From IMG/VR virus record IMGVR_UViG_3300028888_000110: 64,000 bases of DNA; one strand, given 5' to 3'. The notes beneath the pieces were generated by a model. It worked only from the letters and a program-made list of their open reading frames with translations. It was not told the origin of the DNA and searched no databases. The stretch is from a virus (taxonomy: Duplodnaviria > Heunggongvirae > Uroviricota > Caudoviricetes). Below, one piece after another: positions 1-64,000 of this stretch. The position numbers were made by a program, and so were the translations under genes. Positions within the stretch are counted from its first letter, which is position 1; every line of letters begins with the position of its first letter.

Positions 1-74
1 TCCTATGAACTCTCTTGTGCGATACATACCTGTGAACCAGGTCGGCTTGAGGGATTTAAGGTGTAGGGCTATGG

Positions 75-149
75 ACTTCCCAGAGTCAATTTAAGTAGCT
101 TGGGACTTGACCTTATAGAATAGGCTGGGTTCGATTCCCAGGTATTTCA
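75..149 (+). ncRNA. tRNA-like 3' fragment: canonical T-arm CTGGG-TTCGATT-CCCAG, but no matching 5' acceptor strand found upstream
   Basis: T-stem/loop at 125-141 followed by GTATTTC-A. The required 5' partner GAAATAC is absent within 100 nt. May be a degenerate or permuted tRNA, or part of a larger structured RNA. Confidence 0.2.
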
Positions 150-216
150 TTGTGGGAGGAGACTTTCTTAAACACACTCCTCTCCTTAACGAGTTTTATA
201 TTATAATTATATAATT

Positions 217-423
217 ATGGCAGAACTAAATTTAAACGAAGAGATTAAAAAACTTCGCAAGGATTTACAACACGCTAACCTTCTAAATCAAAAATTAGAT
301 TTAGAGATTAGGCTCGCTAAAGCCGACAGAGGAATAGCAGAAAAGGAGGCTGAGTTTAGGAGATTACAAGACCCAGACGAGCCAACTTATGATGATTGTT
401 GTTGCCCTTGTGTGAATTATTAA
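217..423 (+). CDS. hypothetical small coiled-coil protein (68 aa) with C-terminal CCCPC
   Basis: ORF in the supplied track. It contains no TGA and ends at a genuine TAA. Confidence 0.45.
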   Translation: MAELNLNEEIKKLRKDLQHANLLNQKLDLEIRLAKADRGIAEKEAEFRRLQDPDEPTYDDCCCPCVNY

Positions 424-532
424 TTTTATGGAACGTCGGACGCCATTAAAGAGTCGACCACAATGAGTAGTTGTGATTTGATTTTTTATCCTCGCTAGGA
501 ATAGAGCAAGCGACTATTCCTAGAAGGTTATG

Positions 533-623
533 GGAGAGTAGCTCAACGGAAGAGCTTTAGTCTGGATAAAAGTGTAATGACTTGATTCACTTTGGTAGTT
601 GGTTCGACTCCAACCTCTCCTGA
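533..623 (+). tRNA. tRNA-like gene (91 nt) with a long variable arm; apparent anticodon CUG; identity unresolved
   Basis: Acceptor GGGAGAG/CTCTCCT (7 bp, one G-U). D-arm GCTC-AACGGAA-GAGC. T-arm GTTGG-TTCGACT-CCAAC. The anticodon stem is only 4 bp (TTTA/TAAA) with loop GTCTGGA. There is a 27-nt extra arm, GTGtAAT..ATTCAC. No CCA is encoded. Confidence 0.4.
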
Positions 624-668
624 AACGAACATTTGGCAAGGGTCTAACGGTGAGACTCTTGTCTAAAT

Positions 669-757
669 GGGGGAGAGACGACCAAGGTGGACGTGGCTCT
701 ATAGCGAGTGGACGCGTGAAAGAGTTGTGCGGTAGGGTTCAATTCCCACCTTCCCCA
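669..757 (+). ncRNA. tRNA-like element (acceptor GGGGGAG/CTTCCCC, weak D and T stems)
   Basis: 7-bp acceptor pairing with one G-U and a discriminator A. The T-arm GGG-TTCAATT-CCC is only 3 bp. A poor cloverleaf, possibly degenerate. Confidence 0.2.
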
Positions 758-829
758 ATATGTAACCTTGAGCGGGGCTATCCACAGCCCTTGCTTAATA
801 AGAGGGTATAGTTCTTATATATCCTGCCC

Positions 830-1200
830 CGTCTTCCGAGGGGATAAAACATATCGGAAAGCCGTAGGACACGTCAGGGGAACCTGTAGGGTATGTCGGC
901 AAATTGATTAGTTCAAAGAGTAAGCCACGGAGAGTGCACATCTCCAATGGTACCTGGTGCGAGTAGGGTCCCGACACCAAGGCTAAGTGACAGGTGCTGC
1001 AAGAATGCACGTAGGGAAGTGACCTAGCTAGGCTGACGCGCGAGCCAACCGATAATATGTAGCAAGTTGGGGACTAATCATAGGTGGAAATCCTATATGG
1101 GGTGGAGTTAGTAGCTCAACAGCTATGCCGAGCGTGACAGAGTAGTAATGATTAACGGGTCGCACCCGTTGTACGTAGGTGCAAATCCTACCCTCGGCTC
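830..1200 (+). ncRNA. GC-rich structured RNA region ending in a tRNA-like 3' domain (1127-1200: acceptor GCCGAG/CTCGGC, anticodon-arm AACGG-GTCGCAC-CCGTT, T-arm GTAGG-TGCAAAT-CCTAC)
   Basis: Local GC content is far above the window average, no ORF is present, and a tRNA-like fold of 74 nt with apparent anticodon CGC sits at the 3' end. A long-range pairing CCGAGGG (about 838) with CCCTCGG (about 1192) is also possible, which would be tmRNA-like, but no tag reading frame was recognised. Confidence 0.25.
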
Positions 1201-1202
1201 CT

Positions 1203-1275
1203 TTGAAAAATGTGTAAAATGGGTATCAAAATACCTTGAAAAATGTGTAAAATGTATGTAAATTTATATTGAAAA
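1203..1275 (+). promoter_or_regulatory. tandem TTGAAAAATGTGTAAAATG boxes (2.5 copies), with another copy at 2765-2781
   Basis: Direct repeats at 1203-1221 and 1236-1254, plus a partial copy at 1268. They contain a TGTG-TAAAAT extended -10-like element and lie immediately upstream of the first protein-gene block. Confidence 0.35.
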
Positions 1276-1285
1276 ATGTGGGACG

Positions 1286-1651
1286 ATGGAAAAATTATTA
1301 GAGCTAATGAACGAATATGCTCATACATATGCAGACCATTATGATGATACGGGGAAAGAAATAGAGATGAAATTTTTAGAGCATACTGATAATTGTTTTA
1401 TATATTATTGTGATTGAAAGTTTGACAGTTTAGTAGATGATGTAGTTATAAGTAAGAGGTTCGGTTTTATAAAACGACTTATAGAGAAAGATAAGATAGA
1501 CAAAGATAAATTATACAATTCTGAATATAAGCCATACTTTTGGAATAGAAAAACAAATGCTTTTAGCTGATTTTGGGCAGAGAATATCTTACTAATGCTA
1601 CTTGCTATCCAAAACGAGCCTATAAACTTTTTAATCTCTACGTTAAAGTAA
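1286..1651 (+). CDS. hypothetical protein (122 aa); paralog of 2401-2778
   Basis: Code-25 translation reads MEKLLELMNEY...GFIKRLIEKDKI...LLAIQNEPINFLISTLK. It shares GFIK-L-E-DKI and LAIQ-EPI-FLIS-LK blocks with the 2401-2778 product. TAA stop. Confidence 0.5.
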
Positions 1652-1894
1652 AATGCACTACACAAAAGAATGAATTATTGAAGTAAGGGAAGATATCTTC
1701 ACTCAGATTAAGGCTGAGAACGACTTACTTACTCAAGAGAATGTAGAACTTAGAAATAAACTAGAGCTCACAATTAGATTATGTGCTGCTTGGGGAAGGG
1801 CCGCTACTGAAAATGAGAAATTACTTAGAGACGTAGAGAAAAAGATTGAGGAGTTGGAAGAATATAAATGGATGTATGAATGACTTTGATAATA
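1652..1894 (+). CDS. hypothetical coiled-coil protein
   Basis: Its ATG overlaps the upstream TAA (TAAAATG). The frame stays open when TGA is read as Gly. Coordinates approximate. Confidence 0.35.
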
Positions 1895-1916
1895 TTTATA
1901 TAATTTACCAAAAGGA

Positions 1917-2177
1917 AATGAAAAAAGAAAAATCTGAATGACAGATAGAACAAATTGTAGATAAGACATATCTACTTATTAAGTCTTTTGATTTTAAAAA
2001 GATAAGTGAAGATATAGAATATCTACCATTTTGTAATATACTTATGAAATGACACGATGGCAGAAGTAAAAGGAGAGAATGTAAACCAAAAGATTTAGCA
2101 ATTCTATTATTTATTCTAAAGAAGAGGAGAGAAAAGATAAATAGTTTAATTGAAGAAATAGAAAACTTTTTAAATAA
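1917..2177 (+). CDS. hypothetical protein
   Basis: Open frame with three in-frame TGA codons. Ends ...LIEEIENF then TAA. Coordinates approximate. Confidence 0.3.
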
Positions 2178-2400
2178 CCTTAGTATATAAATATGAGATA
2201 TTTTGATATTAGGATAAGGTGTGAGAGGCTGAAAAGCAGAATAAAGTTAATCAACCAGAGAAAGAAATGCTATAAATCATTATGGAGATTTAATAATGGA
2301 TATATGGTTTGGAAATGAAACGAAGAATTGCCGTACTACCTTACACTTAAAGATATACAAAAATGTAAATCAGACTTTTTATCTATTAAATAATTAGGTT

Positions 2401-2778
2401 ATGGAAGGAAAGAAAGAAAGCTGAATAGAAACTCTAATAGAGTTATTGAATGAGTATGACCCTTGTATAGCAAGTGATGGAGAGCATAGAGATAACTTAT
2501 GGGGATATGCTTATCAATGACATAGTGCAGTATTCCCAAAAGAATTAGCAGAGAGCTATATAATAACGGCTCGTTATGGTTTTATTAAATGGTTAGTAGA
2601 GAATGATAAGATAGAACGAGAAAAGTTTTGAAATTCTGAAACCAAATCAAGTAAGTATTCAGATTTTGAGTTGAGTTATGATACTCCACGAGAAGATTAT
2701 ACCAATACTCTACTAATGGAGTTAGCAATACAAGATGAGCCTATTGAGTTCCTTATAAGTATTCTGAAAAATGTGTAA
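2401..2778 (+). CDS. hypothetical protein (126 aa); paralog of 1286-1651
   Basis: MEGKKESGIETLIELLNEYDPC...GFIKWLVENDKI...LAIQDEPIEFLISILKNV. Four in-frame TGA codons. TAA stop. Confidence 0.5.
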
Positions 2779-2844
2779 AATCATTCCCCAAAAGTACTGA
2801 AAAATGTGAAATGGGGAATAATCAGACTTTTATATTTATTACCT

Positions 2845-3048
2845 ATGGAGATGGAAAAGAAAATTAAAAAGCTGATTAAGGAGGTAAAAGAGAATAAAAA
2901 TCCTGCTCTTATATTAAATAGAGTTTTAGATGCAGAAGAAATAAATTGGATATACGAACATACTAAACCCAAGCACCAAGAATGATGGTTTAGAGAAGAA
3001 TGAAAGCTGGTGTATTATTGACCTAATTGAGAAAAATATTAGACTTTT
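2845..3048 (+). CDS. small hypothetical protein
   Basis: Preceded by the conserved AATCAGACTTTTATAT..CTAAAGG motif. Coordinates approximate. Confidence 0.35.
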
Positions 3049-3068
3049 ATATTATTTATCTAAAGGGA

Positions 3069-3212
3069 ATGGAAAAAGAAGAAAAAAAATCTGAAAGAGA
3101 AATAGAGTTAGAGCAAACCATTGAAGATTTGAGAACGAGTATAAAATGGAATGCTATAAGAGATATTATACGATGAGTGCTAATATTGATTTATGCTATT
3201 GTAGTAAGTTAG
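3069..3212 (+). CDS. small protein (47 aa) with C-terminal TM segment
   Basis: Sits behind the conserved upstream motif (copy at 3040-3068). MEKEEKKSEREIELEQ...GVLILIYAIVVS. TAG stop. Confidence 0.4.
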
Positions 3213-3247
3213 ACTAATCAGACTTTTATATTATTACTTTAGGGGGG

Positions 3248-3454
3248 ATGAAAGACTTCACAGACTTTACAGAATGATTTTTGATAGGGCTTGCTATACT
3301 TGTGATTCTAGCTAGTGTAGGGCTTTATATGTATATGATGTGTTATCTTGTGATTAATGACCATTGGGTGTGGGTCGCTATTATCGCTAGTATGACCTTC
3401 TGTATCTGATGTGGTGTAAGTAATATGGACTGACCGTTTGATGATTTATTATAA
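3248..3454 (+). CDS. small membrane protein (68 aa, 2 predicted TM)
   Basis: Sits behind the conserved upstream motif (copy at 3225-3247). Hydrophobic: FLIGLAILVILASVGLYMYMMCYLVINDHWVWVAIIASM. Confidence 0.4.
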
Positions 3455-3479
3455 CTTTTATATTATTTACCTAAAGAAA

Positions 3480-3638
3480 ATGGCATTTGTAATCATCTTC
3501 CTAGCCCCATTTAGTTTGCTCATATGCGCTATGCTATTGTGAGTAGTAGATATGACATTATTTGATGGGGCTTTGTCTGAGTTTTTAAGAGCTTGGACAC
3601 ATCATTGGCTAGATAAATATAAGCCAAGGGAAAAATAG
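3480..3638 (+). CDS. small membrane protein (52 aa); paralog of 3663-3851
   Basis: Sits behind the conserved upstream motif (copy at 3460-3479). Shares a ...HW-DK-KP.. C-terminus with the next gene. Confidence 0.4.
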
Positions 3639-3662
3639 TTTTATTTCTTGTTTATTATAAAG

Positions 3663-3851
3663 ATGAGCGAAGCTTGTGAAACTTGTTGAGGAGGTTGTAC
3701 TATAGTTGCTACAATATTTATTATAGCAATGATATTAGTTATATTGTATGCACTTATCGAGGGTATTAGTGGTTGAGAGTTCGGTGAATGGATAGGAGAT
3801 TGGGTTAGTCATTGGATTGATAAACTACCTAAACCAAAAGACGAAGATTAG
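3663..3851 (+). CDS. small membrane protein (62 aa) with CETCGGGC motif
   Basis: Hydrophobic core TIVATIFIIAMILVILYALI. C-terminus HWIDKLPKPKDED resembles the previous gene. Confidence 0.4.
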
Positions 3852-3878
3852 TTTTTTATTTATTATTTATTATAACCT

Positions 3879-4676
3879 ATGAAAAACTTTATGGTTTGAT
3901 GTTGGAGTATTATTATTCTACTCCTAGTTATCTGTGGTTTTAACTCTTGGTTTGTAGTTGAACCTGGATACAATGGATTTACTGTTACATTAGGTAAGGT
4001 AAATTCAACTGTTTACACGGATGGATTGCATTTCAAAACTCCATTCATTACTAAGTCTGTAAAGTATAATGTGCAGACACAAAAATTAGATGCCACAGCT
4101 GATGCTAGTTCAAAGGACTTGCAGAGTGTTGGTGCTACTATTGTAGTTAACTACAAGTACAAGGAAAGCGAAGTAGTAAACCTATACAAAAATGTAGGTA
4201 AAGAAGAAAGAGTAGCTGAAAAGATTATTACTCCTGCTATCCAAGAAGTATTTAAAGCCGTAGTTGCTAAGTATTCAGCAGAAGAATTAATCACAAAGAG
4301 AAGTGAGGTATCTAAAGATATTGAGGATACATTGAACAAGAGACTAGAACAGTATGGAGTTCAAATTCAACTATTTAATATTGTAAACTTTGACTTTAGT
4401 AAATCATTCAACGATGCTATTGAGGCTAAGGTAACAGCTGAACAAGAGGCATTGGCAGAAAAGAATAAACTAGAGAAAGTTAAATATGAAAGTGAGCAGA
4501 AAATTGTTGCAGCAGAGGCACAAGCTAAAGCTATTGAAATTCAAGCTAAGGCTATTCAAAACCAAGGAGGTAAAGAATATGTTAACCTTAAATGGATAGA
4601 GAAATGGGATGGTAAATTGCCTGTAACTGTAGCTTGAGAAGATAGTTCATTTATAATGATGATGGATAACAAATAA
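3879..4676 (+). CDS. SPFH (band-7/prohibitin/stomatin-family) membrane protein, 265 aa
   Basis: N-terminal TM (MKNFMVGCWSIIILLLVICGF) followed by an SPFH-like core (VVNYKY...ITKRSEVSKDIEDTLNKRLEQYGVQI...) and a coiled-coil AEQEALAEKNKLEK tail. The track ORF 4026-4637 is the internal fragment. TAA stop. Confidence 0.6.
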
Positions 4677-4822
4677 TGTATAATAAAGTATGTGCCATAA
4701 TATGTATAGTGTGTAGTGCTATAGGTATGATTATAGGACTAATTCAAAAGAACACATTCGCTCGGATAATATGGGCATTGTGTCTAGGAATATGGATTTA
4801 TAATTTAACCCAATCAGAGTAA
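4676..4822 (+). CDS. small membrane protein (48 aa)
   Basis: ATG overlaps the upstream TAA. Ends NLTQSE*, paralogous to the next gene's NLTQLE*. Confidence 0.35.
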   Translation: MYNKVCAIICIVCSAIGMIIGLIQKNTFARIIWALCLGIWIYNLTQSE

Positions 4823-5010
4823 TGTGGCAGTTTATATTAGACGAAGTACTTAAACCTATTGTATTTACTACTTTCTGAATTGCTGTTGGTTTTATATGGT
4901 GTTTATGTATAGTTGCTAAAGAGATATGAGACTTAGATGTAACTATACATACTCAGCCAACACAAGAAAGTTGTATAGAGTTATTTAGTAATTTAACTCA
5001 ACTAGAGTAA
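4822..5010 (+). CDS. small membrane protein (62 aa)
   Basis: Overlapping start. TM segment FTTFGIAVGFIWCLCIV. Confidence 0.35.
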
Positions 5011-5156
5011 TGAAAAAGAAATATTTGTTTATCCCTATGTGAATGTTTTTATTTGTAATGTGACTATTACGCATAGAACATTGAAATGAAGTATGATGGG
5101 GGATATTTGAGGTAGTTGTTTGAGCAGTTTTAATTGTTATTTATTCTGTAGACTAA
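5010..5156 (+). CDS. small membrane protein (48 aa)
   Basis: Overlapping start. Hydrophobic LFIPMGMFLFVMGLL...VVVGAVLIVIY. Confidence 0.35.
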
Positions 5157-5548
5157 TGAAACGATTTAAACCATTCACTCCACCTAGTATTAAGAAATCT
5201 AAATGGGCTAACTCCTGGGACAAAAAAATGAAAGAGTTAGCACATATAAATTGAAGGTGGGTAATTACTAAAGAGAAATATTGAAGAATGGATGCCTCGC
5301 TTGAATGAGGTAGCGGTATAATCCTAGAAGAAACAATGGAAGATTATGAAGCTCTTAGTGAAGAAAGTTGTATGTATTGTAATAGGCATTGCAAACAATA
5401 TTGGACTCACGAAAACAGTTGGGTTATTCATCTATGCCTCCCTTGTTTAATAGGGGACAAGATTACAATTTTACTTGAAAGAATTATTAAACGATGGAGG
5501 GAGAAAAACGACAGAAGCGATTGATATACCTCATTTACATCTGCATAG
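5156..5548 (+). CDS. hypothetical Cys/His-rich protein (130 aa; CMYCNRHC...HLCLPC)
   Basis: The track ORF 5336-5524 is its C-terminal fragment. A zinc-ribbon-like C-X2-C...C-X2-C pattern. Confidence 0.4.
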
Positions 5549-5654
5549 GAGAGATTATTCTCTTCTGTGTGTGGGTATATCTAGAAATAGAATATTGAAA
5601 ATGAACAACACAGTTGCCTGATAATGTATATATTAGTTCAGAACTAATAAACAC

Positions 5655-5702
5655 TTGAAACAGGGTCAATGAAGAAAAAATTGACCCTGAATTGACCCTG
5701 TT
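5655..5702 (+). promoter_or_regulatory. triple-repeat palindromic element (AACAGGGTCAAT...ATTGACCCTGA-ATTGACCCTGTT) upstream of the methyltransferase gene
   Basis: One inverted and two direct copies of TTGACCCTG. Copy 1 can pair with copy 2 (10 bp) or copy 3 (12 bp), giving alternative hairpins or an operator with three half-sites. Confidence 0.4.
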
Positions 5703-5737
5703 CTAATGAAAACCTTTATATTAAAACAAAAACAAAA

Positions 5738-7774
5738 ATGAAAGTATTATCCTTATTCGATGGGATAGCCTGTGGGTATGAAGCTCTAAAAAGAGCAGGC
5801 ATCCCTATTGATGTTTACTATGCTAGCGAGATTGACAAGCACGCAATCAAAGTCGCCAAGGCTAACCATCCAGATATCATAGAGATTTGAGATGTGTGCC
5901 AGGTTAAAGGAGAAGATTATCAAAGTGTTGACCTAGTAATTTGAGGGAGTCCTTGTTTTGTCAAGTGAACTAAGGTATGGACTTATGATTGATACAAGGA
6001 TATATCTGAAGTTGAGGTGTGAGATTATGTTCTATGACTTAACTGAGAATATAATCAAGTGCTAAAAACTTGATGAGAATCCAAAGAAATATGGAGTATA
6101 AAATGACAATGATTTTTAGAAACATTTACTACAGAAAATCATCCATATTATGTAGCGAAATGTAAAAGGGTATGACATGAATGACGTAGAGAACTACAAG
6201 ACCCAGAGCGAAAAAAAGTTAAGGATATTGAGGTGTGAGATTATGTATGATTGCCAATTATCCATACTAAAGAAAACGTAAAATGAATCACACTTCAAGA
6301 AGCTTGGCTATTGTGAAGATATATGGCTGATTGACATACTAGAAAAGACTATAAAAAAAATAGAAAATGAGAGAAGTCTTCTAATAGGTATTGGACAGTT
6401 ATATATTCTATATGAGATTCTAAACTTAATGATTTCGGCCATATAACAGAGTATCATGTCTGAAAGCAAAAACATTCACAATCAACTTATAGATTTGTTA
6501 TTAATAGTAAAAGATTAGTAGAACTATGTGAGGATATATGATGCTGAGCTATTAATAAATCTATACCTAAATGGATATTAGATTTGCCAAGAGAACTCTT
6601 AATTGAATTCTTTAAATGATATGTATCGTGAGATTGATATTATAAAGGAAAGTGAGTGCGGAGATGTAGTACAATAAGTAGAGATATGGCTATGTCTTTA
6701 TGTTTATTATCTGCAACACTATTTCACACCTGAGCACAAATACATTTTTATAAAAAAGCAAAGACACACACTATTCAATGAAGAATCGTAAACCAAAATG
6801 ATTGCTATGAAGTTGAAATAAGAGAATACAGAAAACCACAAGACCATTATATGGTCACTTATGATTATATATGGTTTCCAGTAAAAGAAGTAAAACCATT
6901 ATGATATGAGGATATGGTATATAACCTTGAAGTAGAAAATACCAATAGTTATACGGCTAATAATATAGTAGTTCATAATTGTCAAGGGTTCTCTATGGCT
7001 GGTAAGATGCTAAACTTCAATGACCCTAGAAGTAAATTATTCTTTGAGTTTGTAAGATTAGTAAAGGAATGTAAGCCAAAGTTCTTCTTGCTCGAGAATG
7101 TGAAAATGAAAAAAGAATATATTGAAGTAATTAACGAGCAACTTTGGGGAATAGAGCCTACACTTATCGACTCTGCTTTAGTAAGCGCCCAAAGAAGAAA
7201 ACGTTTGTATCGAGTTGGTAAGCTCCAAGAAGATGGAACTTATGCTAAGGTAGAAATCCCACAGCCAGAAGATAAAGGTATTCTATTAAAGGATATATTA
7301 TTAAACTATGTCGAGCCTAAATACGATATTAGTGAGAAACATACCATAGCAATGAAAAATGCTAGAAGTTGTGGAGAATTAAATCTACCTAGTTTAGATT
7401 GAAAATGCTGAACTATTATAGCTTGATACTATAAAACTCCACAAGATGGGCCATACATTCTAAAAGATTATATTCTCACAGATAGACAAATAGATATGAT
7501 ATCTAAGCGATGAGGGTATGAAAAGCCTTTGGAAAGAGTGAGATGACCAGAAGATAAAATGGACACTCTCACTACACATTGTGGCAAAATGTCTAATGGT
7601 ATTAAGTTGGTAAATGTGCCAAAGATTAGAAAGCTTCACCCTATAGAATGTGAGAGATTGCAAACCCTACCAGACAATTATACGGAGGGGGTTAGTGATA
7701 CTCAAAGGTACATCCAACTTTGAAATGGCTGGACGTGCGATGTAATAGCACATATATTTAAATGTTTAAAATAG
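5738..7774 (+). CDS. DNA (cytosine-5)-methyltransferase (Dcm family) interrupted by an intein. Mature extein is about 336 aa.
   Basis: Motif I LFDGIACG. Motif IV is split: DLVIGGSP precedes the intein and CQGFSMAG follows it. Then ENV (LLENVK), QRRKR, and motif X TQRYIQLGNGW. The conserved Gly positions are encoded by TGA. Preceded by the leader AAACAAAAACAAAAATG. TAG stop. Confidence 0.8.
5954..6979 (+). mobile_element. intein (342 aa) with LAGLIDADG homing-endonuclease domain, inserted at the catalytic Cys of the methyltransferase PCQ motif
   Basis: N-terminal block CFVKGTKVWTYDG...VGDYVLGL. Block B TENH. Two LAGLIDADG motifs (WLLGRYMADGH and FFKGYVSGDGY). C-terminal block VYNLEVEN..NNIVVHN followed by the +1 Cys of CQGFS. 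Length 1026 nt, in frame. Confidence 0.75.
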
Positions 7775-7778
7775 TAAA

Positions 7779-8507
7779 ATGAGATTACCAGAGAGTGAAA
7801 GAGCATTTCGTATTATGTGAGGTTATACGGTATGAACTCCTCTTCAGCACGAATATCAAGATACTTTAGTGAGGTCTTATATGCGTGACAAGTTAAGAAT
7901 TTATGTACGACCTTTTTGACCTGTAGATACTCTAGACGGAGAAAGTATTCAACCTTCTTTTGGTTGACACATTCAGTATTGTGCTGCATTAGATTTCCCT
8001 GTAACATTTGAATGGGATATGCCTCACGACTTACATAATATAGCTTGCAATTTGTGTGAATATTTAGATAAAGAGGTAGCTGAGATATTGTATTCAGAAA
8101 TTGAATCATATTTTAATCGCACTTTAGCAGAGTTACAAATAGATGGCGAAAGAGACGGTTTCCTCGCAGATGTCTTTCAAGTAAAATTCCCTCCTTTTCA
8201 AGATGGGGCAAGAAGGGCAAGAGCAACCACAACAGTTACAACTACTCCTATACAAATAGGTGCGAACCCATCCACATATGCATCTGATGTAGTTTCTCGC
8301 CAAGATATGGATGCTTATTGAGAAAGTATAGTTGATAGAATGGAACGTAGGATAGCAGAAGTGGAAGAAAATATGATGAGGACTGCATATCGTGGAGATA
8401 GACTATCTAATGGATTAGAATATATAACTCAAGATGAATACGAAGAAAAGAGAAGAGACTGAGAGTTAGACCCAAATAGAGTTTATTTAGTTTTTAATAA
8501 TAGTTAA
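7779..8507 (+). CDS. hypothetical protein (242 aa)
   Basis: The continuous code-25 frame was verified codon by codon from ATG 7779 through 7965 (TGA) and into the track ORF 8019-8321, then on to TAA at 8505-8507. The minus-strand track ORF 7813-8109 is spurious. Confidence 0.5.
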
Positions 8508-8509
8508 TT

Positions 8510-8944
8510 ATGAGACAACCTGAAAAAGAATGTGCTTGTGAAAGCACAAGAGAAAACTTAGACTTTTTAAATGAAGCAGTTTTCTGAGTAGCCAAGGATA
8601 TTATTGAGCACGGAAGAGTTTTAGATTTGTATGCAGAAAGAATCTATTCTACAGAAGAAGCTTGCTTCTGAGTTGATTGAGAATGAGGATTCAAGAAAGA
8701 GATAGAGACAATAAAGAAAGACCAAATCATAGATGCAGAGAATTTATCAGATGCTATTGATATTATGGCAAACCTACAAAAAGCAGATAAAATGACACTT
8801 GATATAATTGTTAAACAAAATGAAACAATTAAACTTTTAAGTGATGAAGTTAATAAATCGTATAATGGTATCATATTCCTTACAGTATGGTCACTTATTT
8901 TAACAGTTTTAACTGTTATTACTTCAACAAATGTATTCTTCTAA
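8510..8944 (+). CDS. hypothetical protein with C-terminal TM helix (144 aa)
   Basis: MRQPEKECACESTREN...IIFLTVWSLILTVLTVITSTNVFF. Four in-frame TGA codons. Confidence 0.4.
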
Positions 8945-8954
8945 TCACATTAGT

Positions 8955-9152
8955 ATGGGCTTTGGCTGTTGCCATTGCCCATATTGTCGTCACGTCCATA
9001 AAACTAAGTATGGGTATTATAAAAAATACAAATCATATTGGTGAGGGCTTCGTCCATATCAATACAGAAAGATTATAAAAAAACTTCGTCAGCATAAGCA
9101 TGACGAGGAATTACCTAATAGACTTTTTAATATCATGCCCTACACAGACTAA
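8955..9152 (+). CDS. small basic Cys-rich protein (65 aa; GFGCCHCPYCRHVH)
   Basis: Zinc-ribbon-like and Lys/Arg-rich. Its stop overlaps the next start (TAATGG). Confidence 0.35.
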
Positions 9153-9367
9153 TGGCTATAGAACAAGAAATCCCTTTTGAAGAATATAGAGATAGGCAAC
9201 TTCGCTTGCCTTTTACAGAGGAGCTAGATAAAATATTATCTGCCCATCCAGAGATGGTAGAGTTTGTTATCCACCCACACGACGATATGGTGGATGTAAA
9301 GATAGGAGGAGCTACATATTATGTTATTACAAAAAGGCAATATCATCTCTTGGTGGATGAAGAATAG
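9152..9367 (+). CDS. hypothetical protein (71 aa)
   Basis: Intact ORF in the supplied track with no TGA. Confidence 0.45.
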   Translation: MAIEQEIPFEEYRDRQLRLPFTEELDKILSAHPEMVEFVIHPHDDMVDVKIGGATYYVITKRQYHLLVDEE

Positions 9368-9539
9368 GTTATAAAAATTATAATAAAAAATATAATCTAT
9401 TTATAATGGAAGTCTCCGCCATTGTGGGGTGTTCGCACCAGACGGATTTAATCTGTACCACATAAAGAGGACAAGAGGTATAGTCTGCACCCTCTCTATA
9501 GAAATATAGGAGGAGAAGATTTAACTTTTAAACCAAAGT

Positions 9540-10124
9540 ATGGCAACTAAACGATTAAAAGTTCTCATAGTTGTTATGTCTGCTATCCTAGTATTTATGT
9601 TAGGGTTTAATGCATGACACTGAGAGGACATTGTATCTGAAGTGCAAGTTCAACCTGCCATTGAGACAGGGAGTGTAGCTACTTGAGAGGTAAAAGAAAT
9701 TGAAACAGTAATTTACACTCGAGAAGATACAAAAAAAGAAATTGCAGAAAAATTAAATTCACTTATTGGGGATTACAATATTAGCTATGCAATCATCCAT
9801 GAGTGCTCAACTCAAACAGATGATTATAAGCTATGTGTGACTAACCTACTCTGAGTAGCTAATGCTGAGAGTAGTATGTTCAAAGCAGGAATGAAACCAA
9901 GCAACAATGGTTTTTGATGGCTATATAAATGAAAGAAAAGAAAATTCTCAAGCGTAGAAGAATCCATAAAGCAATGGGTTGCAATGTACGTAAGGAATAA
10001 TTGGGGAAAGAGAGTTACTTGAGACGCACGGTTGAAAGGTAACTATTGCACTAGCTCCTGCAGTAATTGGGTGAAAGCCTATAACTCAGCAGCTAAAAAA
10101 ATAGAAAAACTTGAACTCTGGTAG
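9540..10124 (+). CDS. exported/membrane-anchored protein (194 aa), possible cell-wall hydrolase
   Basis: Strong SD (AGGAGGAG) 10 nt upstream. N-terminal TM/signal (LKVLIVVMSAILVFMLGF). Frame verified: start 9540 and TAG 10122-10124 are both mod 0. The AIIHECS...NAESSMFKAG segment is only weakly reminiscent of lytic transglycosylase E-S motifs. Confidence 0.4.
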
Positions 10125-10151
10125 CTCAAGTAATTCGACTATACCTCTTTA

Positions 10152-10185
10152 TAAAAAAAGACTTGACAACTCTATCTAATACACT
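10152..10185 (+). promoter_or_regulatory. sigma-70-like promoter TTGACA-N17-TATAAG
   Basis: cTTGACAactctatctaatacacTATAAGg, about 50 nt upstream of the 10238 gene. Confidence 0.4.
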
Positions 10186-10237
10186 ATAAGGTAGATGTGG
10201 AAAATAAATTTACCCAAAAACAAAAGGCAAAAACAAA

Positions 10238-10495
10238 ATGAGAGTCGTACCTCAAATCCTTCTTAAAGAAGGAGATTTAGTAGAAAGTCCCAACGGGAAT
10301 CATATATGGTGCGTAGTGGGAGACATAGAGTGAACCCCTATGTTATCTGATGGCACCAATATATTTTGTCCTAGTTGGGGCTTTTATTTTAAAAAAGATG
10401 ATTGAAGTCTTACCCCAATAGTTGAGGATTCTTCGGTTTTAAAACGCTACAAGTTTTATTTTAATTTTGACACCGAAAGTACCTGGGGTTTTTAA
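10238..10495 (+). CDS. hypothetical protein (about 85 aa)
   Basis: Leader AAAACAAAATG. Frame followed to a TAA near 10495. End approximate. Confidence 0.35.
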
Positions 10496-10827
10496 AATAA
10501 AAAGTGGCAATATTACCACTTTCCTACACAAAATTATTTTACTTTATATTAGTTGAGAGTTGATGAACAATTATTATCCTCTGTCGCGAGTTCGCAGACA
10601 GTTATGAGATGAAGAAGTTCAGCAAATGGTGGTAACCCCAACCGAGAGAAAAGGCTGGAGCTACTTATTTGCCAATAATGACTGAGAGTGGTTGGTAGTA
10701 CAGACAAATGCCCACCACTCAATAACCTCTGTATCCTTTACCCACAAATACAAAGGGCTTTGAATGTCCCTAAAGAGGGCCAAAACAAAATGATTTAGAA
10801 TATGCCGATACCCCGGTAGGCTAGTCA

Positions 10828-11213
10828 ATGAAGAAAATTAGATATAGACTAGCGAAAATATCGAGCGAGGTATGTTATAAAGATTTCCAAATTGAAGTCA
10901 AGGGGAATTTTAAAATATATTATATAATGAAAAATTCAGCATCTAACAAGCGAAAATCTATGACATTTAAAGAAACCAAACAGGGGCTATACCGTGAGGC
11001 TATAGCAAACAAAATGGAATGGACGGATGAACTCGACTGAGACTTCTCTACCGAAGTAGAATTTCTTCTCGGTCTAAAGGGCCGATGGCTCCTTTGCCAT
11101 ATAAGGAAAGAATATCCTTACACTATTAGATTTAGACTTATAGGGGAGAAAGACTACGAGAAGGCTAAGCCAGAAAAATTCATTACGCTTGCAAAACAAA
11201 AGCTTTTACATTA
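10828..11213 (+). CDS. hypothetical protein (about 128 aa)
   Basis: The track ORF 10828-11040 continues through one TGA to a TAA near 11213. It overlaps the 3' end of an alternative upstream ORF (10563-10841, MNNYYPLSRV...). Which of the two is expressed is unclear. Confidence 0.3.
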
Positions 11214-11225
11214 AACAAAAACGAT

Positions 11226-11510
11226 TATGGGAATAAATCCATATAAATCAGTGAATGGCTACACCGTAGTCTATAACCACTGAGCTATTAAAATTATTAC
11301 TAAGGATAAATTGGACGTTATGGAATGAGTGATATACCTACCAAAATCTCTCATACAATTTATTTTAGAACAAGATATTCCTTCACCATTAAAAGCTTCA
11401 GTGCTATCAATTAATGAAGAGGTGTGATGTTTAGTGGATGCTATTTGTTTTTCTCCCGACGAGAAAACGGGGTTCTTAACTCTAAAGAATCTATATTATA
11501 TAACAAAATA
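11226..11510 (+). CDS. hypothetical protein (94 aa)
   Basis: Open code-25 frame MGINPYKSVNGYTVVYNHGAIKII... to TAA. Confidence 0.35.
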
Positions 11511-11519
11511 AAATTCCTC

Positions 11520-11547
11520 TTGACACAGGAAATAAAATCCTTATAAA
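11520..11547 (+). promoter_or_regulatory. sigma-70-like promoter TTGACA-N16-TATAAA
   Basis: TTGACAcaggaaataaaatcctTATAAA, 15 nt upstream of the 11562 start. Confidence 0.4.
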
Positions 11548-11561
11548 AGGGTTACCTTTAT

Positions 11562-12275
11562 ATGAAAGGTACCTTTATTTACGTTATTATTATCGCAATG
11601 CCAATCTATTGACAGAAAACTTCAACAGAGGATAAGCCTCGTCACCCATCTCTTTCTTGGGCTAATTGGAAGAATTGAGCTTTTGTTGCTTGGAATAGAG
11701 ACACACAAGCTGAAGAAGAAATCAAGCTTCCTTCTAAATTCTTTGTAGTAGCAGAAAGCTGGAGTATCAAAGGATATTTAGCAGAGAAATGATGAGTTTA
11801 CTCAAATGAAATTTACAGCTTCCCTAACGATGTGTTAACCGTTAGAAGTGGTAGCTGAGAAGTTTTATATGAATGACTATGGGCAGACATAAAAGATAAG
11901 ATTAAATCTTTAGGTTTGAAGCTTATCAAGAATGTACATTACATCGACCCTAAGAAACCAGAAGAATTAAGAACATTCTGTATCAAGGGTGCTGCTTTAA
12001 AAGAGTGGATGGAAACATTCTCTGATGAAAATAGAAACGCAGCTTGAAATAACTTCCTTTCTGAGGGAGAAGTAAAAGAATGAAAAACTTGAGCAGTAAC
12101 TTACACCTTCCCTTCATTTAAAATTGGAGCAGCATTAACTGAAAAAGAAAGAGCTGTACAACAAGAATGGGGAATTAAGTTACTTACTTATACTCAGGCC
12201 ACAATTACTTCTAAAGAAGAAGTAGAAGAAAAAGCTGCAGTCAAATATGATGACGATAATTTACCTTTTAACTAG
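11562..12275 (+). CDS. hypothetical protein (about 237 aa), possibly DNA-binding/recombination-associated
   Basis: Long open frame with seven TGA-Gly codons and an acidic C-terminus (KYDDDNLPFN), as seen in some phage ssDNA-binding proteins. No motif-level proof. Confidence 0.35.
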
Positions 12276-12502
12276 GAGATGAGTAGCCTCCTAAAAAGGC
12301 TCAATTTAATTTAAGACAATATACTATGGCGAATACAAGTTACGAGTTAGGGTGAAAAACGTTTTTAAAATGTAAAGGATGCTGAGAATTTAAGGAACTT
12401 AATACTGAAAATTGGTATACCCATAAGGAGGGATACCTTTGAGTCCTCTGAAGGTGTAAAAAATGCATCTTAGCTTGAAGGAAAACAGAGCACGAACGCA
12501 AA

Positions 12503-12826
12503 ATGGCAAGGGAAAGAGATAAGGATAGATATTATAACAATCCTAAAAGAAGAGAATATGTATATCAATCTTCAAAAGAAAGAACTGAAAGACATGAAAA
12601 AGAAGGTGGTTGATGGAATAAATATCATCTAAGAACTAATAGAATAATAAAAAAATTATGAATCCGTCCTAAGGAATGCCCTATATGTTGATATAAATGA
12701 CGCATCGTCGCTCACCATCCTGACTACAAGGAGTGGAATAAAATTGTTTTTTGTTGCCAACCATGTCATGACAAAATTCATAAGAAAAAATTAGATAAGT
12801 ATACAGTCATAGATTTATTGAATTAA
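12503..12826 (+). CDS. HNH endonuclease (about 107 aa from the first ATG; the in-frame Cys-rich region from 12350 may extend it)
   Basis: Frame verified by position. CPICGYKGRIVAHHPDYKEWNKIVFCCQPCHDKIH is a classic C-X2-C...HH...N...C-X2-C-H HNH zinc-finger nuclease signature. Upstream in frame lie CKGCGEF and CKKC, but no ATG. Confidence 0.55.
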
Positions 12827-12850
12827 TTTTATTAGTTTATACCTGGCATT

Positions 12851-13600
12851 ATGCTCTACCACCAATTTGCACCTCTTAAGGAAGATTATAAAACTATTAT
12901 AGTTTCAGTGACGGAAATAGAGAAAGCTCTAGTACCTGCTCCTTCTTTTGTTCAAGACTTGGAACCAAAGAAGAAAGCTAACACATATTGGGTATGAAAC
13001 CTAGTAGAAAACATTGTCTTTGCTAGAATAAATCAATGAGTTGAGGCAGCTCAACACCAAATCGAGATTGCTAGATGAATGATGAACCCAGAAAGGATGA
13101 GATACTTTTCTGCTAGTTGAGTAGAAGATAAACAGTTCTTGCGATTGTATGATTGACTAGAACAGCTTATTCCATTATCTGAGCAATATGAAGCTATAGG
13201 TATGTATGATATAAGAAGCCTTAGGAGTGCAGTCGAGGTAGACTTTAGCTGATATAAAATAATTCTCACGTGAGAAATAGATTGGGGAATGAATTGAAGT
13301 ATGCTTTTTGATTGCAAGACAGCTAAGAAAAAATGGGATGAGAATGAGAAACGAGAGTTAGGGTGTTATCAATGAAGATTTTACCCTTGGTTCCAATTCC
13401 TACAGCATCCAGATATAGATTCTATAGCATTTAGTTATCTAGTATTCACAAAGCAAAAAACAATCCAACACCAAAACATTACTCATATCATTAAAAGAGA
13501 TGAGGCAGAGCAATTCGTGAAAGAAAAGCTCTACGATTATTTAGTGTGAGTTCATAAAGGGGATATACAAACCACGGAAGGCTCACTCGATAGAATGTAA
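12851..13600 (+). CDS. hypothetical protein (249 aa), possible PD-(D/E)XK-type nuclease
   Basis: Open frame with ten TGA codons. The ILTGEIDWG...ELGCYQGRFYPWFQ region loosely resembles nuclease motifs. Weak. Confidence 0.3.
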
Positions 13601-14060
13601 TGAATAAAGATAGTCAACGTTGAGCTGCAACAGAGCTCATTGAACTTATAGCTAATCTTATTGCTAGTTATTCACATCATAGTGAGCTATACAATTCTAT
13701 ACAATCTGACCTAGTTCATCCTGAGTTATTCACGGAAGAACAAATAAAACAGATGGAAGAGGATAGTATGTGGCACTATCAAAAAATGACTAGCCTCTTG
13801 GAGGAGAGAAGACTAGCTATGAGAAAACTGAAAGAAGGGGCTGTAGAATGTGACGACCATATGCGATGCTTGGTTAAACATTCTATAGCCTCTTATCAAT
13901 TTAGCCAAGAAGTTCTAAATACAAATATGGATGACTTAGATTATATCCACTTGGCTGAAACTGCTTACCAATATATGTATGAATGTGTGAGCAAATTCCT
14001 ATGAGTCACATTGGTAACCTGTGCTAGGTGCCTAGAAGATGAACTCAATTTACAAAAATA
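13600..14060 (+). CDS. hypothetical protein (153 aa)
   Basis: Its ATG overlaps the upstream TAA (ATGTAATGA). Contains track ORF 13753-14004. Confidence 0.4.
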
Positions 14061-14070
14061 AAAAAATAAT

Positions 14071-14634
14071 ATGCAAGAGAATATCTATGAAAAGGTATTA
14101 AACTTGTACAAAAAAGATTTAGATAGTTGACGTATTCTTCTTTATGAAAATATGCAACTCTTGATGAGGAGAAACCCACTTCTTCGTCACAAGAATTATA
14201 CCTTTACTAAAGATGACATCTGTTCGGAAGCGTTTATGATAGCTGATGATATCTTGCTAAGAAAGGATATTCCAGATGAAAAGAAAATATCTAAACTATG
14301 GTACTTATTTAATAGATGAGGCTGAGCCTTGTATAATAAGTTAAACCAATATGGACTAGAGAGTTATACTATAGATGATATTAGGGATAGCGAAAATCGA
14401 AGCTACGATATGGATGTCGATATGCTACAGTATGTGCTAGTAATTAATAATATAATTACCCCATTGGAAGCAACTGTGCTCCAATACCTATGAGATTGAA
14501 GGGGGAAATATGAAATCGCAAGACTAATGAAAACCACATACTATAATGTGAGGGATATTGTAGACACAATTGCCCTTAAAGTTAAAAGATTTTTATCAGA
14601 ACAAGATGATTTAGAAAATGCAGACAACAGCTAG
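14071..14634 (+). CDS. sigma-70-family RNA polymerase sigma factor (187 aa)
   Basis: C-terminal region-4-like HTH ATVLQYLGDGRGKYEIARLMKTTYYNVRDIVDTIALKVKRFL and an N-terminal region-2-like part. Frame checked: start 14071, TAG 14632-14634. Confidence 0.55.
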
Positions 14635-15196
14635 AGGAGTTCGTAAGGAACTCAAGCAGATAATTTCTGTGTACCAGTGAGTAATAGAGTTCTCAATAGA
14701 GAAACTGGGAATGGAAATAATAATTAAGCAAGCTAAGGCTGACCCAGATGACTTGTTGGACTCTATTAATAATCACTTGATAGAAGTATGCTGAAATTAT
14801 CTAGAGACCCATAGCATAGGGCTCGATAAATATCAATTAGCAACTATCATTATGGACCTATATACTAAGACAATCTCTGAACTAGATGAACCATTTCGTG
14901 TGACAATTAAAGAATCAAAGCACCTAATTCAAGATTACCTAGAAAAAAATAAGGCTAAGAAAGAAACATTAGAAAGAATTAAGAAAGAGAATGAGAACTT
15001 AGATAAGGAGGTAGCTATTAGAAAGAAGGAGCAACAAGAGAAAAAGGTTAATTTAAGGCCAGAACCCGAAATGCCGAGTGAAAATTTAGAAGTGGGGTAC
15101 ACGGGGACCCAAGCCCCCTCTCCTAAGCCAAAGAAAACGAGAGCTAGATGAACCGACGCTCTTGCTATTGACCACTTCGTTTTACCTTGATTATAA
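14618..15196 (+). CDS. hypothetical Glu/Lys-rich protein (192 aa)
   Basis: Frame verified by position from ATG 14618 (overlapping the sigma gene by 17 nt) through track ORF 14852-15151 and two TGA codons to TAA 15194-15196. Confidence 0.45.
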
Positions 15197-15201
15197 TAGG
15201 G

Positions 15202-15651
15202 ATGCAAAAACTTGATTATATTCGTAGAGCTCCTTGAATTACTGATTTCAATACTCTAGTAGATAAGCTAAACGAAATCATAACTAAGCTCAATTCAAAA
15301 ATAGAAATAGAAGAAGTCGCTATTTCTAGAGAAATAAAAGACTTCACATTCTTTAAAGGGGAAGAAACTAAACTACCATACCACATAGAATATGCCATTA
15401 CGTCTAACGAAGATGCTACAAAAATCTTCGAGCTATATAACTTCTCCTATAAAGAGATAAAACAAATCAATGACATTATCATTAAATGAAATGTCGTTGC
15501 TCTTACAATAGATGTAACTGAGGAAATGACAGAGAAAGATAAAAAACAAGAAGTTATATTTGAAAAGGTGGAAGCTATTGAGTTAGATAAACCTATTAAG
15601 GTTAAATGAAAGAGAGGAAGAAAGCCTAAAAAGAAAACCTCTTGGGAATAA
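15202..15651 (+). CDS. hypothetical protein with basic C-terminal tail KGKRGRKPKKK (149 aa)
   Basis: Open code-25 frame. AT-hook-like tail suggests DNA binding. Confidence 0.35.
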
Positions 15652-15677
15652 AAATTTATTTAAACAAAAACAAAAAT

Positions 15678-16136
15678 ATGTCATTTGTATCTGACCTTGC
15701 AGTAGGCGAAGCTTGCCAAATAGAATTTGCTAAGCTATTACTTGATACGGAGAAGGTTATTAGCCTTGAAATCGCTCAATGAAAGTTTAAACTTTGGGAT
15801 ATAAGAATTACTACCCCAGAATGAGAGAAGACCTATGAGATAAAAAAGGATTTAAAAGCCCCAGAAACAGGAAACTACGTGATTGAAACTCGCTGTTCGT
15901 GAAAGCCCTCTGGTATCTATACTAGTAAAGCAGATTACATAGTATATAATGTAAAGTGAGAATGGTGGTGTCAGGAGAGGTGAGAGTTAATCCTTAGACT
16001 TATGGATGTAGAGAAACGTACTACTAAATGAGGGGATTGACGAAGGGCTGAAATGTTTGTATTAAGTTGCGATACCTTACCTATTTTATTCACCAAAATA
16101 GAAACAAATGGACAAACTTGAGAAGAAAATAATTAA
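15678..16136 (+). CDS. hypothetical protein (about 152 aa)
   Basis: Leader AAACAAAAACAAAAATATG. Frame followed to TAA 16134-16136, overlapping the next gene by 29 nt. Confidence 0.35.
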
Positions 16137-16392
16137 GCAAGAAAATGCTATAGCTGAAACCTTAAAAGAATTCCTAAAACATTTTAATAGAGTTTGGTAT
16201 TCTATAAAGGAGCCTAAGGAAGAATTAGAAAAATTCTTTGACTTGCAGGATAGCTGAGATGGTATAGTCTATATATTTGTGAAGACTAAAGAATGAGATT
16301 TTTCTATGGGCTACACTATGGATGTCAGCCTAGATGATATGCAAAGTATGGTTAATTATCTCAAACTAAGAGCAGATGTTTATCTTAGATAA
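16108..16392 (+). CDS. hypothetical protein (94 aa)
   Basis: Frame verified to TAA 16390-16392. Confidence 0.4.
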
Positions 16393-16401
16393 AAAACAAA
16401 A

Positions 16402-16908
16402 ATGTCTAAACAAAAACAAAAATTTGAATGATGGGAGCGAGATTGTGTAGATGCTGATGTATCGATAGACACTCCTGTTACATTAGTATTATATTTCTAT
16501 GGGAATATACCTAGTAAAAAAAATTGAAGAAGAAATTTCTGAAATATTTCATTACCATCAGCCAATTACGTAGAACGAAATAAAAGGATAACTAATAAGT
16601 TAAAAGGGTTTGTCCCTCTACTATGATTAGGTCCTTATTCTATAGATATAAAAACAATAGCCCACACTAAAAGAAGAAAGGATTGTGATAATGTTGTCTC
16701 TAGTATTATGGACACTCTACAAGACTTAGAATTTATCTCTGACGACGACAATGAAACGATTAGAAAAATAACCGTGACTAATGTGGGATATATAAAGAAT
16801 GCCCCCATTGCTAGAATAGAAATAAAACAATATTGTGAAGAATGATACAATATTGATACAGACCACAAAGGGAAAGACTTAAAACAATATAAATATTATT
16901 TAAATTAG
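16402..16908 (+). CDS. rusA: RusA-like Holliday-junction resolvase (168 aa)
   Basis: GNIPSKKNGRR...KRRKDCDNVVSSIMDTLQDLEFISDDDNETI matches the RusA acidic D-x-D-N / DDD catalytic cluster. Leader AAACAAAAACAAAAATTTGAATG. Frame verified to TAG 16906-16908. Confidence 0.55.
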
Positions 16909-16931
16909 TTTTATTATTTACAAAAATAAAA

Positions 16932-17431
16932 ATGGCAAAAAAAGTTGCAGTAAATGTTAGAGAGGCTAAATTAATGGAACAAGCTTTCTCAAAGAATTCA
17001 TTTAGATATCTCACTCTAGATGAACATAAAACTTTAGACAAGGCTTATAAAACCTTAAAAGAAAGTGAGGTATATAATAAAGTAGGATGAGAAATCCAAG
17101 CAGAAGCAGAAAGATTAGTTGCAGAAAAATGTATGCCAGAATGGAATAGAATCTCTGAAGAAATGAAACCTTTAGGAGAAGAGAGAAACAGATTAGCGAA
17201 GGAGAAGGCAGAAGCAAAAGAATGAGAATGGCTACAGGAAAGTGAGGATAAATTAATAGAAGTGGATAAAAAAATAGCTGATTTATCTAGTGAATACCAA
17301 TCAGTCACAGATAAGGCTAATGCCGAATTAAATGAATTTAAAGAAGAAAAAATTAATAGCACAAAAGAAGCTTGTTTCTTCTTAAGTGAAGAAGATTACC
17401 AATTTGTAGGTGAATTATGCTGATTTTACTC
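16932..17431 (+). CDS. hypothetical coiled-coil protein (about 165-180 aa)
   Basis: Open frame from ATG 16932. The 3' end is uncertain (hand-translation frame ambiguity, 17431-17473). Confidence 0.3.
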
Positions 17432-17449
17432 TGCTAACTAAACTATCAC

Positions 17450-18148
17450 ATGACCATCATTGCTGCAAAACAAATACAAAATAAATGGGCTTTATTCACA
17501 GACGACTGCGTAACAATGTGACAATCGCAAGTAAGTGCTGCTAGAAAATATCGTCCTAAACTAAGAGAAATTGACTGAAAGAACTATGATTTAGTTATAG
17601 CTTCCTGTTGATGAACTAGAGAAATAGATTTGTTTTTAAACCTTCTTGAAGCTAAGCTTGAAATCACTAAAGTAAAAACTACAATGGATTTAGGCGTAGC
17701 TATTCAAACTACACTAATAGAGACTCGAAAAACTCTATTAGAATTAACGAAAGACCCATCTATTTGACTGCTAATCTTAGAAGTTAACACTAATACCCTA
17801 TGGCATACAGATGATTATAGTATGTTTAGAGTATCAGATGAATGAGAAATTGTTGCAGGTAGTTGAGAGCAAGCATTTCTCTCTAGCAACAAACATCGCG
17901 ATTTCCTAGAGAGTTTAAAGTTAGCTGTTTTAACGGACGAATATTGCGAATTCCCTATCTATGCTTATAGAGATGGAGATATGTATGAATTCTACGATTG
18001 GCTAACAGTAGGGGAAATGTTAGACATTTTACTTGATAGAAGAAAAGATGATTCAATCTACTGCAACGGAGAATGCGTGGAAAACTCACTCTGCCAATCT
18101 CCCACAAAACCCGGATGAATGAGTAAATGCAACTCAGAAAAACTATAA
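17450..18148 (+). CDS. HslV-like Ntn-hydrolase peptidase (proteasome beta-type fold) with Cys-rich C-terminal extension (232 aa)
   Basis: N-terminal M-TIIAAKQ (Thr directly after Met). IASCGGTREIDLFLNLLEAKLE aligns to HslV [32 protein letters not shown] matches the HslV GSGG segment. Frame verified (17450 to TAA 18146-18148). Confidence 0.5.
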
Positions 18149-18192
18149 ACTAATAGAAACTCTCATTTCTAAAAATAGCAAACTTGAAAAGA

Positions 18193-18279
18193 GAATGGAC
18201 GAAATGGAAATGAATTTTACTATACTATGTATAACACTAATAGTAAGTTTAATCGTAGTCTTTATAATCTTTTCAATAT
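18193..18279 (+). CDS. very small membrane peptide (28 aa)
   Basis: MDEMEMNFTILCITLIVSLIVVFIIFSI immediately before the terminator. Speculative. Confidence 0.2.
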
Positions 18280-18280
18280 A

Positions 18281-18310
18281 AAAAACTCCCCAATTAAGGG
18301 GAGTTTTTAT
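18281..18310. terminator. bidirectional rho-independent terminator at the strand switch
   Basis: AAAAAACTCCCCaattaaGGGGAGTTTTTAT: a 7-bp GC stem with A-run and T-run flanks. It sits between the last + gene and the last minus-strand gene (stop at 18311). Confidence 0.7.
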
Positions 18311-19746
18311 ATTAAGCTAATATTGTATGAATTAGGTTCGCATAAAAATTAAATCACGCCTCTCATCCATTATCGCTCTGTCACTCGTCAATTCATAATA
18401 AAGCGAAGTGCCCAGTAAGAAAGGCGGCAGGAATGTTAGCCATCATACTTCATGAATGGGTTATTGTGGTATTTATTTTTAGCCCCACGCATAGCACATC
18501 TCAATAATCTAATTCTACTATGGTGTTTCATGTCACTGTAACCCTATCCATTACTGCTCATAGTGAAGCAGAGTACCCCGTTCAAGCTTGTCATTCTACT
18601 TCTGTCTTCTCTCAAACCAAAGGATAATCCATATGGAACTCAGAATAACTTACAGATGGAGCGGTATCTCAACTTCATCATGAAACGCTTGAGACATATC
18701 TAATATTTCAGGCTCATCACATTATAGGCTGCCAAGGTTCATAACCTAATGGTCAAGAGTATCTACTTTCAACAATTGTATTCCTTCTATTAAAGCTACC
18801 TCAAGGAATTTTTAGCAGCTGTACTCTAAAAGCATGGACTCAATAAGAAAATTCTGCACTTCAAGAAAATCAAACTTGATATAATCATTTCTTCGTTATT
18901 CTAATTCGTCAGTTTCATGGATTTTCATCTGTTCAGTTAAAGAATTCCAAATTCTTTCTTAAAGAATTTCTAGCTTCTAGCGCTCATCAGCTAGGGCGGG
19001 TTGACGCCCGCAGTACTGGGCTAAGTTCTCCTAAATATCTTTCCACACCCGAATCAAGTGTCCCAGTAGGAAATGAAAGAATGTGGTTATCTTTTAGTAC
19101 TAATTTAGCATAATACGCCTTCATGTCAGCGTCTGTAATAGTTATTCTGTGTCCACTAGCTGTTGCATTAATTAGATTAGAATTATCTATAATTTGTATA
19201 TCTGGAATTGATGGGCATTTAGGTAAAACATCCTCATCAATAGATATTTTCAACTTGCTGTTAGTATCTCCATCGCACCCAACCTCATCTATATTAATTC
19301 AATATCACTCTTGTAGTTTTTGATTAAGATATCCTGGAGTAGTATCGCCGCTACAGGCTTTTACTTTTTCATCTAATGCGCTCACCTCCCATCAACCATC
19401 CACTCAACAATCTCATCAATCCATATAACAATCGTCTGGAGGAGTTATATCTCTTACCACAACATTGCCTCCAGCTTTAACATACGTAGGCTTGGGACAT
19501 TCTGCTGTAAGCTTAACTACTCAGCATTCGCTTGTATCAACCACAAGGCAGTCATTGGTGGATTGTATATTGATTCAACAGTTATCGCTACAAGATTTTC
19601 AACAACAGTTAGTGTTGCAGTCTTCAGGGTCAAGTATCGATACAGAGGCTATATCTCAGCTATCGATTGTACTTGTTATAACGGTTATTTTATCATCTGG
19701 GCAATTATTATTACAAGGGCTACAAGGTTGTTTACATTTACAATCG
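18311..19746 (-). CDS. tail-fibre-like protein (about 478 aa): Cys-rich N-terminus, Gly-rich C-terminal half
   Basis: Minus-strand code-25 translation from ATGAGCGAT (19746) is continuous through track ORF 18987-19253 to TAA at 18311. Many GG/G-x-G runs. Last gene before the convergent terminator. Confidence 0.4.
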
Positions 19747-19815
19747 CTCATAGATTATTTGTTTTTATATAAAATTATTGTTAAGTGGGACAATTACCCA
19801 CCTAGACATTTTAAC

Positions 19816-20322
19816 GTGTCTTATTTAATTTTCGGTATCAGTAGTACCTGGATTTTCTCATCATTCAGATACGGTATTTTCTTCTTTTTTATTTCATACC
19901 CACATAGAACATTCTTCTTTGCCACAATATTTTTTTATACAGTTACAATATTGGCACCTGCTTCGTGCAGAATCTCCATTCCATTTATGATGGGTGTCCG
20001 GATTTAGTGTAGGCTTGAAATCTTTTACCTCGTCCACTTTCTTCTTAGGAGTATATGGCTTATATCAACTTTTATAATTAGCTACTGCCTCATTAAATTT
20101 CTCTTCATCAATTGCCCCTGTGATATACTCATAAGCTGTGTACGCATCAATCTTATCTGTATATGCTCTAAATTCATTTAGCTTCTCTTTTACTAAATCC
20201 TTAGCGACTCAAAATTTAAGCAAGTCATTTATAAATGATACTTGTTTGTTTGTTGAGTTACAATTAGGGCATCCGCCTCATTTACAAGAACAACGACAAT
20301 TTTTCTCACAAAGTGCACAACG
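19816..20322 (-). CDS. Cys-rich hypothetical protein (about 168 aa)
   Basis: MRCALCEKNCRCSCKGGGCPNCNS...CQYCNCIKKYCGKEECS. The overlapping + track ORFs 19465-20007 and 19563-19772 are spurious mirror frames. Confidence 0.35.
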
Positions 20323-20339
20323 CATTTATTTTTGTTATT

Positions 20340-21250
20340 AAATAAATTTTATATTTCAACTATCATATACTCATACAGCATATTTATTTTCTGTTTTATT
20401 ATTATAAGATTCACCAGTTCTACGGTTACACCAATGTAGTTTGGGCTCTCATTCATAAATAAAATTATTTTCTATCATTTGTATAATCTCTTCTTTTGTT
20501 GTCCAATCTCGAATATTAATACATTTGTATCCGTTATTTATAGCATAATGTGTTTTATCGTAGTGATACATTTTATTTTTCATATATTTATCTCAATATG
20601 GGGAATACGTCGAACTATGAAATGCGGATGGATTAACTTCTATTAAGATATTGTTTCAAATCGATATATCATAAGAAAATTTCCCCAATGGATACTCATA
20701 AGAAGGAGTGTATCAAAGAGTTTTTAACCAGTCTCACCAATATATATTAGTATCAGATAATGTTTTATGATTTTTTTCTCTGTCTCTATTTGCACATTGA
20801 ACACTGCAATAAGTAGAATTTATAGTCCTCCTAGGTTTAAATTCTTTTCAGCACATTTTACATTTATGAATTCAAATCCACCCTATCTCAGTTCTATATT
20901 TTTCATAACATTCTTTACTACAAAAGTTCTTTCACATATGCCTGCTATAATATCATTCTCAACAATATTTACACGCTTTCGATTTTAATGCGTGAGAGAT
21001 ATCTCTAGTGTATTTATGTAACCCCGAAAATCTCCTTTTTCAATCTCTATAATAATATTTTCATTTTATTACTTTTTTTATTTTTCAGCTTTCTTCGTAT
21101 CTTTTCTTATTAGAATTGACCTGTTTTTTATTTATTTCTATTTTATCTTCTTCATTTAGTCAATCATACCACTTATGCCAACTAGCTAATCTTTTCTCCT
21201 CTTGTTCTTTTGTAAAAGATTTACGCATATTAGACATATTTTTAGAGCGT
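20340..21250 (-). CDS. zinc-ribbon protein (about 300 aa; CKYCG..CSKEC, CKMCG..CSVQC)
   Basis: Continuous minus-strand frame under TGA=Gly. Two C-X2-C pairs. Function unknown, possibly a homing-endonuclease-like DNA-binding protein. Confidence 0.3.
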
Positions 21251-21775
21251 ATACTTTTGTTACACTCTGGACAATGCTTTGCTCTACTATCTCAAAAGAA
21301 CGTTTTTCAACAGATAGAACAAATCACATTTGGACACTTTCTTGACTAAGGCATAATTAATTATTAGAGATTAAAATCTAGTTTTAATATAATAATTTTT
21401 ATTTTATAATCAAGTCAAATATCCTTTACAAGAACATTTAGTTGTACCTCAATCTAGTTCGTGTCTCATATTATTCTAATACTCAATTTAAAGCGTTTTG
21501 TTTCTTTGCTAGTTGGTTTTGCCTAGCTCTATTTTTTCTAATCACAGCTCTCTTTTCAGAGAAGAGATTAGAATATGTTTTTCATTCTTCAGTTAATTGG
21601 TAAGTTCAAGGGATTAAGTTCCCATTTTTTACCTGCTGTTTATAAGCTATACGTTTTGCAACCTCTAATGGGAATCCCCTCTGTTGCAATTTCCAAACCT
21701 GTCTCGAAAATATATTTCTTGCCATAACTATCTGCTATATTATAAACGATTATACTTTTATATAAGGTTGGGTTG

Positions 21776-22860
21776 CTTTATCTAATCAGTATGTGGATTT
21801 TCAAGCATTAACCGTTGCATTAATATATGGGTTATTAACTGTAGGTCAATATACCGTTTGTTTTTTTTCCGCATCTAGTTGAGCTTTGGTTTTAATAATT
21901 TTTCAATTTTTATCGACTAAATTTCAAAATATATCATAATATTGTCATGAAGAACTACTTCACCCAGAGAGCCTAAGATTATTATATTCTATCAAATCTT
22001 TTGCAGCACTTTGAGCTATAGCATTATACATATCATTAGCCCTTTTGTATAATTCAATTATATATTGATTTGTTGTATCTCAATATTCTTGTCTAAGAGC
22101 GGACATATAATTAATTAAATTGCTTGCTATTTGCTGTTTAGCATTTATTTGTTGCTCCTTAGCTTGAACATATCTACCGAAGCTTTCATTATATGCAGCA
22201 TTCTGCTGTGCTCTGATAGCTCACAAACTGGCTCAGCTATGCACTCATTGAGCCGCTATATTCGCAGCTTGCCTACCTGCATCAGTGGCTAGATAATTTC
22301 ATAAATCATCATAATAGGCGTTAACTTCTTTTGTAAGTTCTCCATCAGGGCCAAACATTCTATTAATGTAGTCTCTTTGGTTTTGTATATCGCTAACCAA
22401 AGTATTATAAGTTTTTCAAGCTACATTTTGTAACCCTGTTTCATTTTGACTTATATAATTTAATAAAGCATCATATCAAGTTAGTGTATTGTTTGCAAAT
22501 TTTGAATACTTTCATAAATTATTAACTAAACTACCATAAGCGCTGGCCATAGCATTATCTCATTGATTAGCATAACCCTGCGCTTGGAACCCGTAAGTTT
22601 CTATATTGGGGAAATGGGTAGTTTTAGGGGATGATGTCGTCGAGGCTATTGTATTTGATGAGGTGCTTGTGGACACTCAAGGTACCCATTGTCTTTCCTC
22701 GACAATAGTCCCATCAGGTTCTCTAAACCCTCAAGTAACTACGTATCTTCAATCTGTTGTAGCGCCTGGCACTCGCTGTCTTTCTTCTACAATAGTCCCA
22801 TCAGGTTCTCTAAACCCTCAAGTAACTACGTATCTTCAGTTATTTATTGCCATATTTATA
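21776..22860 (-). CDS. virion/structural-like protein (about 360 aa) with a near-exact 84-bp in-frame tandem duplication at its N-terminus
   Basis: MAINN-[GRYVVTGGFRELDGTIVEERQRVPGATTD]-[GRYVVTGGFRELDGTIVEERQWVPGVS]... then Q/N/A-rich. Repeat copies at 22703-22751 and 22787-22835 (+ coordinates). Confidence 0.4.
22696..22838 (-). repeat. 84-bp tandem duplication (2 copies, 2 mismatches) inside CDS 21776-22860
   Basis: caatagtcccatcaggttctctaaaccctcaagtaactacgtatcttca is repeated with period 84. Also visible in the spurious + track ORFs 22606-22887 and 22689-22904. Confidence 0.7.
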
Positions 22861-23311
22861 ATTTTATATATTTTAAAAACTCGTTAGCTTGTTCTTTTAA
22901 TTGATTGTATTCTCTTATAGAATCTCTTACCATATTAGTTCAAGCTAATCTATTTTTTGTGTCACTATTAAACCAAGCTCTCATAATTCATCTTAACTGT
23001 GACATACGATTAACTATCGCGTTCCTCCTATCGGTTTCATCTTTATACTGTTGATATAATTTTTGGTTTTTGCTGATTGTTTTATCTATCTCCTTTTCTG
23101 CTTGTCTAATCTTTCTTTGAGCCCCCAAATTTCATTCTTGTGCTAGTTCCGCTGTAGTAATAGCTCGTTCTTTTGGTTCATGAGGCAAAACTCTACGCTT
23201 TACATTCAGCTCATAATTTATGTTTTGTTGTCATAACATATCTGAATTTTTTTTTGCTTCATCCAATAATGGGGTTAAGTCTCTATAAGAAAAAGTTTTA
23301 AGTTTTCCCAT
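22858..23311 (-). CDS. hypothetical protein (about 151 aa)
   Basis: MGKLKTFSYRDLTPLLDEAKKNSDMLGQQN...; its stop overlaps the next start. Confidence 0.35.
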
Positions 23312-23345
23312 ACTCTATTTATTTAGCTTATTAAAAAACTAAGGA

Positions 23346-24013
23346 GTGACTGTGACATCTATATCATATGAAGCTACACCAAACGAGTATGTTACAGTAG
23401 CGTTACCCTGGCTAGCTCAATCTATATGCAAAGCGGCTACTCAATTATCAAAATCTTCAATTATAGCTCTAACTTTATCTTCATCACTAGAAACAATATC
23501 TACATCTGCAATCACATGAGTTGCGTTACTTGGGTCATAAGTAAATGTTATACTCAAATCAGAAGTTCACTCTGTAAGAGTTAGTGTATTTGCGCTAGGT
23601 GCGTCAATAGCTGTAATAGGTACATATACTTCAAAGTTAGCCACTATAGTGATATCTGAAGTGACCTCGCTAGGCAAAGAACTTCCGCCAACTGTCCATC
23701 TTATGAATTTATATCCCGTCTCAGCAGTAGCTGTTATATCAGTAGTTCATATAGTCAGCACATTGTCAACGGTACTTATACTTGTGCCTTCTTCTACATC
23801 AAGAGTAGTCACATCAACTGTACCATATGTAACATCATTGGTAGTAATTGTAACTGTATATGTTGTAGGAGTTGGTGGAACCGGGCTAACATCGTCATCA
23901 CAAATACAATTAGCTTCGCGCCAGCATTTTAATGTACGACATTCACAATCTCCACATCATAGCATTTCTGCCTTGCGTTTTCTTAAAAAAGTTTTAAGTG
24001 CTCTCATAGCAAT
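23346..24013 (-). CDS. Thr/Val-rich beta-structural protein (about 222 aa), Ig-like virion component
   Basis: MRALKTFLRKRKAEMLGCGDCECRTLKCW... then TYTVTITTNDVTYGTVDVTTLDVEEGTSISTVDNVLTIGTTDITATAETGYKFIRW. Sits downstream of the late-promoter-like box. Confidence 0.4.
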
Positions 24014-24094
24014 TAAAATTAATTATTAAAATATTCCCCTATAAAAAAGTAAACCCACTCAAACGATACGGGGGATATTATTTGAGTGGGCTAT

Positions 24095-24160
24095 AGAGAA
24101 TTCACTTCTCTATATATAGATTATATTTTTTTAGCTTTTTGTTATAACTTTTTACATTAT
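24095..24160 (-). promoter_or_regulatory. late-promoter-like conserved box (copy 1 of 4): minus-strand AAAAGTTATAAC...ATATAATCTATATATAGAG
   Basis: The + strand reads CTCTATATATAGATTATATTTTTTTAGCTTTTTGTTATAACTTTTT. It is followed on the minus strand by hairpin CCCACTCAAA...TTTGAGTGGG plus a T-run, then the 24013 start. Confidence 0.45.
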
Positions 24161-24377
24161 TTTAGCTAAGATATTATCGTAGTCAAATTTCTCACCTCCT
24201 ATATATATGATAGGGAGGCTTGTAGAGTCTCAAATCTCTTCCTGGGTTGCTTGACTAATATCTTTCTCTTCAAATTCATATCCATTTTTCTCAGCCCGAG
24301 ATTGTAATGGATTTTTTATAAAGTGACATTTTACACACGTCTCAGATGAAATTAATTTTACATTAGGCATTTTGTGT

Positions 24378-24595
24378 AGAATATTTACGGATAAAATCTG
24401 AATTATTTATTTTATCTTCACTAAAGTAAACCCTAGATGCGAACTCGGATTTCTTACCTTCGTTATATCAGCTAAATGGACGTATGTAACCCATAACTCT
24501 TGTATACACTTCACAGGGGGTTCTTTGATAAGTTTTTCAATCACTTCACATAACTTCAACTGTTTCAATCTGTTTTGGCATTTTATTAATTAGGT
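24378..24595 (-). CDS. small protein (72 aa) carrying an anaerobic-RNR (NrdD) C-terminal glycyl-radical-like motif
   Basis: MPKQIETVEVMGSDGKTYQRTPCEVYTRVMGYIRPFSGYNEGKKSEFASRVYF is compared with the NrdD C-terminal signature R-V-C-G-Y-L...W-N-x-G-K-x-x-E...R. No full-length nrdD is nearby. Confidence 0.35.
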
Positions 24596-25034
24596 AATGG
24601 GGTAAAATTAAATTATTACATCGCTTCTATACCATTCATATGGGTCGTTAATATCTTTACTTGTGAGAGTTTCTATTAGCCATTCTCTCACATCTTTCCT
24701 CAAAGCTTTTGCGCTAATATCAACTGTTGTGAGTAGCTGTTCTGCTAACATCTTGTTAGCAAAAAGCGTATGGATAGCGCGATGATAATTGTCCTGTATT
24801 AGTTCTATATTTTTTCACACATTTGCTCAACCTTGACTACGAGGGAGTAGATGGTGACGGCTGTATGTCTTCTCTCTTGACATTCTTTTCTTGGTTTTGT
24901 TGAAATAAACACAGCATTTCGTAGCTACATTTTCGACAAGTTTTCTTCCATCATATTCATTGTCTGCATTTATCTTCTCATTCTTTATGGTATCTAAATT
25001 TCTCCATTATTGTTTTTTAAAAGGCTTAAAGTTT

Positions 25035-25725
25035 TCAAAACTTCTTTCATTTGTATTTTAATGTTCTCTCTACAGCATCTTCAATCGAATCGCATTGTTG
25101 TATGTTTTTATGGAGACTCGTAACAGGGACTTCTATTTCTCTTGCTAATTGGCTCATAGTGTCATAATGTTTTCCATTATAGTCCAGCCTACGATTGGGC
25201 CTTCTATTATTCCCCTGTTCTTGATTTGTTGCTCGTCTACAATTCTCTTTGCAATAATCTCAATTCACATCTATCCTATCTATCGTGGTATTCTGTTCTC
25301 AATATATCTTGCAATGCTCTTCGTAACTTTTATGCATATCATTATAAAACTCTAAAAAGCCGTTTCGTAAGCACTTGATTCATCTTCCTCCATAGTTTTT
25401 ATAAAAAGCCATTTTTGGATTATTACATCTAGTACATATTCCACTATAAATTCTAAACAAACGAGTTTTGGTCATTCAATGAATTGTATTCCTCGCCACA
25501 AAGGCAGGGGTATTATTCTTATACTGTACGCAAGCGCAGTTAGTAGATTTTCAATTAAATAGATTATCTCTACATACATATTTTTCCTTTCAGCATACAC
25601 ATCTACAAAGTTCATAAATTTTTAACTTTCATCTTTTACCGACAGGCTTTCTAATATGCTTTCCTAAAGCTGTTCGGTATCAAAATTTATCTCAGGCTTT
25701 TACTTCTCTATTTAACATAGTTATT
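25035..25725 (-). CDS. HNH_3-family homing endonuclease (about 230 aa), paralog of 28737-29450
   Basis: LFRIYSGICTRCNNPKMAFYKNYGGRGIKC...TTIDRIDVNGDYCKENCRRATNQEQ fits the YGGRGI...IDRID-N-GNY...NCRWAT-EQ HNH_3 pattern. Confidence 0.5.
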
Positions 25726-25806
25726 ATAGTTAGAGTATAAAACTTATTCTATGGGAGAGGATAATGCTCTAACCATTACCCTCAATTACGGCCGTCGCCA
25801 ACCATA

Positions 25807-26767
25807 CTAGTATTCAATAAACTTCATTTCAATATCGCTACTTCAATCATCTTTTAAATTAACTTCTACAATTCGTCATCAAATAACAGTACCTAAATTG
25901 AATCTTTTTGCAAGTAGATTTTGCTTTAAAAAACTTCAGACTAAAAATGAATGGATATTTCTGTAAGAAGCATACAATGCATCATGCCGATGTCAACTAG
26001 CAAAAATATCCGGCTGGTCTCTTGGGTCAATGTTTTCTATAAGCTTTTGCATATGATAACTTTTAGCATAAGCTTGAGACTTTCATCAATGATGTGCATT
26101 TATGTCCACTCCATTCAGCTTTATTCTAGCATCATAGAATCACATATCTATTATATCATCTCTAAGGTTGGCTATATTCTTGATTATATTAGCTCAGTTC
26201 TCTTTTAAAAAGCTTTCGTCATGATTGCCACCCAACATATAGGTTTTAACATCTCCATAATATGGATAATCATTCACCACTGTTTTTAACTGTTCGTCAT
26301 ATCCTACATTCTCTAGCTCATACATCTGTCATTTAAATACATGACCACTTCAATCCACTAAGTCTCAACAATGGATAAAAGCGTCTACTCAAGCTTCTCA
26401 AGCCTTCTTATAAAAATCATCTAGCTCCTTCTTTGCACTTTGTTTATTCCCAATATGAGTATCCCCTAAAAGGGCGAATTTTAAATGTCATCTATCATTT
26501 ATAATTTTCTCTATACTTTTAGAAGTATTCACCTGTAAATGATTTAATATATCTCTCAATTCTTCAGGGGAATAAGTCTTAACAAGTTCGGATTTTAATC
26601 TAGCATCTTTTTCTTCTTTGCTTTCTTTCTTTTGAGCTAGAGCCTCTGATAATTGTTTCCTATATTTAATAACACTATCAGCGCTAACTCACAATTGTCT
26701 AGCAACTTCTCTAGCAGACCCGTCAGCTGATTGAATCTGCTTAATAGTTTCATCATTTAGTTTCATT
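25807..26767 (-). CDS. metallophosphoesterase (calcineurin-like Ser/Thr phosphatase family), about 319 aa
   Basis: All MPP motifs are present: LLGDTHIG (D-x-H), GDLVDGSG (GDxxD-G, the Gly encoded by TGA), GGNHDE, HHG and GHRHD. Confidence 0.6.
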
Positions 26768-26799
26768 AATTGGTAGTGGGGGTAGGGGGTAAAACTATT

Positions 26800-27276
26800 T
26801 ATTCTTCTAGTTCTTTTTTCTCCTCTTCTTTATTAATTTCTGCATCAGTCTTATTTACTAAACTTTTCAAAAGCTTAGCAATTCAATTTAGAAGTAATTT
26901 AATACTATCTAGCTCGGGCAATTCTTCTTTGTAATTAATAGAATAGATATGTCCAATTATACTATATAATTCACTAAACACTATCATTCAAAGAATAGCA
27001 GTAATCAGTTCATCCATTCCTCACATTCAAGTCCACTTTAATCATCAAGCGACTACAAATGGGATAACCCATCTAGAAAGTTTTCTAATTAAGCCAGATT
27101 GCCATTTACTACTTTCAATCTTTTCTCATCTAACTTTGGCGGCGATGATTCCAAAAAAGAAATCCACTACTAATAAGACACTCATAACGAGGAGCCCCTC
27201 ACTAGAAATGGAAAAATAATCTAATATGCCTGCAACAGATAGTCCCCCAGCTAATCATATTAAGGCTCATTCTGTT
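26800..27276 (-). CDS. membrane protein (about 158 aa; multi-TM N-terminus, charged C-terminal tail), possible second holin/lysis regulator
   Basis: GLAGGLSVAGILDYF...VLLVVDFFFGIIAA...VIPFVVAGGLKW..; directly downstream of the peptidase gene. Confidence 0.35.
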
Positions 27277-27315
27277 TCTCACATATTAATATGTTAATTA
27301 TTTAAAATTGCAAAC

Positions 27316-27329
27316 CCCTAAATAGGGGC
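27316..27329 (-). terminator. rho-independent terminator after the peptidase gene
   Basis: CCCCTATTTAGGGG palindrome followed by TTTGCAATTTT on the minus strand. Confidence 0.45.
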
Positions 27330-27353
27330 GGAATCCCGTAGGAATTGTAATTC

Positions 27354-28300
27354 TATTTAGGGAGCTCCTCGTTCAGTTCAGGATAAAATTTTCTTACAGA
27401 GGCGCTATAAGCCTCAATTCATTTCTTTACTTCAGAATTTTCTTCTGAATAATATTTCTTTAATACCTTTAAAACTGCTAAATGAGCATTCTTTCTTTTT
27501 AAGTAATCAGCACTCTTTGCTTCGTCCTCTTTCATATAAAGCACTCGATATCTATAATTCCATTTCGACCCTAGTTGCTTCATTGTATCATATGAAACGT
27601 GAAATCTACATTTCAATTTCTTTTCATCATTAGCTCTCCAAGAGTTAACGAACCATAATCATTGCTTGTCCCATCCTACTAAAGCTATACAATGCGCTCA
27701 AGTTATATTTGTAGGAATTGTTTTTATCTGTCAGCTTAGCATCTCATTCCACATTTTGGCATTTCATTTAATAAGCCAAACTATAGGACATCATTGATAC
27801 AAATAACGTTTCATTTTATCCATTGCTACATCGTCGTGAGTCCATTCATCTGTAGCATAAGCATCAAATTTAGCTAAGCTTCAATTCTCCTTAACTAGGA
27901 TTCATTGCTTCAAAGCAGTACTTACGGCCTTTTCAACATAATCTCAACCATCGTAAGACGTAGTTGAGTGTCACATCTTACCCCACAAATCTTTCCAATC
28001 TGGAGTAATTATGTTGCTAGTTGTAGGCACTACTCATTTCTTCTTCACATTAAGGATTTGCACAGAATGTGTAGTCCCCATTGAAGTACAACTTCCAAGA
28101 GAACCTTGATTAGAAGTTTGGTATATCCACTTCCCTAAAGAATAACTCTCTGGTAGCTGAGTAGAATAATCTAATTTGATTGCCTCTCAAGCATCAAAGT
28201 CTGTTGCTTCAGCCATATCTTCTGGTAAACTTTTTGCACTTCAGAAGATTCTCTCTTCTTCTTTGGTTAATTTATTATTAGAAAACCAAGGTAGTTTCAT
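27354..28300 (-). CDS. papain-like (C1-type) cysteine peptidase, putative endolysin (315 aa)
   Basis: Catalytic triad contexts: QGSLGSCTSMG (Cys), GAHCIALVGWD (His), FVNSWRAN (Asn-Ser-Trp). Track ORF 27419-27616 is its C-terminal fragment. Located next to the holin-like gene. Confidence 0.55.
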
Positions 28301-28372
28301 AGTAAAAATTAATTTAAGACATAAAGAAACCTCTGGGTGGATAAATTGTCCACCCAGGGTGAAATTTATTAG

Positions 28373-28678
28373 CTTATTCTTTTTTAGACAAATCGTTTAG
28401 CTTCTCTCCTATACCTTTTATGATGTTCCACAAATCGTAGAAGATATTACTACCCGTTCAAAGAGTCAATCACAATAAGATTAACATTCCTGTATTAAGT
28501 TCTAGTCCTAAATAAGGAGCTACAGAGAATGAGGCTAATACTCAAAGGATAAAACTTACTGCAATACTAATTGTAGCATTAAATCTACCTGCGAACTTTT
28601 TGTAAGCTGGTTTAAGAAAATTTACAATAGATGTGATAACTGTAGCTATTGCTACAAAGTACAGTAAAAGGTTTGTCA
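28373..28678 (-). CDS. holin-like small membrane protein (about 101 aa, 2-3 TM)
   Basis: MTNLLLYFVAIATVITSIVNFL...ISIAVSFILGVLASFSVAPYLGLELNTGMLILLGLTLGT with a charged C-terminus. Lies immediately upstream of the peptidase gene. Confidence 0.45.
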
Positions 28679-28702
28679 TTTTTATAAAATCATTAAATAT
28701 AA

Positions 28703-28733
28703 AAAGTCTCTCTAATTAAAGAGAGACTTTTTG
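28703..28733. terminator. bidirectional rho-independent terminator
   Basis: AAAAGTCTCTCTaattaAAGAGAGACTTTTT. Confidence 0.6.
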
Positions 28734-28736
28734 ACA

Positions 28737-29450
28737 CTAGGCCGTAGCTGGTGTATAGTTTCTATTAATTGTAAATAACTTTTCTTTCGTTATTTGTCAA
28801 TTAATATAACTAGACAACCTTCTTCTAGCTCCCCTCGCTCATAAATGAGTAATCCTTTCAATGTCTTTAGCAGTATAAACTACTCAATCTATTTCTACAG
28901 TTAGCGGCAGCTTACGATGATATCATTTTTTCATTAAACTTTCTAAGCTAAGTCTTCAGGATAAATATTTAGATAGCCTGTCGCAGGCCACACTTTTTGA
29001 TATTCATAGCTCTTCTGAGAGTTTTAATCAGTCGTAAACTTTTCAATCTATTGTAACTGTATTTGTAATTGATTTATTAAAGTTTTGCTCATTTATCGTA
29101 GCCCGTCTACAATTATCCTTGCAATAATTTCCTAATGGGTTTATTCTATCTATAGTTGTATTCTTCTCTCAAAAAACTTTTATATGCTCTATGTAGTCAT
29201 CATACATATCGGCTTTAAAATCTTCAAAAGCTTTCCACTCACATTTTATTCACTTTCATCAATAAATGTGATAATATATATTTTTGGAGTTATTACATCT
29301 ACTAAGAATTCAATAATAAATCGAATAGAACCTAGAAGAAGAAAGTCAATGCTTCACCGCAACCCTACTAGGTTGGGTACATTTGCAAAATCATTTGCGT
29401 ACTTGTTTGCTTTCTACATAGGATACCTTTCAACATAAAGTACATTTCAT
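28737..29450 (-). CDS. HNH_3-family homing endonuclease (about 237 aa), paralog of 25035-25725
   Basis: RFYSIYYGILSRCNNSKNIYYHIYGGKGIKCEW...TTIDRINPLGNYCKDNCRRATINEQ, then a duplicated C-terminal DNA-binding repeat. Confidence 0.5.
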
Positions 29451-29519
29451 ATTAAGATAATTTCTTTTATGATTAGATACATATCTCTGTTGGATATCCC
29501 CTAAGAATTCTCTTCAATT

Positions 29520-32500
29520 TATTATTTCTCCCCTTTTAGGAAGAATACTATCACTCCTCATAACATATATTATATATATAAATTATGATTATATGATAGT
29601 ATTCTCAAGGTTAATTGCAACTATAAATGTCATTATATAATGTCTCTCTTTAATATTTTTTGTTTTTTTGTTTTAGTCTATTTTTATTTGTGCTGACAAT
29701 AGCAGCATAATAATTTCTTTCATCTCTACAATCCTCACAGATTGTTACTCCGGGTCTAATGTCTTTTCCACAAACCCTGCATTTTCAATTAGTTTGCATT
29801 GCGCCGATTTTAATAATAAAAAACAGCGCTGTAAAGTTTTATCTGTTGATTTCAAGAAAAAAGTCAAGTTAAATTTTATTTTTATCTAGAAATGTCAGTG
29901 GCAGTTAAATTATATTATATAAATCTGATTATGATATTCAGTAGTTAGCTTTCGTTAGGTTATAGTAGTCTGATATTTCTTGTGCCGTCCATATCTTATT
30001 TTCTAAGATTAAGTTACTCATTCATCATGCAAAAAATCTTGAAGCCACATTATCATGCTCATTTCATATATTCATTGTCGTAGGTGTAAATGAACTGAAA
30101 CTTGCTGTTCAAGTATAATTTTGGTCTAATCAATTTCATTTTAGGTATAGCTTCCTATCTCAGTTCTGGACTGTTGATACAAATAGTATCCATTGATTTT
30201 TGGTATAATTATTAGATATAGGTCAATCCCATATCGCATATCATCATGACGCAGCATAAAAGTTTATATACAAATTTCATCATTGTCTAGCATCTAGTAT
30301 CTTGCAATCATAGTTCGCCCCACTGTATATATTGTATAGCCATACACAAAAAGTTAAAGTTCAACTAAGGCTGAAAGGCGTTACCTGTATATGAGCAGAG
30401 CTACCATTAAAGTATCAACAATCTACTCATTGATATGTTCAGAATGTTACAGAAGTGTTAGTTGTACTCCTACTATTGCCACTTTGGTCAGTATATGTAT
30501 CTGTACTATTTAGTGGTAAATACAAAAGTGTATTAGTTCATGGTTGCCATCATCCTTTAGGTCGTACTTGCTTCTCTACCCCATTAGGTCGCATCATTAT
30601 TCTCTTTAGTTTGTATCACATCGGTTAAAGAAATGAAATAAATCTGATTAGTTCACATCTGGTCACTTTGTAAATGTTCAGCTTCATTGGTTAGTATAAA
30701 AAGTTGAATTTACAAGGTCGTATAATCAAATAACTCAATCTGATTTACGATAGCAAGGAATGAAATCACGTACAAGAGTATCGCTACTATCATAATATTT
30801 AGCAGAATATACTCTTAATCAAGGATGTGGCTCTGGATTACTTCAATATACATATTGAGCAAAGAGTGGACAATCTCAACTAAGATTTGTTGTATATGTT
30901 ATGTTAGATGTATATATAGAACTTCAATTTATCTTAATAAAAGCATTTCAACTTACCCAACTAAACTCTACATCATAATCTGTTCCTGTACTTCAACTTC
31001 CTGTTCCTCAGTTAGAATAATTATTTAAATATCAGTAATTCCAACCACCCCTTCTTACTCATCAGAAATATAATCTAGCTTGTCCTCAAGGAAGTCAGCT
31101 ATCAGGTCATAAGTATCCTCCTGTAATTCTACCTCAATTATCATTATCGCTAGATATACTATTTAATTTCGCTACAAAGTGGTATCAATTCTTTATCTGT
31201 AATCATATATTTAAATATTGAGTTCAAGAATTTTTGATATACTCTACCTCTTGATATGCACTAGGCAATCTTCATTCAGACACACTACAACTAGCAGTAA
31301 GTCCATTCACAGTAGTAGCTGTAATAGTACACTCTCATGGAGTTACGCAGCTTACTAATCATGTTGTATCTACTGTAGCCACTGATGTATCATCACTACT
31401 CCATGTTATAGAATGGTCTGATATAGTTGGCTCTATTGTGGCTGTGAGTTGCTCTGTCTGTCAGATAGTAGTCAGACTTATAGAGCTTTTATCTAAAACT
31501 ATACTCTCTGGAAACGGTATTCATATATAAGCATTCTGTAGTTCGTGTTCTTTCATTACATTTACTATTGGCATAGCTGTAAAGTTTAAATATAAATCTG
31601 ATTATAATCCATAGTTAGATTTAGTTAAATTGTAGTAGTCTGCTACCTCTTGTGCAGTTCGTGCCTTATTCTCTAGTATATATTGTGAATAGCATGTTCA
31701 AAGTGCCGTTCACCAATTCGTAGTTCCCACAATTATATAATTTATATAATGGTCTCAACTAGGAAGGTTTGTCCCTGTATCATTATATGTATTTTGAAAA
31801 ACTCAGTTTAGATATAGTGAATAATCATATCAAGAACTTGCAGGGGATACGGTACAAATAATATTTACCCAATTTCAATAATCAAATCAATAGTTTGTGT
31901 TTTTATTCCACACAACCCCTGAATTCATTGTAAAAGTTTCCATTCAAATATTATGCTGTGGGGAAGTGCTACCATTTATAAATCAACTTATTCAAGATAT
32001 ATAGTTTGAAGATGGCTTACTTTCTATATACATCCATACACTTACTGTGTACGGATTTGTAAATATACTATTTCATTGATATTGTGTATTATATCTTATT
32101 CAGGTTTTTATTGTGTTGTTTACATTTGTGTTTCTAGCACAATAAACATTATTATATGTCCCCAATGTAAATCCACTTGTTACAGTATAAGAATTTCAGC
32201 TTTGGTCTGTCGCTCAATATGTCTCATCAAACGGTATATACAACACAGTATTCTCTCATGGCTGCCACTCCTGTTTTTCTGTCCATAAATAAACTCACAT
32301 AACTAATTAAACATAAGAAATAAATCTAATTTCTTTTACACTGTTAAGTAAACTGTATTACTATCATACATACCTAGATTTCAGTAATCTGCCTCTGTTC
32401 AAGCCCAGATTTTCATTCAGCTTGTTAGGATATTTCAGCTTTGAGAACTTACTATTACATCTCATCCACTAGGTGCTTGCCATTCATATCCATTCGCTGT

Positions 32501-35500
32501 CTTAGTTACTACATATCCTGTTGTTGCTGTTCATCATGGACTAAACTCACTTACTGTTACTGCTCATGTATTGCTGTTTACACTTGTTACTCATGTATTA
32601 GTTACTGTATTATTTGTTATACTTATTCATGTTCCTGCACTTATAACATCTTGTTTACTTGAGTCATGATAGCTTGCAGTTATATATCCTGCTCAGTTAG
32701 TAAGTTGGTTTGTGTCTGTTGGTATAGTAGGTTTATTTAGAATCTGTGCTACTCCACTGTTAGCATTCCAATCTGAATTTACTTGTGCAGATGGTATTGC
32801 CGGCTTATTTAATAAGTCATCATAGTCTCCTGTAGTTGATACTGTAGCAAGTGAGCTTGTATCTGCTTTTGCATTTAATGCAGTTTGTAAATCAGTTTGA
32901 CTTGAAAGTGTTCATATTATGTTTCACCATTCAGCTGATGTCTGAGTATTTGAAATTACATTATTAGAGTCAATATTTATTCAAGCTCCTGCTGTATAGG
33001 TCGTATTCGTTGCAGAAATCGTTTTTCAATCTGCTGCAATTTGTATATTATTTCAAGCTATTAATGTTTCTTGTTTTCAATTTAACGCATTTGTTATTAC
33101 TCTATTTTCTACAGGGTTTGTACTTGTAGTTGACAGAGAAGAATCGACCGCTCAACTTCTGGCTGAATTCTTCAGTAAAAGCCAGTTAGTACCGTCATAA
33201 AAATAAAAATCTGACACATCAACTCCGTTAGTCTCAACAACTGCGGATGCCTGTCAAATTATATATGAGCTTCCATCTGGGCGATAATTAGTTCCTCACA
33301 ATCAAGCTACATTTGAAACTACGAAATAGTCTCAGCTTTTATATGGATATGGACTTTCGCTAGGATTTGTCATAGGTAATCATGTAGCAGAATTCCAATT
33401 AGAAAGGAACCTCCCTCTAGAAGCTATGTTTTGTATATAGTCATACAATAATTTTCATTGTTTTGCAGATAGAGCATTATCTGAATCGACAGTATATAGG
33501 TTGTCTATAACCTCAGGCACTTCTACATTAACCGCTTTAGCAATATCAGGGACTAATGTGCTTCAGTTAACCTTGATAGTATCTATTTTATTAACCTGGG
33601 CTCACTCTTCTACACTATCTATTTTTTGTTGTATTTCATCTGCGATAGAAAACTCCCTACTTTGTTTCTGTAGGGAGGTCTCATCTGCAAAATATTGTTG
33701 ACGAGCTTTTGTTGCCATTAAGAATTATATTAGAAAAATTAAATTATGCGATTTTATAGTCAATAGTTTGCTTTAGTTTGGTTATAATAGTTTTCTACCT
33801 TCTGTGCGCCCCGGGCATTATTCTCCATCACAAATTCAGACATTCATCACTTATATCTCACTGTTCCACTACCTCTGTAGGCTTCAAATCAAAGAGCTAT
33901 TGGAAGCGATTCGTCAAAGGATGTGTAAGGATTCGAAGAATCGCTCACTTTATAATTGTAATACTTTATTCAGTTTTTATATAGATATAAATCTAGCCTA
34001 TTTAAATCTCGAGCCCTACATAACATACACCATCAAGACGGCACTTCCCCTATTTGTATACCAGAACTGGCCCTTTCTGATACGGAATAGCTAGCTTGCA
34101 CACGTCAACTTCATACTAAAATATTATGGATTGTCCGAAGGTTTATACTCGTCTGTCAAATCAATGGGGCTATTCATCAATTATCTACGTAATATATTCG
34201 CACGCAAATAGTTCACGTCGCAGGAATCGTAAATCTATTCGTTGTATGTATCTGCGAACTTCAATCAAAATACCCACAATTTACTCATTGGTATAGTCAA
34301 AAAGTAACTCAAAGGTTTACAGTTTGTACATTATTTACACTTTGGTCAGTATATGTTGTAGTGCTATTCATAGGTATATACAATAGCGTATCTCCTGATG
34401 GACGCCATTCGCTAGGGTACACTTTATTATCCCCTACCCATATTGAAGCCGCTTCGCTATCTCATACAAATACCTTATTTGGCTCGCTCGTTCATAAAAA
34501 TAATCACATGAAAATCTGATTATAGAACTAAAGTTATTATATTATTAGGCGTTCAACTTGCTGGGGCAGAATTACTTACCACTATCTCGTATTGTGCATC
34601 TCATGTCACAACATTAATTATATCCCCTGCTTGTCCATTCACACTAAGTACCCCTGTATTTGTAATTGCATTATTAACAGTAACTACTCATGTTTCTCAT
34701 CATCGGAGATTATCATTCTGTACACTTGACCAGTTTCATGCATATATAATGAAAGTACTTGAGTTGTAATAATTTCATGGTCAGTATGTACTAGCATCTA
34801 CCTGTGTAGATGAAGTAGTGAAAGTTCAATTATATGAGAATCAATAGTTATTTCCCCATTGATAATACTTACCACAGTTCGTTCCACTTAAAGTGTCTCA
34901 AGAATTATACACAATTGTTGCTCATAAGTTTTTATCTGCTATAGTAATCCAGTTAGTACCGTCTCAACTTATAGATATAAGTCAGAGTGACGTGCTATGG
35001 AATATCCCAGCTCAAGTTGAAATGCTACTTCAGTCATATAACGTAGTCCAACTACTATCTGGGATTACTGGTTCATCTTTGAACGGACGTATCGTGTTAG
35101 CATTAGTACGATAATTAAATCCTATAAGAGTATCATTATCAGTCGCAATAAAAACATTTGATGTGCTAGGATAAGAAGTTACTCATATACAAGTTTGATA
35201 TTCTCGTTCAACTCATTGATTACTAAAAACTCCAGTATCTCACACTATATGTCATGCCGCTGGCATTTTTAGATATGAGCTTAAAGCTCATCAACTTTCT
35301 GTTAATCAAAATGTAGTGAATAAGACATTCGTTAATTCAGTCCATTCGGTTCCAGTTGCTATATGGAATCAATTAGGGCATGGTCATCTCATAGCCGAAT
35401 AATCATCTCAGTTTTTTATTTCTATTCATTCTCAATCTGTATATGTAGTGCTTGTAGCGCTAATAACATTATTAGAAATCTGGATGTTGGCTCACGCTGT

Positions 35501-38100
35501 TAAAACATCTTGCTTTCAATTCAAATCACTTTGAGTAGCAATCGTTGTAGTATCTACGCTAATCTCGTTCTGTGCTGAAATATTTATTCAATTTCAAGCC
35601 GTATATGTTGTATCTGTGTCGGTGTCTACAGTCTCCCAAGAAATTCAGTTATATATTTTTAATACATGGTTAACTGTATCATACCGCAAATCTCACTCTT
35701 GTGGATTTTGAGGAGCGGCACTTCATTCATGAATTAATCAATCTATAGCATTATCTACATATGTTTTTGTGGCATAATCACTAGAGTCAGACAACTCTGC
35801 CACAGTTGTAGGCACAGAAATATCTATTGTTTTATTGCTAGCCGAGTTCGCAGAAAATGTATCTATAGTTGTAGAATTCTTTTGTATAGTTAGTACTCAA
35901 TCATTTACTGTTGGCAATTGTCAAATAGCTGATTGTATAGCAGCATTTACATCTCAAGCAGTTTGATAGCCAACGTTGTTCGTCAATTGTGAAATGTTGG
36001 CATTTGGCTGTAAGGCCGTAGCTCAAGCAGCAGCTCAGCTTCTAATTGTTGCCAAATCTGATATTATATTTTGTTTTCAATTAATTGCTGTAGCAATTGC
36101 TCTATTCTCTACTGCGTTAGTTGAAGTAGTGTCTAATGTTGTATCAATAGAAATTTGAATAGATGTATCGGGTATCCTTACCCAATCAGCACCATCAAAA
36201 TAATATTTATCGTTTATTCATACATTTTCCAACTCAACCGTTGTACTAGCGACTCATTGAGTATAAGTACCTCAGTGTGGTTTATAGTTTGTAGAACCAG
36301 TAGCAGAGACTACATAGTAATCTCATACCTTATATGTGTATGGGTCTTCCTGTGGATTCGTCCCAGGAAGTCAAGTTGTACAATCCCAAGTAGAAAGGAA
36401 CTTTCATGTTCAACTTAATGAATTAATTTGGTCTTGTAATGTTCTACCCATATTTGCTGATAAAGCATCAGTAGTCGATATACTGTCTAAACTATTAACT
36501 ACTCATGGGATTCAATCTATTTTAGAAGAAATGTCGTTTTTAAGTTTATAAATACGAGCATCTTTTTCTGTATAAATATTATCCCCGTCAAATACTAATC
36601 TTCCTTTTGGCATTAATTGTTAGTTAGGGGATAAAACATTAAGAAATAGGGTTAACTATAATATATTTATAGCTTCCTGTCTCAGTTTGGTTTGAAACAA
36701 CTGTTAACTGTCAAACATTAATAACTTCATTCAAATCTCAAATTATATCTGAATAGTTAGATATAGCTACAAAACTATCAGCTGTTATGGCTTCATCTAC
36801 TACTACAGAAGTATCTGAATTAGAAAAAATTCCTGTACCCATTTTTACAATTGCTGTAGTATACACAGGTGGTAAATATTGTGGGTCAACTTTTCAATTT
36901 ACATCTAATGGTGCGACTCAATTAGGCTGTCATTTTTCAGCTTGTAAAACGAAGTCAGGTGCTTCTGCTCATTGAGAAAGATATAACCCATCAGTAACCC
37001 TAAGTTCGTCAGTCACTACTTCAGTAGTTCTAACTGTGTCACTCTCTATTTGTCAATCAATAGTCATTCAATTGCTACCATTAATAGCTCAATCAACTCT
37101 TAATGTTCAAGCAATATCTACACTACCCGTTAATTCTAGGTTGTTAAAGTGCACTGTTCAAGGTACGCTTAATTCTGTAATAGTTGCTGTATCCATCAAT
37201 ACATCTCAAGTGGTGTTTAGATTATTTAATGTAACAGTTCAAGTTGAAGTCATATCAGCTACGGTTGTATTTCCTGTAACAGCCAAATCTGTTAAAGTAG
37301 CATCGGCTGAAGTTAAGTTTGCTACATTTCAATTAGTTATAGTAGCTTCAGTCGCCGTCAAATCAGCAACACTTCAATTAGTTGCTGTCAAATTAGTTAC
37401 AGTAGCGTTAGTTGAAGTTAATGTAGTGACATCTCAAGAAGTAGCAGTTAATGAAGTAATTGTAGCATTGCTTAACTGTGAATCAGTAGCTATAAGGTTA
37501 TCTACATTTGCTGTTGCGAGATTACTTGTTGTAGCATTTAATGTCGTAGCACTAACTACATTTCAAGTAAATTCTCATTCTGTTGTGACTGTACCTGTAA
37601 AAGTTACGTTTCAGTTAACTGTATGTAATGTTACATTATTTAAATCTAGGCTCATATTTTCTATAGCATTTTCTATAGCATTCATATCGAGAGAAATTCT
37701 ATAAACGTTTTCTCCTTCAATATGTACTTGGATTGGGGCCGTTCAAGTAATTTCAAAATTTCTTACATCACAATCTTTTCTTTTCCCTGTAGGAATTCTA
37801 TATACAGTCTGCGTTGTAGTTGAACTAGTGGTTGTATTAGCGACCCTCCCAGTTCATAATCTTTGTCCACCATTTTGTGGTTTTCTTTGTCTAGGCATTG
37901 TTTTCTTGATTTAATAAATTAAATTGTTCAGCCATCCAGATAATCAAGTTAGCAAATTCTTCTTTAGGAAGTCATTGTAACATAGGTTGGATGTCAATTT
38001 TTAGCTCTTCGATATCATAAGCTGGCATTTCAAGCTCTCCCTCTGTAGGAGCTTCTTCTACAACTTCTTCTACAGCTAACTCTCATCCTGGAGCAAACAT
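29520..38100 (-). other. array of several paralogous tail-fibre/receptor-binding-protein genes (minus strand) with beta-helical N-x-T/V-T repeats
   Basis: Shared C-terminal coding blocks (...TAQE(I/V)(S/A)DYYNLTK(A/S)NYG*, RTEIGSYT/QTETGSYK) recur at about 29925, 30137, 31605 and 36671. Repeats such as TNLTATNGSVADLTATEATITNGNVANLTSADATLTDL and NTVTNTGVTSVNSNTGAVT occur. Each stop is followed by TAATCAGATTT. Individual gene boundaries were not resolved. Confidence 0.45.
30648..31574 (-). CDS. receptor-binding/tail protein (about 309 aa) with Big_2-like Ig domain and C-terminal jelly-roll-like domain
   Basis: MPIVNV...ITWSSDDTSVATVDTTGLVSCVTPGECTITATTVNGLTASCSV (Big_2-like), then ...PCYRKSDGVIGLYDLVNSTFYTNQGSGTFTKGPDVN*. 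Confidence 0.4.
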
Positions 38101-40556
38101 TGCTTCATCTTCTGGAGTTAACGCAATAGATTCATCATACATAGGGGCCTCTGCCTGTGCCTCAGGGGACACATCAATACCTAGAGCAGCCATTTGTTCT
38201 TGTATGGCATCTAGTTCGTTCATCTATGTTTAAAACATAATATAAAATAACCAGAGGGCTAATAAGAATGCTAACAGTCTGTGTTAGGCTGTAGCTGATA
38301 TTCTCAATCTGGTCCTTTTGTAAATAATGGGGCAATAAACATTTCAGCCATTCGTCAGCCAAAACATATAATGTCTCATTTTCATCATATTAATTCTATT
38401 TTTATTTGCGTTGAATAGTCTTGGTTTTCTCATAAGTTTGTAACAAGGGGCATAGTCGGAGCAAGCTCATACAATTTATCATTTATACATATTCAATGAC
38501 TTTCTGTTATTAATTCTGCATAATTATCACATCGAGGAACTGTTTGCTTCACATATTGTCTTTGTACGTCACTCCTTGGACAGTTTGGCTGATATTGTTC
38601 TTGGCTATCTTGTATTGAATTTAGAGCGCAATTAAGGGCTTTTTGTTGTTCCTCATCTAATGGGGTTTCTAAATAATAGCTAGTCATTAATCACAGTCGT
38701 TCATTTGCCTCTCAATCAATCGGGAATTCATATGTATATCAAATACCCTTAGAATAAAGTGTCATTTTTATTTTGCTTGTCGCTGTATATACTCATGGTC
38801 ATAACGTCGTTATTAGCCTATTAATTTTGGCTAGCTGGAATAATAATGGATGGTTATCTAGCCCATTATTCTCATTCTCTATTAAGTAAGCATTTATTCT
38901 GGTGGTAAATGGATTATTATTAGCATCAACATCTTTATTGGTCCTAATATAAATTCCCCCCTCTCAATAAAACACTCACTCCCTCGCTCATTTTATGAGA
39001 TTTCAATTTATATGGTCTTCTGTCCACACCTTAAACAATGTGTCAAATTTATATATGTGTGTCATTGTATTTCATCACGACATATTAATATCTGCACGAC
39101 TATCCTCTTCTATATAAGGAGTTGGTTTTGTATTTACAAACACCCTTAAATTATTTCACTCACTTCAAACAAAAACCTCATCAGTTGGCATTAGTGTTGA
39201 TAGTTTCCCATTTAATCTGTCTCAAACATCTTCAAAAGTAAGCCCGTATCTTCAACCAGAATTAACTGTCAAAGCGAGGAGTCTTTTATCGTTTGAGATA
39301 AAGATAAAATCTCAATCATATTCAGCGTAGGAATATCTACTCCATGTTCATATACTAGTAGACTGATTATACATAGTATAAAATTTGTTCTGTTCATCTG
39401 GTACTCATAAAGATATGTGTCTTCTTCATAACGCTAAAACCATATCTCTATATGCCACTATAGCAGTTTTGTCCACTCAAGCGAACATATCATCTTGGAT
39501 AAAAAATTTATTATATCACCCGCCCTCGCTAGAATAATGAATGTATCAATTATCTGTAAGAATAAACATCTTATCATTAGCGTCAGCTACTCAAATAATA
39601 TTCGCGTCGCCATATCCATTCTGCTCGTAAACTCTAATAGCCTTGCAATCATCAGAATTGGGGAGTAGAAATATTTTATTGTTATCTACGAATCAAGCAA
39701 CCTCTCACCAATCTTTAAAAACAGCATAACTCACATGGTTTCATATTTGTTCTTTTTCTTCATTCTCTCAAAACTCTGATGCATCCAATGTCCTAAATCA
39801 TAGCCAAGGAGAGTCGACCATAATTCTACCATCATCATCTACTCAAGTAATCATTCTTACCTGCCCAGCAAATCAAGAGTTTTCATCATTTGTAGAATCA
39901 TAAACAATTAGATAATTCCCTTTTTGAGTTATCGCACCCTTAAATTTCGCCAGTCCTTGTTCTACATATTCATCGGAGAATAATCACAAAGTAGTTCAAA
40001 GGTTATATTTATTTATTTGTACTCAAGTTATTATTCAAGGATACACAAGTGGTTCACTTCACGTTGCCTCGATTATATCATATCAATCATATCTATCTCA
40101 TTTCACATAATCTGTAGTAAATAACTTCCAATCCTCACATCCATCATTACCGGTCATATCCGGGCAAACATCATAAAAATCACTTCATCATGATGTACAA
40201 TTCTCTGAGCAATTAAAGAAAGTTCACACGCATCAATTGGAAATTTTTGCAGCAAAGATTGCCTTATTGCTTCATTTCTTTCATAGGGCATAGACTGTTC
40301 AGCTTTCTTCGTCACATTTAGTATCCCATATAATTTTGATATCTGTTATTTCTCGTCAATCGGTGTCTACACCCCCACTCCACTTCTCACTCACATCATA
40401 AGCCAACCTTGTCTTGAGAAAAAAACTTGAATTTCTATGTGAAGTAGTATATGGCACATGACATACATCCACATTAATTAAATCATAATATAGATTATTC
40501 ACCGCACCACTAAGCGCTCCATTCCAATAGAAGTCTGTTTTATCTTGTTGTATCAT
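38095..40556 (-). CDS. large virion/tail protein (about 820 aa), function unknown
   Basis: Minus-strand frame open under TGA=Gly from ATGATACAACAAG (40556). Track ORFs 40356-40556 and 38493-38687 are fragments of it. Boundaries approximate. Confidence 0.3.
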
Positions 40557-40565
40557 AATTATTAT

Positions 40566-41185
40566 TGATTAGCAGCATTTAAAGCTCAGGGCACTATATA
40601 TTTTACATTATTATCAAACATAGCTTTTAGGGATTTAAGCTTTGTTTGAAACCTACTATAATAATTTGCGCTAGCATTTATGTCATTATTACTTTCAAGA
40701 GCATATTCACTTTTCATATACAATCTCAATAATGCCAACGTATACTTATCTATTTCGATTTCATCATTTAAATTATCCACCGTGGCGAATCCCTTTGAAT
40801 AAACTATGAATGCATCAGTTAAACCCTTAGGGAGAAGTACATTCACTTTATTTTCATCTACTATAGAATAACTGTTTTGGTCTAGATTATCTCAATACAT
40901 CTCTTCCATAAATAATCTTCTATATCAAGCACAACAATCCTTGGGGTCCATAGAACATCAAACATTACATCACTTTCAAAAAAACCCCCACACTTTAGCG
41001 ATGGGATTTGTTGTAGTTATCTGTGCTTTACAATCAGCTACAGCAAATCTTTCTATGGTTTTTCTAGGGTAAAAATCATAAATCTCCATTGCAAAGCTGG
41101 ATAAAATATCATTTAATCTGGCCACCTTCGAATCGCAGCCGGAATCGGTAATATTTGTTCATTCATATATATCTTTTGCCGCTAT
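40566..41185 (-). CDS. hypothetical head-tail-joining-region protein (about 206 aa)
   Basis: MKIAAKDIYEG...; includes track ORF 40586-40846. Follows the terminator after the capsid gene. Confidence 0.35.
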
Positions 41186-41204
41186 TTTCATTCAGCTTTA
41201 CTAT

Positions 41205-41250
41205 TTAAAATAAAGAAAATGGGAAGGCTATTAAAAGCCCTCCCATCTTT
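41205..41250 (-). terminator. rho-independent terminator downstream of the major capsid gene
   Basis: Minus strand: ATGGGAGGGCTTTTAATAGCCTTCCCAT followed by TTTCTTTATTTT. Confidence 0.55.
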
Positions 41251-41260
41251 GAAGACTGTT

Positions 41261-42755
41261 ACTAGTCTAGGATTTCTACATCATCTAATTGACATACTTC
41301 ACAAGCATTCAATACACAGCTTCCGAAGTTCTTAATGAATCTGTAAGCTCCTTTGTCAACTCACATCCATACGATTGCGAATTTAACATCTCCAACAATC
41401 TTGTTACATTCTCCAAGCTGAGCTCAGATATTGTAAGGATTTTCTGGGATATATCTTAACATAGGAGTTCCTTTAGAAATATATCCATTAATTTTAGCGT
41501 TAGCTACAACTTTTCCGTTAGTATCAACTACTGTATATTTAGGCTGGAATACTCCAACTTTATCTTCAGGGATTGTTAACATCACAGAGAAGTCGAAGTC
41601 GTTAAGGATAGGTAAGTATTTGAATTTGATTTCAACACCTGCGTATCTGATTCTTGGTAATCCAACATCGATATCGAATTGGCTTCCGTCTAAGAATCCA
41701 ACATTTCCATAATCTTGGAAGTATCCTTGCATCATGTGAAGTCCTTCCATAGCTTTCTTGTTCATAGCTACAGTTACAGTGTTCTTGTACATTCCAGAAA
41801 TCATAGCTTTATTAATAACTATGTCTAAGAATGATTGAATTTGATGTCTAGCATTTGTACATTCAGAAGCACTGTCATCGCAACATCCAGACAAATCGAA
41901 GGCAATCTTTAATCCGTTTTCTTGAGCTTTTGCAAGAGCAGGGAATAATCACATTGTCTCCCATTTATATGTAGAAACTTGGATATTTCTATCATAGAAA
42001 GCAGCGTGCAAGAATTCTTTAATAGCTTCAATATCTCCTTTTCTGAACATAGCATCTACGATAGCTTGGATTCCTCCAGAGATAAGGTAGTCTTTGTTCA
42101 AATCACACCAATTGAATTCGTGAGAAATAGAGATAGTTCTGAAGAAAGCAGAATAATAATCTAATCCTCCTAATTCTACTGGATTGTCAATTGTAGTATC
42201 ACAATTTCTATCTCTCAAGTAAGCTCCTCTTCTAACTTTATCTCCAGCTTTAAGGTCTGTAGTTAAGTTATTAGCAAGAGTAATTTGATTGTTAGCACTA
42301 TCGATAGAAGCGATATACAATCCGTTAACTGGATTTCCTCCTTGTTTTGTAACTAGAACTGTAGAGCCAGCTTTAACTCCTCCTAATGGAGCAAGACTTT
42401 CAACAGTAAGAACGTTAGTTCCTGAGTCAGCGTCTGCAGTTAAAACAGTTTCATCTCCACAAATTCTTGGTTCATACCAACCAACTTTACATTGGTCGTC
42501 TACTAGAGTTAATTCACTAGAAGCAGCTAAACCATCTTTGAATTTATAAGTTACATATACTTCTCCTGTAGTAGGGTCTTTTTGAGGTACTACATCGAAG
42601 AAAATTGTCTCATATCTTAGGAATTCTTCATATTGTCCCCAAGTTTCGAGAACTCTACCCTCAGCGTATAGTGGGTTCAAAATGTCTTGAAAACGTACTG
42701 ATTTTTCAGCTAAACCAGTAGCGTCACAAGGATTACAACTTGTTGTTCCTGGCAT
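41261..42755 (-). CDS. putative major capsid protein (about 497 aa)
   Basis: Track ORFs 41949-42755 and 41424-41894 join through TGA-Gly codons and continue to TAG at 41261. GC-richer codon usage typical of highly expressed genes. Sits directly downstream of an acidic scaffold-like gene and is followed by a strong terminator. Confidence 0.5.
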
Positions 42756-42837
42756 TTAAATTCACCATTAAAAATAAAAAGAAAAAGCTCACACTATTCC
42801 AAGTGTGGCTCAATAGGTTAATAAATAAAACCTAACT

Positions 42838-43741
42838 AGAACATTCCTCTTTTAGATAAAGGAATTCATCTAGGAGTTGGAGCAGGTTGCTGTACTTCAG
42901 CTATAGGAGCAGACGTAGGCGCACCTTCTCACATTGTATTAGATTTTAATGGAGCATTAGTAAAGATGTCCATAATTTGATTAGCGTTTACTGAAGGATT
43001 CATTACCGCTAATTTTGCAACGTAATAACGAGTTAAATTCTTTTTACTAGCGTCGCTTTTGTCTTTTTTGTATGACTGTTCTAATCTCCGGAGAGTGTAA
43101 AACTCATCATCAAGTTTTGTTACTCTAGGGTCATTGTCCGTAGTAGTAACTTGTTCATTTAGTTTCTTAACCATTCACTTAAGAACTTCGATAGTATTTT
43201 TATTCTGTTCATTATCGAACTGATGCATACTGCGTTCCTTCTGGAAAGCCAAGTAAACCTTTTTAGCCATATCCTCTGCAGACTTCTTATCCTTTATGTC
43301 TTCCAGTCATTGCTTGAGCTCTTCGTCAAGCTTATCTGTTTCCTCGGTAGAAGAAGTAGCTTCAGCTTTTACATCCGTATCGCCATCAGATGGAAGTTCT
43401 TTAGTTGTTTCTTTAATGATATCATCAAGAGCTGCTTCATTCTCTTTCTGATTCTTTTCTACTTCAGTTTCTTGGGCTACTGTTTCTAATGTCTTATTCT
43501 CATTGAGTATTGCATCAACTTGATTAAGGATATCTTCAGTAGAAGATTCTGGAGGAGTTTGAGTTGTTTGTTCAACATCTCAACTTGAAGTTCAAGTTCA
43601 GTTGTCATTAGCAACTGTAGTTTGCTCAGGTTGTGCAGGCTGAGCTGGCTGTTCTACTGTAGAAGTAGTTTCGTTTGGATTGGAGATATTTTGCTGACTC
43701 TCAGCAACTGCTCCTAAAGTTGTGGTTTCTTCCCCGTTCAT
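42838..43741 (-). CDS. putative scaffolding protein (about 300 aa, acidic, coiled-coil)
   Basis: MNGEETTTLGAVAESQQ...TEVEKNQKENEAALDDIIKETTKELPSDGDTDVKAEATSSTEETDKLDEELKQ... includes track ORF 42929-43174. Immediately upstream of the capsid gene. Confidence 0.45.
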
Positions 43742-43917
43742 AATTTTTATTTTATGAAATTAAAATGCGAATAGATTTTGCTAGCTATGTTTAGATTAAA
43801 TCGCTTCCTTCGCCTACCAACTCGAAGTACTATCCCACAGCTAGCTAATCCATTCAACCACCATCACCATTATGCGTCTACGCATCACTTATGAAAAGGC
43901 ATCCAATAATAACCTTT

Positions 43918-43975
43918 TCTATATATAGATTATATAAATTAAGTTTTTTACTATAACTTTTTAAAAATAAAAAGA
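43918..43975 (-). promoter_or_regulatory. late-promoter-like conserved box (copy 2 of 4)
   Basis: + strand: TTCTATATATAGATTATATAAATTAAGTTTTTTACTATAACTTTTTAAAAATAAAAAG. About 175 nt upstream of the scaffold start. The leader contains the palindrome ATGCGTAGACGCAT. Confidence 0.45.
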
Positions 43976-43979
43976 AAAA

Positions 43980-44008
43980 TCTGAGTTTAGAACCCAGATT
44001 TTCTTTCC
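43980..44008 (-). terminator. rho-independent terminator after the portal-like gene
   Basis: AATCTGGGTTCTAAACTCAGATT hairpin followed by TTTTCTTTTTATTTTT on the minus strand. Confidence 0.5.
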
Positions 44009-44011
44009 ATA

Positions 44012-46045
44012 TTATTGCGGTAATATAAAGTCAAGTTGACTTTCATCTACCTGCTCTGTAGGATAACTTGAATTAGTGTATGGTAGTTGGTCTGGATTAG
44101 TTCATTGTGCTTGTTGCATCATCATAGCTATTTCTTCCTCACTAGGCTGACCATTGGTAGTTGGTTGGACCTGCTGTTGTGGTTGGGCTTGTTGTGCTTG
44201 TTGCTGCGCTTCCATTTCTTTCTGCTGAATATAATCTTTGATTTGGTAGGACTCATCGATGTATTGTTTCTGCTCATCTACGGTCATAGCCTTAAATCAC
44301 TTCAAACCTGCATAATCAGTAATACTTTCTAAGAAAGCTCTATTATCTATATCAGGTAATCAAGTTATAGGGTTAGTTGCGAATCAAGCAGTATTTTGCA
44401 TTAATGTTAGAAGTCATTGTGTTTTAGAAGCTTTAGTTTCTTCTACTCAAATATCAGCAGAACAAACTATCTTCATTCTGTGGTCTAATTCTGAAAGATT
44501 AATTACATATTCTTCGTCCTCGTTTTGAACATATGCTACACTAGCTCAACTTTGTTTTGAAAGTCAAAGCCAATGATAGAATAGTTTAGAATAAAATCTA
44601 CCTATAGATTTAATCATAGGGCTAAGTCTTGCTTTAGAAGCAGCAACTCTTTGTTCTGCTCAGTAACGGCTTCTCTCTACTTTTCATTCTCAACCTAGAA
44701 CATATGAATTGACTCAACATATTGTGTAAGCATCAGCTTTAATATTCTCAAACTGGTTCATAGCAAGAGACAGAATATTGTAATCAGTAAAGTCTATCTT
44801 TGTGATAGCATTATTCATTCAAGCATAACTTGGGTTGATGGAATAAACTTTACCTTCATCATAACCTATTGTCGTAGGAGCGTTACCTGTAGTAGGGTCA
44901 GTAATAGCTCATTGAACTGCAGCTAAGACAGGATTCAAATGTCTATAAACCGCATCGGCAATAGAGTTAAACAAAGCGTTACATTGCTTTTGATGTCACA
45001 TTACCTTCTTTCAAATTCAACTTGGGATACAACCTACACCTTTCTCGTATGTCAATTCAATAAAAGGTCATTCTCTACTAGATATAGCGTAATCTTCTCA
45101 ATACTTGAAAGGGCTATCTCAGTTATAAACAAAGTAACCATTAACCATCACCATAAGCTTATCCCCTATGTAAAGGTCAACTACTTCACAATAACTAGAT
45201 GAATCTAGAATGTTAAATGTGTCATCGTATATCATTCAGCTAGGAGTACCGTCTCATAAGTATCATAGGTACGTAGTAGAATAAGCGTCAATGTCATATA
45301 TCTTTGTAAAGTCGGCTTTACTTAAAGGCATAGGAGCCTCCAATATAGCTGTCTTCTTTTTTTCTAATTGCTTAGCCATTCAATCCTTTCAGTCCCATAT
45401 AGGGTAGAAAGCGTCTCTAAGTCAATCAAAAGGAATAAATCTCCTTCTAAATTTTTCTGGTGCTTTGTAGAAATCTGTAGCTCATACACTATAGAACATT
45501 TCAAAGGCTGACACAGGGAATAATGCTGGGATAAATGTAGTAACATTATCTCCATCCTCGTTCTTCATTATGCTCGTCGTGTATCCTGGCATTCAGTAAG
45601 AAGCTCAGATTAATGAAGCCTCGTTTCTAATAATCTCATTAGTTTGCTCTGTTTCAGAAATTTCAGTACCCCACTGAAAGAATAATTGAGTATCGTCAAC
45701 TATTTGTGGGTCAACTTCTTCCATCGGGAATACCTTTGGTCTCAAATCATTATCATACAATGAGGCCATAAATGTATCATGAATAGAAGTAATTAAAGGA
45801 TAAATCTTGGCAGACTTATATTTCATATTATGCTTTTTAAGTCCAGCTTCATATTCTTTAGAATAAAGTTTATCCATTTTGATAACCTCAAACCATTCAG
45901 GGAATATATTATCTCTAAAATGGACTAATATTTTTTTAAGTTTATCGTAAATGGTACGTTCGGCATCAGTGGAATTATCTTGGTAGATTTGAGCTTTCTT
46001 TTCTTTTTCTTGTTGCTCTACTTGTTTTGTAATTGTGTCTGCCAT
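44012..46045 (-). CDS. portal-like / head morphogenesis protein (about 677 aa) with Gln-rich acidic C-terminus
   Basis: Continuous frame from the track ORF 45605-46045 start through many TGA codons to TAA 44012-44014. The length is a multiple of 3. Its position just upstream of the scaffold and capsid genes fits a portal or head protein. This assignment is tentative against the 1012-aa protein at 56438-59476. Confidence 0.35.
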
Positions 46046-46052
46046 TAATTTA

Positions 46053-46370
46053 GATTAGTTGAATTAAAAATTTCTGAGGCACTACGTAATTTTGTCTCAA
46101 TCTTTACGTCTCTTTTGTCTTTACTAAATCAACAAATATTGTCGATTTCTTTATAATATTTTAAAAGTTTTTCCTCATAGCCCTTCTCTTGGGTATCTTG
46201 TAAACGTTTAATCTCCTGTACAAGTCCTCTCAAATAAAGCTCCTGAGCAGACATTCACAACTCCTCTTGTACAATTCTATCCAGCATCTCTCTAGCCTTT
46301 TCATTTTCTGGAGCGATATGTTCTTGCATAACATCATCATCCATCTTATTTACATCAATTGACATAATTT
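46053..46370 (-). CDS. hypothetical acidic protein (about 105 aa)
   Basis: MSIDVNKMDDDVMQEHIAPENEKAREMLDRIVQEELG... Confidence 0.3.
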
Positions 46371-46508
46371 ATTGGTATAAAAATATAAAAGAAATAATAG
46401 GTACTTTCGTTGTAAAAAATAATTTAAGACACATACAATCTCTCAGGTGAAGAATACTCCACCCAAGATATTTTGTATGTCTTATTTTATTTTTGTTAAC
46501 GGTACTAA

Positions 46509-59860: not shown

Positions 59861-62010
59861 TAGACCATTCTTTAAATTTGAAAGGAAGTCTCAGCTTGTC
59901 TCCTGTGGTTTCTGGTATCTCTCAGCCCGATATTCCTCTGCTAATTGCTGATTACTTTTTACGCTACCAATCTTGGCCACATCTTTTGTGGCGAGTTGGT
60001 CGTGGAACCAAGCAAAATAAAGCACAAGCATCATTCCAGAAACCTGGTCATCGTGTTTCTTTTTCTCTCATCTAGCAGAAGCTCTCCACTTTTTAAAATG
60101 GGATAACTCCTCAACTAATCCATTCTCTCAATAACAAGCTGGGTCAATATGTATCAAGTTAGTGTCAAAGAAACTGCTCCTAATCATTTCAATACACCGA
60201 GCCTTTCATACATTATGCCTAGCTCAAGGTTGATATGTGACATTACCTGTCCACTTGATAAGCATATCAACCGGCATTCAAAGCATTCACAATTCCCTGG
60301 CTGCAGCCCATCAACGAGAAGCATCTAATACTAAGTAAACAGGTTTTCATTTATTTTTCAAATCCTGAATAACCTGCTTCATTTTAGAAAACCTCTCATT
60401 ACTCTCCTTGGCTAAGTTATAAGTTTCTTTAATGTAATACTTTCAATCCTTAGCTCCAAGGATACAGAGTCAAGGGTTATCGAAGGTATCAGCTTCATCG
60501 TAACCTACAACCCGATAGTCACATTCACTAGGGCAGGCTAGCTGCACTCATTCAACATTGAATACGGTTTGGTCTGTGGAATATTCTCCATAGTATTCGG
60601 CAAGCATATAATCATAACCTCTAGCGTTTAAGACTCTTATTACCTGGGCTTGTTTCTGTTCTTCTGTTAAGAATTCAACATCATCCATTGTAAAATGTAA
60701 AGCTACTTCTGGACGACGCTGAATAAACTCAGCTCTCATCTTTTCAAAATCTCAATTCTTTATTTTCCTTAAATAATCCTTTCTATCCTTACATAGATGC
60801 AACCCATATTTAATCCATATATCATGAATAAGCACATCTATAGGTTCATATTCTCTTTGGTTCTTATAAGCATTAAGCCAACCTTTATAGAAGTTTCAGG
60901 CTTGTGTATTTGGTCAAATCGTTGAAATGAGTGTCACTAATGAGTCTGCTGTAGACATAGCAGTTCATACATAATCCCAATCCAAGTAATCAGCTTCGTC
61001 TCACACAAACTTTCTAGTTCTACGACTACGAGTAGGGTCATTCTGATTTGTAGTCACATATTCAAGCTTCCTTTGTTTATCTCCGTCCACAATGTAAAGC
61101 CCCGAACTATCTGGAAGTTTATTACAGAAGCTAGGTAAATCTATAAGATTATTTAACATCTGCTGAGCATAAACCATATATGGTGCATTCTGTTTTTGGC
61201 TTAACCCCATATAAAGTTGTGTCCATTCCTGCACTCTTTCATTATTGTCAGTAATCTCCTTTAACAAATATCAAGCCATATCTCAGTTAATATAGAGAGA
61301 TTTACCTCATCACCTAGGACCAATTACATATGTCACTCATCAACTCAATAACCACACCATCATCTGCCAACGCTGCAAAACAAATCAATGAAATGTCTTT
61401 CAACTATCAGCTAGCATGGCCTCAAATAGCTTTGGCTTATATACTCAAAATACATTTGTCTTATATTCAGTACCCTGTACATTATATGAAATAGAGAAGT
61501 CATCTCATAAATCCCAATCAAGATATTCTGTTTTATTTAGATTCTTTTTATTTTTACCCATAGGGATTTTTAATGGACTAACTCTGAATTGTCATAGTAT
61601 GATATCTTTCATTATGCAAAGGGCTAATACATTTTTTGTGCTCTCCAAAGCAGATACATCCTCTTTTTCTCTTCTATGAAATACTCAATTTATATCTAAT
61701 TGGTAATCATCTAGAAACTTCGATAAAATAAATTCCATCCTAGTAGATACCGCTCACTTTGTAACAAAGGTTAAGAATTTAGTATCGATATCTTGCTTAA
61801 GTAATTTGTCGGTCCCCAATGGAATTTGTACAGGTATATCTAAATCTGGAGGGCGCTTGATGGTTATTGTGACCATAAGTTTTTTATTCTTTTCATATCG
61901 CTCCTCGGCTTCACGAGGCTCAAGAGTGAATTTTAGATTCATCTTATCCCCGTTATAAAATAATCATCATTTATCATCCTGAAAATCTTTATACAAAAAT
62001 CATCGTGCCA
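59855..62010 (-). CDS. terL: terminase large subunit (about 718 aa)
   Basis: Walker A VIGPRGGGKS, with the two central Gly encoded by TGA (+ coordinates about 61301-61325). Walker B FVGDEADYL. Coupling motif LISTIG. C-terminal RNase-H-like nuclease region containing VVGYDEADTFDN. Track ORFs 61001-61267 and 60548-60739 are fragments of it. Confidence 0.7.
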
Positions 62011-62012
62011 TA

Positions 62013-62952
62013 TTATGTAGGTATAATATAAAACCATTTTTCTCGTTCATTTGGTTGATACTTAACTAGGTAAGTATCCCATAAGATATATATTTTTAAA
62101 TCATCTGTTTTCTTTTTTAGCCAATCCATTCTTTTTTTATGTAGCTCATCAACTGTATCTTTAGTTAGCCAAGGTATATTATTCTCTAGACAAGGACGGT
62201 ATATATTCCCCGCCTGGCTAATAATCACATCCCCTACGAGGAAACTAACTCTACCTAAATAAACTTCACTAATTATATATTTATCTCTAAGCATAGCAGA
62301 GGCTACACTACATACTTGATTCATCGATATATCTGTATTATCTACAAGCTTTCTCATGTTTCATCAAGTAGCTCGCATAGGGTTTTTTGTGAGAGATTGT
62401 CTCTTAGATAGTTTTAAATCTCCTAAGCTTATCTCGTTTATATGTGGCTTCAAATATTCATAAGCCCTATCTTGTATTCTTCACAGATTTGTTAGCACTC
62501 ATCACAAATTAGCAAAGTTATAAACCATAACAGGTTTAATATAAGCTTCTTCCTTGGATGGTTTAACCCAATTTAATCTAGAAACTCGTCGAGAAAATTT
62601 AAACTTCCCCTCGTAATTAATATCATCGTCTCTAAATTTTTGTGTGTAATATTTATCTCGATTAATTATTTCTGGGACATCGGCATAAATTTCATCAATG
62701 AGCTCTCACACAAACAATTCTTCTTCCTTCTTTTTCTCTTGATATTTCTTTTTTATCTCCTTTCTTCTATTTTTGTAATATTCTTTCTGATACCAATCTC
62801 GATATGCCTCTTCTCACATTTTCTCTTTCATCTCTTTAGCTATTTCCTTTTTGGATTTTATTTCCTTTTCTTTTGCCTTCAGAATCCTATGATAGCTTCA
62901 TTTTTGTTTTGGATTTTCTATAATTTCTCATTGTAAATCGTTGAATAGTGAC
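62013..62952 (-). CDS. hypothetical protein (about 313 aa) upstream of terL, possible small terminase subunit/DNA-binding protein
   Basis: Lys/Glu-rich N-terminus (KEKEIKSKKEIAKEMKEK...). Ends ...FYIIPT at a genuine TAA (62013-62015), 3 nt before the terL start. Includes track ORF 62013-62357. Confidence 0.35.
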
Positions 62953-62969
62953 ATAATGGTGTAATGGGT

Positions 62970-63060
62970 AAATATTATTCTCTATTAATAGATTATATTT
63001 TTTTGGGGCGAAATAAAAAAAATTCTTTTGACTTTTTTATTTTTACTGTAGAAATATGTA
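62970..63060. promoter_or_regulatory. divergent promoter region: late-promoter-like box (copy 4, minus strand) plus + strand TTGACT-N15-TAGAAAT-like element
   Basis: + strand: CTCTATTAATAGATTATATTTTTTTGGGGCGAAATAAAAAAAATTCTTTTGACTTTTTTATTTTTACTGTAGAAATATG. Also the palindrome GAGAAAAATTTTCTC at 63124-63138. Confidence 0.4.
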
Positions 63061-63183
63061 GTGCAAATCTGGTCTAACAAAATGTTATAAAAATTTGACA
63101 AAATTTTATAATCTATTGTTAGAGAGAAAAATTTTCTCTTGAAATTTTATTTGGCACAGATATTTTCTAGCCAAGTAAACAGA

Positions 63184-63275
63184 CAAAACCCCGGTAATTG
63201 CGTTACATAGGAAGTCAGGGCCTATGGCAATGCGCTTCTATGTAACACCCTGACAACAGTTGTCGGGGTTTTTGT
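63184..63275 (+). ncRNA. GC-rich structured RNA-like element with H-type pseudoknot topology in the divergent intergenic region (possible origin-associated structure, riboregulator or ribozyme-like RNA)
   Basis: Outer stem CAAAACCCCGG / CGGGGTTTTTG. Stem 1 GTTACATAG(63202-63210) pairs with CTATGTAAC(63238-63246). Stem 2 GTCAGGG(63214-63220) pairs with CCCTGAC(63248-63254). The order s1-s2-s1'-s2' forms a pseudoknot. No ORF, and GC content is far above local background. Confidence 0.35.
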
Positions 63276-63337
63276 TTACTCATAAAATAATCAAACGAAA
63301 AAATACTACCATTTACCCATTTACCCACCAAACAAAA

Positions 63338-64000
63338 ATGCCAAACATTCAATTAGAAATGATGAGAGAGAAATATCCTCACTTCAAAGAATGCACTATT
63401 CAACTTTTTGATGACACAAAACAATGAAGAGATTTGGCTAGGAAACTAGACCAAAACAAATTCTCTGATGAAGATTTGGAAAGATGATTAGAGGCATACA
63501 ACAAAAAATGAGCGGGGGTATTCTTTTCTATAAACTCAATGTTGCCTTGAGAAAGAGACAAAACTAGTGTGACAAGGGTAAATGCTTGGGCGTGCGAGGT
63601 AGATGACCTTAGCAAAGAAGACCAACTGAAGTTAATTTCAGTGGCTCCTCTGGCCCCAAGCCTCATAATAGAAAGCCACAAAAGTTTCCATATGTATCGG
63701 TTTGCTAAAGATGGGACAATAGAAAATTGGACAAAGGTATGTCGATGACTTAGAAATTTTTTTGGCTGAGACCCAGCAATAGCAAGTGACATATCAAGAG
63801 TGCTACGTGTTCCTTGATACAACCATATGAAGGATGCCAACAATCCATTTATGTGCGACATTATCGATTGAAATTGAGAATATTATACAGAAGAAGAAAT
63901 GCTCAAAGCTTATCCAGACACAGAAACATTAGCAGACAAAGAGGCTAGAGCTATTAAAAAAGAACAGCAATTAAAACAAGCTGTATGAAATGATGATGCA
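63338..64000 (+). CDS. primase-polymerase (AEP-superfamily)-like replication protein, 5' partial at window end
   Basis: Leader AAACAAAAATG. The code-25 frame stays open to the window end. AGVFFSINSM...VNAWACEVDD...LIIESHKSFHMYRFAKDG resembles bifunctional primase/polymerase N-terminal motifs. Tentative. The minus-strand track ORF 63400-63861 is probably spurious. Confidence 0.35.

What the first reader, a model, noticed from the sequence alone, without database searches (positions are those of the whole stretch)
1..64000. Whole window is recoded: TGA read as glycine (translation table 25, Gracilibacteria/Absconditabacteria-type)
Under the standard code almost no ORF in 64 kb exceeds 200 aa. 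Recognisable proteins are interrupted by TGA exactly where invariant glycines are expected. In the C5-MTase these are IEI-[TGA]-DV (GD) and DLVI-[TGA]-GSPCQGFS. The TerL P-loop reads GPR-[TGA][TGA]-GKS, which gives G-x-x-G-x-GKS. The metallophosphoesterase reads GDLVD-[TGA]-SG. Tryptophan (code 4) would destroy these motifs. Reading TGA as Gly restores long genes throughout. The element is therefore a phage or prophage of a candidate-phyla-radiation host.
Basis: partly seen in the sequence, partly recalled or inferred. Interest (0 to 1): 0.8.

Follow-up and report, generated by a model that had tools for sequence, protein, structure and literature searches.

The report
Phage written in Absconditabacteria's triple-recoded code

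Summary
Under table 11 the longest ORF is 268 aa. With TGA as sense, 60 genes cover 89% of the window, the longest 3304 aa. In-frame TGA makes up 4.7% of codons and GGN only 2.8%.

TGA is glycine, not tryptophan. Across related phages it exchanges with GGN 553 times and with TGG 3 times. It sits at the TerL P-loop, the methyltransferase GD and GN motifs and the LAGLIDADG glycines. Pfam scores are higher with G than with W in every comparison.

Table 25 is incomplete for this genome. CGA and CGG exchange with TGG (110 pairs) and with Arg codons only 3 times. They occupy tryptophans that are invariant in eight standard-code HNH endonucleases. This matches the Absconditabacteria code predicted by Shulgina and Eddy (2021) and points to that host.

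Phages that read TGA as glycine are already published (Liu 2023; RSA-ATP1 2026). I found no report of the CGA/CGG change in a phage.

The window is a phage: TerL, portal, HK97-fold capsid protein, tail fibres, holin. No integrase or suppressor tRNA was found.

Side findings: the capsid gene avoids TGA (3 of 43 glycines), an intein splits the methyltransferase PCQ motif, and an odd tRNA-like cluster lies at 530-1200.

The parts
1..64000 (.). Whole window: phage genome segment in which TGA = Gly and CGA/CGG = Trp. Genes on the + strand (1286-18148, early and replication-type) and on the - strand (18312-62954, structural, lysis and packaging) are both recoded.
59855..62050 (-). Large terminase (731 aa) with 33 TGA and 5 CGA/CGG. 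The Walker A motif is GPR-TGA-TGA-GKS at 61321-61298.
   Evidence: (Terminase_6C, weak)
5669..7774 (+). C5 cytosine DNA methyltransferase interrupted by an intein. TGA sits at the GD motif, at the first G of GGSPCQ and at the G of motif X (GN).
5954..6979 (+). Class-1 intein (342 aa; Hint plus LAGLIDADG homing endonuclease) inserted between GSP and CQGFS of the methyltransferase. The glycines of its LAGLIDADG motifs are TGA codons.
25807..26766 (-). Metallophosphoesterase with an N-terminal HTH. Its motif II reads TGA-DLVD-TGA-SG.
   Evidence: (49.5 bits with G, no hit with W)
41262..42755 (-). Major capsid protein with the HK97 fold. Only 3 of its 43 Gly codons are TGA, it has no CGA/CGG, and it shows strong high-expression codon bias.
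44012..46045 (-). Portal protein.
   Evidence: phrog_1216, E = 1.8e-13
46509..56423 (-). 3304-aa polyvalent protein with an ART-PolyVal domain; 182 TGA and 6 CGA/CGG.
25026..25718 (-). HNH endonuclease. Its CGA codons at 25233-25235 and 25365-25367 fall on Trp residues that are invariant in standard-code homologues.
28737..29561 (-). Paralogous HNH endonuclease. Its CGG at 29103-29105 falls on the same invariant Trp (NCR-W-AT).
32336..36613 (-). Tail-fibre genes at 32336-33718 and 34520-36613, with the paralogue 33754-34509 between them.
26799..28300 (-). Lysis module: holin (26799-27284) and a papain/C39-like peptidase (27353-28300).
29929..32300 (-). Laminin_G_3 protein (29929-30621), Big_2 protein (30648-31574) and a paralogue (31602-32300). 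At one aligned C-terminal position the three paralogues 29929, 31602 and 33754 carry TGG, CGA and CGG respectively.
3879..4676 (+). SPFH/Band 7 protein with low TGA use (2 of 13 Gly).
63224..64000 (+). RepB-type primase N-terminal domain, cut by the window end.
531..1201 (+). Cluster of aberrant tRNA-like elements (531-623, 669-757, 1127-1201) in a non-coding island of about 51% GC. None has a UCA, UCG or CCG anticodon as called.

Best explanation
The window is about 64 kb of the roughly 76-82 kb genome of a tailed dsDNA phage that infects Absconditabacteria (candidate division SR1). Its genes are written in the host's genetic code. UGA is a glycine codon, and in fact the commonest one (about 63% of Gly codons). 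CGA and CGG are tryptophan codons (about 26% of Trp codons). Only UAA and UAG terminate.

The phage carries no tRNA for these codons in the sequence seen. It therefore presumably relies on the host's tRNA-Gly(UCA) and tRNA-Trp(UCG/CCG) and on the host's lack of release factor 2.

Shown here: the meaning of the three codons, the phage nature of the element, and the genome-wide extent of the recoding on both strands. Inferred: the identity of the host and the use of host tRNAs.
For: UGA = Gly:
- In-frame TGA is 4.69% of codons, GGN only 2.76% and TGG 1.17%.
- Pfam scores are higher with G than with W: DNA_methylase 156.4 vs 144.8 bits, Metallophos 49.5 bits vs no hit, RepB_primase 29.4 vs 16.7 bits.
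- In 86 TerL relatives, window TGA columns show W (which is TGA in a code-4 translation) 56% and G 27%. Window TGG columns show no G at all.
- In codon alignments with 17 recoded relatives, TGA pairs with GGN 553 times and with TGG 3 times.
- Against M.HhaI, TGA aligns to the G of GD and to the G of GN.

CGA/CGG = Trp:
- CGA pairs with TGG 76 times and with AGA 3 times. CGG pairs with TGG 34 times and with AGA never. These alignments were built with CGA/CGG read as R, which biases against this result.
- 22 of 30 covered CGA/CGG sites have TGG in a relative, and 1 has an Arg codon. Of 337 AGR/CGY sites, 1 has CGA/CGG in a relative.
- A tally of aligned partners over all codons with enough aligned pairs flags only TGA->G, CGA->W and CGG->W.
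- Paralogues within the window show TGG, CGA and CGG at the same position.
- In eight standard-code phages the HNH positions NCR-W-AT and C-x-x-W are W in 8 of 8.
- PHROG HNH families score 9-15 bits higher with W than with R.

Host:
- CGA+CGG->Trp was predicted specifically for Absconditabacteria.
- A TerL-bearing contig 80% identical lies in a Ca. Absconditabacterales MAG.

Phage:
Against: - One Pfam comparison goes the other way. Metallophos falls from 49.5 to 43.0 bits when the two CGA/CGG codons are read as W; one of them is the site SGH-CGG-HD.
- A few CGA sites align to non-aromatic residues or to AGA in divergent regions.
- The host link rests on the code itself and on one short binned contig. 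Related contigs are also binned in two Methanobrevibacter MAGs.
- No host tRNA, RF2 status or CRISPR spacer could be examined.
- No protein-level evidence exists.
Confidence: 0.86

Rival explanations
1. Plain table 25: only UGA is reassigned (to Gly), and CGA and CGG remain arginine.
For: Metallophos scores 6.5 bits higher with R than with W in the comparison that includes the SGH-CGG-HD site. Published work on these phages used table 25.
Against: - CGA/CGG exchange with TGG 110 times and with AGA 3 times.
- 22 of 30 sites have TGG in a relative.
- These codons occupy invariant Trp positions in standard-code HNH homologues.
- PHROG scores rise 9-15 bits with W.
- In TerL the CGA/CGG columns never show K, whereas true Arg columns show 10-12% K.
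Confidence: 0.05
2. Table 4: UGA is read as tryptophan, as in Mycoplasma and in many recoded gut phages. Public protein catalogues translate this family in that way.
For: Database proteins of the family carry W at these positions. Two recoded relatives encode tRNA-Trp(CCA), and L008's copy has a mismatched base pair in the anticodon stem. Anticodon stems of 4 bp have been linked to UGA reading elsewhere.
Against: - Trp content would be 5.9% and Gly 2.8%.
- TGA pairs with TGG 3 times against 553 times with GGN.
- Pfam hits are lost or weakened with W.
- TGA sits at the P-loop, GD, GN and LAGLIDADG glycines.
Confidence: 0.01
3. Recoding driven by the phage in a standard-code host, as in the Borges et al. 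model. Recoded codons would delay late genes and be read by a phage-encoded suppressor tRNA. The host could even be Methanobrevibacter, as the binning suggests.
For: Contigs of the family were binned in two Methanobrevibacter MAGs. A cluster of unusual tRNA-like genes lies at 531-1201.
Against: - TGA makes up 40-80% of Gly codons in nearly all genes of 140 aa or more, on both strands, not only in late genes.
- No tRNA with a UCA anticodon was found in the window or in 17 related loci.
- Two sense codons are also reassigned, which a standard-code host could not read.
- Binning of short or low-coverage low-GC contigs is unreliable.
Confidence: 0.03
4. The window is an integrated prophage, or a phage-like region of an Absconditabacteria chromosome, rather than a free phage genome.
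For: Prophages with dense TGA are described in Absconditabacteria. Many early genes have no family match, so an integrase could have been missed.
Against: - No integrase, recombinase or host housekeeping gene appears among the family hits.
- Relatives assemble as 76-82 kb contigs, and the parts of them read here (about 21 kb each) hold only phage-like genes in conserved order.
- Both window ends lie in phage-type sequence.
Confidence: 0.08

Closest known systems
Code-25 phages and prophages of Absconditabacteria and Gracilibacteria (Liu, Jaffe, Chen, Bor, Banfield, mBio 2023, PMC10746230)
   Same: Tailed phages with dense in-frame TGA read as Gly. Coding density collapses under table 11. The host is inferred to be a recoded member of the candidate phyla radiation.
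   Different: That study scored only table 25 against table 11 and never mentions CGA or CGG. It proposed that TGA use is a form of codon optimisation, whereas here the capsid gene avoids TGA. No DNA match to this window was found among deposited phage records when window 40000-64000 was used as the query.
RSA-ATP1, an Absconditicoccaceae tailed phage (mBio 2026, PMC13059738)
   Same: A phage of an Absconditabacteria-lineage host that uses UGA = Gly.
   Different: RSA-ATP1 is 39 kb and encodes its own tRNA-Gly(UCA). This window and 17 related loci show no such tRNA. CGA and CGG are not discussed there.
The Absconditabacteria genetic code predicted by Codetta (Shulgina and Eddy, eLife 2021, PMC8629427)
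   Same: The same three reassignments: UGA->Gly, CGA->Trp, CGG->Trp. CGA and CGG are rarer than UGG, and Arg is encoded mainly by AGA.
   Different: That prediction was made for bacterial genomes from profile-HMM columns. Here the same code is seen in a virus, and the main evidence is synonymous exchange between related genomes.
Phage assemblies predicted to read AGG as Met (Shulgina and Eddy 2021)
   Same: A phage that follows a sense-codon reassignment of its host and carries no tRNA of its own for it.
   Different: Different codon, amino acid and host (Bacilli). Only one codon is reassigned and no stop codon is involved.
Stop-codon-recoded gut phages using code 15 or code 4 (Borges et al.; Peters et al. 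2022)
   Same: A canonical stop codon is used as sense throughout long phage genes.
   Different: Those phages infect standard-code hosts, concentrate recoding in late genes and often carry suppressor tRNAs, RF1 or aminoacyl-tRNA synthetases. None of that is seen here.

Membership tests
NCBI table 25 (SR1/Gracilibacteria code) | UGA encodes glycine | tested here: met
NCBI table 25 (SR1/Gracilibacteria code) | All other codons keep the standard bacterial meaning | tested here: not met
   CGA and CGG behave as Trp.
Absconditabacteria code (Shulgina and Eddy 2021) | UGA = Gly | tested here: met
   As above.
Absconditabacteria code (Shulgina and Eddy 2021) | CGA = Trp | tested here: met
   CGA pairs with TGG 76 times and with AGA 3 times. 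CGA falls on invariant Trp positions in HNH homologues. PHROG scores rise 9-15 bits with W.
Absconditabacteria code (Shulgina and Eddy 2021) | CGG = Trp | tested here: met
   CGG pairs with TGG 34 times and with AGA never. TerL CGG columns are W in most relatives. The CGG in gene 28737 falls on the invariant Trp.
Absconditabacteria code (Shulgina and Eddy 2021) | Decoding apparatus: tRNA-Gly(UCA), tRNA(UCG/CCG) with Trp identity, and no RF2 | not testable with these tools
   These are host features and no host bin was available. None of these tRNAs is in the window.
Table 4 (UGA = Trp) | UGA aligns with and exchanges with Trp | tested here: not met
   TGA pairs with TGG 3 times out of 3029 aligned TGA. 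Pfam scores are worse with W.
Tailed dsDNA phage (Caudoviricetes) | Large terminase, portal, HK97-fold major capsid protein and tail proteins | tested here: met
Phage-driven stop-codon recoding in standard-code hosts (Borges-type) | Recoded codon concentrated in late genes, plus a phage-encoded suppressor tRNA or release factor | tested here: not met
   TGA is 40-80% of Gly codons in nearly all genes of 140 aa or more on both strands. No suppressor tRNA was found.
Class 1 intein with LAGLIDADG homing endonuclease | N-terminal Cys, block B TxxH, C-terminal HN followed by Cys, and two LAGLIDADG motifs; removing it restores the host protein motif | tested here: met
   The sequence runs CFVKG...TENH...VVHN|CQGFS. 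Pfam matches Intein_splicing, Hint and LAGLIDADG_3. The spliced sequence aligns without a gap to M.HhaI through PCQ.

The most novel reading that the evidence does not exclude
This phage lineage is the first virus shown to have adopted its host's complete three-codon code change: the stop codon UGA to Gly plus the two sense codons CGA and CGG to Trp. The synonymous exchange of CGA/CGG with UGG between related phage genomes gives independent evolutionary confirmation of the Absconditabacteria CGA/CGG reassignment, which so far rests on profile-HMM inference. In addition, UGA is the commonest Gly codon but is translationally disfavoured: the capsid gene avoids it and uses GGA instead. This argues against the published idea that dense TGA reflects codon optimisation. 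The probability given covers both the reading being correct and its being unreported.
Probability: 0.55. Interest if true: 0.7.

Novelty: new variant of a known kind. Interest (0 to 1): 0.6.

Why it matters
- Annotation. Table 25, which published studies use for these phages, would mistranslate about a quarter of the Trp positions as Arg. Table 4, which the large protein catalogue searched here applies to this family, puts Trp at about two thirds of the glycines. Table 11, used for the copy of the family binned in a GenBank Methanobrevibacter MAG, shatters the genes.
- Host assignment. The CGA/CGG signal is a host marker that needs no CRISPR spacers. It separates Absconditabacteria phages from Gracilibacteria phages.
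- Code evolution. A virus that tracks both a stop-codon and a sense-codon reassignment shows that these changes do not wall off the host from phages. It also provides many independent substitution events that test the predicted code.
- Translation. The avoidance of TGA, and of ATA, in the capsid gene suggests that UGA-Gly decoding is slow or error-prone even in a fully recoded system.

Tried and rejected
- Megablast of window 40000-64000 against deposited phage records found no match.
- ARAGORN with default settings found no tRNA in the window or in L001-L007 and L020-L025.
- Rfam at gathering and at E <= 1 found only the tRNA-like hits at 532-622 and 1127-1199, plus weak hits that look like chance (Phe_leader, FTX_2, and a tmRNA-like hit at 669-760).
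- ARAGORN with introns allowed and a lowered threshold called Tyr(GUA) with a 9-nt insert, a tRNA with an 8-nt anticodon loop, and an Ala(CGC)-like tRNA. None has a UCA, UCG or CCG anticodon.
- A 23-mer from the 3' part of the 532-622 element hit only two unrelated large phages, next to tRNA arrays.
- ORF 1286-1651 has no relatives in IMG/VR.
- The first 3.9 kb of the window share almost no DNA with the fetched relatives.
- The metallophosphoesterase, with X at TGA, gave only non-significant hits against PDB sequences.
- The Pfam test of R against W at CGA/CGG was inconclusive because few such codons lie in Pfam domains. Metallophos fell by 6.5 bits and RepB_primase rose by 1.7 bits.
- TerL, the 1012-aa protein, the 761-aa protein and others gave no PHROG or Pfam family.
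- Cluster-member names gave no host information beyond one 'Methanobrevibacter sp.' label.
- L012-L019, fetched through the SPFH protein, use the standard code and were left out of the codon analysis.
Full report
**Observation**

The window has 33.5% GC. Under table 11 it holds only 32 stop-to-stop ORFs of at least 100 aa, three of at least 200 aa, and the longest is 268 aa. With TGA as a sense codon there are 34 ORFs of at least 200 aa and seven of at least 500 aa, the longest 3304 aa. Freeing TAG or TAA instead does not give long genes. A non-overlapping set of 60 genes then covers 89% of the window and holds 892 in-frame TGA. The genes that end inside the window stop at TAA (42) or TAG (17).

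- IEI-TGA-DV.
- GPR-TGA-TGA-GKS in TerL.
- TGA-DLVD-TGA-SG in the metallophosphoesterase.

One detail is wrong. 'DLVI-TGA-GSPCQGFS' is not contiguous, because a 342-aa intein (5954-6979) lies between GSP and CQGFS.

**TGA is glycine, not tryptophan**

Five lines of evidence agree.

- Composition. TGA is 4.69% of codons, GGN only 2.76% and TGG 1.17%. Reading TGA as Gly gives 7.4% Gly. Reading it as Trp gives 5.9% Trp and 2.8% Gly, which is implausible.
- Profile scores. With G rather than W at TGA, DNA_methylase scores 156.4 vs 144.8 bits, Metallophos 49.5 bits vs no hit, and RepB_primase 29.4 vs 16.7 bits. The Hint and LAGLIDADG hits, and weak peptidase hits, appear only with G.
- A solved standard-code homologue. 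Against M.HhaI, TGA aligns to the G of GD, to the A of (A/G)GxPCQ and to the G of motif X (GN). The glycines of the intein's LAGLIDADG motifs are also TGA.
- The TerL family. The public catalogue translates these proteins with code 4, so W there means either TGA or TGG (W about 6%, G about 3%). Window TGA columns show W 56%, G 27%, then S and A. Window TGG columns show W 75%, then F, R and Y, and no G. Window GGN columns show G 42% and W 39%.
- DNA level. In codon alignments of 19 window genes against 17 recoded related loci, TGA pairs with TGA 2014 times, with GGN 553 times and with TGG 3 times. This holds even though TGA to TGG is a single transition.

**The code is not plain table 25**

Shulgina and Eddy (eLife 2021) predicted that Absconditabacteria also read CGA and CGG as Trp. 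I tested this in six ways.

- Codon pairs. CGA pairs with TGG 76 times, with CGA 34 times and with AGA 3 times. CGG pairs with TGG 34 times, with CGG 8 times and with AGA never. These alignments were made with CGA/CGG translated as Arg, which biases against this result.
- All codons. A tally of aligned partners for every codon with enough aligned pairs flags only TGA->G, CGA->W and CGG->W. ATG and TGG are also marked, but only because each is the sole standard codon for its amino acid.
- Sites. Of 30 window CGA/CGG sites covered by relatives, 22 have TGG in at least one relative and one has an Arg codon. Of 100 TGG sites, 20 have CGA/CGG and none has AGR/CGY. Of 337 AGR/CGY sites, one has CGA/CGG.
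- TerL columns. CGA/CGG columns are W 61%, Y 19%, R 11% and never K. True Arg columns are R 76-79% and K 10-12%.
- Paralogues inside the window carry TGG, CGA and CGG at the same position.
- Standard-code evidence. The two HNH endonucleases (25026-25718 and 28737-29561) have CGA or CGG at NCR-x-AT, and one has CGA at GIKCL-x. In homologues from Klebsiella, Caulobacter, Hamiltonella, Staphylococcus, Clostridium, Bacillus, Pseudomonas and Acinetobacter phages these positions are W in 8 of 8. Four PHROG HNH or restriction-endonuclease families score 9-15 bits higher with W than with R.

The one contrary datum is Metallophos, which loses 6.5 bits with W; one of the two changed codons is the site SGH-CGG-HD.

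In the window, CGA (63) and CGG (16) make up 26% of Trp codons, against 222 TGG. Arg is encoded by AGA, AGG, CGT and CGC.

**What the element is**

It is a tailed phage. The genes with a function assigned are:
- TerL at 59855-62050.
- Portal at 44012-46045.
- A scaffold-like acidic protein at 42836-43741, assigned by position and composition only.
- Tail fibres.
- Big_2 and Laminin_G_3 proteins and a holin, and a papain/C39-like peptidase.
- A 3304-aa polyvalent protein with an ART domain.
- On the other strand, a RusA-like resolvase, the methyltransferase and an SPFH protein.
- A RepB-type primase at the window end.

No integrase was found. Relatives that are 70-87% identical in DNA occur on contigs of 76-82 kb.

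Recoding affects both strands and both early and late genes. No tRNA with a UCA, UCG or CCG anticodon is present. The phage must therefore use host tRNAs.

**Host**

Three things point to Absconditabacteria:
- The CGA+CGG->Trp pattern was predicted specifically for that group.
- A contig with a TerL 80% identical sits in a Ca. Absconditabacterales MAG.
- GC content is low.

Related contigs in two Methanobrevibacter MAGs are best explained as binning errors. A standard-code archaeon could not translate these genes.

**Comparison with what is known**

Phages that read TGA as Gly are already described. Liu et al. 2023 found that most predicted Absconditabacteria phages longer than 20 kb clearly use code 25. 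The 39-kb phage RSA-ATP1 even carries its own tRNA-Gly(UCA).

Neither paper mentions CGA or CGG, and full-text searches found no report of this reassignment in a virus. The nearest precedent is two phage assemblies predicted to read AGG as Met. I therefore rate the whole as a new variant of a known kind. The library searched is incomplete, so this rating is provisional.

**Side observations**

- The capsid gene uses TGA for 3 of 43 glycines, against about 65% elsewhere (Fisher p = 8e-15), and uses GGA instead (79%). It also prefers TTC (96% vs 32%) and avoids ATA (3% vs 48%), the signature of a highly expressed gene.
- This avoidance is conserved in 74 homologues and at the DNA level in two relatives.
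- Across genes, the TGA fraction correlates with the ATA fraction (rho = 0.60).
- Together these suggest that UGA-Gly is abundant because of mutation pressure, not because it is translationally optimal. This runs against the suggestion in Liu et al..
- Window 531-1201 holds three aberrant tRNA-like elements in a GC-rich non-coding island. I could not explain them.

Noticed in passing
window 41262-42755 (-); also L020 10001-11497 and L007 9839-11332: The major capsid gene almost completely avoids TGA-Gly (3 of 43 in the window; 2 of 44 and 2 of 40 in two relatives) and uses GGA instead. It also shows strong TTC and ATC preference, avoids ATA, and has no CGA/CGG. This is conserved in 74 homologues. 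It suggests that UGA-Gly is a translationally non-optimal codon.
   Followed up: yes
window 5954-6979 (+): A 342-aa class-1 intein with a LAGLIDADG homing endonuclease is inserted in the catalytic PCQ motif of the C5 DNA methyltransferase (GSP|C...VVHN|CQGFS). The spliced sequence aligns without a gap to M.HhaI.
   Followed up: partly
window 430-1210 (+): A non-coding island of about 51% GC in a 33.5% GC genome, with five T-arm-like hairpins and three aberrant tRNA-like elements. The element at 531-623 scores 41.9 bits against Rfam tRNA, has a long variable arm and a 16-nt anticodon loop. The other two are at 669-757 and 1127-1201. A second hairpin with a similar 16-nt loop lies near 1047-1072. 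The fetched relatives have no homologous DNA here. Function unknown.
   Followed up: partly
L008 11041-11114; L009 6815-6888: Two TGA-recoded relatives encode a tRNA-Trp(CCA). The copy in L008 has a C-A mismatch at the bottom of the anticodon stem. A 2026 NAR paper predicts that organisms reading UGA as Gly should lack tRNA-Trp(CCA) with a 4-bp anticodon stem. Whether these phage tRNAs matter for telling UGG from UGA was not tested.
   Followed up: partly
L004, L006 (NZ_JAUNXX010000081.1 and NZ_JAUNXX010000112.1); L007 (JAGCBE010000101.1, a 76,181-bp contig): Contigs of this phage family sit in two 'Methanobrevibacter sp.' MAGs, one of them in RefSeq. In the GenBank record the genes are called with table 11 and are shattered, and the TGA-poor capsid gene is the only long ORF (443 aa). 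This is probably a binning error.
   Followed up: partly
proteins P0001-P0165 (TerL and capsid-protein families): The public protein catalogue translates this phage family with code 4, so TerL homologues carry about 6% W and 3% G. These entries also read CGA and CGG as Arg.
   Followed up: yes
window 46509-56423 (-): A 3304-aa polyvalent protein with an ART-PolyVal domain (residues 714-870) and an HExxH motif lies between TerL and the portal. The homologous genes in the relatives' loci encode 2939-3602 aa.
   Followed up: partly
window 3879-4676 (+): An SPFH/Band 7 gene with low TGA use (2 of 13 Gly) and low ATA use. Homologues also occur in standard-code phages (L012-L019). It is either highly expressed or recently acquired.
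   Followed up: no
window 1286-1651 and 2401-2778 (+); 29929-30621, 31602-32300 and 33754-34509 (-); 25026-25718 and 28737-29561 (-): Several paralogous gene sets occur within the window: two small early proteins, three proteins that share a C-terminal '...ENxxWxAQxxxxYYNxTKxNYG' tail, and two HNH endonucleases.
   Followed up: partly

What the first reader, a model, noticed from the sequence alone, without database searches (positions are those of the whole stretch)
5738..7774. LAGLIDADG intein inserted precisely at the catalytic cysteine of a phage C5-cytosine methyltransferase
The MTase motif IV is split as GGSP | CFVKGTKVW...(342 aa)...NIVVHN | CQGFSMAG. The inserted element has intein blocks A, B (TENH) and G (VVHN plus a +1 Cys), and two LAGLIDADG motifs (LLGRYMADGH, FFKGYVSGDGY). 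Splicing would regenerate PCQ with the nucleophilic Cys as the +1 extein residue. Inteins usually target catalytic sites, but a Dcm-type MTase is an uncommon host protein, and here the system also uses TGA=Gly.
Basis: partly seen in the sequence, partly recalled or inferred. Interest (0 to 1): 0.75.

Follow-up and report, generated by a model that had tools for sequence, protein, structure and literature searches.

The report
Intein splitting a phage cytosine methyltransferase
A phage that reads TGA as glycine carries a self-splicing, mobile protein insert (an intein with a homing endonuclease) exactly at the catalytic cysteine of its DNA cytosine methyltransferase; the call is correct, but the same insert at the same site turns out to be common in public phage and bacterial genomes.

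Summary
Window 5738-7774 (+) is one 678-codon reading frame if TGA is a sense codon (36 in-frame TGA, TAG stop). Residues 73-414 (nt 5954-6979, 342 aa) are a class-1 intein with a two-motif LAGLIDADG endonuclease. It sits between Pro and Cys of motif IV (GGSP|C...VVHN|CQGFS) of a C5 cytosine methyltransferase.

With the insert removed, the exteins match Pfam DNA_methylase end to end (E 7.7e-52). They align through the junction with M.HhaI GFPCQAFS. TGA=Gly holds for the gene and the whole window.

The claim that this host protein is uncommon does not hold. Same-site inteins occur in 39 GenBank phage records, including coliphage A4, P1-like RCS47, Lactobacillus phage Nyseid and Propionibacterium phage B22. 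They also occur in 75 of the best 80 IMG/VR loci and in at least 22 GTDB genomes, two of them TGA=Gly MAGs.

Two results go beyond the finding:
- An intein-free, TGA=Gly allele of nearly the same methyltransferase exists (L171).
- The intein encodes 28 of 30 glycines with TGA, against 8 of 26 in its host gene. Two other code-25 loci show the same contrast.

Verdict: a real but divergent (at most 45% identity) new member of a known kind.

The parts
5738..5953 (+). N-extein of the C5 cytosine methyltransferase (72 aa; motif I LFDGIACG; ends with GGSP of motif IV)
   Evidence: It aligns with PF00145 from profile position 1 and with M.HhaI residues 14 onward. Homologues start at the same Met.
5954..6979 (+). 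Intein, 342 aa, class 1 (Cys1 ... His-Asn), with a LAGLIDADG homing endonuclease domain; 28 in-frame TGA (Gly)
   Evidence: Pfam Intein_splicing 40.3 bits, above the cut-off. PDB PI-PkoII at 1e-6 alone and 1.7e-17 with the family profile. It carries all 21 invariant family columns.
5954..5956 (+). Intein Cys1 (TGT), nucleophile of the first acyl shift; preceded by Pro(-1)
   Evidence: Invariant in alignment A2.
6128..6151 (+). Intein block B, TTENHPYY (Thr60-x-x-His63)
   Evidence: T60 and H63 are invariant in A2.
6308..6337 (+). First LAGLIDADG motif, LLGRYMADGH (catalytic Asp126; Gly121 and Gly127 encoded by TGA)
   Evidence: It aligns with the PI-PkoII endonuclease domain.
6608..6640 (+). 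Second LAGLIDADG motif, FFKGYVSGDGY (catalytic Asp227; Gly222, 226 and 228 encoded by TGA)
   Evidence: The Pfam LAGLIDADG_3 hit covers residues 216-256 at 20.8 bits.
6917..6979 (+). Intein blocks F and G, VYNLEVENTNSYTANNIVVHN, ending in His341-Asn342
   Evidence: TIGR01443 intein_Cterm scores 18.3 bits against a cut-off of 15.6.
6980..6982 (+). Cys+1 (TGT): first C-extein residue and catalytic Cys of motif IV (PCQ) after splicing
   Evidence: It aligns with the Cys of M.HhaI GFPCQAFS.
6980..7774 (+). C-extein of the methyltransferase (264 aa; motifs IV CQGFS, VI ENV, VIII QRRKR, IX, X GNGW) plus TAG stop at 7772-7774
   Evidence: It is 89% identical in protein to the intein-free allele L171.

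Best explanation
The gene encodes a 678-aa precursor of a phage orphan-type C5 DNA cytosine methyltransferase, interrupted by a 342-aa class-1 intein. The following mechanism is inferred from conserved residues and was not tested. After translation, with TGA read as Gly, Cys1 attacks the Pro(-1)-Cys1 peptide bond. The thioester passes to Cys+1. Asn342 cyclises and releases the intein, and an S-to-N shift restores the peptide GGSP-CQGFS. The enzyme lacks an intact active-site loop until it has spliced, and the residue that completes splicing is the residue that later attacks cytosine C6. The excised intein carries a two-motif LAGLIDADG endonuclease. This enzyme would cut intein-free alleles of the methyltransferase at the motif IV coding sequence, and repair would then copy the intein in (homing). 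An intein-free allele in another TGA=Gly virus, a patchy distribution among homologues, and a codon usage unlike that of the host gene all show the insert has its own history. This is one more member of a widespread family of inteins that target this exact site.
For: Reading frame and boundaries.
Intein identity: Pfam and NCBIfam hits, PDB by sequence and by profile, and all splicing and endonuclease residues present (C1, T60, H63, D126, D227, H341, N342, C+1).
Proxy structure: a model of the 44%-identical family member P0004 (mean pLDDT 78) matches PI-SceI, TliVMA, PI-PkoII and I-DmoI.
Extein continuity: PF00145 positions 1-321 of 324, and M.HhaI aligned through the junction.
Same site elsewhere: 17 of 17 metagenomic relatives, four GenBank phage genes inspected plus Mannheimia phage 587AP2, 39 collinear GenBank records, 75 of 80 IMG/VR loci and 22 of 67 GTDB loci.
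Presence or absence: intein-free allele L171 reads DLIFGGSP|CQGFSMAGKMLNF, and about 400 intein-free phage homologues exist.
Separate history: Gly is encoded by TGA in 28 of 30 intein codons against 8 of 26 extein codons (Fisher p 9e-7), and GC is 29.7% against 35-41%.
Against: There is no experimental evidence of splicing or cleavage. Pro at -1 abolished splicing when engineered into another intein (PMC13014065). All members of this family nevertheless have Pro at -1, so they are presumably adapted to it. Block F has Asn where many inteins have Asp, but most members of this family also have Asn there. The Pfam LAGLIDADG_3 score for this sequence alone (20.8 bits) is just below the cut-off of 22.5. 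No near-identical copy of this intein was found elsewhere, so recent mobility is not shown.
Confidence: 0.9

Rival explanations
1. The intein still splices but its endonuclease is dead. It would then be a resident, immobile intein inherited vertically with the gene.
For: The nearest relatives are only 39-45% identical. No near-identical copies were found in IMG/VR or JGI metagenomes. Endonuclease-less mini-inteins at the same site show that the family does lose the domain (P0014, P0015, P0017).
Against: The endonuclease domain is full length. Both catalytic Asp residues and every invariant family column are retained. Codon usage differs sharply from the host gene. The sequence flanking the site is mosaic against the intein-free allele, which fits transfer.
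Confidence: 0.25
2. The intein no longer splices, so the methyltransferase is a dead gene kept only as a carrier.
For: Pro at -1 is unfavourable in engineered inteins (PMC13014065). Frameshifted same-site copies exist in other contigs (L006, L008).
Against: A 2034-nt frame stays open with no TAA or TAG. All splicing residues and all methyltransferase motifs are intact. Pro at -1 is universal in the family.
Confidence: 0.06
3. Splicing is conditional, for example controlled by the redox state of Cys1 and Cys+1, and times methyltransferase activation during infection.
For: There is no direct evidence here. The insertion at the catalytic Cys makes activity strictly dependent on splicing. Conditional splicing is documented for other inteins; this rests on established knowledge and was not tested here.
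Against: The patchy distribution, the endonuclease domain and the intein-free close allele are explained fully by a selfish element. No regulatory feature was seen.
Confidence: 0.1
4. The TGA codons are real stops and the region is a decayed pseudogene in a standard-code genome.
For: Under table 11 the frame has 36 stops, and no tRNA is encoded in the window.
Against: Only TGA interrupts the frame. TGA columns align with Gly in homologues, including all conserved Gly of the LAGLIDADG motifs. The whole 64-kb window has the same property.
Confidence: 0.01

Closest known systems
Same-site inteins in GenBank phage C5 methyltransferases: Escherichia phage A4 A4_120 (USL83787.1), other Asteriusvirus phages, Lactobacillus phage Nyseid (AUV59832.1), Propionibacterium phage B22 gp50 (YP_009596853.1), P1-like phage RCS47 Dmt (CDN90818.1), Mannheimia phage 587AP2
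   Same: The insertion point is identical (xP|C...HN|CQ). The size is similar (312-346 aa). All share Cys1, TxxH, HN, Cys+1 and two LAGLIDADG motifs, and the precursor is collinear over its length.
   Different: Intein identity is only 28-33%. These phages use the standard code. The records call the genes methyltransferases or hypothetical proteins without naming the intein.
Metagenomic relatives P0001-P0012 and IMG/VR loci L011-L019 (gut and other phage contigs)
   Same: These are the closest intein sequences found (39-45% identity), at the same site, with full-length endonuclease domains.
   Different: They have no in-frame TGA and so use the standard code. Their methyltransferase subfamilies are partly different.
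Same-site inteins in TGA=Gly MAGs: L103 (Candidatus Gracilibacteria JAUZRO010000052.1) and L105 (Candidatus Peribacteria CAZPIB010000002.1)
   Same: Same site, same genetic code, and the same near-saturation of Gly codons with TGA in the intein but not in the extein.
   Different: They are 35-36% identical to this intein, so they are a different lineage. Their exteins belong to another methyltransferase subfamily (YSFP/GGFP...CQDIS).
Actinophage DNA methylase inteins (Kelley et al. 2016, PMC5050341; PMC9957025; bioRxiv 10.1101/2025.01.02.630785)
   Same: These are phage-borne LAGLIDADG inteins in DNA methylases, with patchy distribution and horizontal transfer. The 2025 survey lists C-5 methylase (IPR001525) as a host.
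   Different: The 2016 paper lists only N6/N4 methylase hosts (PF01555). No paper found here mentions insertion at the catalytic Cys or an alternative genetic code.
PI-SceI, PI-PkoII and TliVMA inteins (solved structures)
   Same: Hint splicing domain with an inserted double-LAGLIDADG endonuclease.
   Different: The host proteins differ (V-ATPase, DNA polymerase). Sequence identity is about 11-15% in the structural alignments of the proxy model.

Membership tests
Intein (class 1, Hint-domain protein splicing element) | Cys or Ser at position 1 | tested here: met
   Cys1 is TGT at 5954-5956 and is invariant in the family alignment.
Intein (class 1, Hint-domain protein splicing element) | Block B Thr-x-x-His | tested here: met
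   T60-E-N-H63 at 6131-6142; both residues are invariant.
Intein (class 1, Hint-domain protein splicing element) | C-terminal His-Asn followed by Cys, Ser or Thr at +1 | tested here: met
   VVHN|C at 6968-6982. TIGR01443 scores 18.3 bits against a cut-off of 15.6.
Intein (class 1, Hint-domain protein splicing element) | Sequence or fold similarity to the Hint splicing domain | tested here: met
   PF14890 scores 40.3 bits against a cut-off of 35.8. The family profile hits gp41-1, DnaB, DnaX, PI-SceI and VMA inteins. A fold match was obtained only for the proxy model of homologue P0004.
Intein (class 1, Hint-domain protein splicing element) | In-frame insertion in a conserved protein whose flanks join into a contiguous homologue | tested here: met
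   PF00145 positions 1-321 of 324 at E 7.7e-52. M.HhaI aligns across the junction. An intein-free allele, L171, exists.
Intein (class 1, Hint-domain protein splicing element) | Protein splicing actually occurs | not testable with these tools
   This needs expression of the recoded gene and mass spectrometry.
LAGLIDADG homing endonuclease (two-motif, monomeric) | Two LAGLIDADG motifs, each with the catalytic acidic residue | tested here: met
   LLGRYMADGH (Asp126) and FFKGYVSGDGY (Asp227). D126, G127, D227 and G228 are invariant.
LAGLIDADG homing endonuclease (two-motif, monomeric) | Similarity to known LAGLIDADG domains | tested here: met
   PI-PkoII endonuclease domain at E 1e-6 with the single sequence and 1.7e-17 with the profile. 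Pfam LAGLIDADG_3 gives 20.8 bits for this sequence, just under the cut-off of 22.5, but all 10 family members hit it, with a best E of 6e-10.
LAGLIDADG homing endonuclease (two-motif, monomeric) | Site-specific cleavage of the intein-free allele | not testable with these tools
   A candidate target is available: the L171 sequence ...GGGGGTAGCCCT|TGTCAGTGATTTAGT....
C5 DNA cytosine methyltransferase (Dcm / M.HhaI type, PF00145) | Conserved motifs I, IV (PCQ), VI (ENV), VIII (QxRxR), IX and X (GN) in order | tested here: met
   After removal of the insert, PF00145 matches end to end and TIGR00675 scores 180 bits against a cut-off of 100.65. The M.HhaI alignment covers motifs I-VIII and IX-X.
C5 DNA cytosine methyltransferase (Dcm / M.HhaI type, PF00145) | Methylation activity and target sequence | not testable with these tools
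   No partner restriction enzyme was recognised in the neighbouring genes.
Genetic code 25 (TGA = Gly; Gracilibacteria and Absconditabacteria and their phages) | In-frame TGA aligning with Gly in homologues | tested here: met
   267 of 526 residues opposite TGA are Gly, and Gly is the majority in 20 of 36 columns. Coding density rises from 11% to 88%.
Genetic code 25 (TGA = Gly; Gracilibacteria and Absconditabacteria and their phages) | A tRNA-Gly(UCA) is available | tested here: not met
   No tRNA gene lies in the 64-kb window. The tRNA is presumably supplied by the host or encoded elsewhere in the phage genome.

The most novel reading that the evidence does not exclude
Inteins in TGA=Gly genomes may form code-locked lineages. 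This intein writes 28 of its 30 glycines as TGA, including every conserved Gly of its splicing and endonuclease motifs, so it cannot be expressed in a standard-code cell. Its host gene uses TGA for only 8 of 26 glycines, and two unrelated code-25 loci show the same contrast. If this is general, the genetic code acts as a barrier that traps selfish elements. The gap in Gly-codon usage between intein and extein would then record that methyltransferase genes enter the code-25 gene pool more recently, or under stronger translational selection, than the inteins that invade them.
Probability: 0.35. Interest if true: 0.45.

Novelty: new member of a known kind. Interest (0 to 1): 0.3.

Why it matters
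As an intein it is ordinary: it is one more copy of a widespread family that targets motif IV of C5 methyltransferases. That family is abundant in sequence databases and poorly annotated, since most GenBank records call the gene a methyltransferase or hypothetical protein. In the papers searched, it appears only as a line in one actinophage survey.

Three points have some value:
- The family always splices next to Pro(-1). Protein engineers find that residue very unfavourable, so these inteins could be useful for splicing after proline.
- This copy, together with the intein-free allele L171, gives a natural plus/minus pair within the TGA=Gly gene pool. It shows that intein traffic occurs among viruses of Gracilibacteria-type hosts.
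- The strong difference in Gly-codon usage between intein and host gene, seen in three code-25 loci, is a simple measurable signal. It bears on how selfish elements adapt to a reassigned code.

Tried and rejected
I modelled the 44%-identical homologue P0004 as a proxy.
- Exact-match DNA searches of IMG/VR with both intein junctions found nothing.
- A scan of JGI metagenome contigs for close relatives of the intein found none.
- A profile search of all six frames of the window, read with table 25, found no second intein.
- Several literature leads mentioned inteins only in other proteins or in reference lists: CASP14 highlights, the Bacillus thuringiensis phage, Nodularia, Thermus phages, phage CBB, PaBG and Pectobacterium CB7.
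- I considered TGA=Trp (table 4) and rejected it. Trp dominates one of the 36 TGA columns, while Gly is the majority in 20.
- I considered a group I intron carrying a LAGLIDADG ORF and rejected it. The insert is in frame and carries Hint blocks at both ends.
- I considered co-conversion of flanking extein sequence during homing as the cause of the mosaic identity with L171. The pattern fits, but ordinary recombination cannot be excluded.

Full report
**Observation**

Window 5738-7774 on the + strand translates under the standard table into a frame broken 36 times. Every break is TGA, and the frame ends at TAG 7772-7774. Read with TGA=Gly it gives a 678-aa protein. The sequence DLVIGGSP is followed by a 342-aa segment that begins CFVKGTKVW and ends NIVVHN, and this is followed by CQGFSMAG.

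**Genetic code**

- The whole window behaves the same way. ORFs of at least 100 aa cover 11% of it under table 11 and 88% when TGA is sense.
- I aligned the precursor with 21 homologues. Of the 526 residues opposite the 36 TGA columns, 267 are Gly, against a background of 6%. Gly is the majority in 20 columns and Trp dominates one.
- All eight conserved glycines of the intein that I checked are TGA, including those of both LAGLIDADG motifs.
- This is code 25, known from Gracilibacteria and Absconditabacteria and from many of their phages (PMC10746230).
- The window holds no tRNA gene. It does hold a portal protein gene (44012-46045, minus strand), a protein with tail-fibre repeats and a 3304-aa ORF. 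It is therefore phage or prophage DNA.

**What the insert is**

- On its own the insert exceeds the Pfam gathering score for Intein_splicing (40.3 bits against 35.8). It also hits Hom_end_hint, Hint_2 and LAGLIDADG_3 below their thresholds, and the NCBIfam intein C-terminal model above its threshold.
- Against solved structures it matches the endonuclease domain of PI-PkoII (E 1e-6) and the N-terminal Hint part of the gp41-1 and PI-SceI inteins.
- A profile of ten family members raises these matches to 1.7e-17 for PI-PkoII. It adds VMA, DnaB and DnaX inteins.
- The window sequence carries every invariant column of that alignment: Cys1, Thr60, His63, Asp126-Gly127, Lys202, Asp227-Gly228 and Asn342. 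It also has His341 and Cys+1.
- The tool would not fold a table-25 translation. As a proxy I modelled homologue P0004, which is 44% identical overall. The model has mean pLDDT 78 and matches PI-SceI, TliVMA, PI-PkoII and I-DmoI. Its N-terminal part matches DNMT3A.

**What the host gene is**

With the insert removed, the 336-aa product matches Pfam DNA_methylase over positions 1-321 of 324 (E 7.7e-52). It matches TIGR00675 dcm at 180 bits. It aligns with M.HhaI straight through the junction: dlviggsPCQgfsmagk against DILCAGFPCQAFSISGK. The +1 Cys is therefore the motif IV Cys. By established knowledge of M.HhaI, that is the catalytic nucleophile, Cys81.

**How it most likely works**

These steps are inferred and not shown. 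The precursor cannot methylate DNA because motif IV is split. Class-1 splicing would then rebuild PCQ:
1. Cys1 makes an acyl shift at the Pro-Cys bond.
2. The thioester transfers to Cys+1.
3. Asn342 cyclises and releases the intein.
4. An S-to-N shift restores the peptide bond.

The freed intein, a two-motif LAGLIDADG enzyme with both catalytic Asp residues, would cut intein-free alleles at the motif IV coding sequence. Repair would then copy the intein in.

**Evidence that it is a separate, mobile element**

1. An intein-free allele exists in the same genetic code. IMG/VR contig 3300031867_004413 (L171) encodes MRVLSLFDGMACG...DLIFGGSP|CQGFSMAGKMLNF, with in-frame TGA at Gly positions. Its C-extein is 89% identical in protein.
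2. The two genes are mosaic. Nucleotide identity is 93% over spliced positions 341-900. It is only 65-73% on both sides of the insertion site and 62% at the 3' end. Nothing else in L171 matches the window. This fits co-conversion of flanking sequence during homing, although ordinary recombination would give the same pattern.
3. About 400 phage homologues in GenBank lack the insert and 39 have it.
4. Codon usage differs. The intein encodes 28 of 30 glycines with TGA and has 29.7% GC. The exteins use TGA for 8 of 26 glycines and have 35-41% GC. The window mean is 63% TGA (Fisher p 9e-7; binomial p 1.7e-4 and 8e-4 against the mean).

**Comparison with what is known**

The data say otherwise.

- All 17 metagenomic relatives of the intein (39-45% identity) lie in PF00145 proteins at the same site.
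- Among GenBank phages the same site is occupied in Lactobacillus phage Nyseid, Escherichia phage A4 and other Asteriusvirus phages. It is also occupied in the Dmt of P1-like phage RCS47, Propionibacterium phage B22 gp50 and Mannheimia phage 587AP2. Collinear matches also occur in jumbo Erwinia and Yersinia phages.
- In IMG/VR, 272 stretches encode relatives, and 75 of the best 80 have the xP|C...HN|C(Q/T) context.
- In one-genome-per-species GTDB, 22 of the 67 loci examined have that context. They come from Clostridia, Campylobacterota, Neisseria, Bacteroidaceae, Spirochaetaceae, Escherichia, Mesorhizobium and a Desulfurococcales archaeon.
- Two of those loci are TGA=Gly MAGs: L103 (Candidatus Gracilibacteria) and L105 (Candidatus Peribacteria).
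- Mini-inteins without the endonuclease occur at the same site (P0014, P0015, P0017).
- In the literature I could search, methylase inteins are described for actinophages. The 2016 survey lists N6/N4 types (PMC5050341). A 2023 paper follows one methylase family (PMC9957025). A 2025 preprint lists C-5 methylase (IPR001525) among intein hosts (10.1101/2025.01.02.630785).
- I found no paper that describes insertion at the catalytic Cys, or an intein in a code-25 genome.

**Points beyond the finding**

- Every member of the family has Pro at -1, the P of PCQ. Pro engineered at -1 abolished splicing in another intein (PMC13014065). The family is therefore presumably adapted to an unfavourable junction.
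- The Gly-codon contrast recurs in the two other code-25 loci. In L103 the intein has 24 TGA and 1 GGN against 17 and 7 in the extein. In L105 the counts are 21 and 3 against 10 and 24. Pooled over the three loci, p is 1.7e-12.
- Those two inteins are only 35-36% identical to this one. The pattern is therefore not inherited from one recent ancestor.
- I cannot say whether the contrast reflects long residence of inteins in very AT-rich code-25 genomes, weak translational selection on a selfish element, or recent import of methyltransferase genes.

**Verdict**

The observation and its interpretation are correct. The element is a divergent new member of a widespread, under-annotated family of inteins that target motif IV of C5 methyltransferases. 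The code-25 setting, the natural empty-site partner and the codon contrast give it modest extra interest.

Noticed in passing
window 41262-42755 (-): This 497-aa ORF next to the portal gene uses TGA for only 3 of its 43 Gly codons (7%), against 63% for the window. It has no Pfam or PHROG hit. Its position suggests a major capsid protein, perhaps avoiding TGA because of high expression, or a recent import.
   Followed up: partly
L103 3001-4035 and L105 3001-4038 (GTDB MAGs JAUZRO010000052.1, CAZPIB010000002.1): Two other TGA=Gly genomes carry a same-site intein in a C5 methyltransferase. In both, the intein is nearly saturated with TGA for Gly (24 of 25 and 21 of 24). Their exteins are not (17 of 24 and 10 of 34).
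   Followed up: partly
L171 71-1078 (IMG/VR 3300031867_004413): This is an intein-free, TGA=Gly allele of the methyltransferase. Against the window gene it shows 93% nt identity in the middle and 62-73% at both ends. The rest of the contig is unrelated to the window, so the methyltransferase module moves between code-25 viruses.
   Followed up: yes
L006 5033-6915 (355-kb JGI contig) and L008 5763-8191 (gut metagenome contig): Same-site intein-containing methyltransferase genes in these contigs are broken by frameshifts, inside the intein or at both extein sides. These may be decaying copies or assembly errors.
   Followed up: no
proteins P0005 and P0008; P0014, P0015, P0017: Family variants. 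P0005 and P0008 have Tyr or Phe in place of the penultimate His, and a CxxC...CxxC insertion just after motif IV of the C-extein. P0014, P0015 and P0017 are mini-inteins of 135-219 aa at the same site.
   Followed up: no
L003 2270-5557 (Escherichia phage RCS47 dmt, FO818745.1): The Dmt methyltransferase of this P1-like phage carries a 341-aa intein at the PCQ motif of its C5 domain. The record annotates it only as DNA methyltransferase. Similar matches occur in other P1-like records.
   Followed up: partly
window 1286-18148 (+) versus 18312-63861 (-): The window has two gene blocks on opposite strands. One holds small genes with fewer TGA codons on the + strand, including the methyltransferase. 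The other is a structural block on the - strand with higher TGA density, including a 3304-aa ORF at 46509-56423 with 182 TGA.
   Followed up: no
window 3879-4676 (+): This 265-aa protein has an N-terminal hydrophobic segment and matches phrog_200 ('lipoprotein') at E 3e-52. It lies about 1 kb upstream of the methyltransferase.
   Followed up: no

What the first reader, a model, noticed from the sequence alone, without database searches (positions are those of the whole stretch)
63184..63275. GC-rich pseudoknotted RNA-like element in the divergent region between the packaging and replication genes
Within a roughly 90-nt window three helices interleave: CAAAACCCCGG / CGGGGTTTTTG (outer), GTTACATAG / CTATGTAAC and GTCAGGG / CCCTGAC. 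The order s1-s2-s1'-s2' gives an H-type pseudoknot. The surrounding DNA is very AT-rich and non-coding. It could be an origin or packaging structure, a cis-regulatory RNA for the primase-like gene, or a small ribozyme-like RNA.
Basis: seen in the sequence. Interest (0 to 1): 0.6.

Follow-up and report, generated by a model that had tools for sequence, protein, structure and literature searches.

The report
Two-state pseudoknot–terminator leader RNA in a phage
The flagged element is real: it is a conserved, previously undescribed structured RNA at the head of the replication operon of rumen-type phages that read TGA as glycine, and it can fold either into a transcription terminator or into a pseudoknot that takes that terminator apart.

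Summary
All three helices sit at the stated coordinates, and the fold is far more stable than shuffled sequence (z about -5).

I found the same element in 14 distinct versions on about 30 related metagenomic contigs. It always lies just upstream of the first gene of the rightward (replication) operon. All three helices, including the pseudoknot, are kept through compensatory changes: 90.6% of cells are paired, 22 of 31 pairs change on both sides, and slid controls give 33-41%.

A classic intrinsic terminator (CCCUGACA/UGUCGGGG followed by UUUUUGUUUAC) is equally conserved (98% paired, 5 of 8 pairs covary). It cannot coexist with the pseudoknot or with the outer helix. G.U pairs outnumber A.C pairs 45 to 10, which points to a plus-strand RNA.

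No Rfam family matches. No unpaired nucleotide is invariant, so a metabolite aptamer or a ribozyme is unlikely.

- **Best reading (about 0.45):** a bistable cis-acting attenuator, or antitermination leader, for the early replication genes. Its trigger is unknown.
- **Main rival (about 0.3):** a stand-alone small RNA that terminates with the local hairpin and then refolds.
- **Weak point of the best reading:** the closing helix also abuts the U-tract, so the closed state might terminate as well.

The parts
63095..63112 (+). Conserved block TTGACA-N6-TATAAT inside the palindrome TATAAAAAT-TTGAC-ATTTTTATA. Candidate rightward promoter. TATAATCTA also occurs in mirror orientation towards the left gene.
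   Evidence: Sequence-conserved in all relatives. Coordinates. A similar TTGAAA-N6-TAAAAT occurs at 1203 and 1236. The transcription start is not determined.
63123..63139 (+). Palindrome or hairpin H1: AGAGAAAA / TTTTCTCT. Either an operator or a 5' RNA hairpin. It abuts the conserved TCTCTTGAAA.
   Evidence: Conserved, with variants AGGGGAAA, AGGCAAAA/TTTTGTCT and AGGGA/TCCCT. A DNA or an RNA role is unresolved.
63139..63166 (+). Sigma-70-like site TTGAAA-16 nt-TATTTT. A start about 7 nt downstream would fall at the first base of the closing helix.
   Evidence: The -35-like TTGAAA is conserved in relatives, while the -10-like hexamer varies.
63151..63174 (+). P0: an inverted repeat of variable sequence (here TTGGC...GCCAA) around the -10-like box.
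   Evidence: Present in every relative with a different sequence (for example CTACATT/AATGTAG, CTTTATC/GATAAAG, AACTACA/TGTAGTT). In some lineages a copy of its 5' arm recurs after the U-tract. It could be an operator or an RNA hairpin.
63175..63200 (+). 5' strand of the long closing helix P1: GUAAACAGA (63175-83), an A-tract, and the core 'a' CCCCGGUAAUUG (63189-63200).
   Evidence: P1 core: 12 pairs, 90.8% paired, 8 pairs with changes on both sides. The A-tract and 5' end pair with the U-tract and tail in all members.
63202..63246 (+). Hairpin S1 (63202-63210 with 63238-63246). Its large variable loop holds segment d.
   Evidence: 97% paired, 8 of 10 pairs with changes on both sides.
63214..63220 (+). 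Segment d (GUCAGGG): 5' strand of pseudoknot helix S2, inside the S1 loop.
   Evidence: S2: 6 of 9 pairs with changes on both sides. 82.8% paired over all 9 pairs; 93% (72 of 76 cells) in the core x1-x6 on the 13-sequence alignment. Register control.
63221..63237 (+). Variable loop L2. Its 3' part (anti-d) can pair with d and so extend S1 (S1x).
   Evidence: The extended hairpin is more stable than with a shuffled L2 in 11 of 13 members (p <= 0.05). Length is 14-25 nt with no conserved sequence.
63248..63255 (+). Segment b (CCCUGAC[A]). It is both the 3' strand of pseudoknot S2 and the 5' strand of terminator hairpin T.
   Evidence: Triple covariation of b with d and with c (for example L061 and L055).
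63257..63268 (+). Segment c (CAGUUGUCGGGG). It is both the 3' strand of the P1 core and, at 63261-63268, the 3' strand of terminator hairpin T.
   Evidence: T: 98.2% paired, 5 of 8 pairs with changes on both sides. It is the only terminator-like site in 62800-63500.
63269..63279 (+). U-tract UUUUUGUUUAC. It is invariant, and in the closed fold it also pairs with the 5' A-tract.
   Evidence: Invariant columns 119-129 in 14 sequences, although the A-tract partner varies.
63338..64000 (+). First gene of the rightward operon in this window: RepB-type primase, N-terminal part. It runs off the window.
   Evidence: Pfam RepB_primase E = 5e-07. PHROG DNA primase. TGA read as Gly.

Best explanation
The element is the transcribed leader of the phage's rightward early (replication) operon, and it works as a two-state RNA switch built around an intrinsic terminator.

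**State X.** Hairpin S1 is extended at its tip so that segment d is hidden. Segment b pairs with segment c to give a local GC-rich hairpin followed by UUUUUGUUU. RNA polymerase stops about 60 nt before the first gene.

**State Y.** Both halves of that terminator are taken away:
- b pairs with d in the S1 loop (the pseudoknot);
- c, together with the U-tract, pairs with the 5' leader segment (the long closing helix).

Polymerase then goes on into the replication genes.

**Shown here:** the four helices, their mutual exclusivity, their conservation by covariation, the plus-strand polarity, the fixed position at the operon head, and the near-equal stability of the two folds.

**Inferred:** that the hairpin terminates host RNA polymerase, that state Y lets it through, and that something sets the balance. 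No conserved unpaired nucleotides exist, so I expect the input to be a macromolecule or a kinetic parameter rather than a small metabolite. Candidates are a phage or host protein, an RNA, or polymerase speed or pausing acting on the S1 tip or on the free 5' strand.
For: - **Structure.** Outer helix, S1 and pseudoknot together: 90.6% of cells paired, 22 of 31 pairs changed on both sides, 0 of 500 shuffles as good, slid controls 33-41% (13-sequence version).
- **Terminator T.** 98.2% paired, 5 of 8 pairs changed on both sides. The U-tract is invariant while its A-tract partner is not, as expected if the U-run is needed as a terminator and not only for pairing.
- **Shared strands.** b is used by both S2 and T, and c by both P1 and T. 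Single substitutions in c are matched in both partners (L055, L061 and L054).
- **Polarity.** G.U against A.C cells: P1 15:5, S1 13:1, T 16:1.
- **Balance.** At the decision point, E(S1+T) and E(P1 core+S1) differ by 1 kcal/mol or less in 7 of 13 members. The nested MFE is the terminator fold in 6 members and the closing-helix fold in 7.
- **Tip of S1.** It hides d more stably than shuffled loops do in 11 of 13 members.
- **Position.** One copy per genome. It always follows the conserved promoter block and lies 35-60 nt before the first plus-strand gene, whatever that gene is: primase in the window, a small ORF in most relatives, another ORF in L012.
- **No bypass seen.** I found no consistent sigma-70-like promoter between the terminator and the first gene (my reading of the sequences). 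The essential replication genes therefore appear to depend on read-through.
- **Precedent.** Lambdoid early genes are preceded by terminators that must be overcome, and HK022 does this with a cis-acting RNA just downstream of its early promoters (PMC9378689).
Against: - The closing helix P1 ends exactly at the same U-tract and is flanked by an A-tract, so state Y could itself act as a terminator. If so, the two folds would not differ in read-through.
- No effector has been identified.
- No transcript ends or read-through have been measured.
- The transcription start is uncertain, with two candidate promoters.
- My alignment was fitted by hand to the proposed helices, which inflates the pairing percentages, although the slid and mis-registered controls argue against an artefact.
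- Promoter types of code-25 hosts and of this phage are unknown, so an unrecognised promoter downstream of the element cannot be excluded.
- The operon scanned here (1-20000) contains no other strong terminators, so processive antitermination is not obviously needed.
Confidence: 0.45

Rival explanations
1. It is a stand-alone small-RNA gene. The local hairpin T with its U-tract terminates the RNA efficiently during transcription. The released RNA of about 105-115 nt then refolds into the more stable closed form: closing helix with paired 5' and 3' ends, S1 and the pseudoknot. It acts in trans as a protein decoy, an antisense RNA or a primer. The downstream genes are expressed from an unrecognised promoter or by a modified polymerase.
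For: - The full-length closed fold is about 12 kcal/mol more stable than the terminator fold (-44.2 against -32.4 in the window).
- The start predicted from TTGAAA-16-TATTTT falls on the first base of the closing helix, which would give an RNA with paired ends, as many stable small RNAs have.
- P1 flanked by an A-tract and a U-tract looks like a strong terminator in its own right, so both folds may terminate.
- Hiding d at the tip of S1 would keep b free so that T forms first.
- The element is independent of the identity of the next gene.
Against: - Only 35-60 nt separate the U-tract from the next start codon, and no consistent promoter is seen there.
- The essential replication genes would then have no evident promoter.
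- In several lineages the 5' end pairs with sequence 10-25 nt beyond the U-tract (GUAG/CUAC, GUAG/CUGC, GAUAA/UUAUC, AACUACA copy). An RNA terminated at T would not contain that sequence. This outermost complementarity could, however, be an operator repeat at the DNA level.
- No trans target has been identified.
Confidence: 0.3
2. It is an RNA processing or stability module of the operon mRNA. In read-through transcripts the long imperfect closing helix (about 30-45 bp including the tail) is an RNase III-type processing stem or a 5' stabiliser. The terminator is a leaky side feature.
For: - The closing helix extends well past the U-tract and reaches the 5' end or the P0 3' arm in all lineages.
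- Phage early transcripts are often cut at such irregular long hairpins. This point rests on my own knowledge of T7 and lambda and was not tested here.
Against: - It does not explain why the local terminator hairpin, the pseudoknot and the anti-d segment are each maintained by covariation.
- It does not explain why the U-run is invariant.
- No RNase III signature can be tested with these tools.
Confidence: 0.1
3. It is a metabolite-sensing riboswitch of ON type. A small ligand stabilises the pseudoknot, which sequesters the 5' half of the terminator.
For: - The pseudoknot's 3' strand overlaps the terminator's 5' strand. This is the logic I recall for pseudoknot ON riboswitches such as the fluoride and ZTP classes, but I did not check that here.
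- The two folds are near-isoenergetic.
Against: - There is no invariant unpaired nucleotide. Every invariant column lies in a helix or in the U-tract.
- Linkers and the large loop vary in length and sequence.
- No Rfam riboswitch matches in the window or in 8 relatives.
Confidence: 0.07
4. It is a DNA-level element: a replication origin or single-strand initiation site for the neighbouring RepB-type primase, or a packaging site. The helices would then form in single-stranded or cruciform DNA.
For: - It lies next to a RepB_primase-like gene in the divergent control region.
- G.T pairs are tolerated in single-stranded DNA, so the strand bias alone does not exclude a plus-strand ssDNA structure.
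Against: - The element is unchanged in relatives whose replication module is different: DUF6291 plus DnaB, or AAA_25/DnaB_C fusions.
- A hairpin with an invariant T-run, oriented with the downstream genes, is a transcription signal.
- Mutually exclusive folds of equal stability have no obvious role in an origin.
- The flanking sequence shows no iterons.
Confidence: 0.04

Closest known systems
Multi-hairpin transcription attenuators with a terminator and competing upstream pairings. Examples I know of are the trp-type leaders and the antisense-RNA-driven attenuators of plasmids pT181/pIP501 that control rep genes (own knowledge; pT181 attenuators are described as antisense RNA transcription regulators in PMC3753616).
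   Same: - A leader RNA between the promoter and replication genes.
- A terminator whose strands have alternative partners upstream.
- A chain of mutually exclusive helices that decides between stop and read-through.
   Different: - Here both halves of the terminator have their own upstream partner: d for the 5' half, through a pseudoknot, and a for the 3' half, through a long closing helix.
- No leader peptide is conserved.
- No minus-strand promoter for a countertranscript was found in 62800-63500.
- The closing helix abuts the same U-tract.
HK022 put RNAs (putL, putR): cis-acting RNA antiterminators (PMC9378689).
   Same: - A phage-encoded RNA of about 70-110 nt just downstream of an early promoter.
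- Structure-defined, acting in cis on termination of early transcription without a requirement for a conserved sequence core.
   Different: - put is two stem-loops in a V shape that bind the RNAP beta' zinc-binding domain. It has no built-in terminator and no pseudoknot, there are two copies per genome, and it acts on terminators kilobases away.
- Here there is one copy, the terminator is part of the element, and no strong downstream terminators were seen.
- RNAP binding cannot be tested here.
ON-type riboswitches with a pseudoknot aptamer and a terminator expression platform, such as the fluoride and ZTP classes (own knowledge).
   Same: The 3' strand of a pseudoknot helix is also the 5' strand of an intrinsic terminator, so forming the pseudoknot precludes the terminator.
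   Different: - Those aptamers have highly conserved ligand-contacting nucleotides. This RNA has none.
- None of their Rfam models match.
- They lack a segment that pairs with the terminator's 3' strand.
conAn2 RNA of conjugative plasmids: the RNA element of a bipartite antitermination system (PMC8191782). The Tn916 paper (PMC11658703) was listed only; I did not read it, and any parallel with it is from the abstract line.
   Same: A mobile element places an RNA that controls termination at the beginning of a long operon.
   Different: - conAn2 is described as a large RNA element that works with a protein processivity factor.
- No such partner is identified here.
- No sequence or structure relationship was tested.

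Membership tests
Intrinsic (Rho-independent) terminator | GC-rich hairpin followed immediately by a U-run on the transcribed strand | tested here: met
   CCCUGACA-loop-UGUCGGGG followed by UUUUUGUUU. It is the only terminator-like site in 62800-63500. The stem is kept by covariation (98.2% paired) and the U-run is invariant in 14 sequences.
Intrinsic (Rho-independent) terminator | Actually releases RNA polymerase at the U-run | not testable with these tools
   Needs in vitro transcription or 3'-end mapping.
Pseudoknot (H-type topology) | Two helices with interleaved strands, both supported by evolution | tested here: met
   S1 is 97% paired with 8 of 10 pairs covarying. S2 has 6 of 9 pairs covarying. 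The register control gives 40.8% against 83.1%. The linker from S1-3' to S2-3' is only 0-3 nt, so the helices must lie side by side rather than stack as in a classic H-type knot. That point is an inference, and intermolecular pairing is not excluded.
Any described RNA family (Rfam 15) | Match to a covariance model | tested here: not met
   No hit on the element at gathering score. The best sub-threshold hits only cover the terminator part (E >= 0.057). There were no hits at E <= 1 in 8 relatives.
Metabolite riboswitch | Conserved aptamer core with invariant unpaired nucleotides | tested here: not met
   Every invariant column lies in a helix or in the U-tract. Loops and linkers vary in length and sequence.
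Metabolite riboswitch | Expression platform with mutually exclusive folds | tested here: met
   b is shared by S2 and T, and c by P1 and T. Both folds covary.
Self-cleaving ribozyme (HDV-like, twister, pistol, hammerhead) | Conserved catalytic core and family fold | tested here: not met
   No Rfam ribozyme model matches. There are no invariant unpaired nucleotides. The enclosing helix and the lack of P3/P4 equivalents do not fit the HDV topology (my reading of the sequence).
Antisense-RNA-driven attenuation (pT181 type) | A countertranscript promoter on the opposite strand within or next to the leader | tested here: not met
   The sigma-70 scan of 62800-63500 finds no minus-strand promoter-like site. 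I saw no conserved minus-strand -10/-35 in relatives. Promoter types of the host are unknown, so this is weak negative evidence.
HK022 put-type RNA antiterminator | Cis-acting RNA just downstream of an early promoter | tested here: inconclusive
   The position fits, but the transcription start has not been mapped.
HK022 put-type RNA antiterminator | Two-stem V-shaped fold that binds the RNAP beta' zinc-binding domain and suppresses distant terminators | not testable with these tools
   The fold here is different (closing helix, hairpin and pseudoknot). No strong downstream terminators are present in 1-20000.
Replication origin / ssi site of a RepB-type primase | Co-occurrence with the cognate primase | tested here: not met
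   The element is present next to RepB_primase genes (window, L061) and also next to DUF6291 plus DnaB or AAA_25/DnaB_C genes.

The most novel reading that the evidence does not exclude
The element may be a new class of RNA-only genetic switch. A five-segment chain of mutually exclusive helices (anti-d:d, d:b, b:c, c:a, 5' end:tail) would read a physical or macromolecular signal, such as polymerase speed or pausing, a phage protein, or the RNA's own concentration. It would thereby time the onset of replication-gene expression in phages of TGA-as-glycine (Absconditabacteria/Gracilibacteria-type) hosts, for which no gene-regulation mechanism is known to me.
Probability: 0.3. Interest if true: 0.75.

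Novelty: new variant of a known kind. Interest (0 to 1): 0.6.

Why it matters
- **Host group.** To my knowledge (I did not read the listed papers on phages of these hosts), no regulatory RNA has been described for phages that use genetic code 25, or for their candidate-phyla-radiation hosts. None of these can yet be grown routinely.
- **Experimental handle.** A compact RNA supported by covariation, sitting between the only conserved promoter block and the replication genes, can be synthesised and tested in vitro. It gives a direct way to study how such phages switch on replication.
- **RNA design.** Both strands of a terminator have their own decoy partner, one through a pseudoknot and one through a long-range helix, and the competing folds are kept near-isoenergetic across lineages. 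That is an unusually explicit natural example of a multi-state RNA and could serve as a template for synthetic attenuators.
- **If it is a trans-acting small RNA instead.** It would then be a new phage-encoded structured RNA of unknown function.

Tried and rejected
1. **Extra helix ATTGC/GCAAU** (5' of S1 with the S1 loop). It was suggested by the window and L001, but dropped because L054 and other lineages lack the loop partner. ATTGC belongs to the closing helix instead.
2. **Searches for homologues by DNA pattern.**
   - IMG/VR gave none with four patterns (nhmmer check).
   - GTDB genomes gave 32 hits, all unrelated and mostly a Chitinophagaceae 5S rRNA 3' end plus terminator.
   - INPHARED phages gave no match.
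   - The JGI metagenome scan gave 4 true and 13 chance terminator matches.
3. **Protein route through the primase.** Only 8 hits, because TGA-containing genes are fragmented by standard gene callers. A small TGA-free ORF next to the element worked much better.
4. **Second copies in the genome.** None were found.
5. **Leader peptide.** The window has an ATG at 63224 in frame with the primase, but it is not conserved in other lineages.
6. **Antisense promoter.** Not found.
7. **Need for processive antitermination.** There are no strong terminators in 1-20000.
8. **Independent promoter using the invariant TTTAC as a -35.** No consistent -10 follows at the right spacing.
9. **Giant 3304-aa protein as an N4-like virion RNA polymerase with hairpin promoters.** By eye the sequence shows HExxH and ART-like motifs of a polyvalent protein. 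The Pfam call failed on the TGA codons, and I did not pursue it.
10. **Left-hand genes as 'packaging' genes.** No Pfam or PHROG support.

Full report
**1. What is in the window**

With TGA as a stop codon the window is almost ORF-free. With TGA as a sense codon it is densely coding: 13 kb against 77 kb in ORFs of at least 100 aa.

TGA encodes glycine. It falls on the invariant Gly of GGSPC and of the GN motif of a C5-methyltransferase, on the Walker A motif GPRGGGKS, and on LAGLIDADG intein motifs. It also fits RVPG and FGGDP in the primase. This is genetic code 25, which points to an Absconditabacteria- or Gracilibacteria-type host.

The gene map is:
- plus-strand genes at 1286-18148;
- a long minus-strand block at 18312-62954;
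- a plus-strand RepB-type primase starting at 63338 (Pfam E = 5e-07; PHROG DNA primase).

The finding lies in the 384-nt divergent intergenic region between 62954 and 63338.

**2. The observation**

The region folds at -43.1 kcal/mol, against -24.7 +/- 3.7 for shuffles (z = -4.96). The minus strand gives a similar z.

Rfam has nothing for it. There is no hit at gathering score. Only sub-threshold hits to terminator-like parts of unrelated small RNAs appear, and nothing at E <= 1 in eight relatives. ARAGORN finds no tRNA in the window.

**3. Finding relatives**

- The primase found a 79%-identical relative (L001) and a 75% one (L054) that carry the element.
- A DNA pattern from the 3' part found four more in JGI metagenomes.
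- In relatives a small TGA-free ORF follows the element. It gave 34 protein clusters, and through them contigs L055-L075.
- IMG/VR, INPHARED and GTDB genomes hold no copy.

In total there are 14 distinct sequences on about 30 contigs, one copy per contig. Synteny is always the same. A 716-731-aa gene and a 292-351-aa gene lie on the minus strand. Next comes an intergenic region of about 350-480 nt that holds the element. Then follow the first plus-strand gene and the replication genes. Those replication genes differ between lineages: RepB_primase, DUF6291 plus DnaB, or AAA_25/DnaB_C fusions. Sample names suggest ruminant gut, which is an inference from names only.

**4. Anatomy**

I aligned the 14 sequences by hand, segment by segment. 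Every row was checked to be a substring of its contig. I passed the alignment to the tools with N as gap filler, and MAFFT kept it column for column.

| Helix | Cells paired | Pairs changed on both sides |
|---|---|---|
| P1 core (12 pairs) | 90.8% | 8 of 12 |
| S1 (10 pairs) | 97.0% | 8 of 10 |
| S2 pseudoknot (9 pairs) | 82.8% | 6 of 9 |
| Terminator T (8 pairs) | 98.2% | 5 of 8 |

- **Fold I (P1 core + S1 + S2).** Overall 90.6% of cells are paired and 22 of 31 pairs change on both sides. None of 500 shuffles reaches the observed paired percentage, double-change counts or covariation score (the count of further pair types was not above the shuffles, 342 of 500). Sliding the partners by 1-3 columns drops pairing to 33-41%.
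- **Register control.** An S2 string that I mis-registered by one column gave 40.8%, and 83.1% when slid back.
- **Fold II.** The scan of 62800-63500 finds no other terminator-like site.

Segment b (63248-54) is used by both S2 and T. Segment c (63257-68) is used by both P1 and T. The folds are therefore mutually exclusive. Substitutions in c or b are matched in both of their partners. For example, the base next to the U-run is G in nine sequences and C in five, and both a and b switch from C to G with it. In L061 an A-to-G change in b is matched by U-to-C in both d and c.

Two further layers:
- In every member the tip of S1 can extend by pairing d with the 3' part of the variable loop. This is more stable than with shuffled loops in 11 of 13 members.
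- The 5' A-rich leader pairs with the U-tract and with 5-25 nt beyond it. In L072 and L001 the tail even repeats the 5' arm of the upstream inverted repeat P0.

The result is a chain of alternative pairings: anti-d:d | d:b | b:c | c:a | 5' leader:U-tract/tail. It has two self-consistent states:
- **X:** extended S1 plus the terminator.
- **Y:** closing helix plus S1 plus the pseudoknot.

**5. RNA or DNA, and which strand**

G.U cells outnumber A.C cells 15:5 in P1, 13:1 in S1 and 16:1 in T. The structure is therefore selected on the plus strand.

The U-run is invariant although its A-tract partner is not. That fits a requirement as a terminator U-tract.

The element keeps its orientation and its distance to the downstream gene, and it is indifferent to the type of replication proteins. 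This argues against a primase-specific origin.

**6. Energetics**

With the RNA cut at the end of c, which is the moment of the termination decision, E(S1+T) and E(P1 core+S1) differ by 1 kcal/mol or less in 7 of 13 members. The nested MFE is the terminator fold in 6 members and the closing-helix fold in 7.

With the tail included, the closed fold wins by about 12 kcal/mol in the window.

**7. Upstream signals**

The whole intergenic region is conserved. It contains:
- a palindromic block holding TTGACA-N6-TATAAT (63095-63112), with TATAATCTA mirrored towards the left gene;
- a palindrome AGAGAAAA/TTTTCTCT (63123-63139);
- a conserved TTGAAA followed after 16-18 nt by a variable TA-rich hexamer (63139-63166);
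- an inverted repeat P0 whose sequence differs in every lineage.

I could not decide which promoter is used. I also could not decide whether the two palindromes are operators or 5' RNA hairpins.

**8. Mechanism**

My best reading is a cis-acting attenuator or antitermination leader (confidence 0.45). The replication genes have no other evident promoter. They sit 35-60 nt behind a strongly conserved terminator, and the RNA carries conserved decoys for both terminator strands.

No unpaired nucleotide is conserved. I therefore expect the input to be a protein, an RNA or polymerase kinetics rather than a metabolite.

The main weakness is that the closing helix also ends at the U-tract, so state Y might terminate too. 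In that case the element is better read as a small-RNA gene that terminates with T and then refolds (0.3). The other readings are a processing stem (0.1), a metabolite riboswitch (0.07) and a DNA origin (0.04). A ribozyme is essentially excluded.

**9. Comparison with known systems**

- It works like a multi-hairpin attenuator, and it sits where lambda nut and HK022 put sites sit (PMC9378689).
- It is not a member of any Rfam family.
- It is not put-like in fold.
- It lacks the antisense promoter of pT181-type attenuators.
- It lacks the conserved core of riboswitches.

I file it as a new variant of a known kind.

**10. Limits**

- There are no expression data.
- The alignment is hand-fitted.
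- The 14 sequences come from one phage group.
- Pseudoknot sterics and intramolecular versus intermolecular d:b pairing are untested.

Noticed in passing
whole window; e.g. 5669-7774, 59855-62050, 63338-64000: The genome uses TGA as a glycine codon (code 25). TGA falls on the invariant Gly of GGSPC and GN in a C5-methyltransferase, on Walker A GPRGGGKS, on LAGLIDADG motifs and on RVPG of the primase. This implies an Absconditabacteria- or Gracilibacteria-type host. Standard gene callers fragment these genes, and the phage group is absent from IMG/VR and INPHARED.
   Followed up: yes
window 1-1250: A GC-rich (0.44) non-coding stretch of about 1.2 kb contains several tRNA-like T-arms. ARAGORN finds no tRNA. 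Rfam finds one tRNA at 532-622 with a 24-nt insertion in the anticodon loop (an intron?), a weak tRNA at 1127-1199 (24.9 bits, below the gathering score) and a tRNA-like end at 669-760. These may be unusual or intron-containing tRNAs, perhaps linked to recoding.
   Followed up: partly
window 5669-7774 (+): A C5 cytosine DNA methyltransferase is interrupted, between GGSPC and QGFSMAG, by an intein with LAGLIDADG-type motifs (Hint-like C...HNC boundaries).
   Followed up: no
upstream 30 nt of nearly all predicted genes (list): Almost every gene has a TTTTA(T/C)-like motif about 15-28 nt before its ATG and no Shine-Dalgarno sequence. A longer version, TTTACCC(C)ATTAC, precedes the primase (63312-63326, duplicated), the first leftward gene (about 62957-62975, minus strand) and a site at 24594-24606 (minus strand). 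It could be a translation-initiation signal or a promoter signal of this phage and host.
   Followed up: partly
window 1203-1298 and 63095-63112: The motif TTGA(A/C)A-N6-TA(A/T)AAT, with only 6 nt between the hexamers, occurs three times: twice in a tandem repeat before the first plus-strand gene at 1286, and once in the conserved palindromic block of the divergent control region. It may be an unconventional promoter architecture.
   Followed up: no
window 63123-63139 and 63151-63174; equivalents in L008-L075: Two inverted repeats lie upstream of the element. AGAGAAAA/TTTTCTCT is sequence-conserved. P0 has a different sequence in each lineage, even between close relatives, as expected either for heteroimmune operators or for a structure-only RNA hairpin. 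In L072 and L001 a copy of the P0 5' arm recurs just after the U-tract.
   Followed up: partly
L002:495-615 (Logan DRR595520, primase 47% identical): A more distant phage carries a different-looking set of interleaved complementarities at the head of its replication operon: TGTAGGAGT/ACTCCTACA crossing CATATCAATAGAGGC/GCTTCTATTGATATG, with duplicated TATTGAT and CTTAC/GTAAG alternatives. It ends in a U-run. This may be an analogous leader. Upstream are repeats of GGTTCCGCATTTTTT.
   Followed up: no
relatives L001, L008, L015, L055-L075 (absent from the window): A small conserved ORF (69-100 aa, M(T/F)(R/K)xEIT(I/L)DDV..F(I/V)..) with no Pfam or PHROG hit lies between the element and the replication genes in most relatives. 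The window lacks it, and L012 has a different first gene.
   Followed up: partly
window 46509-56423 (-): A 3304-aa protein whose sequence shows, by eye, an HExxH metalloprotease motif and an ADP-ribosyltransferase-like stretch. It is possibly a polyvalent or ejected virion protein. It was not annotated by any search here.
   Followed up: no
Genome-contig loci L022-L053: In Chitinophagaceae genomes the 5S rRNA gene is followed by a terminator, CCCTGACA-loop-TGTCGGGG-CTTTTT, nearly identical to the phage terminator stem. This explains the 32 false hits and is probably convergence.
   Followed up: yes
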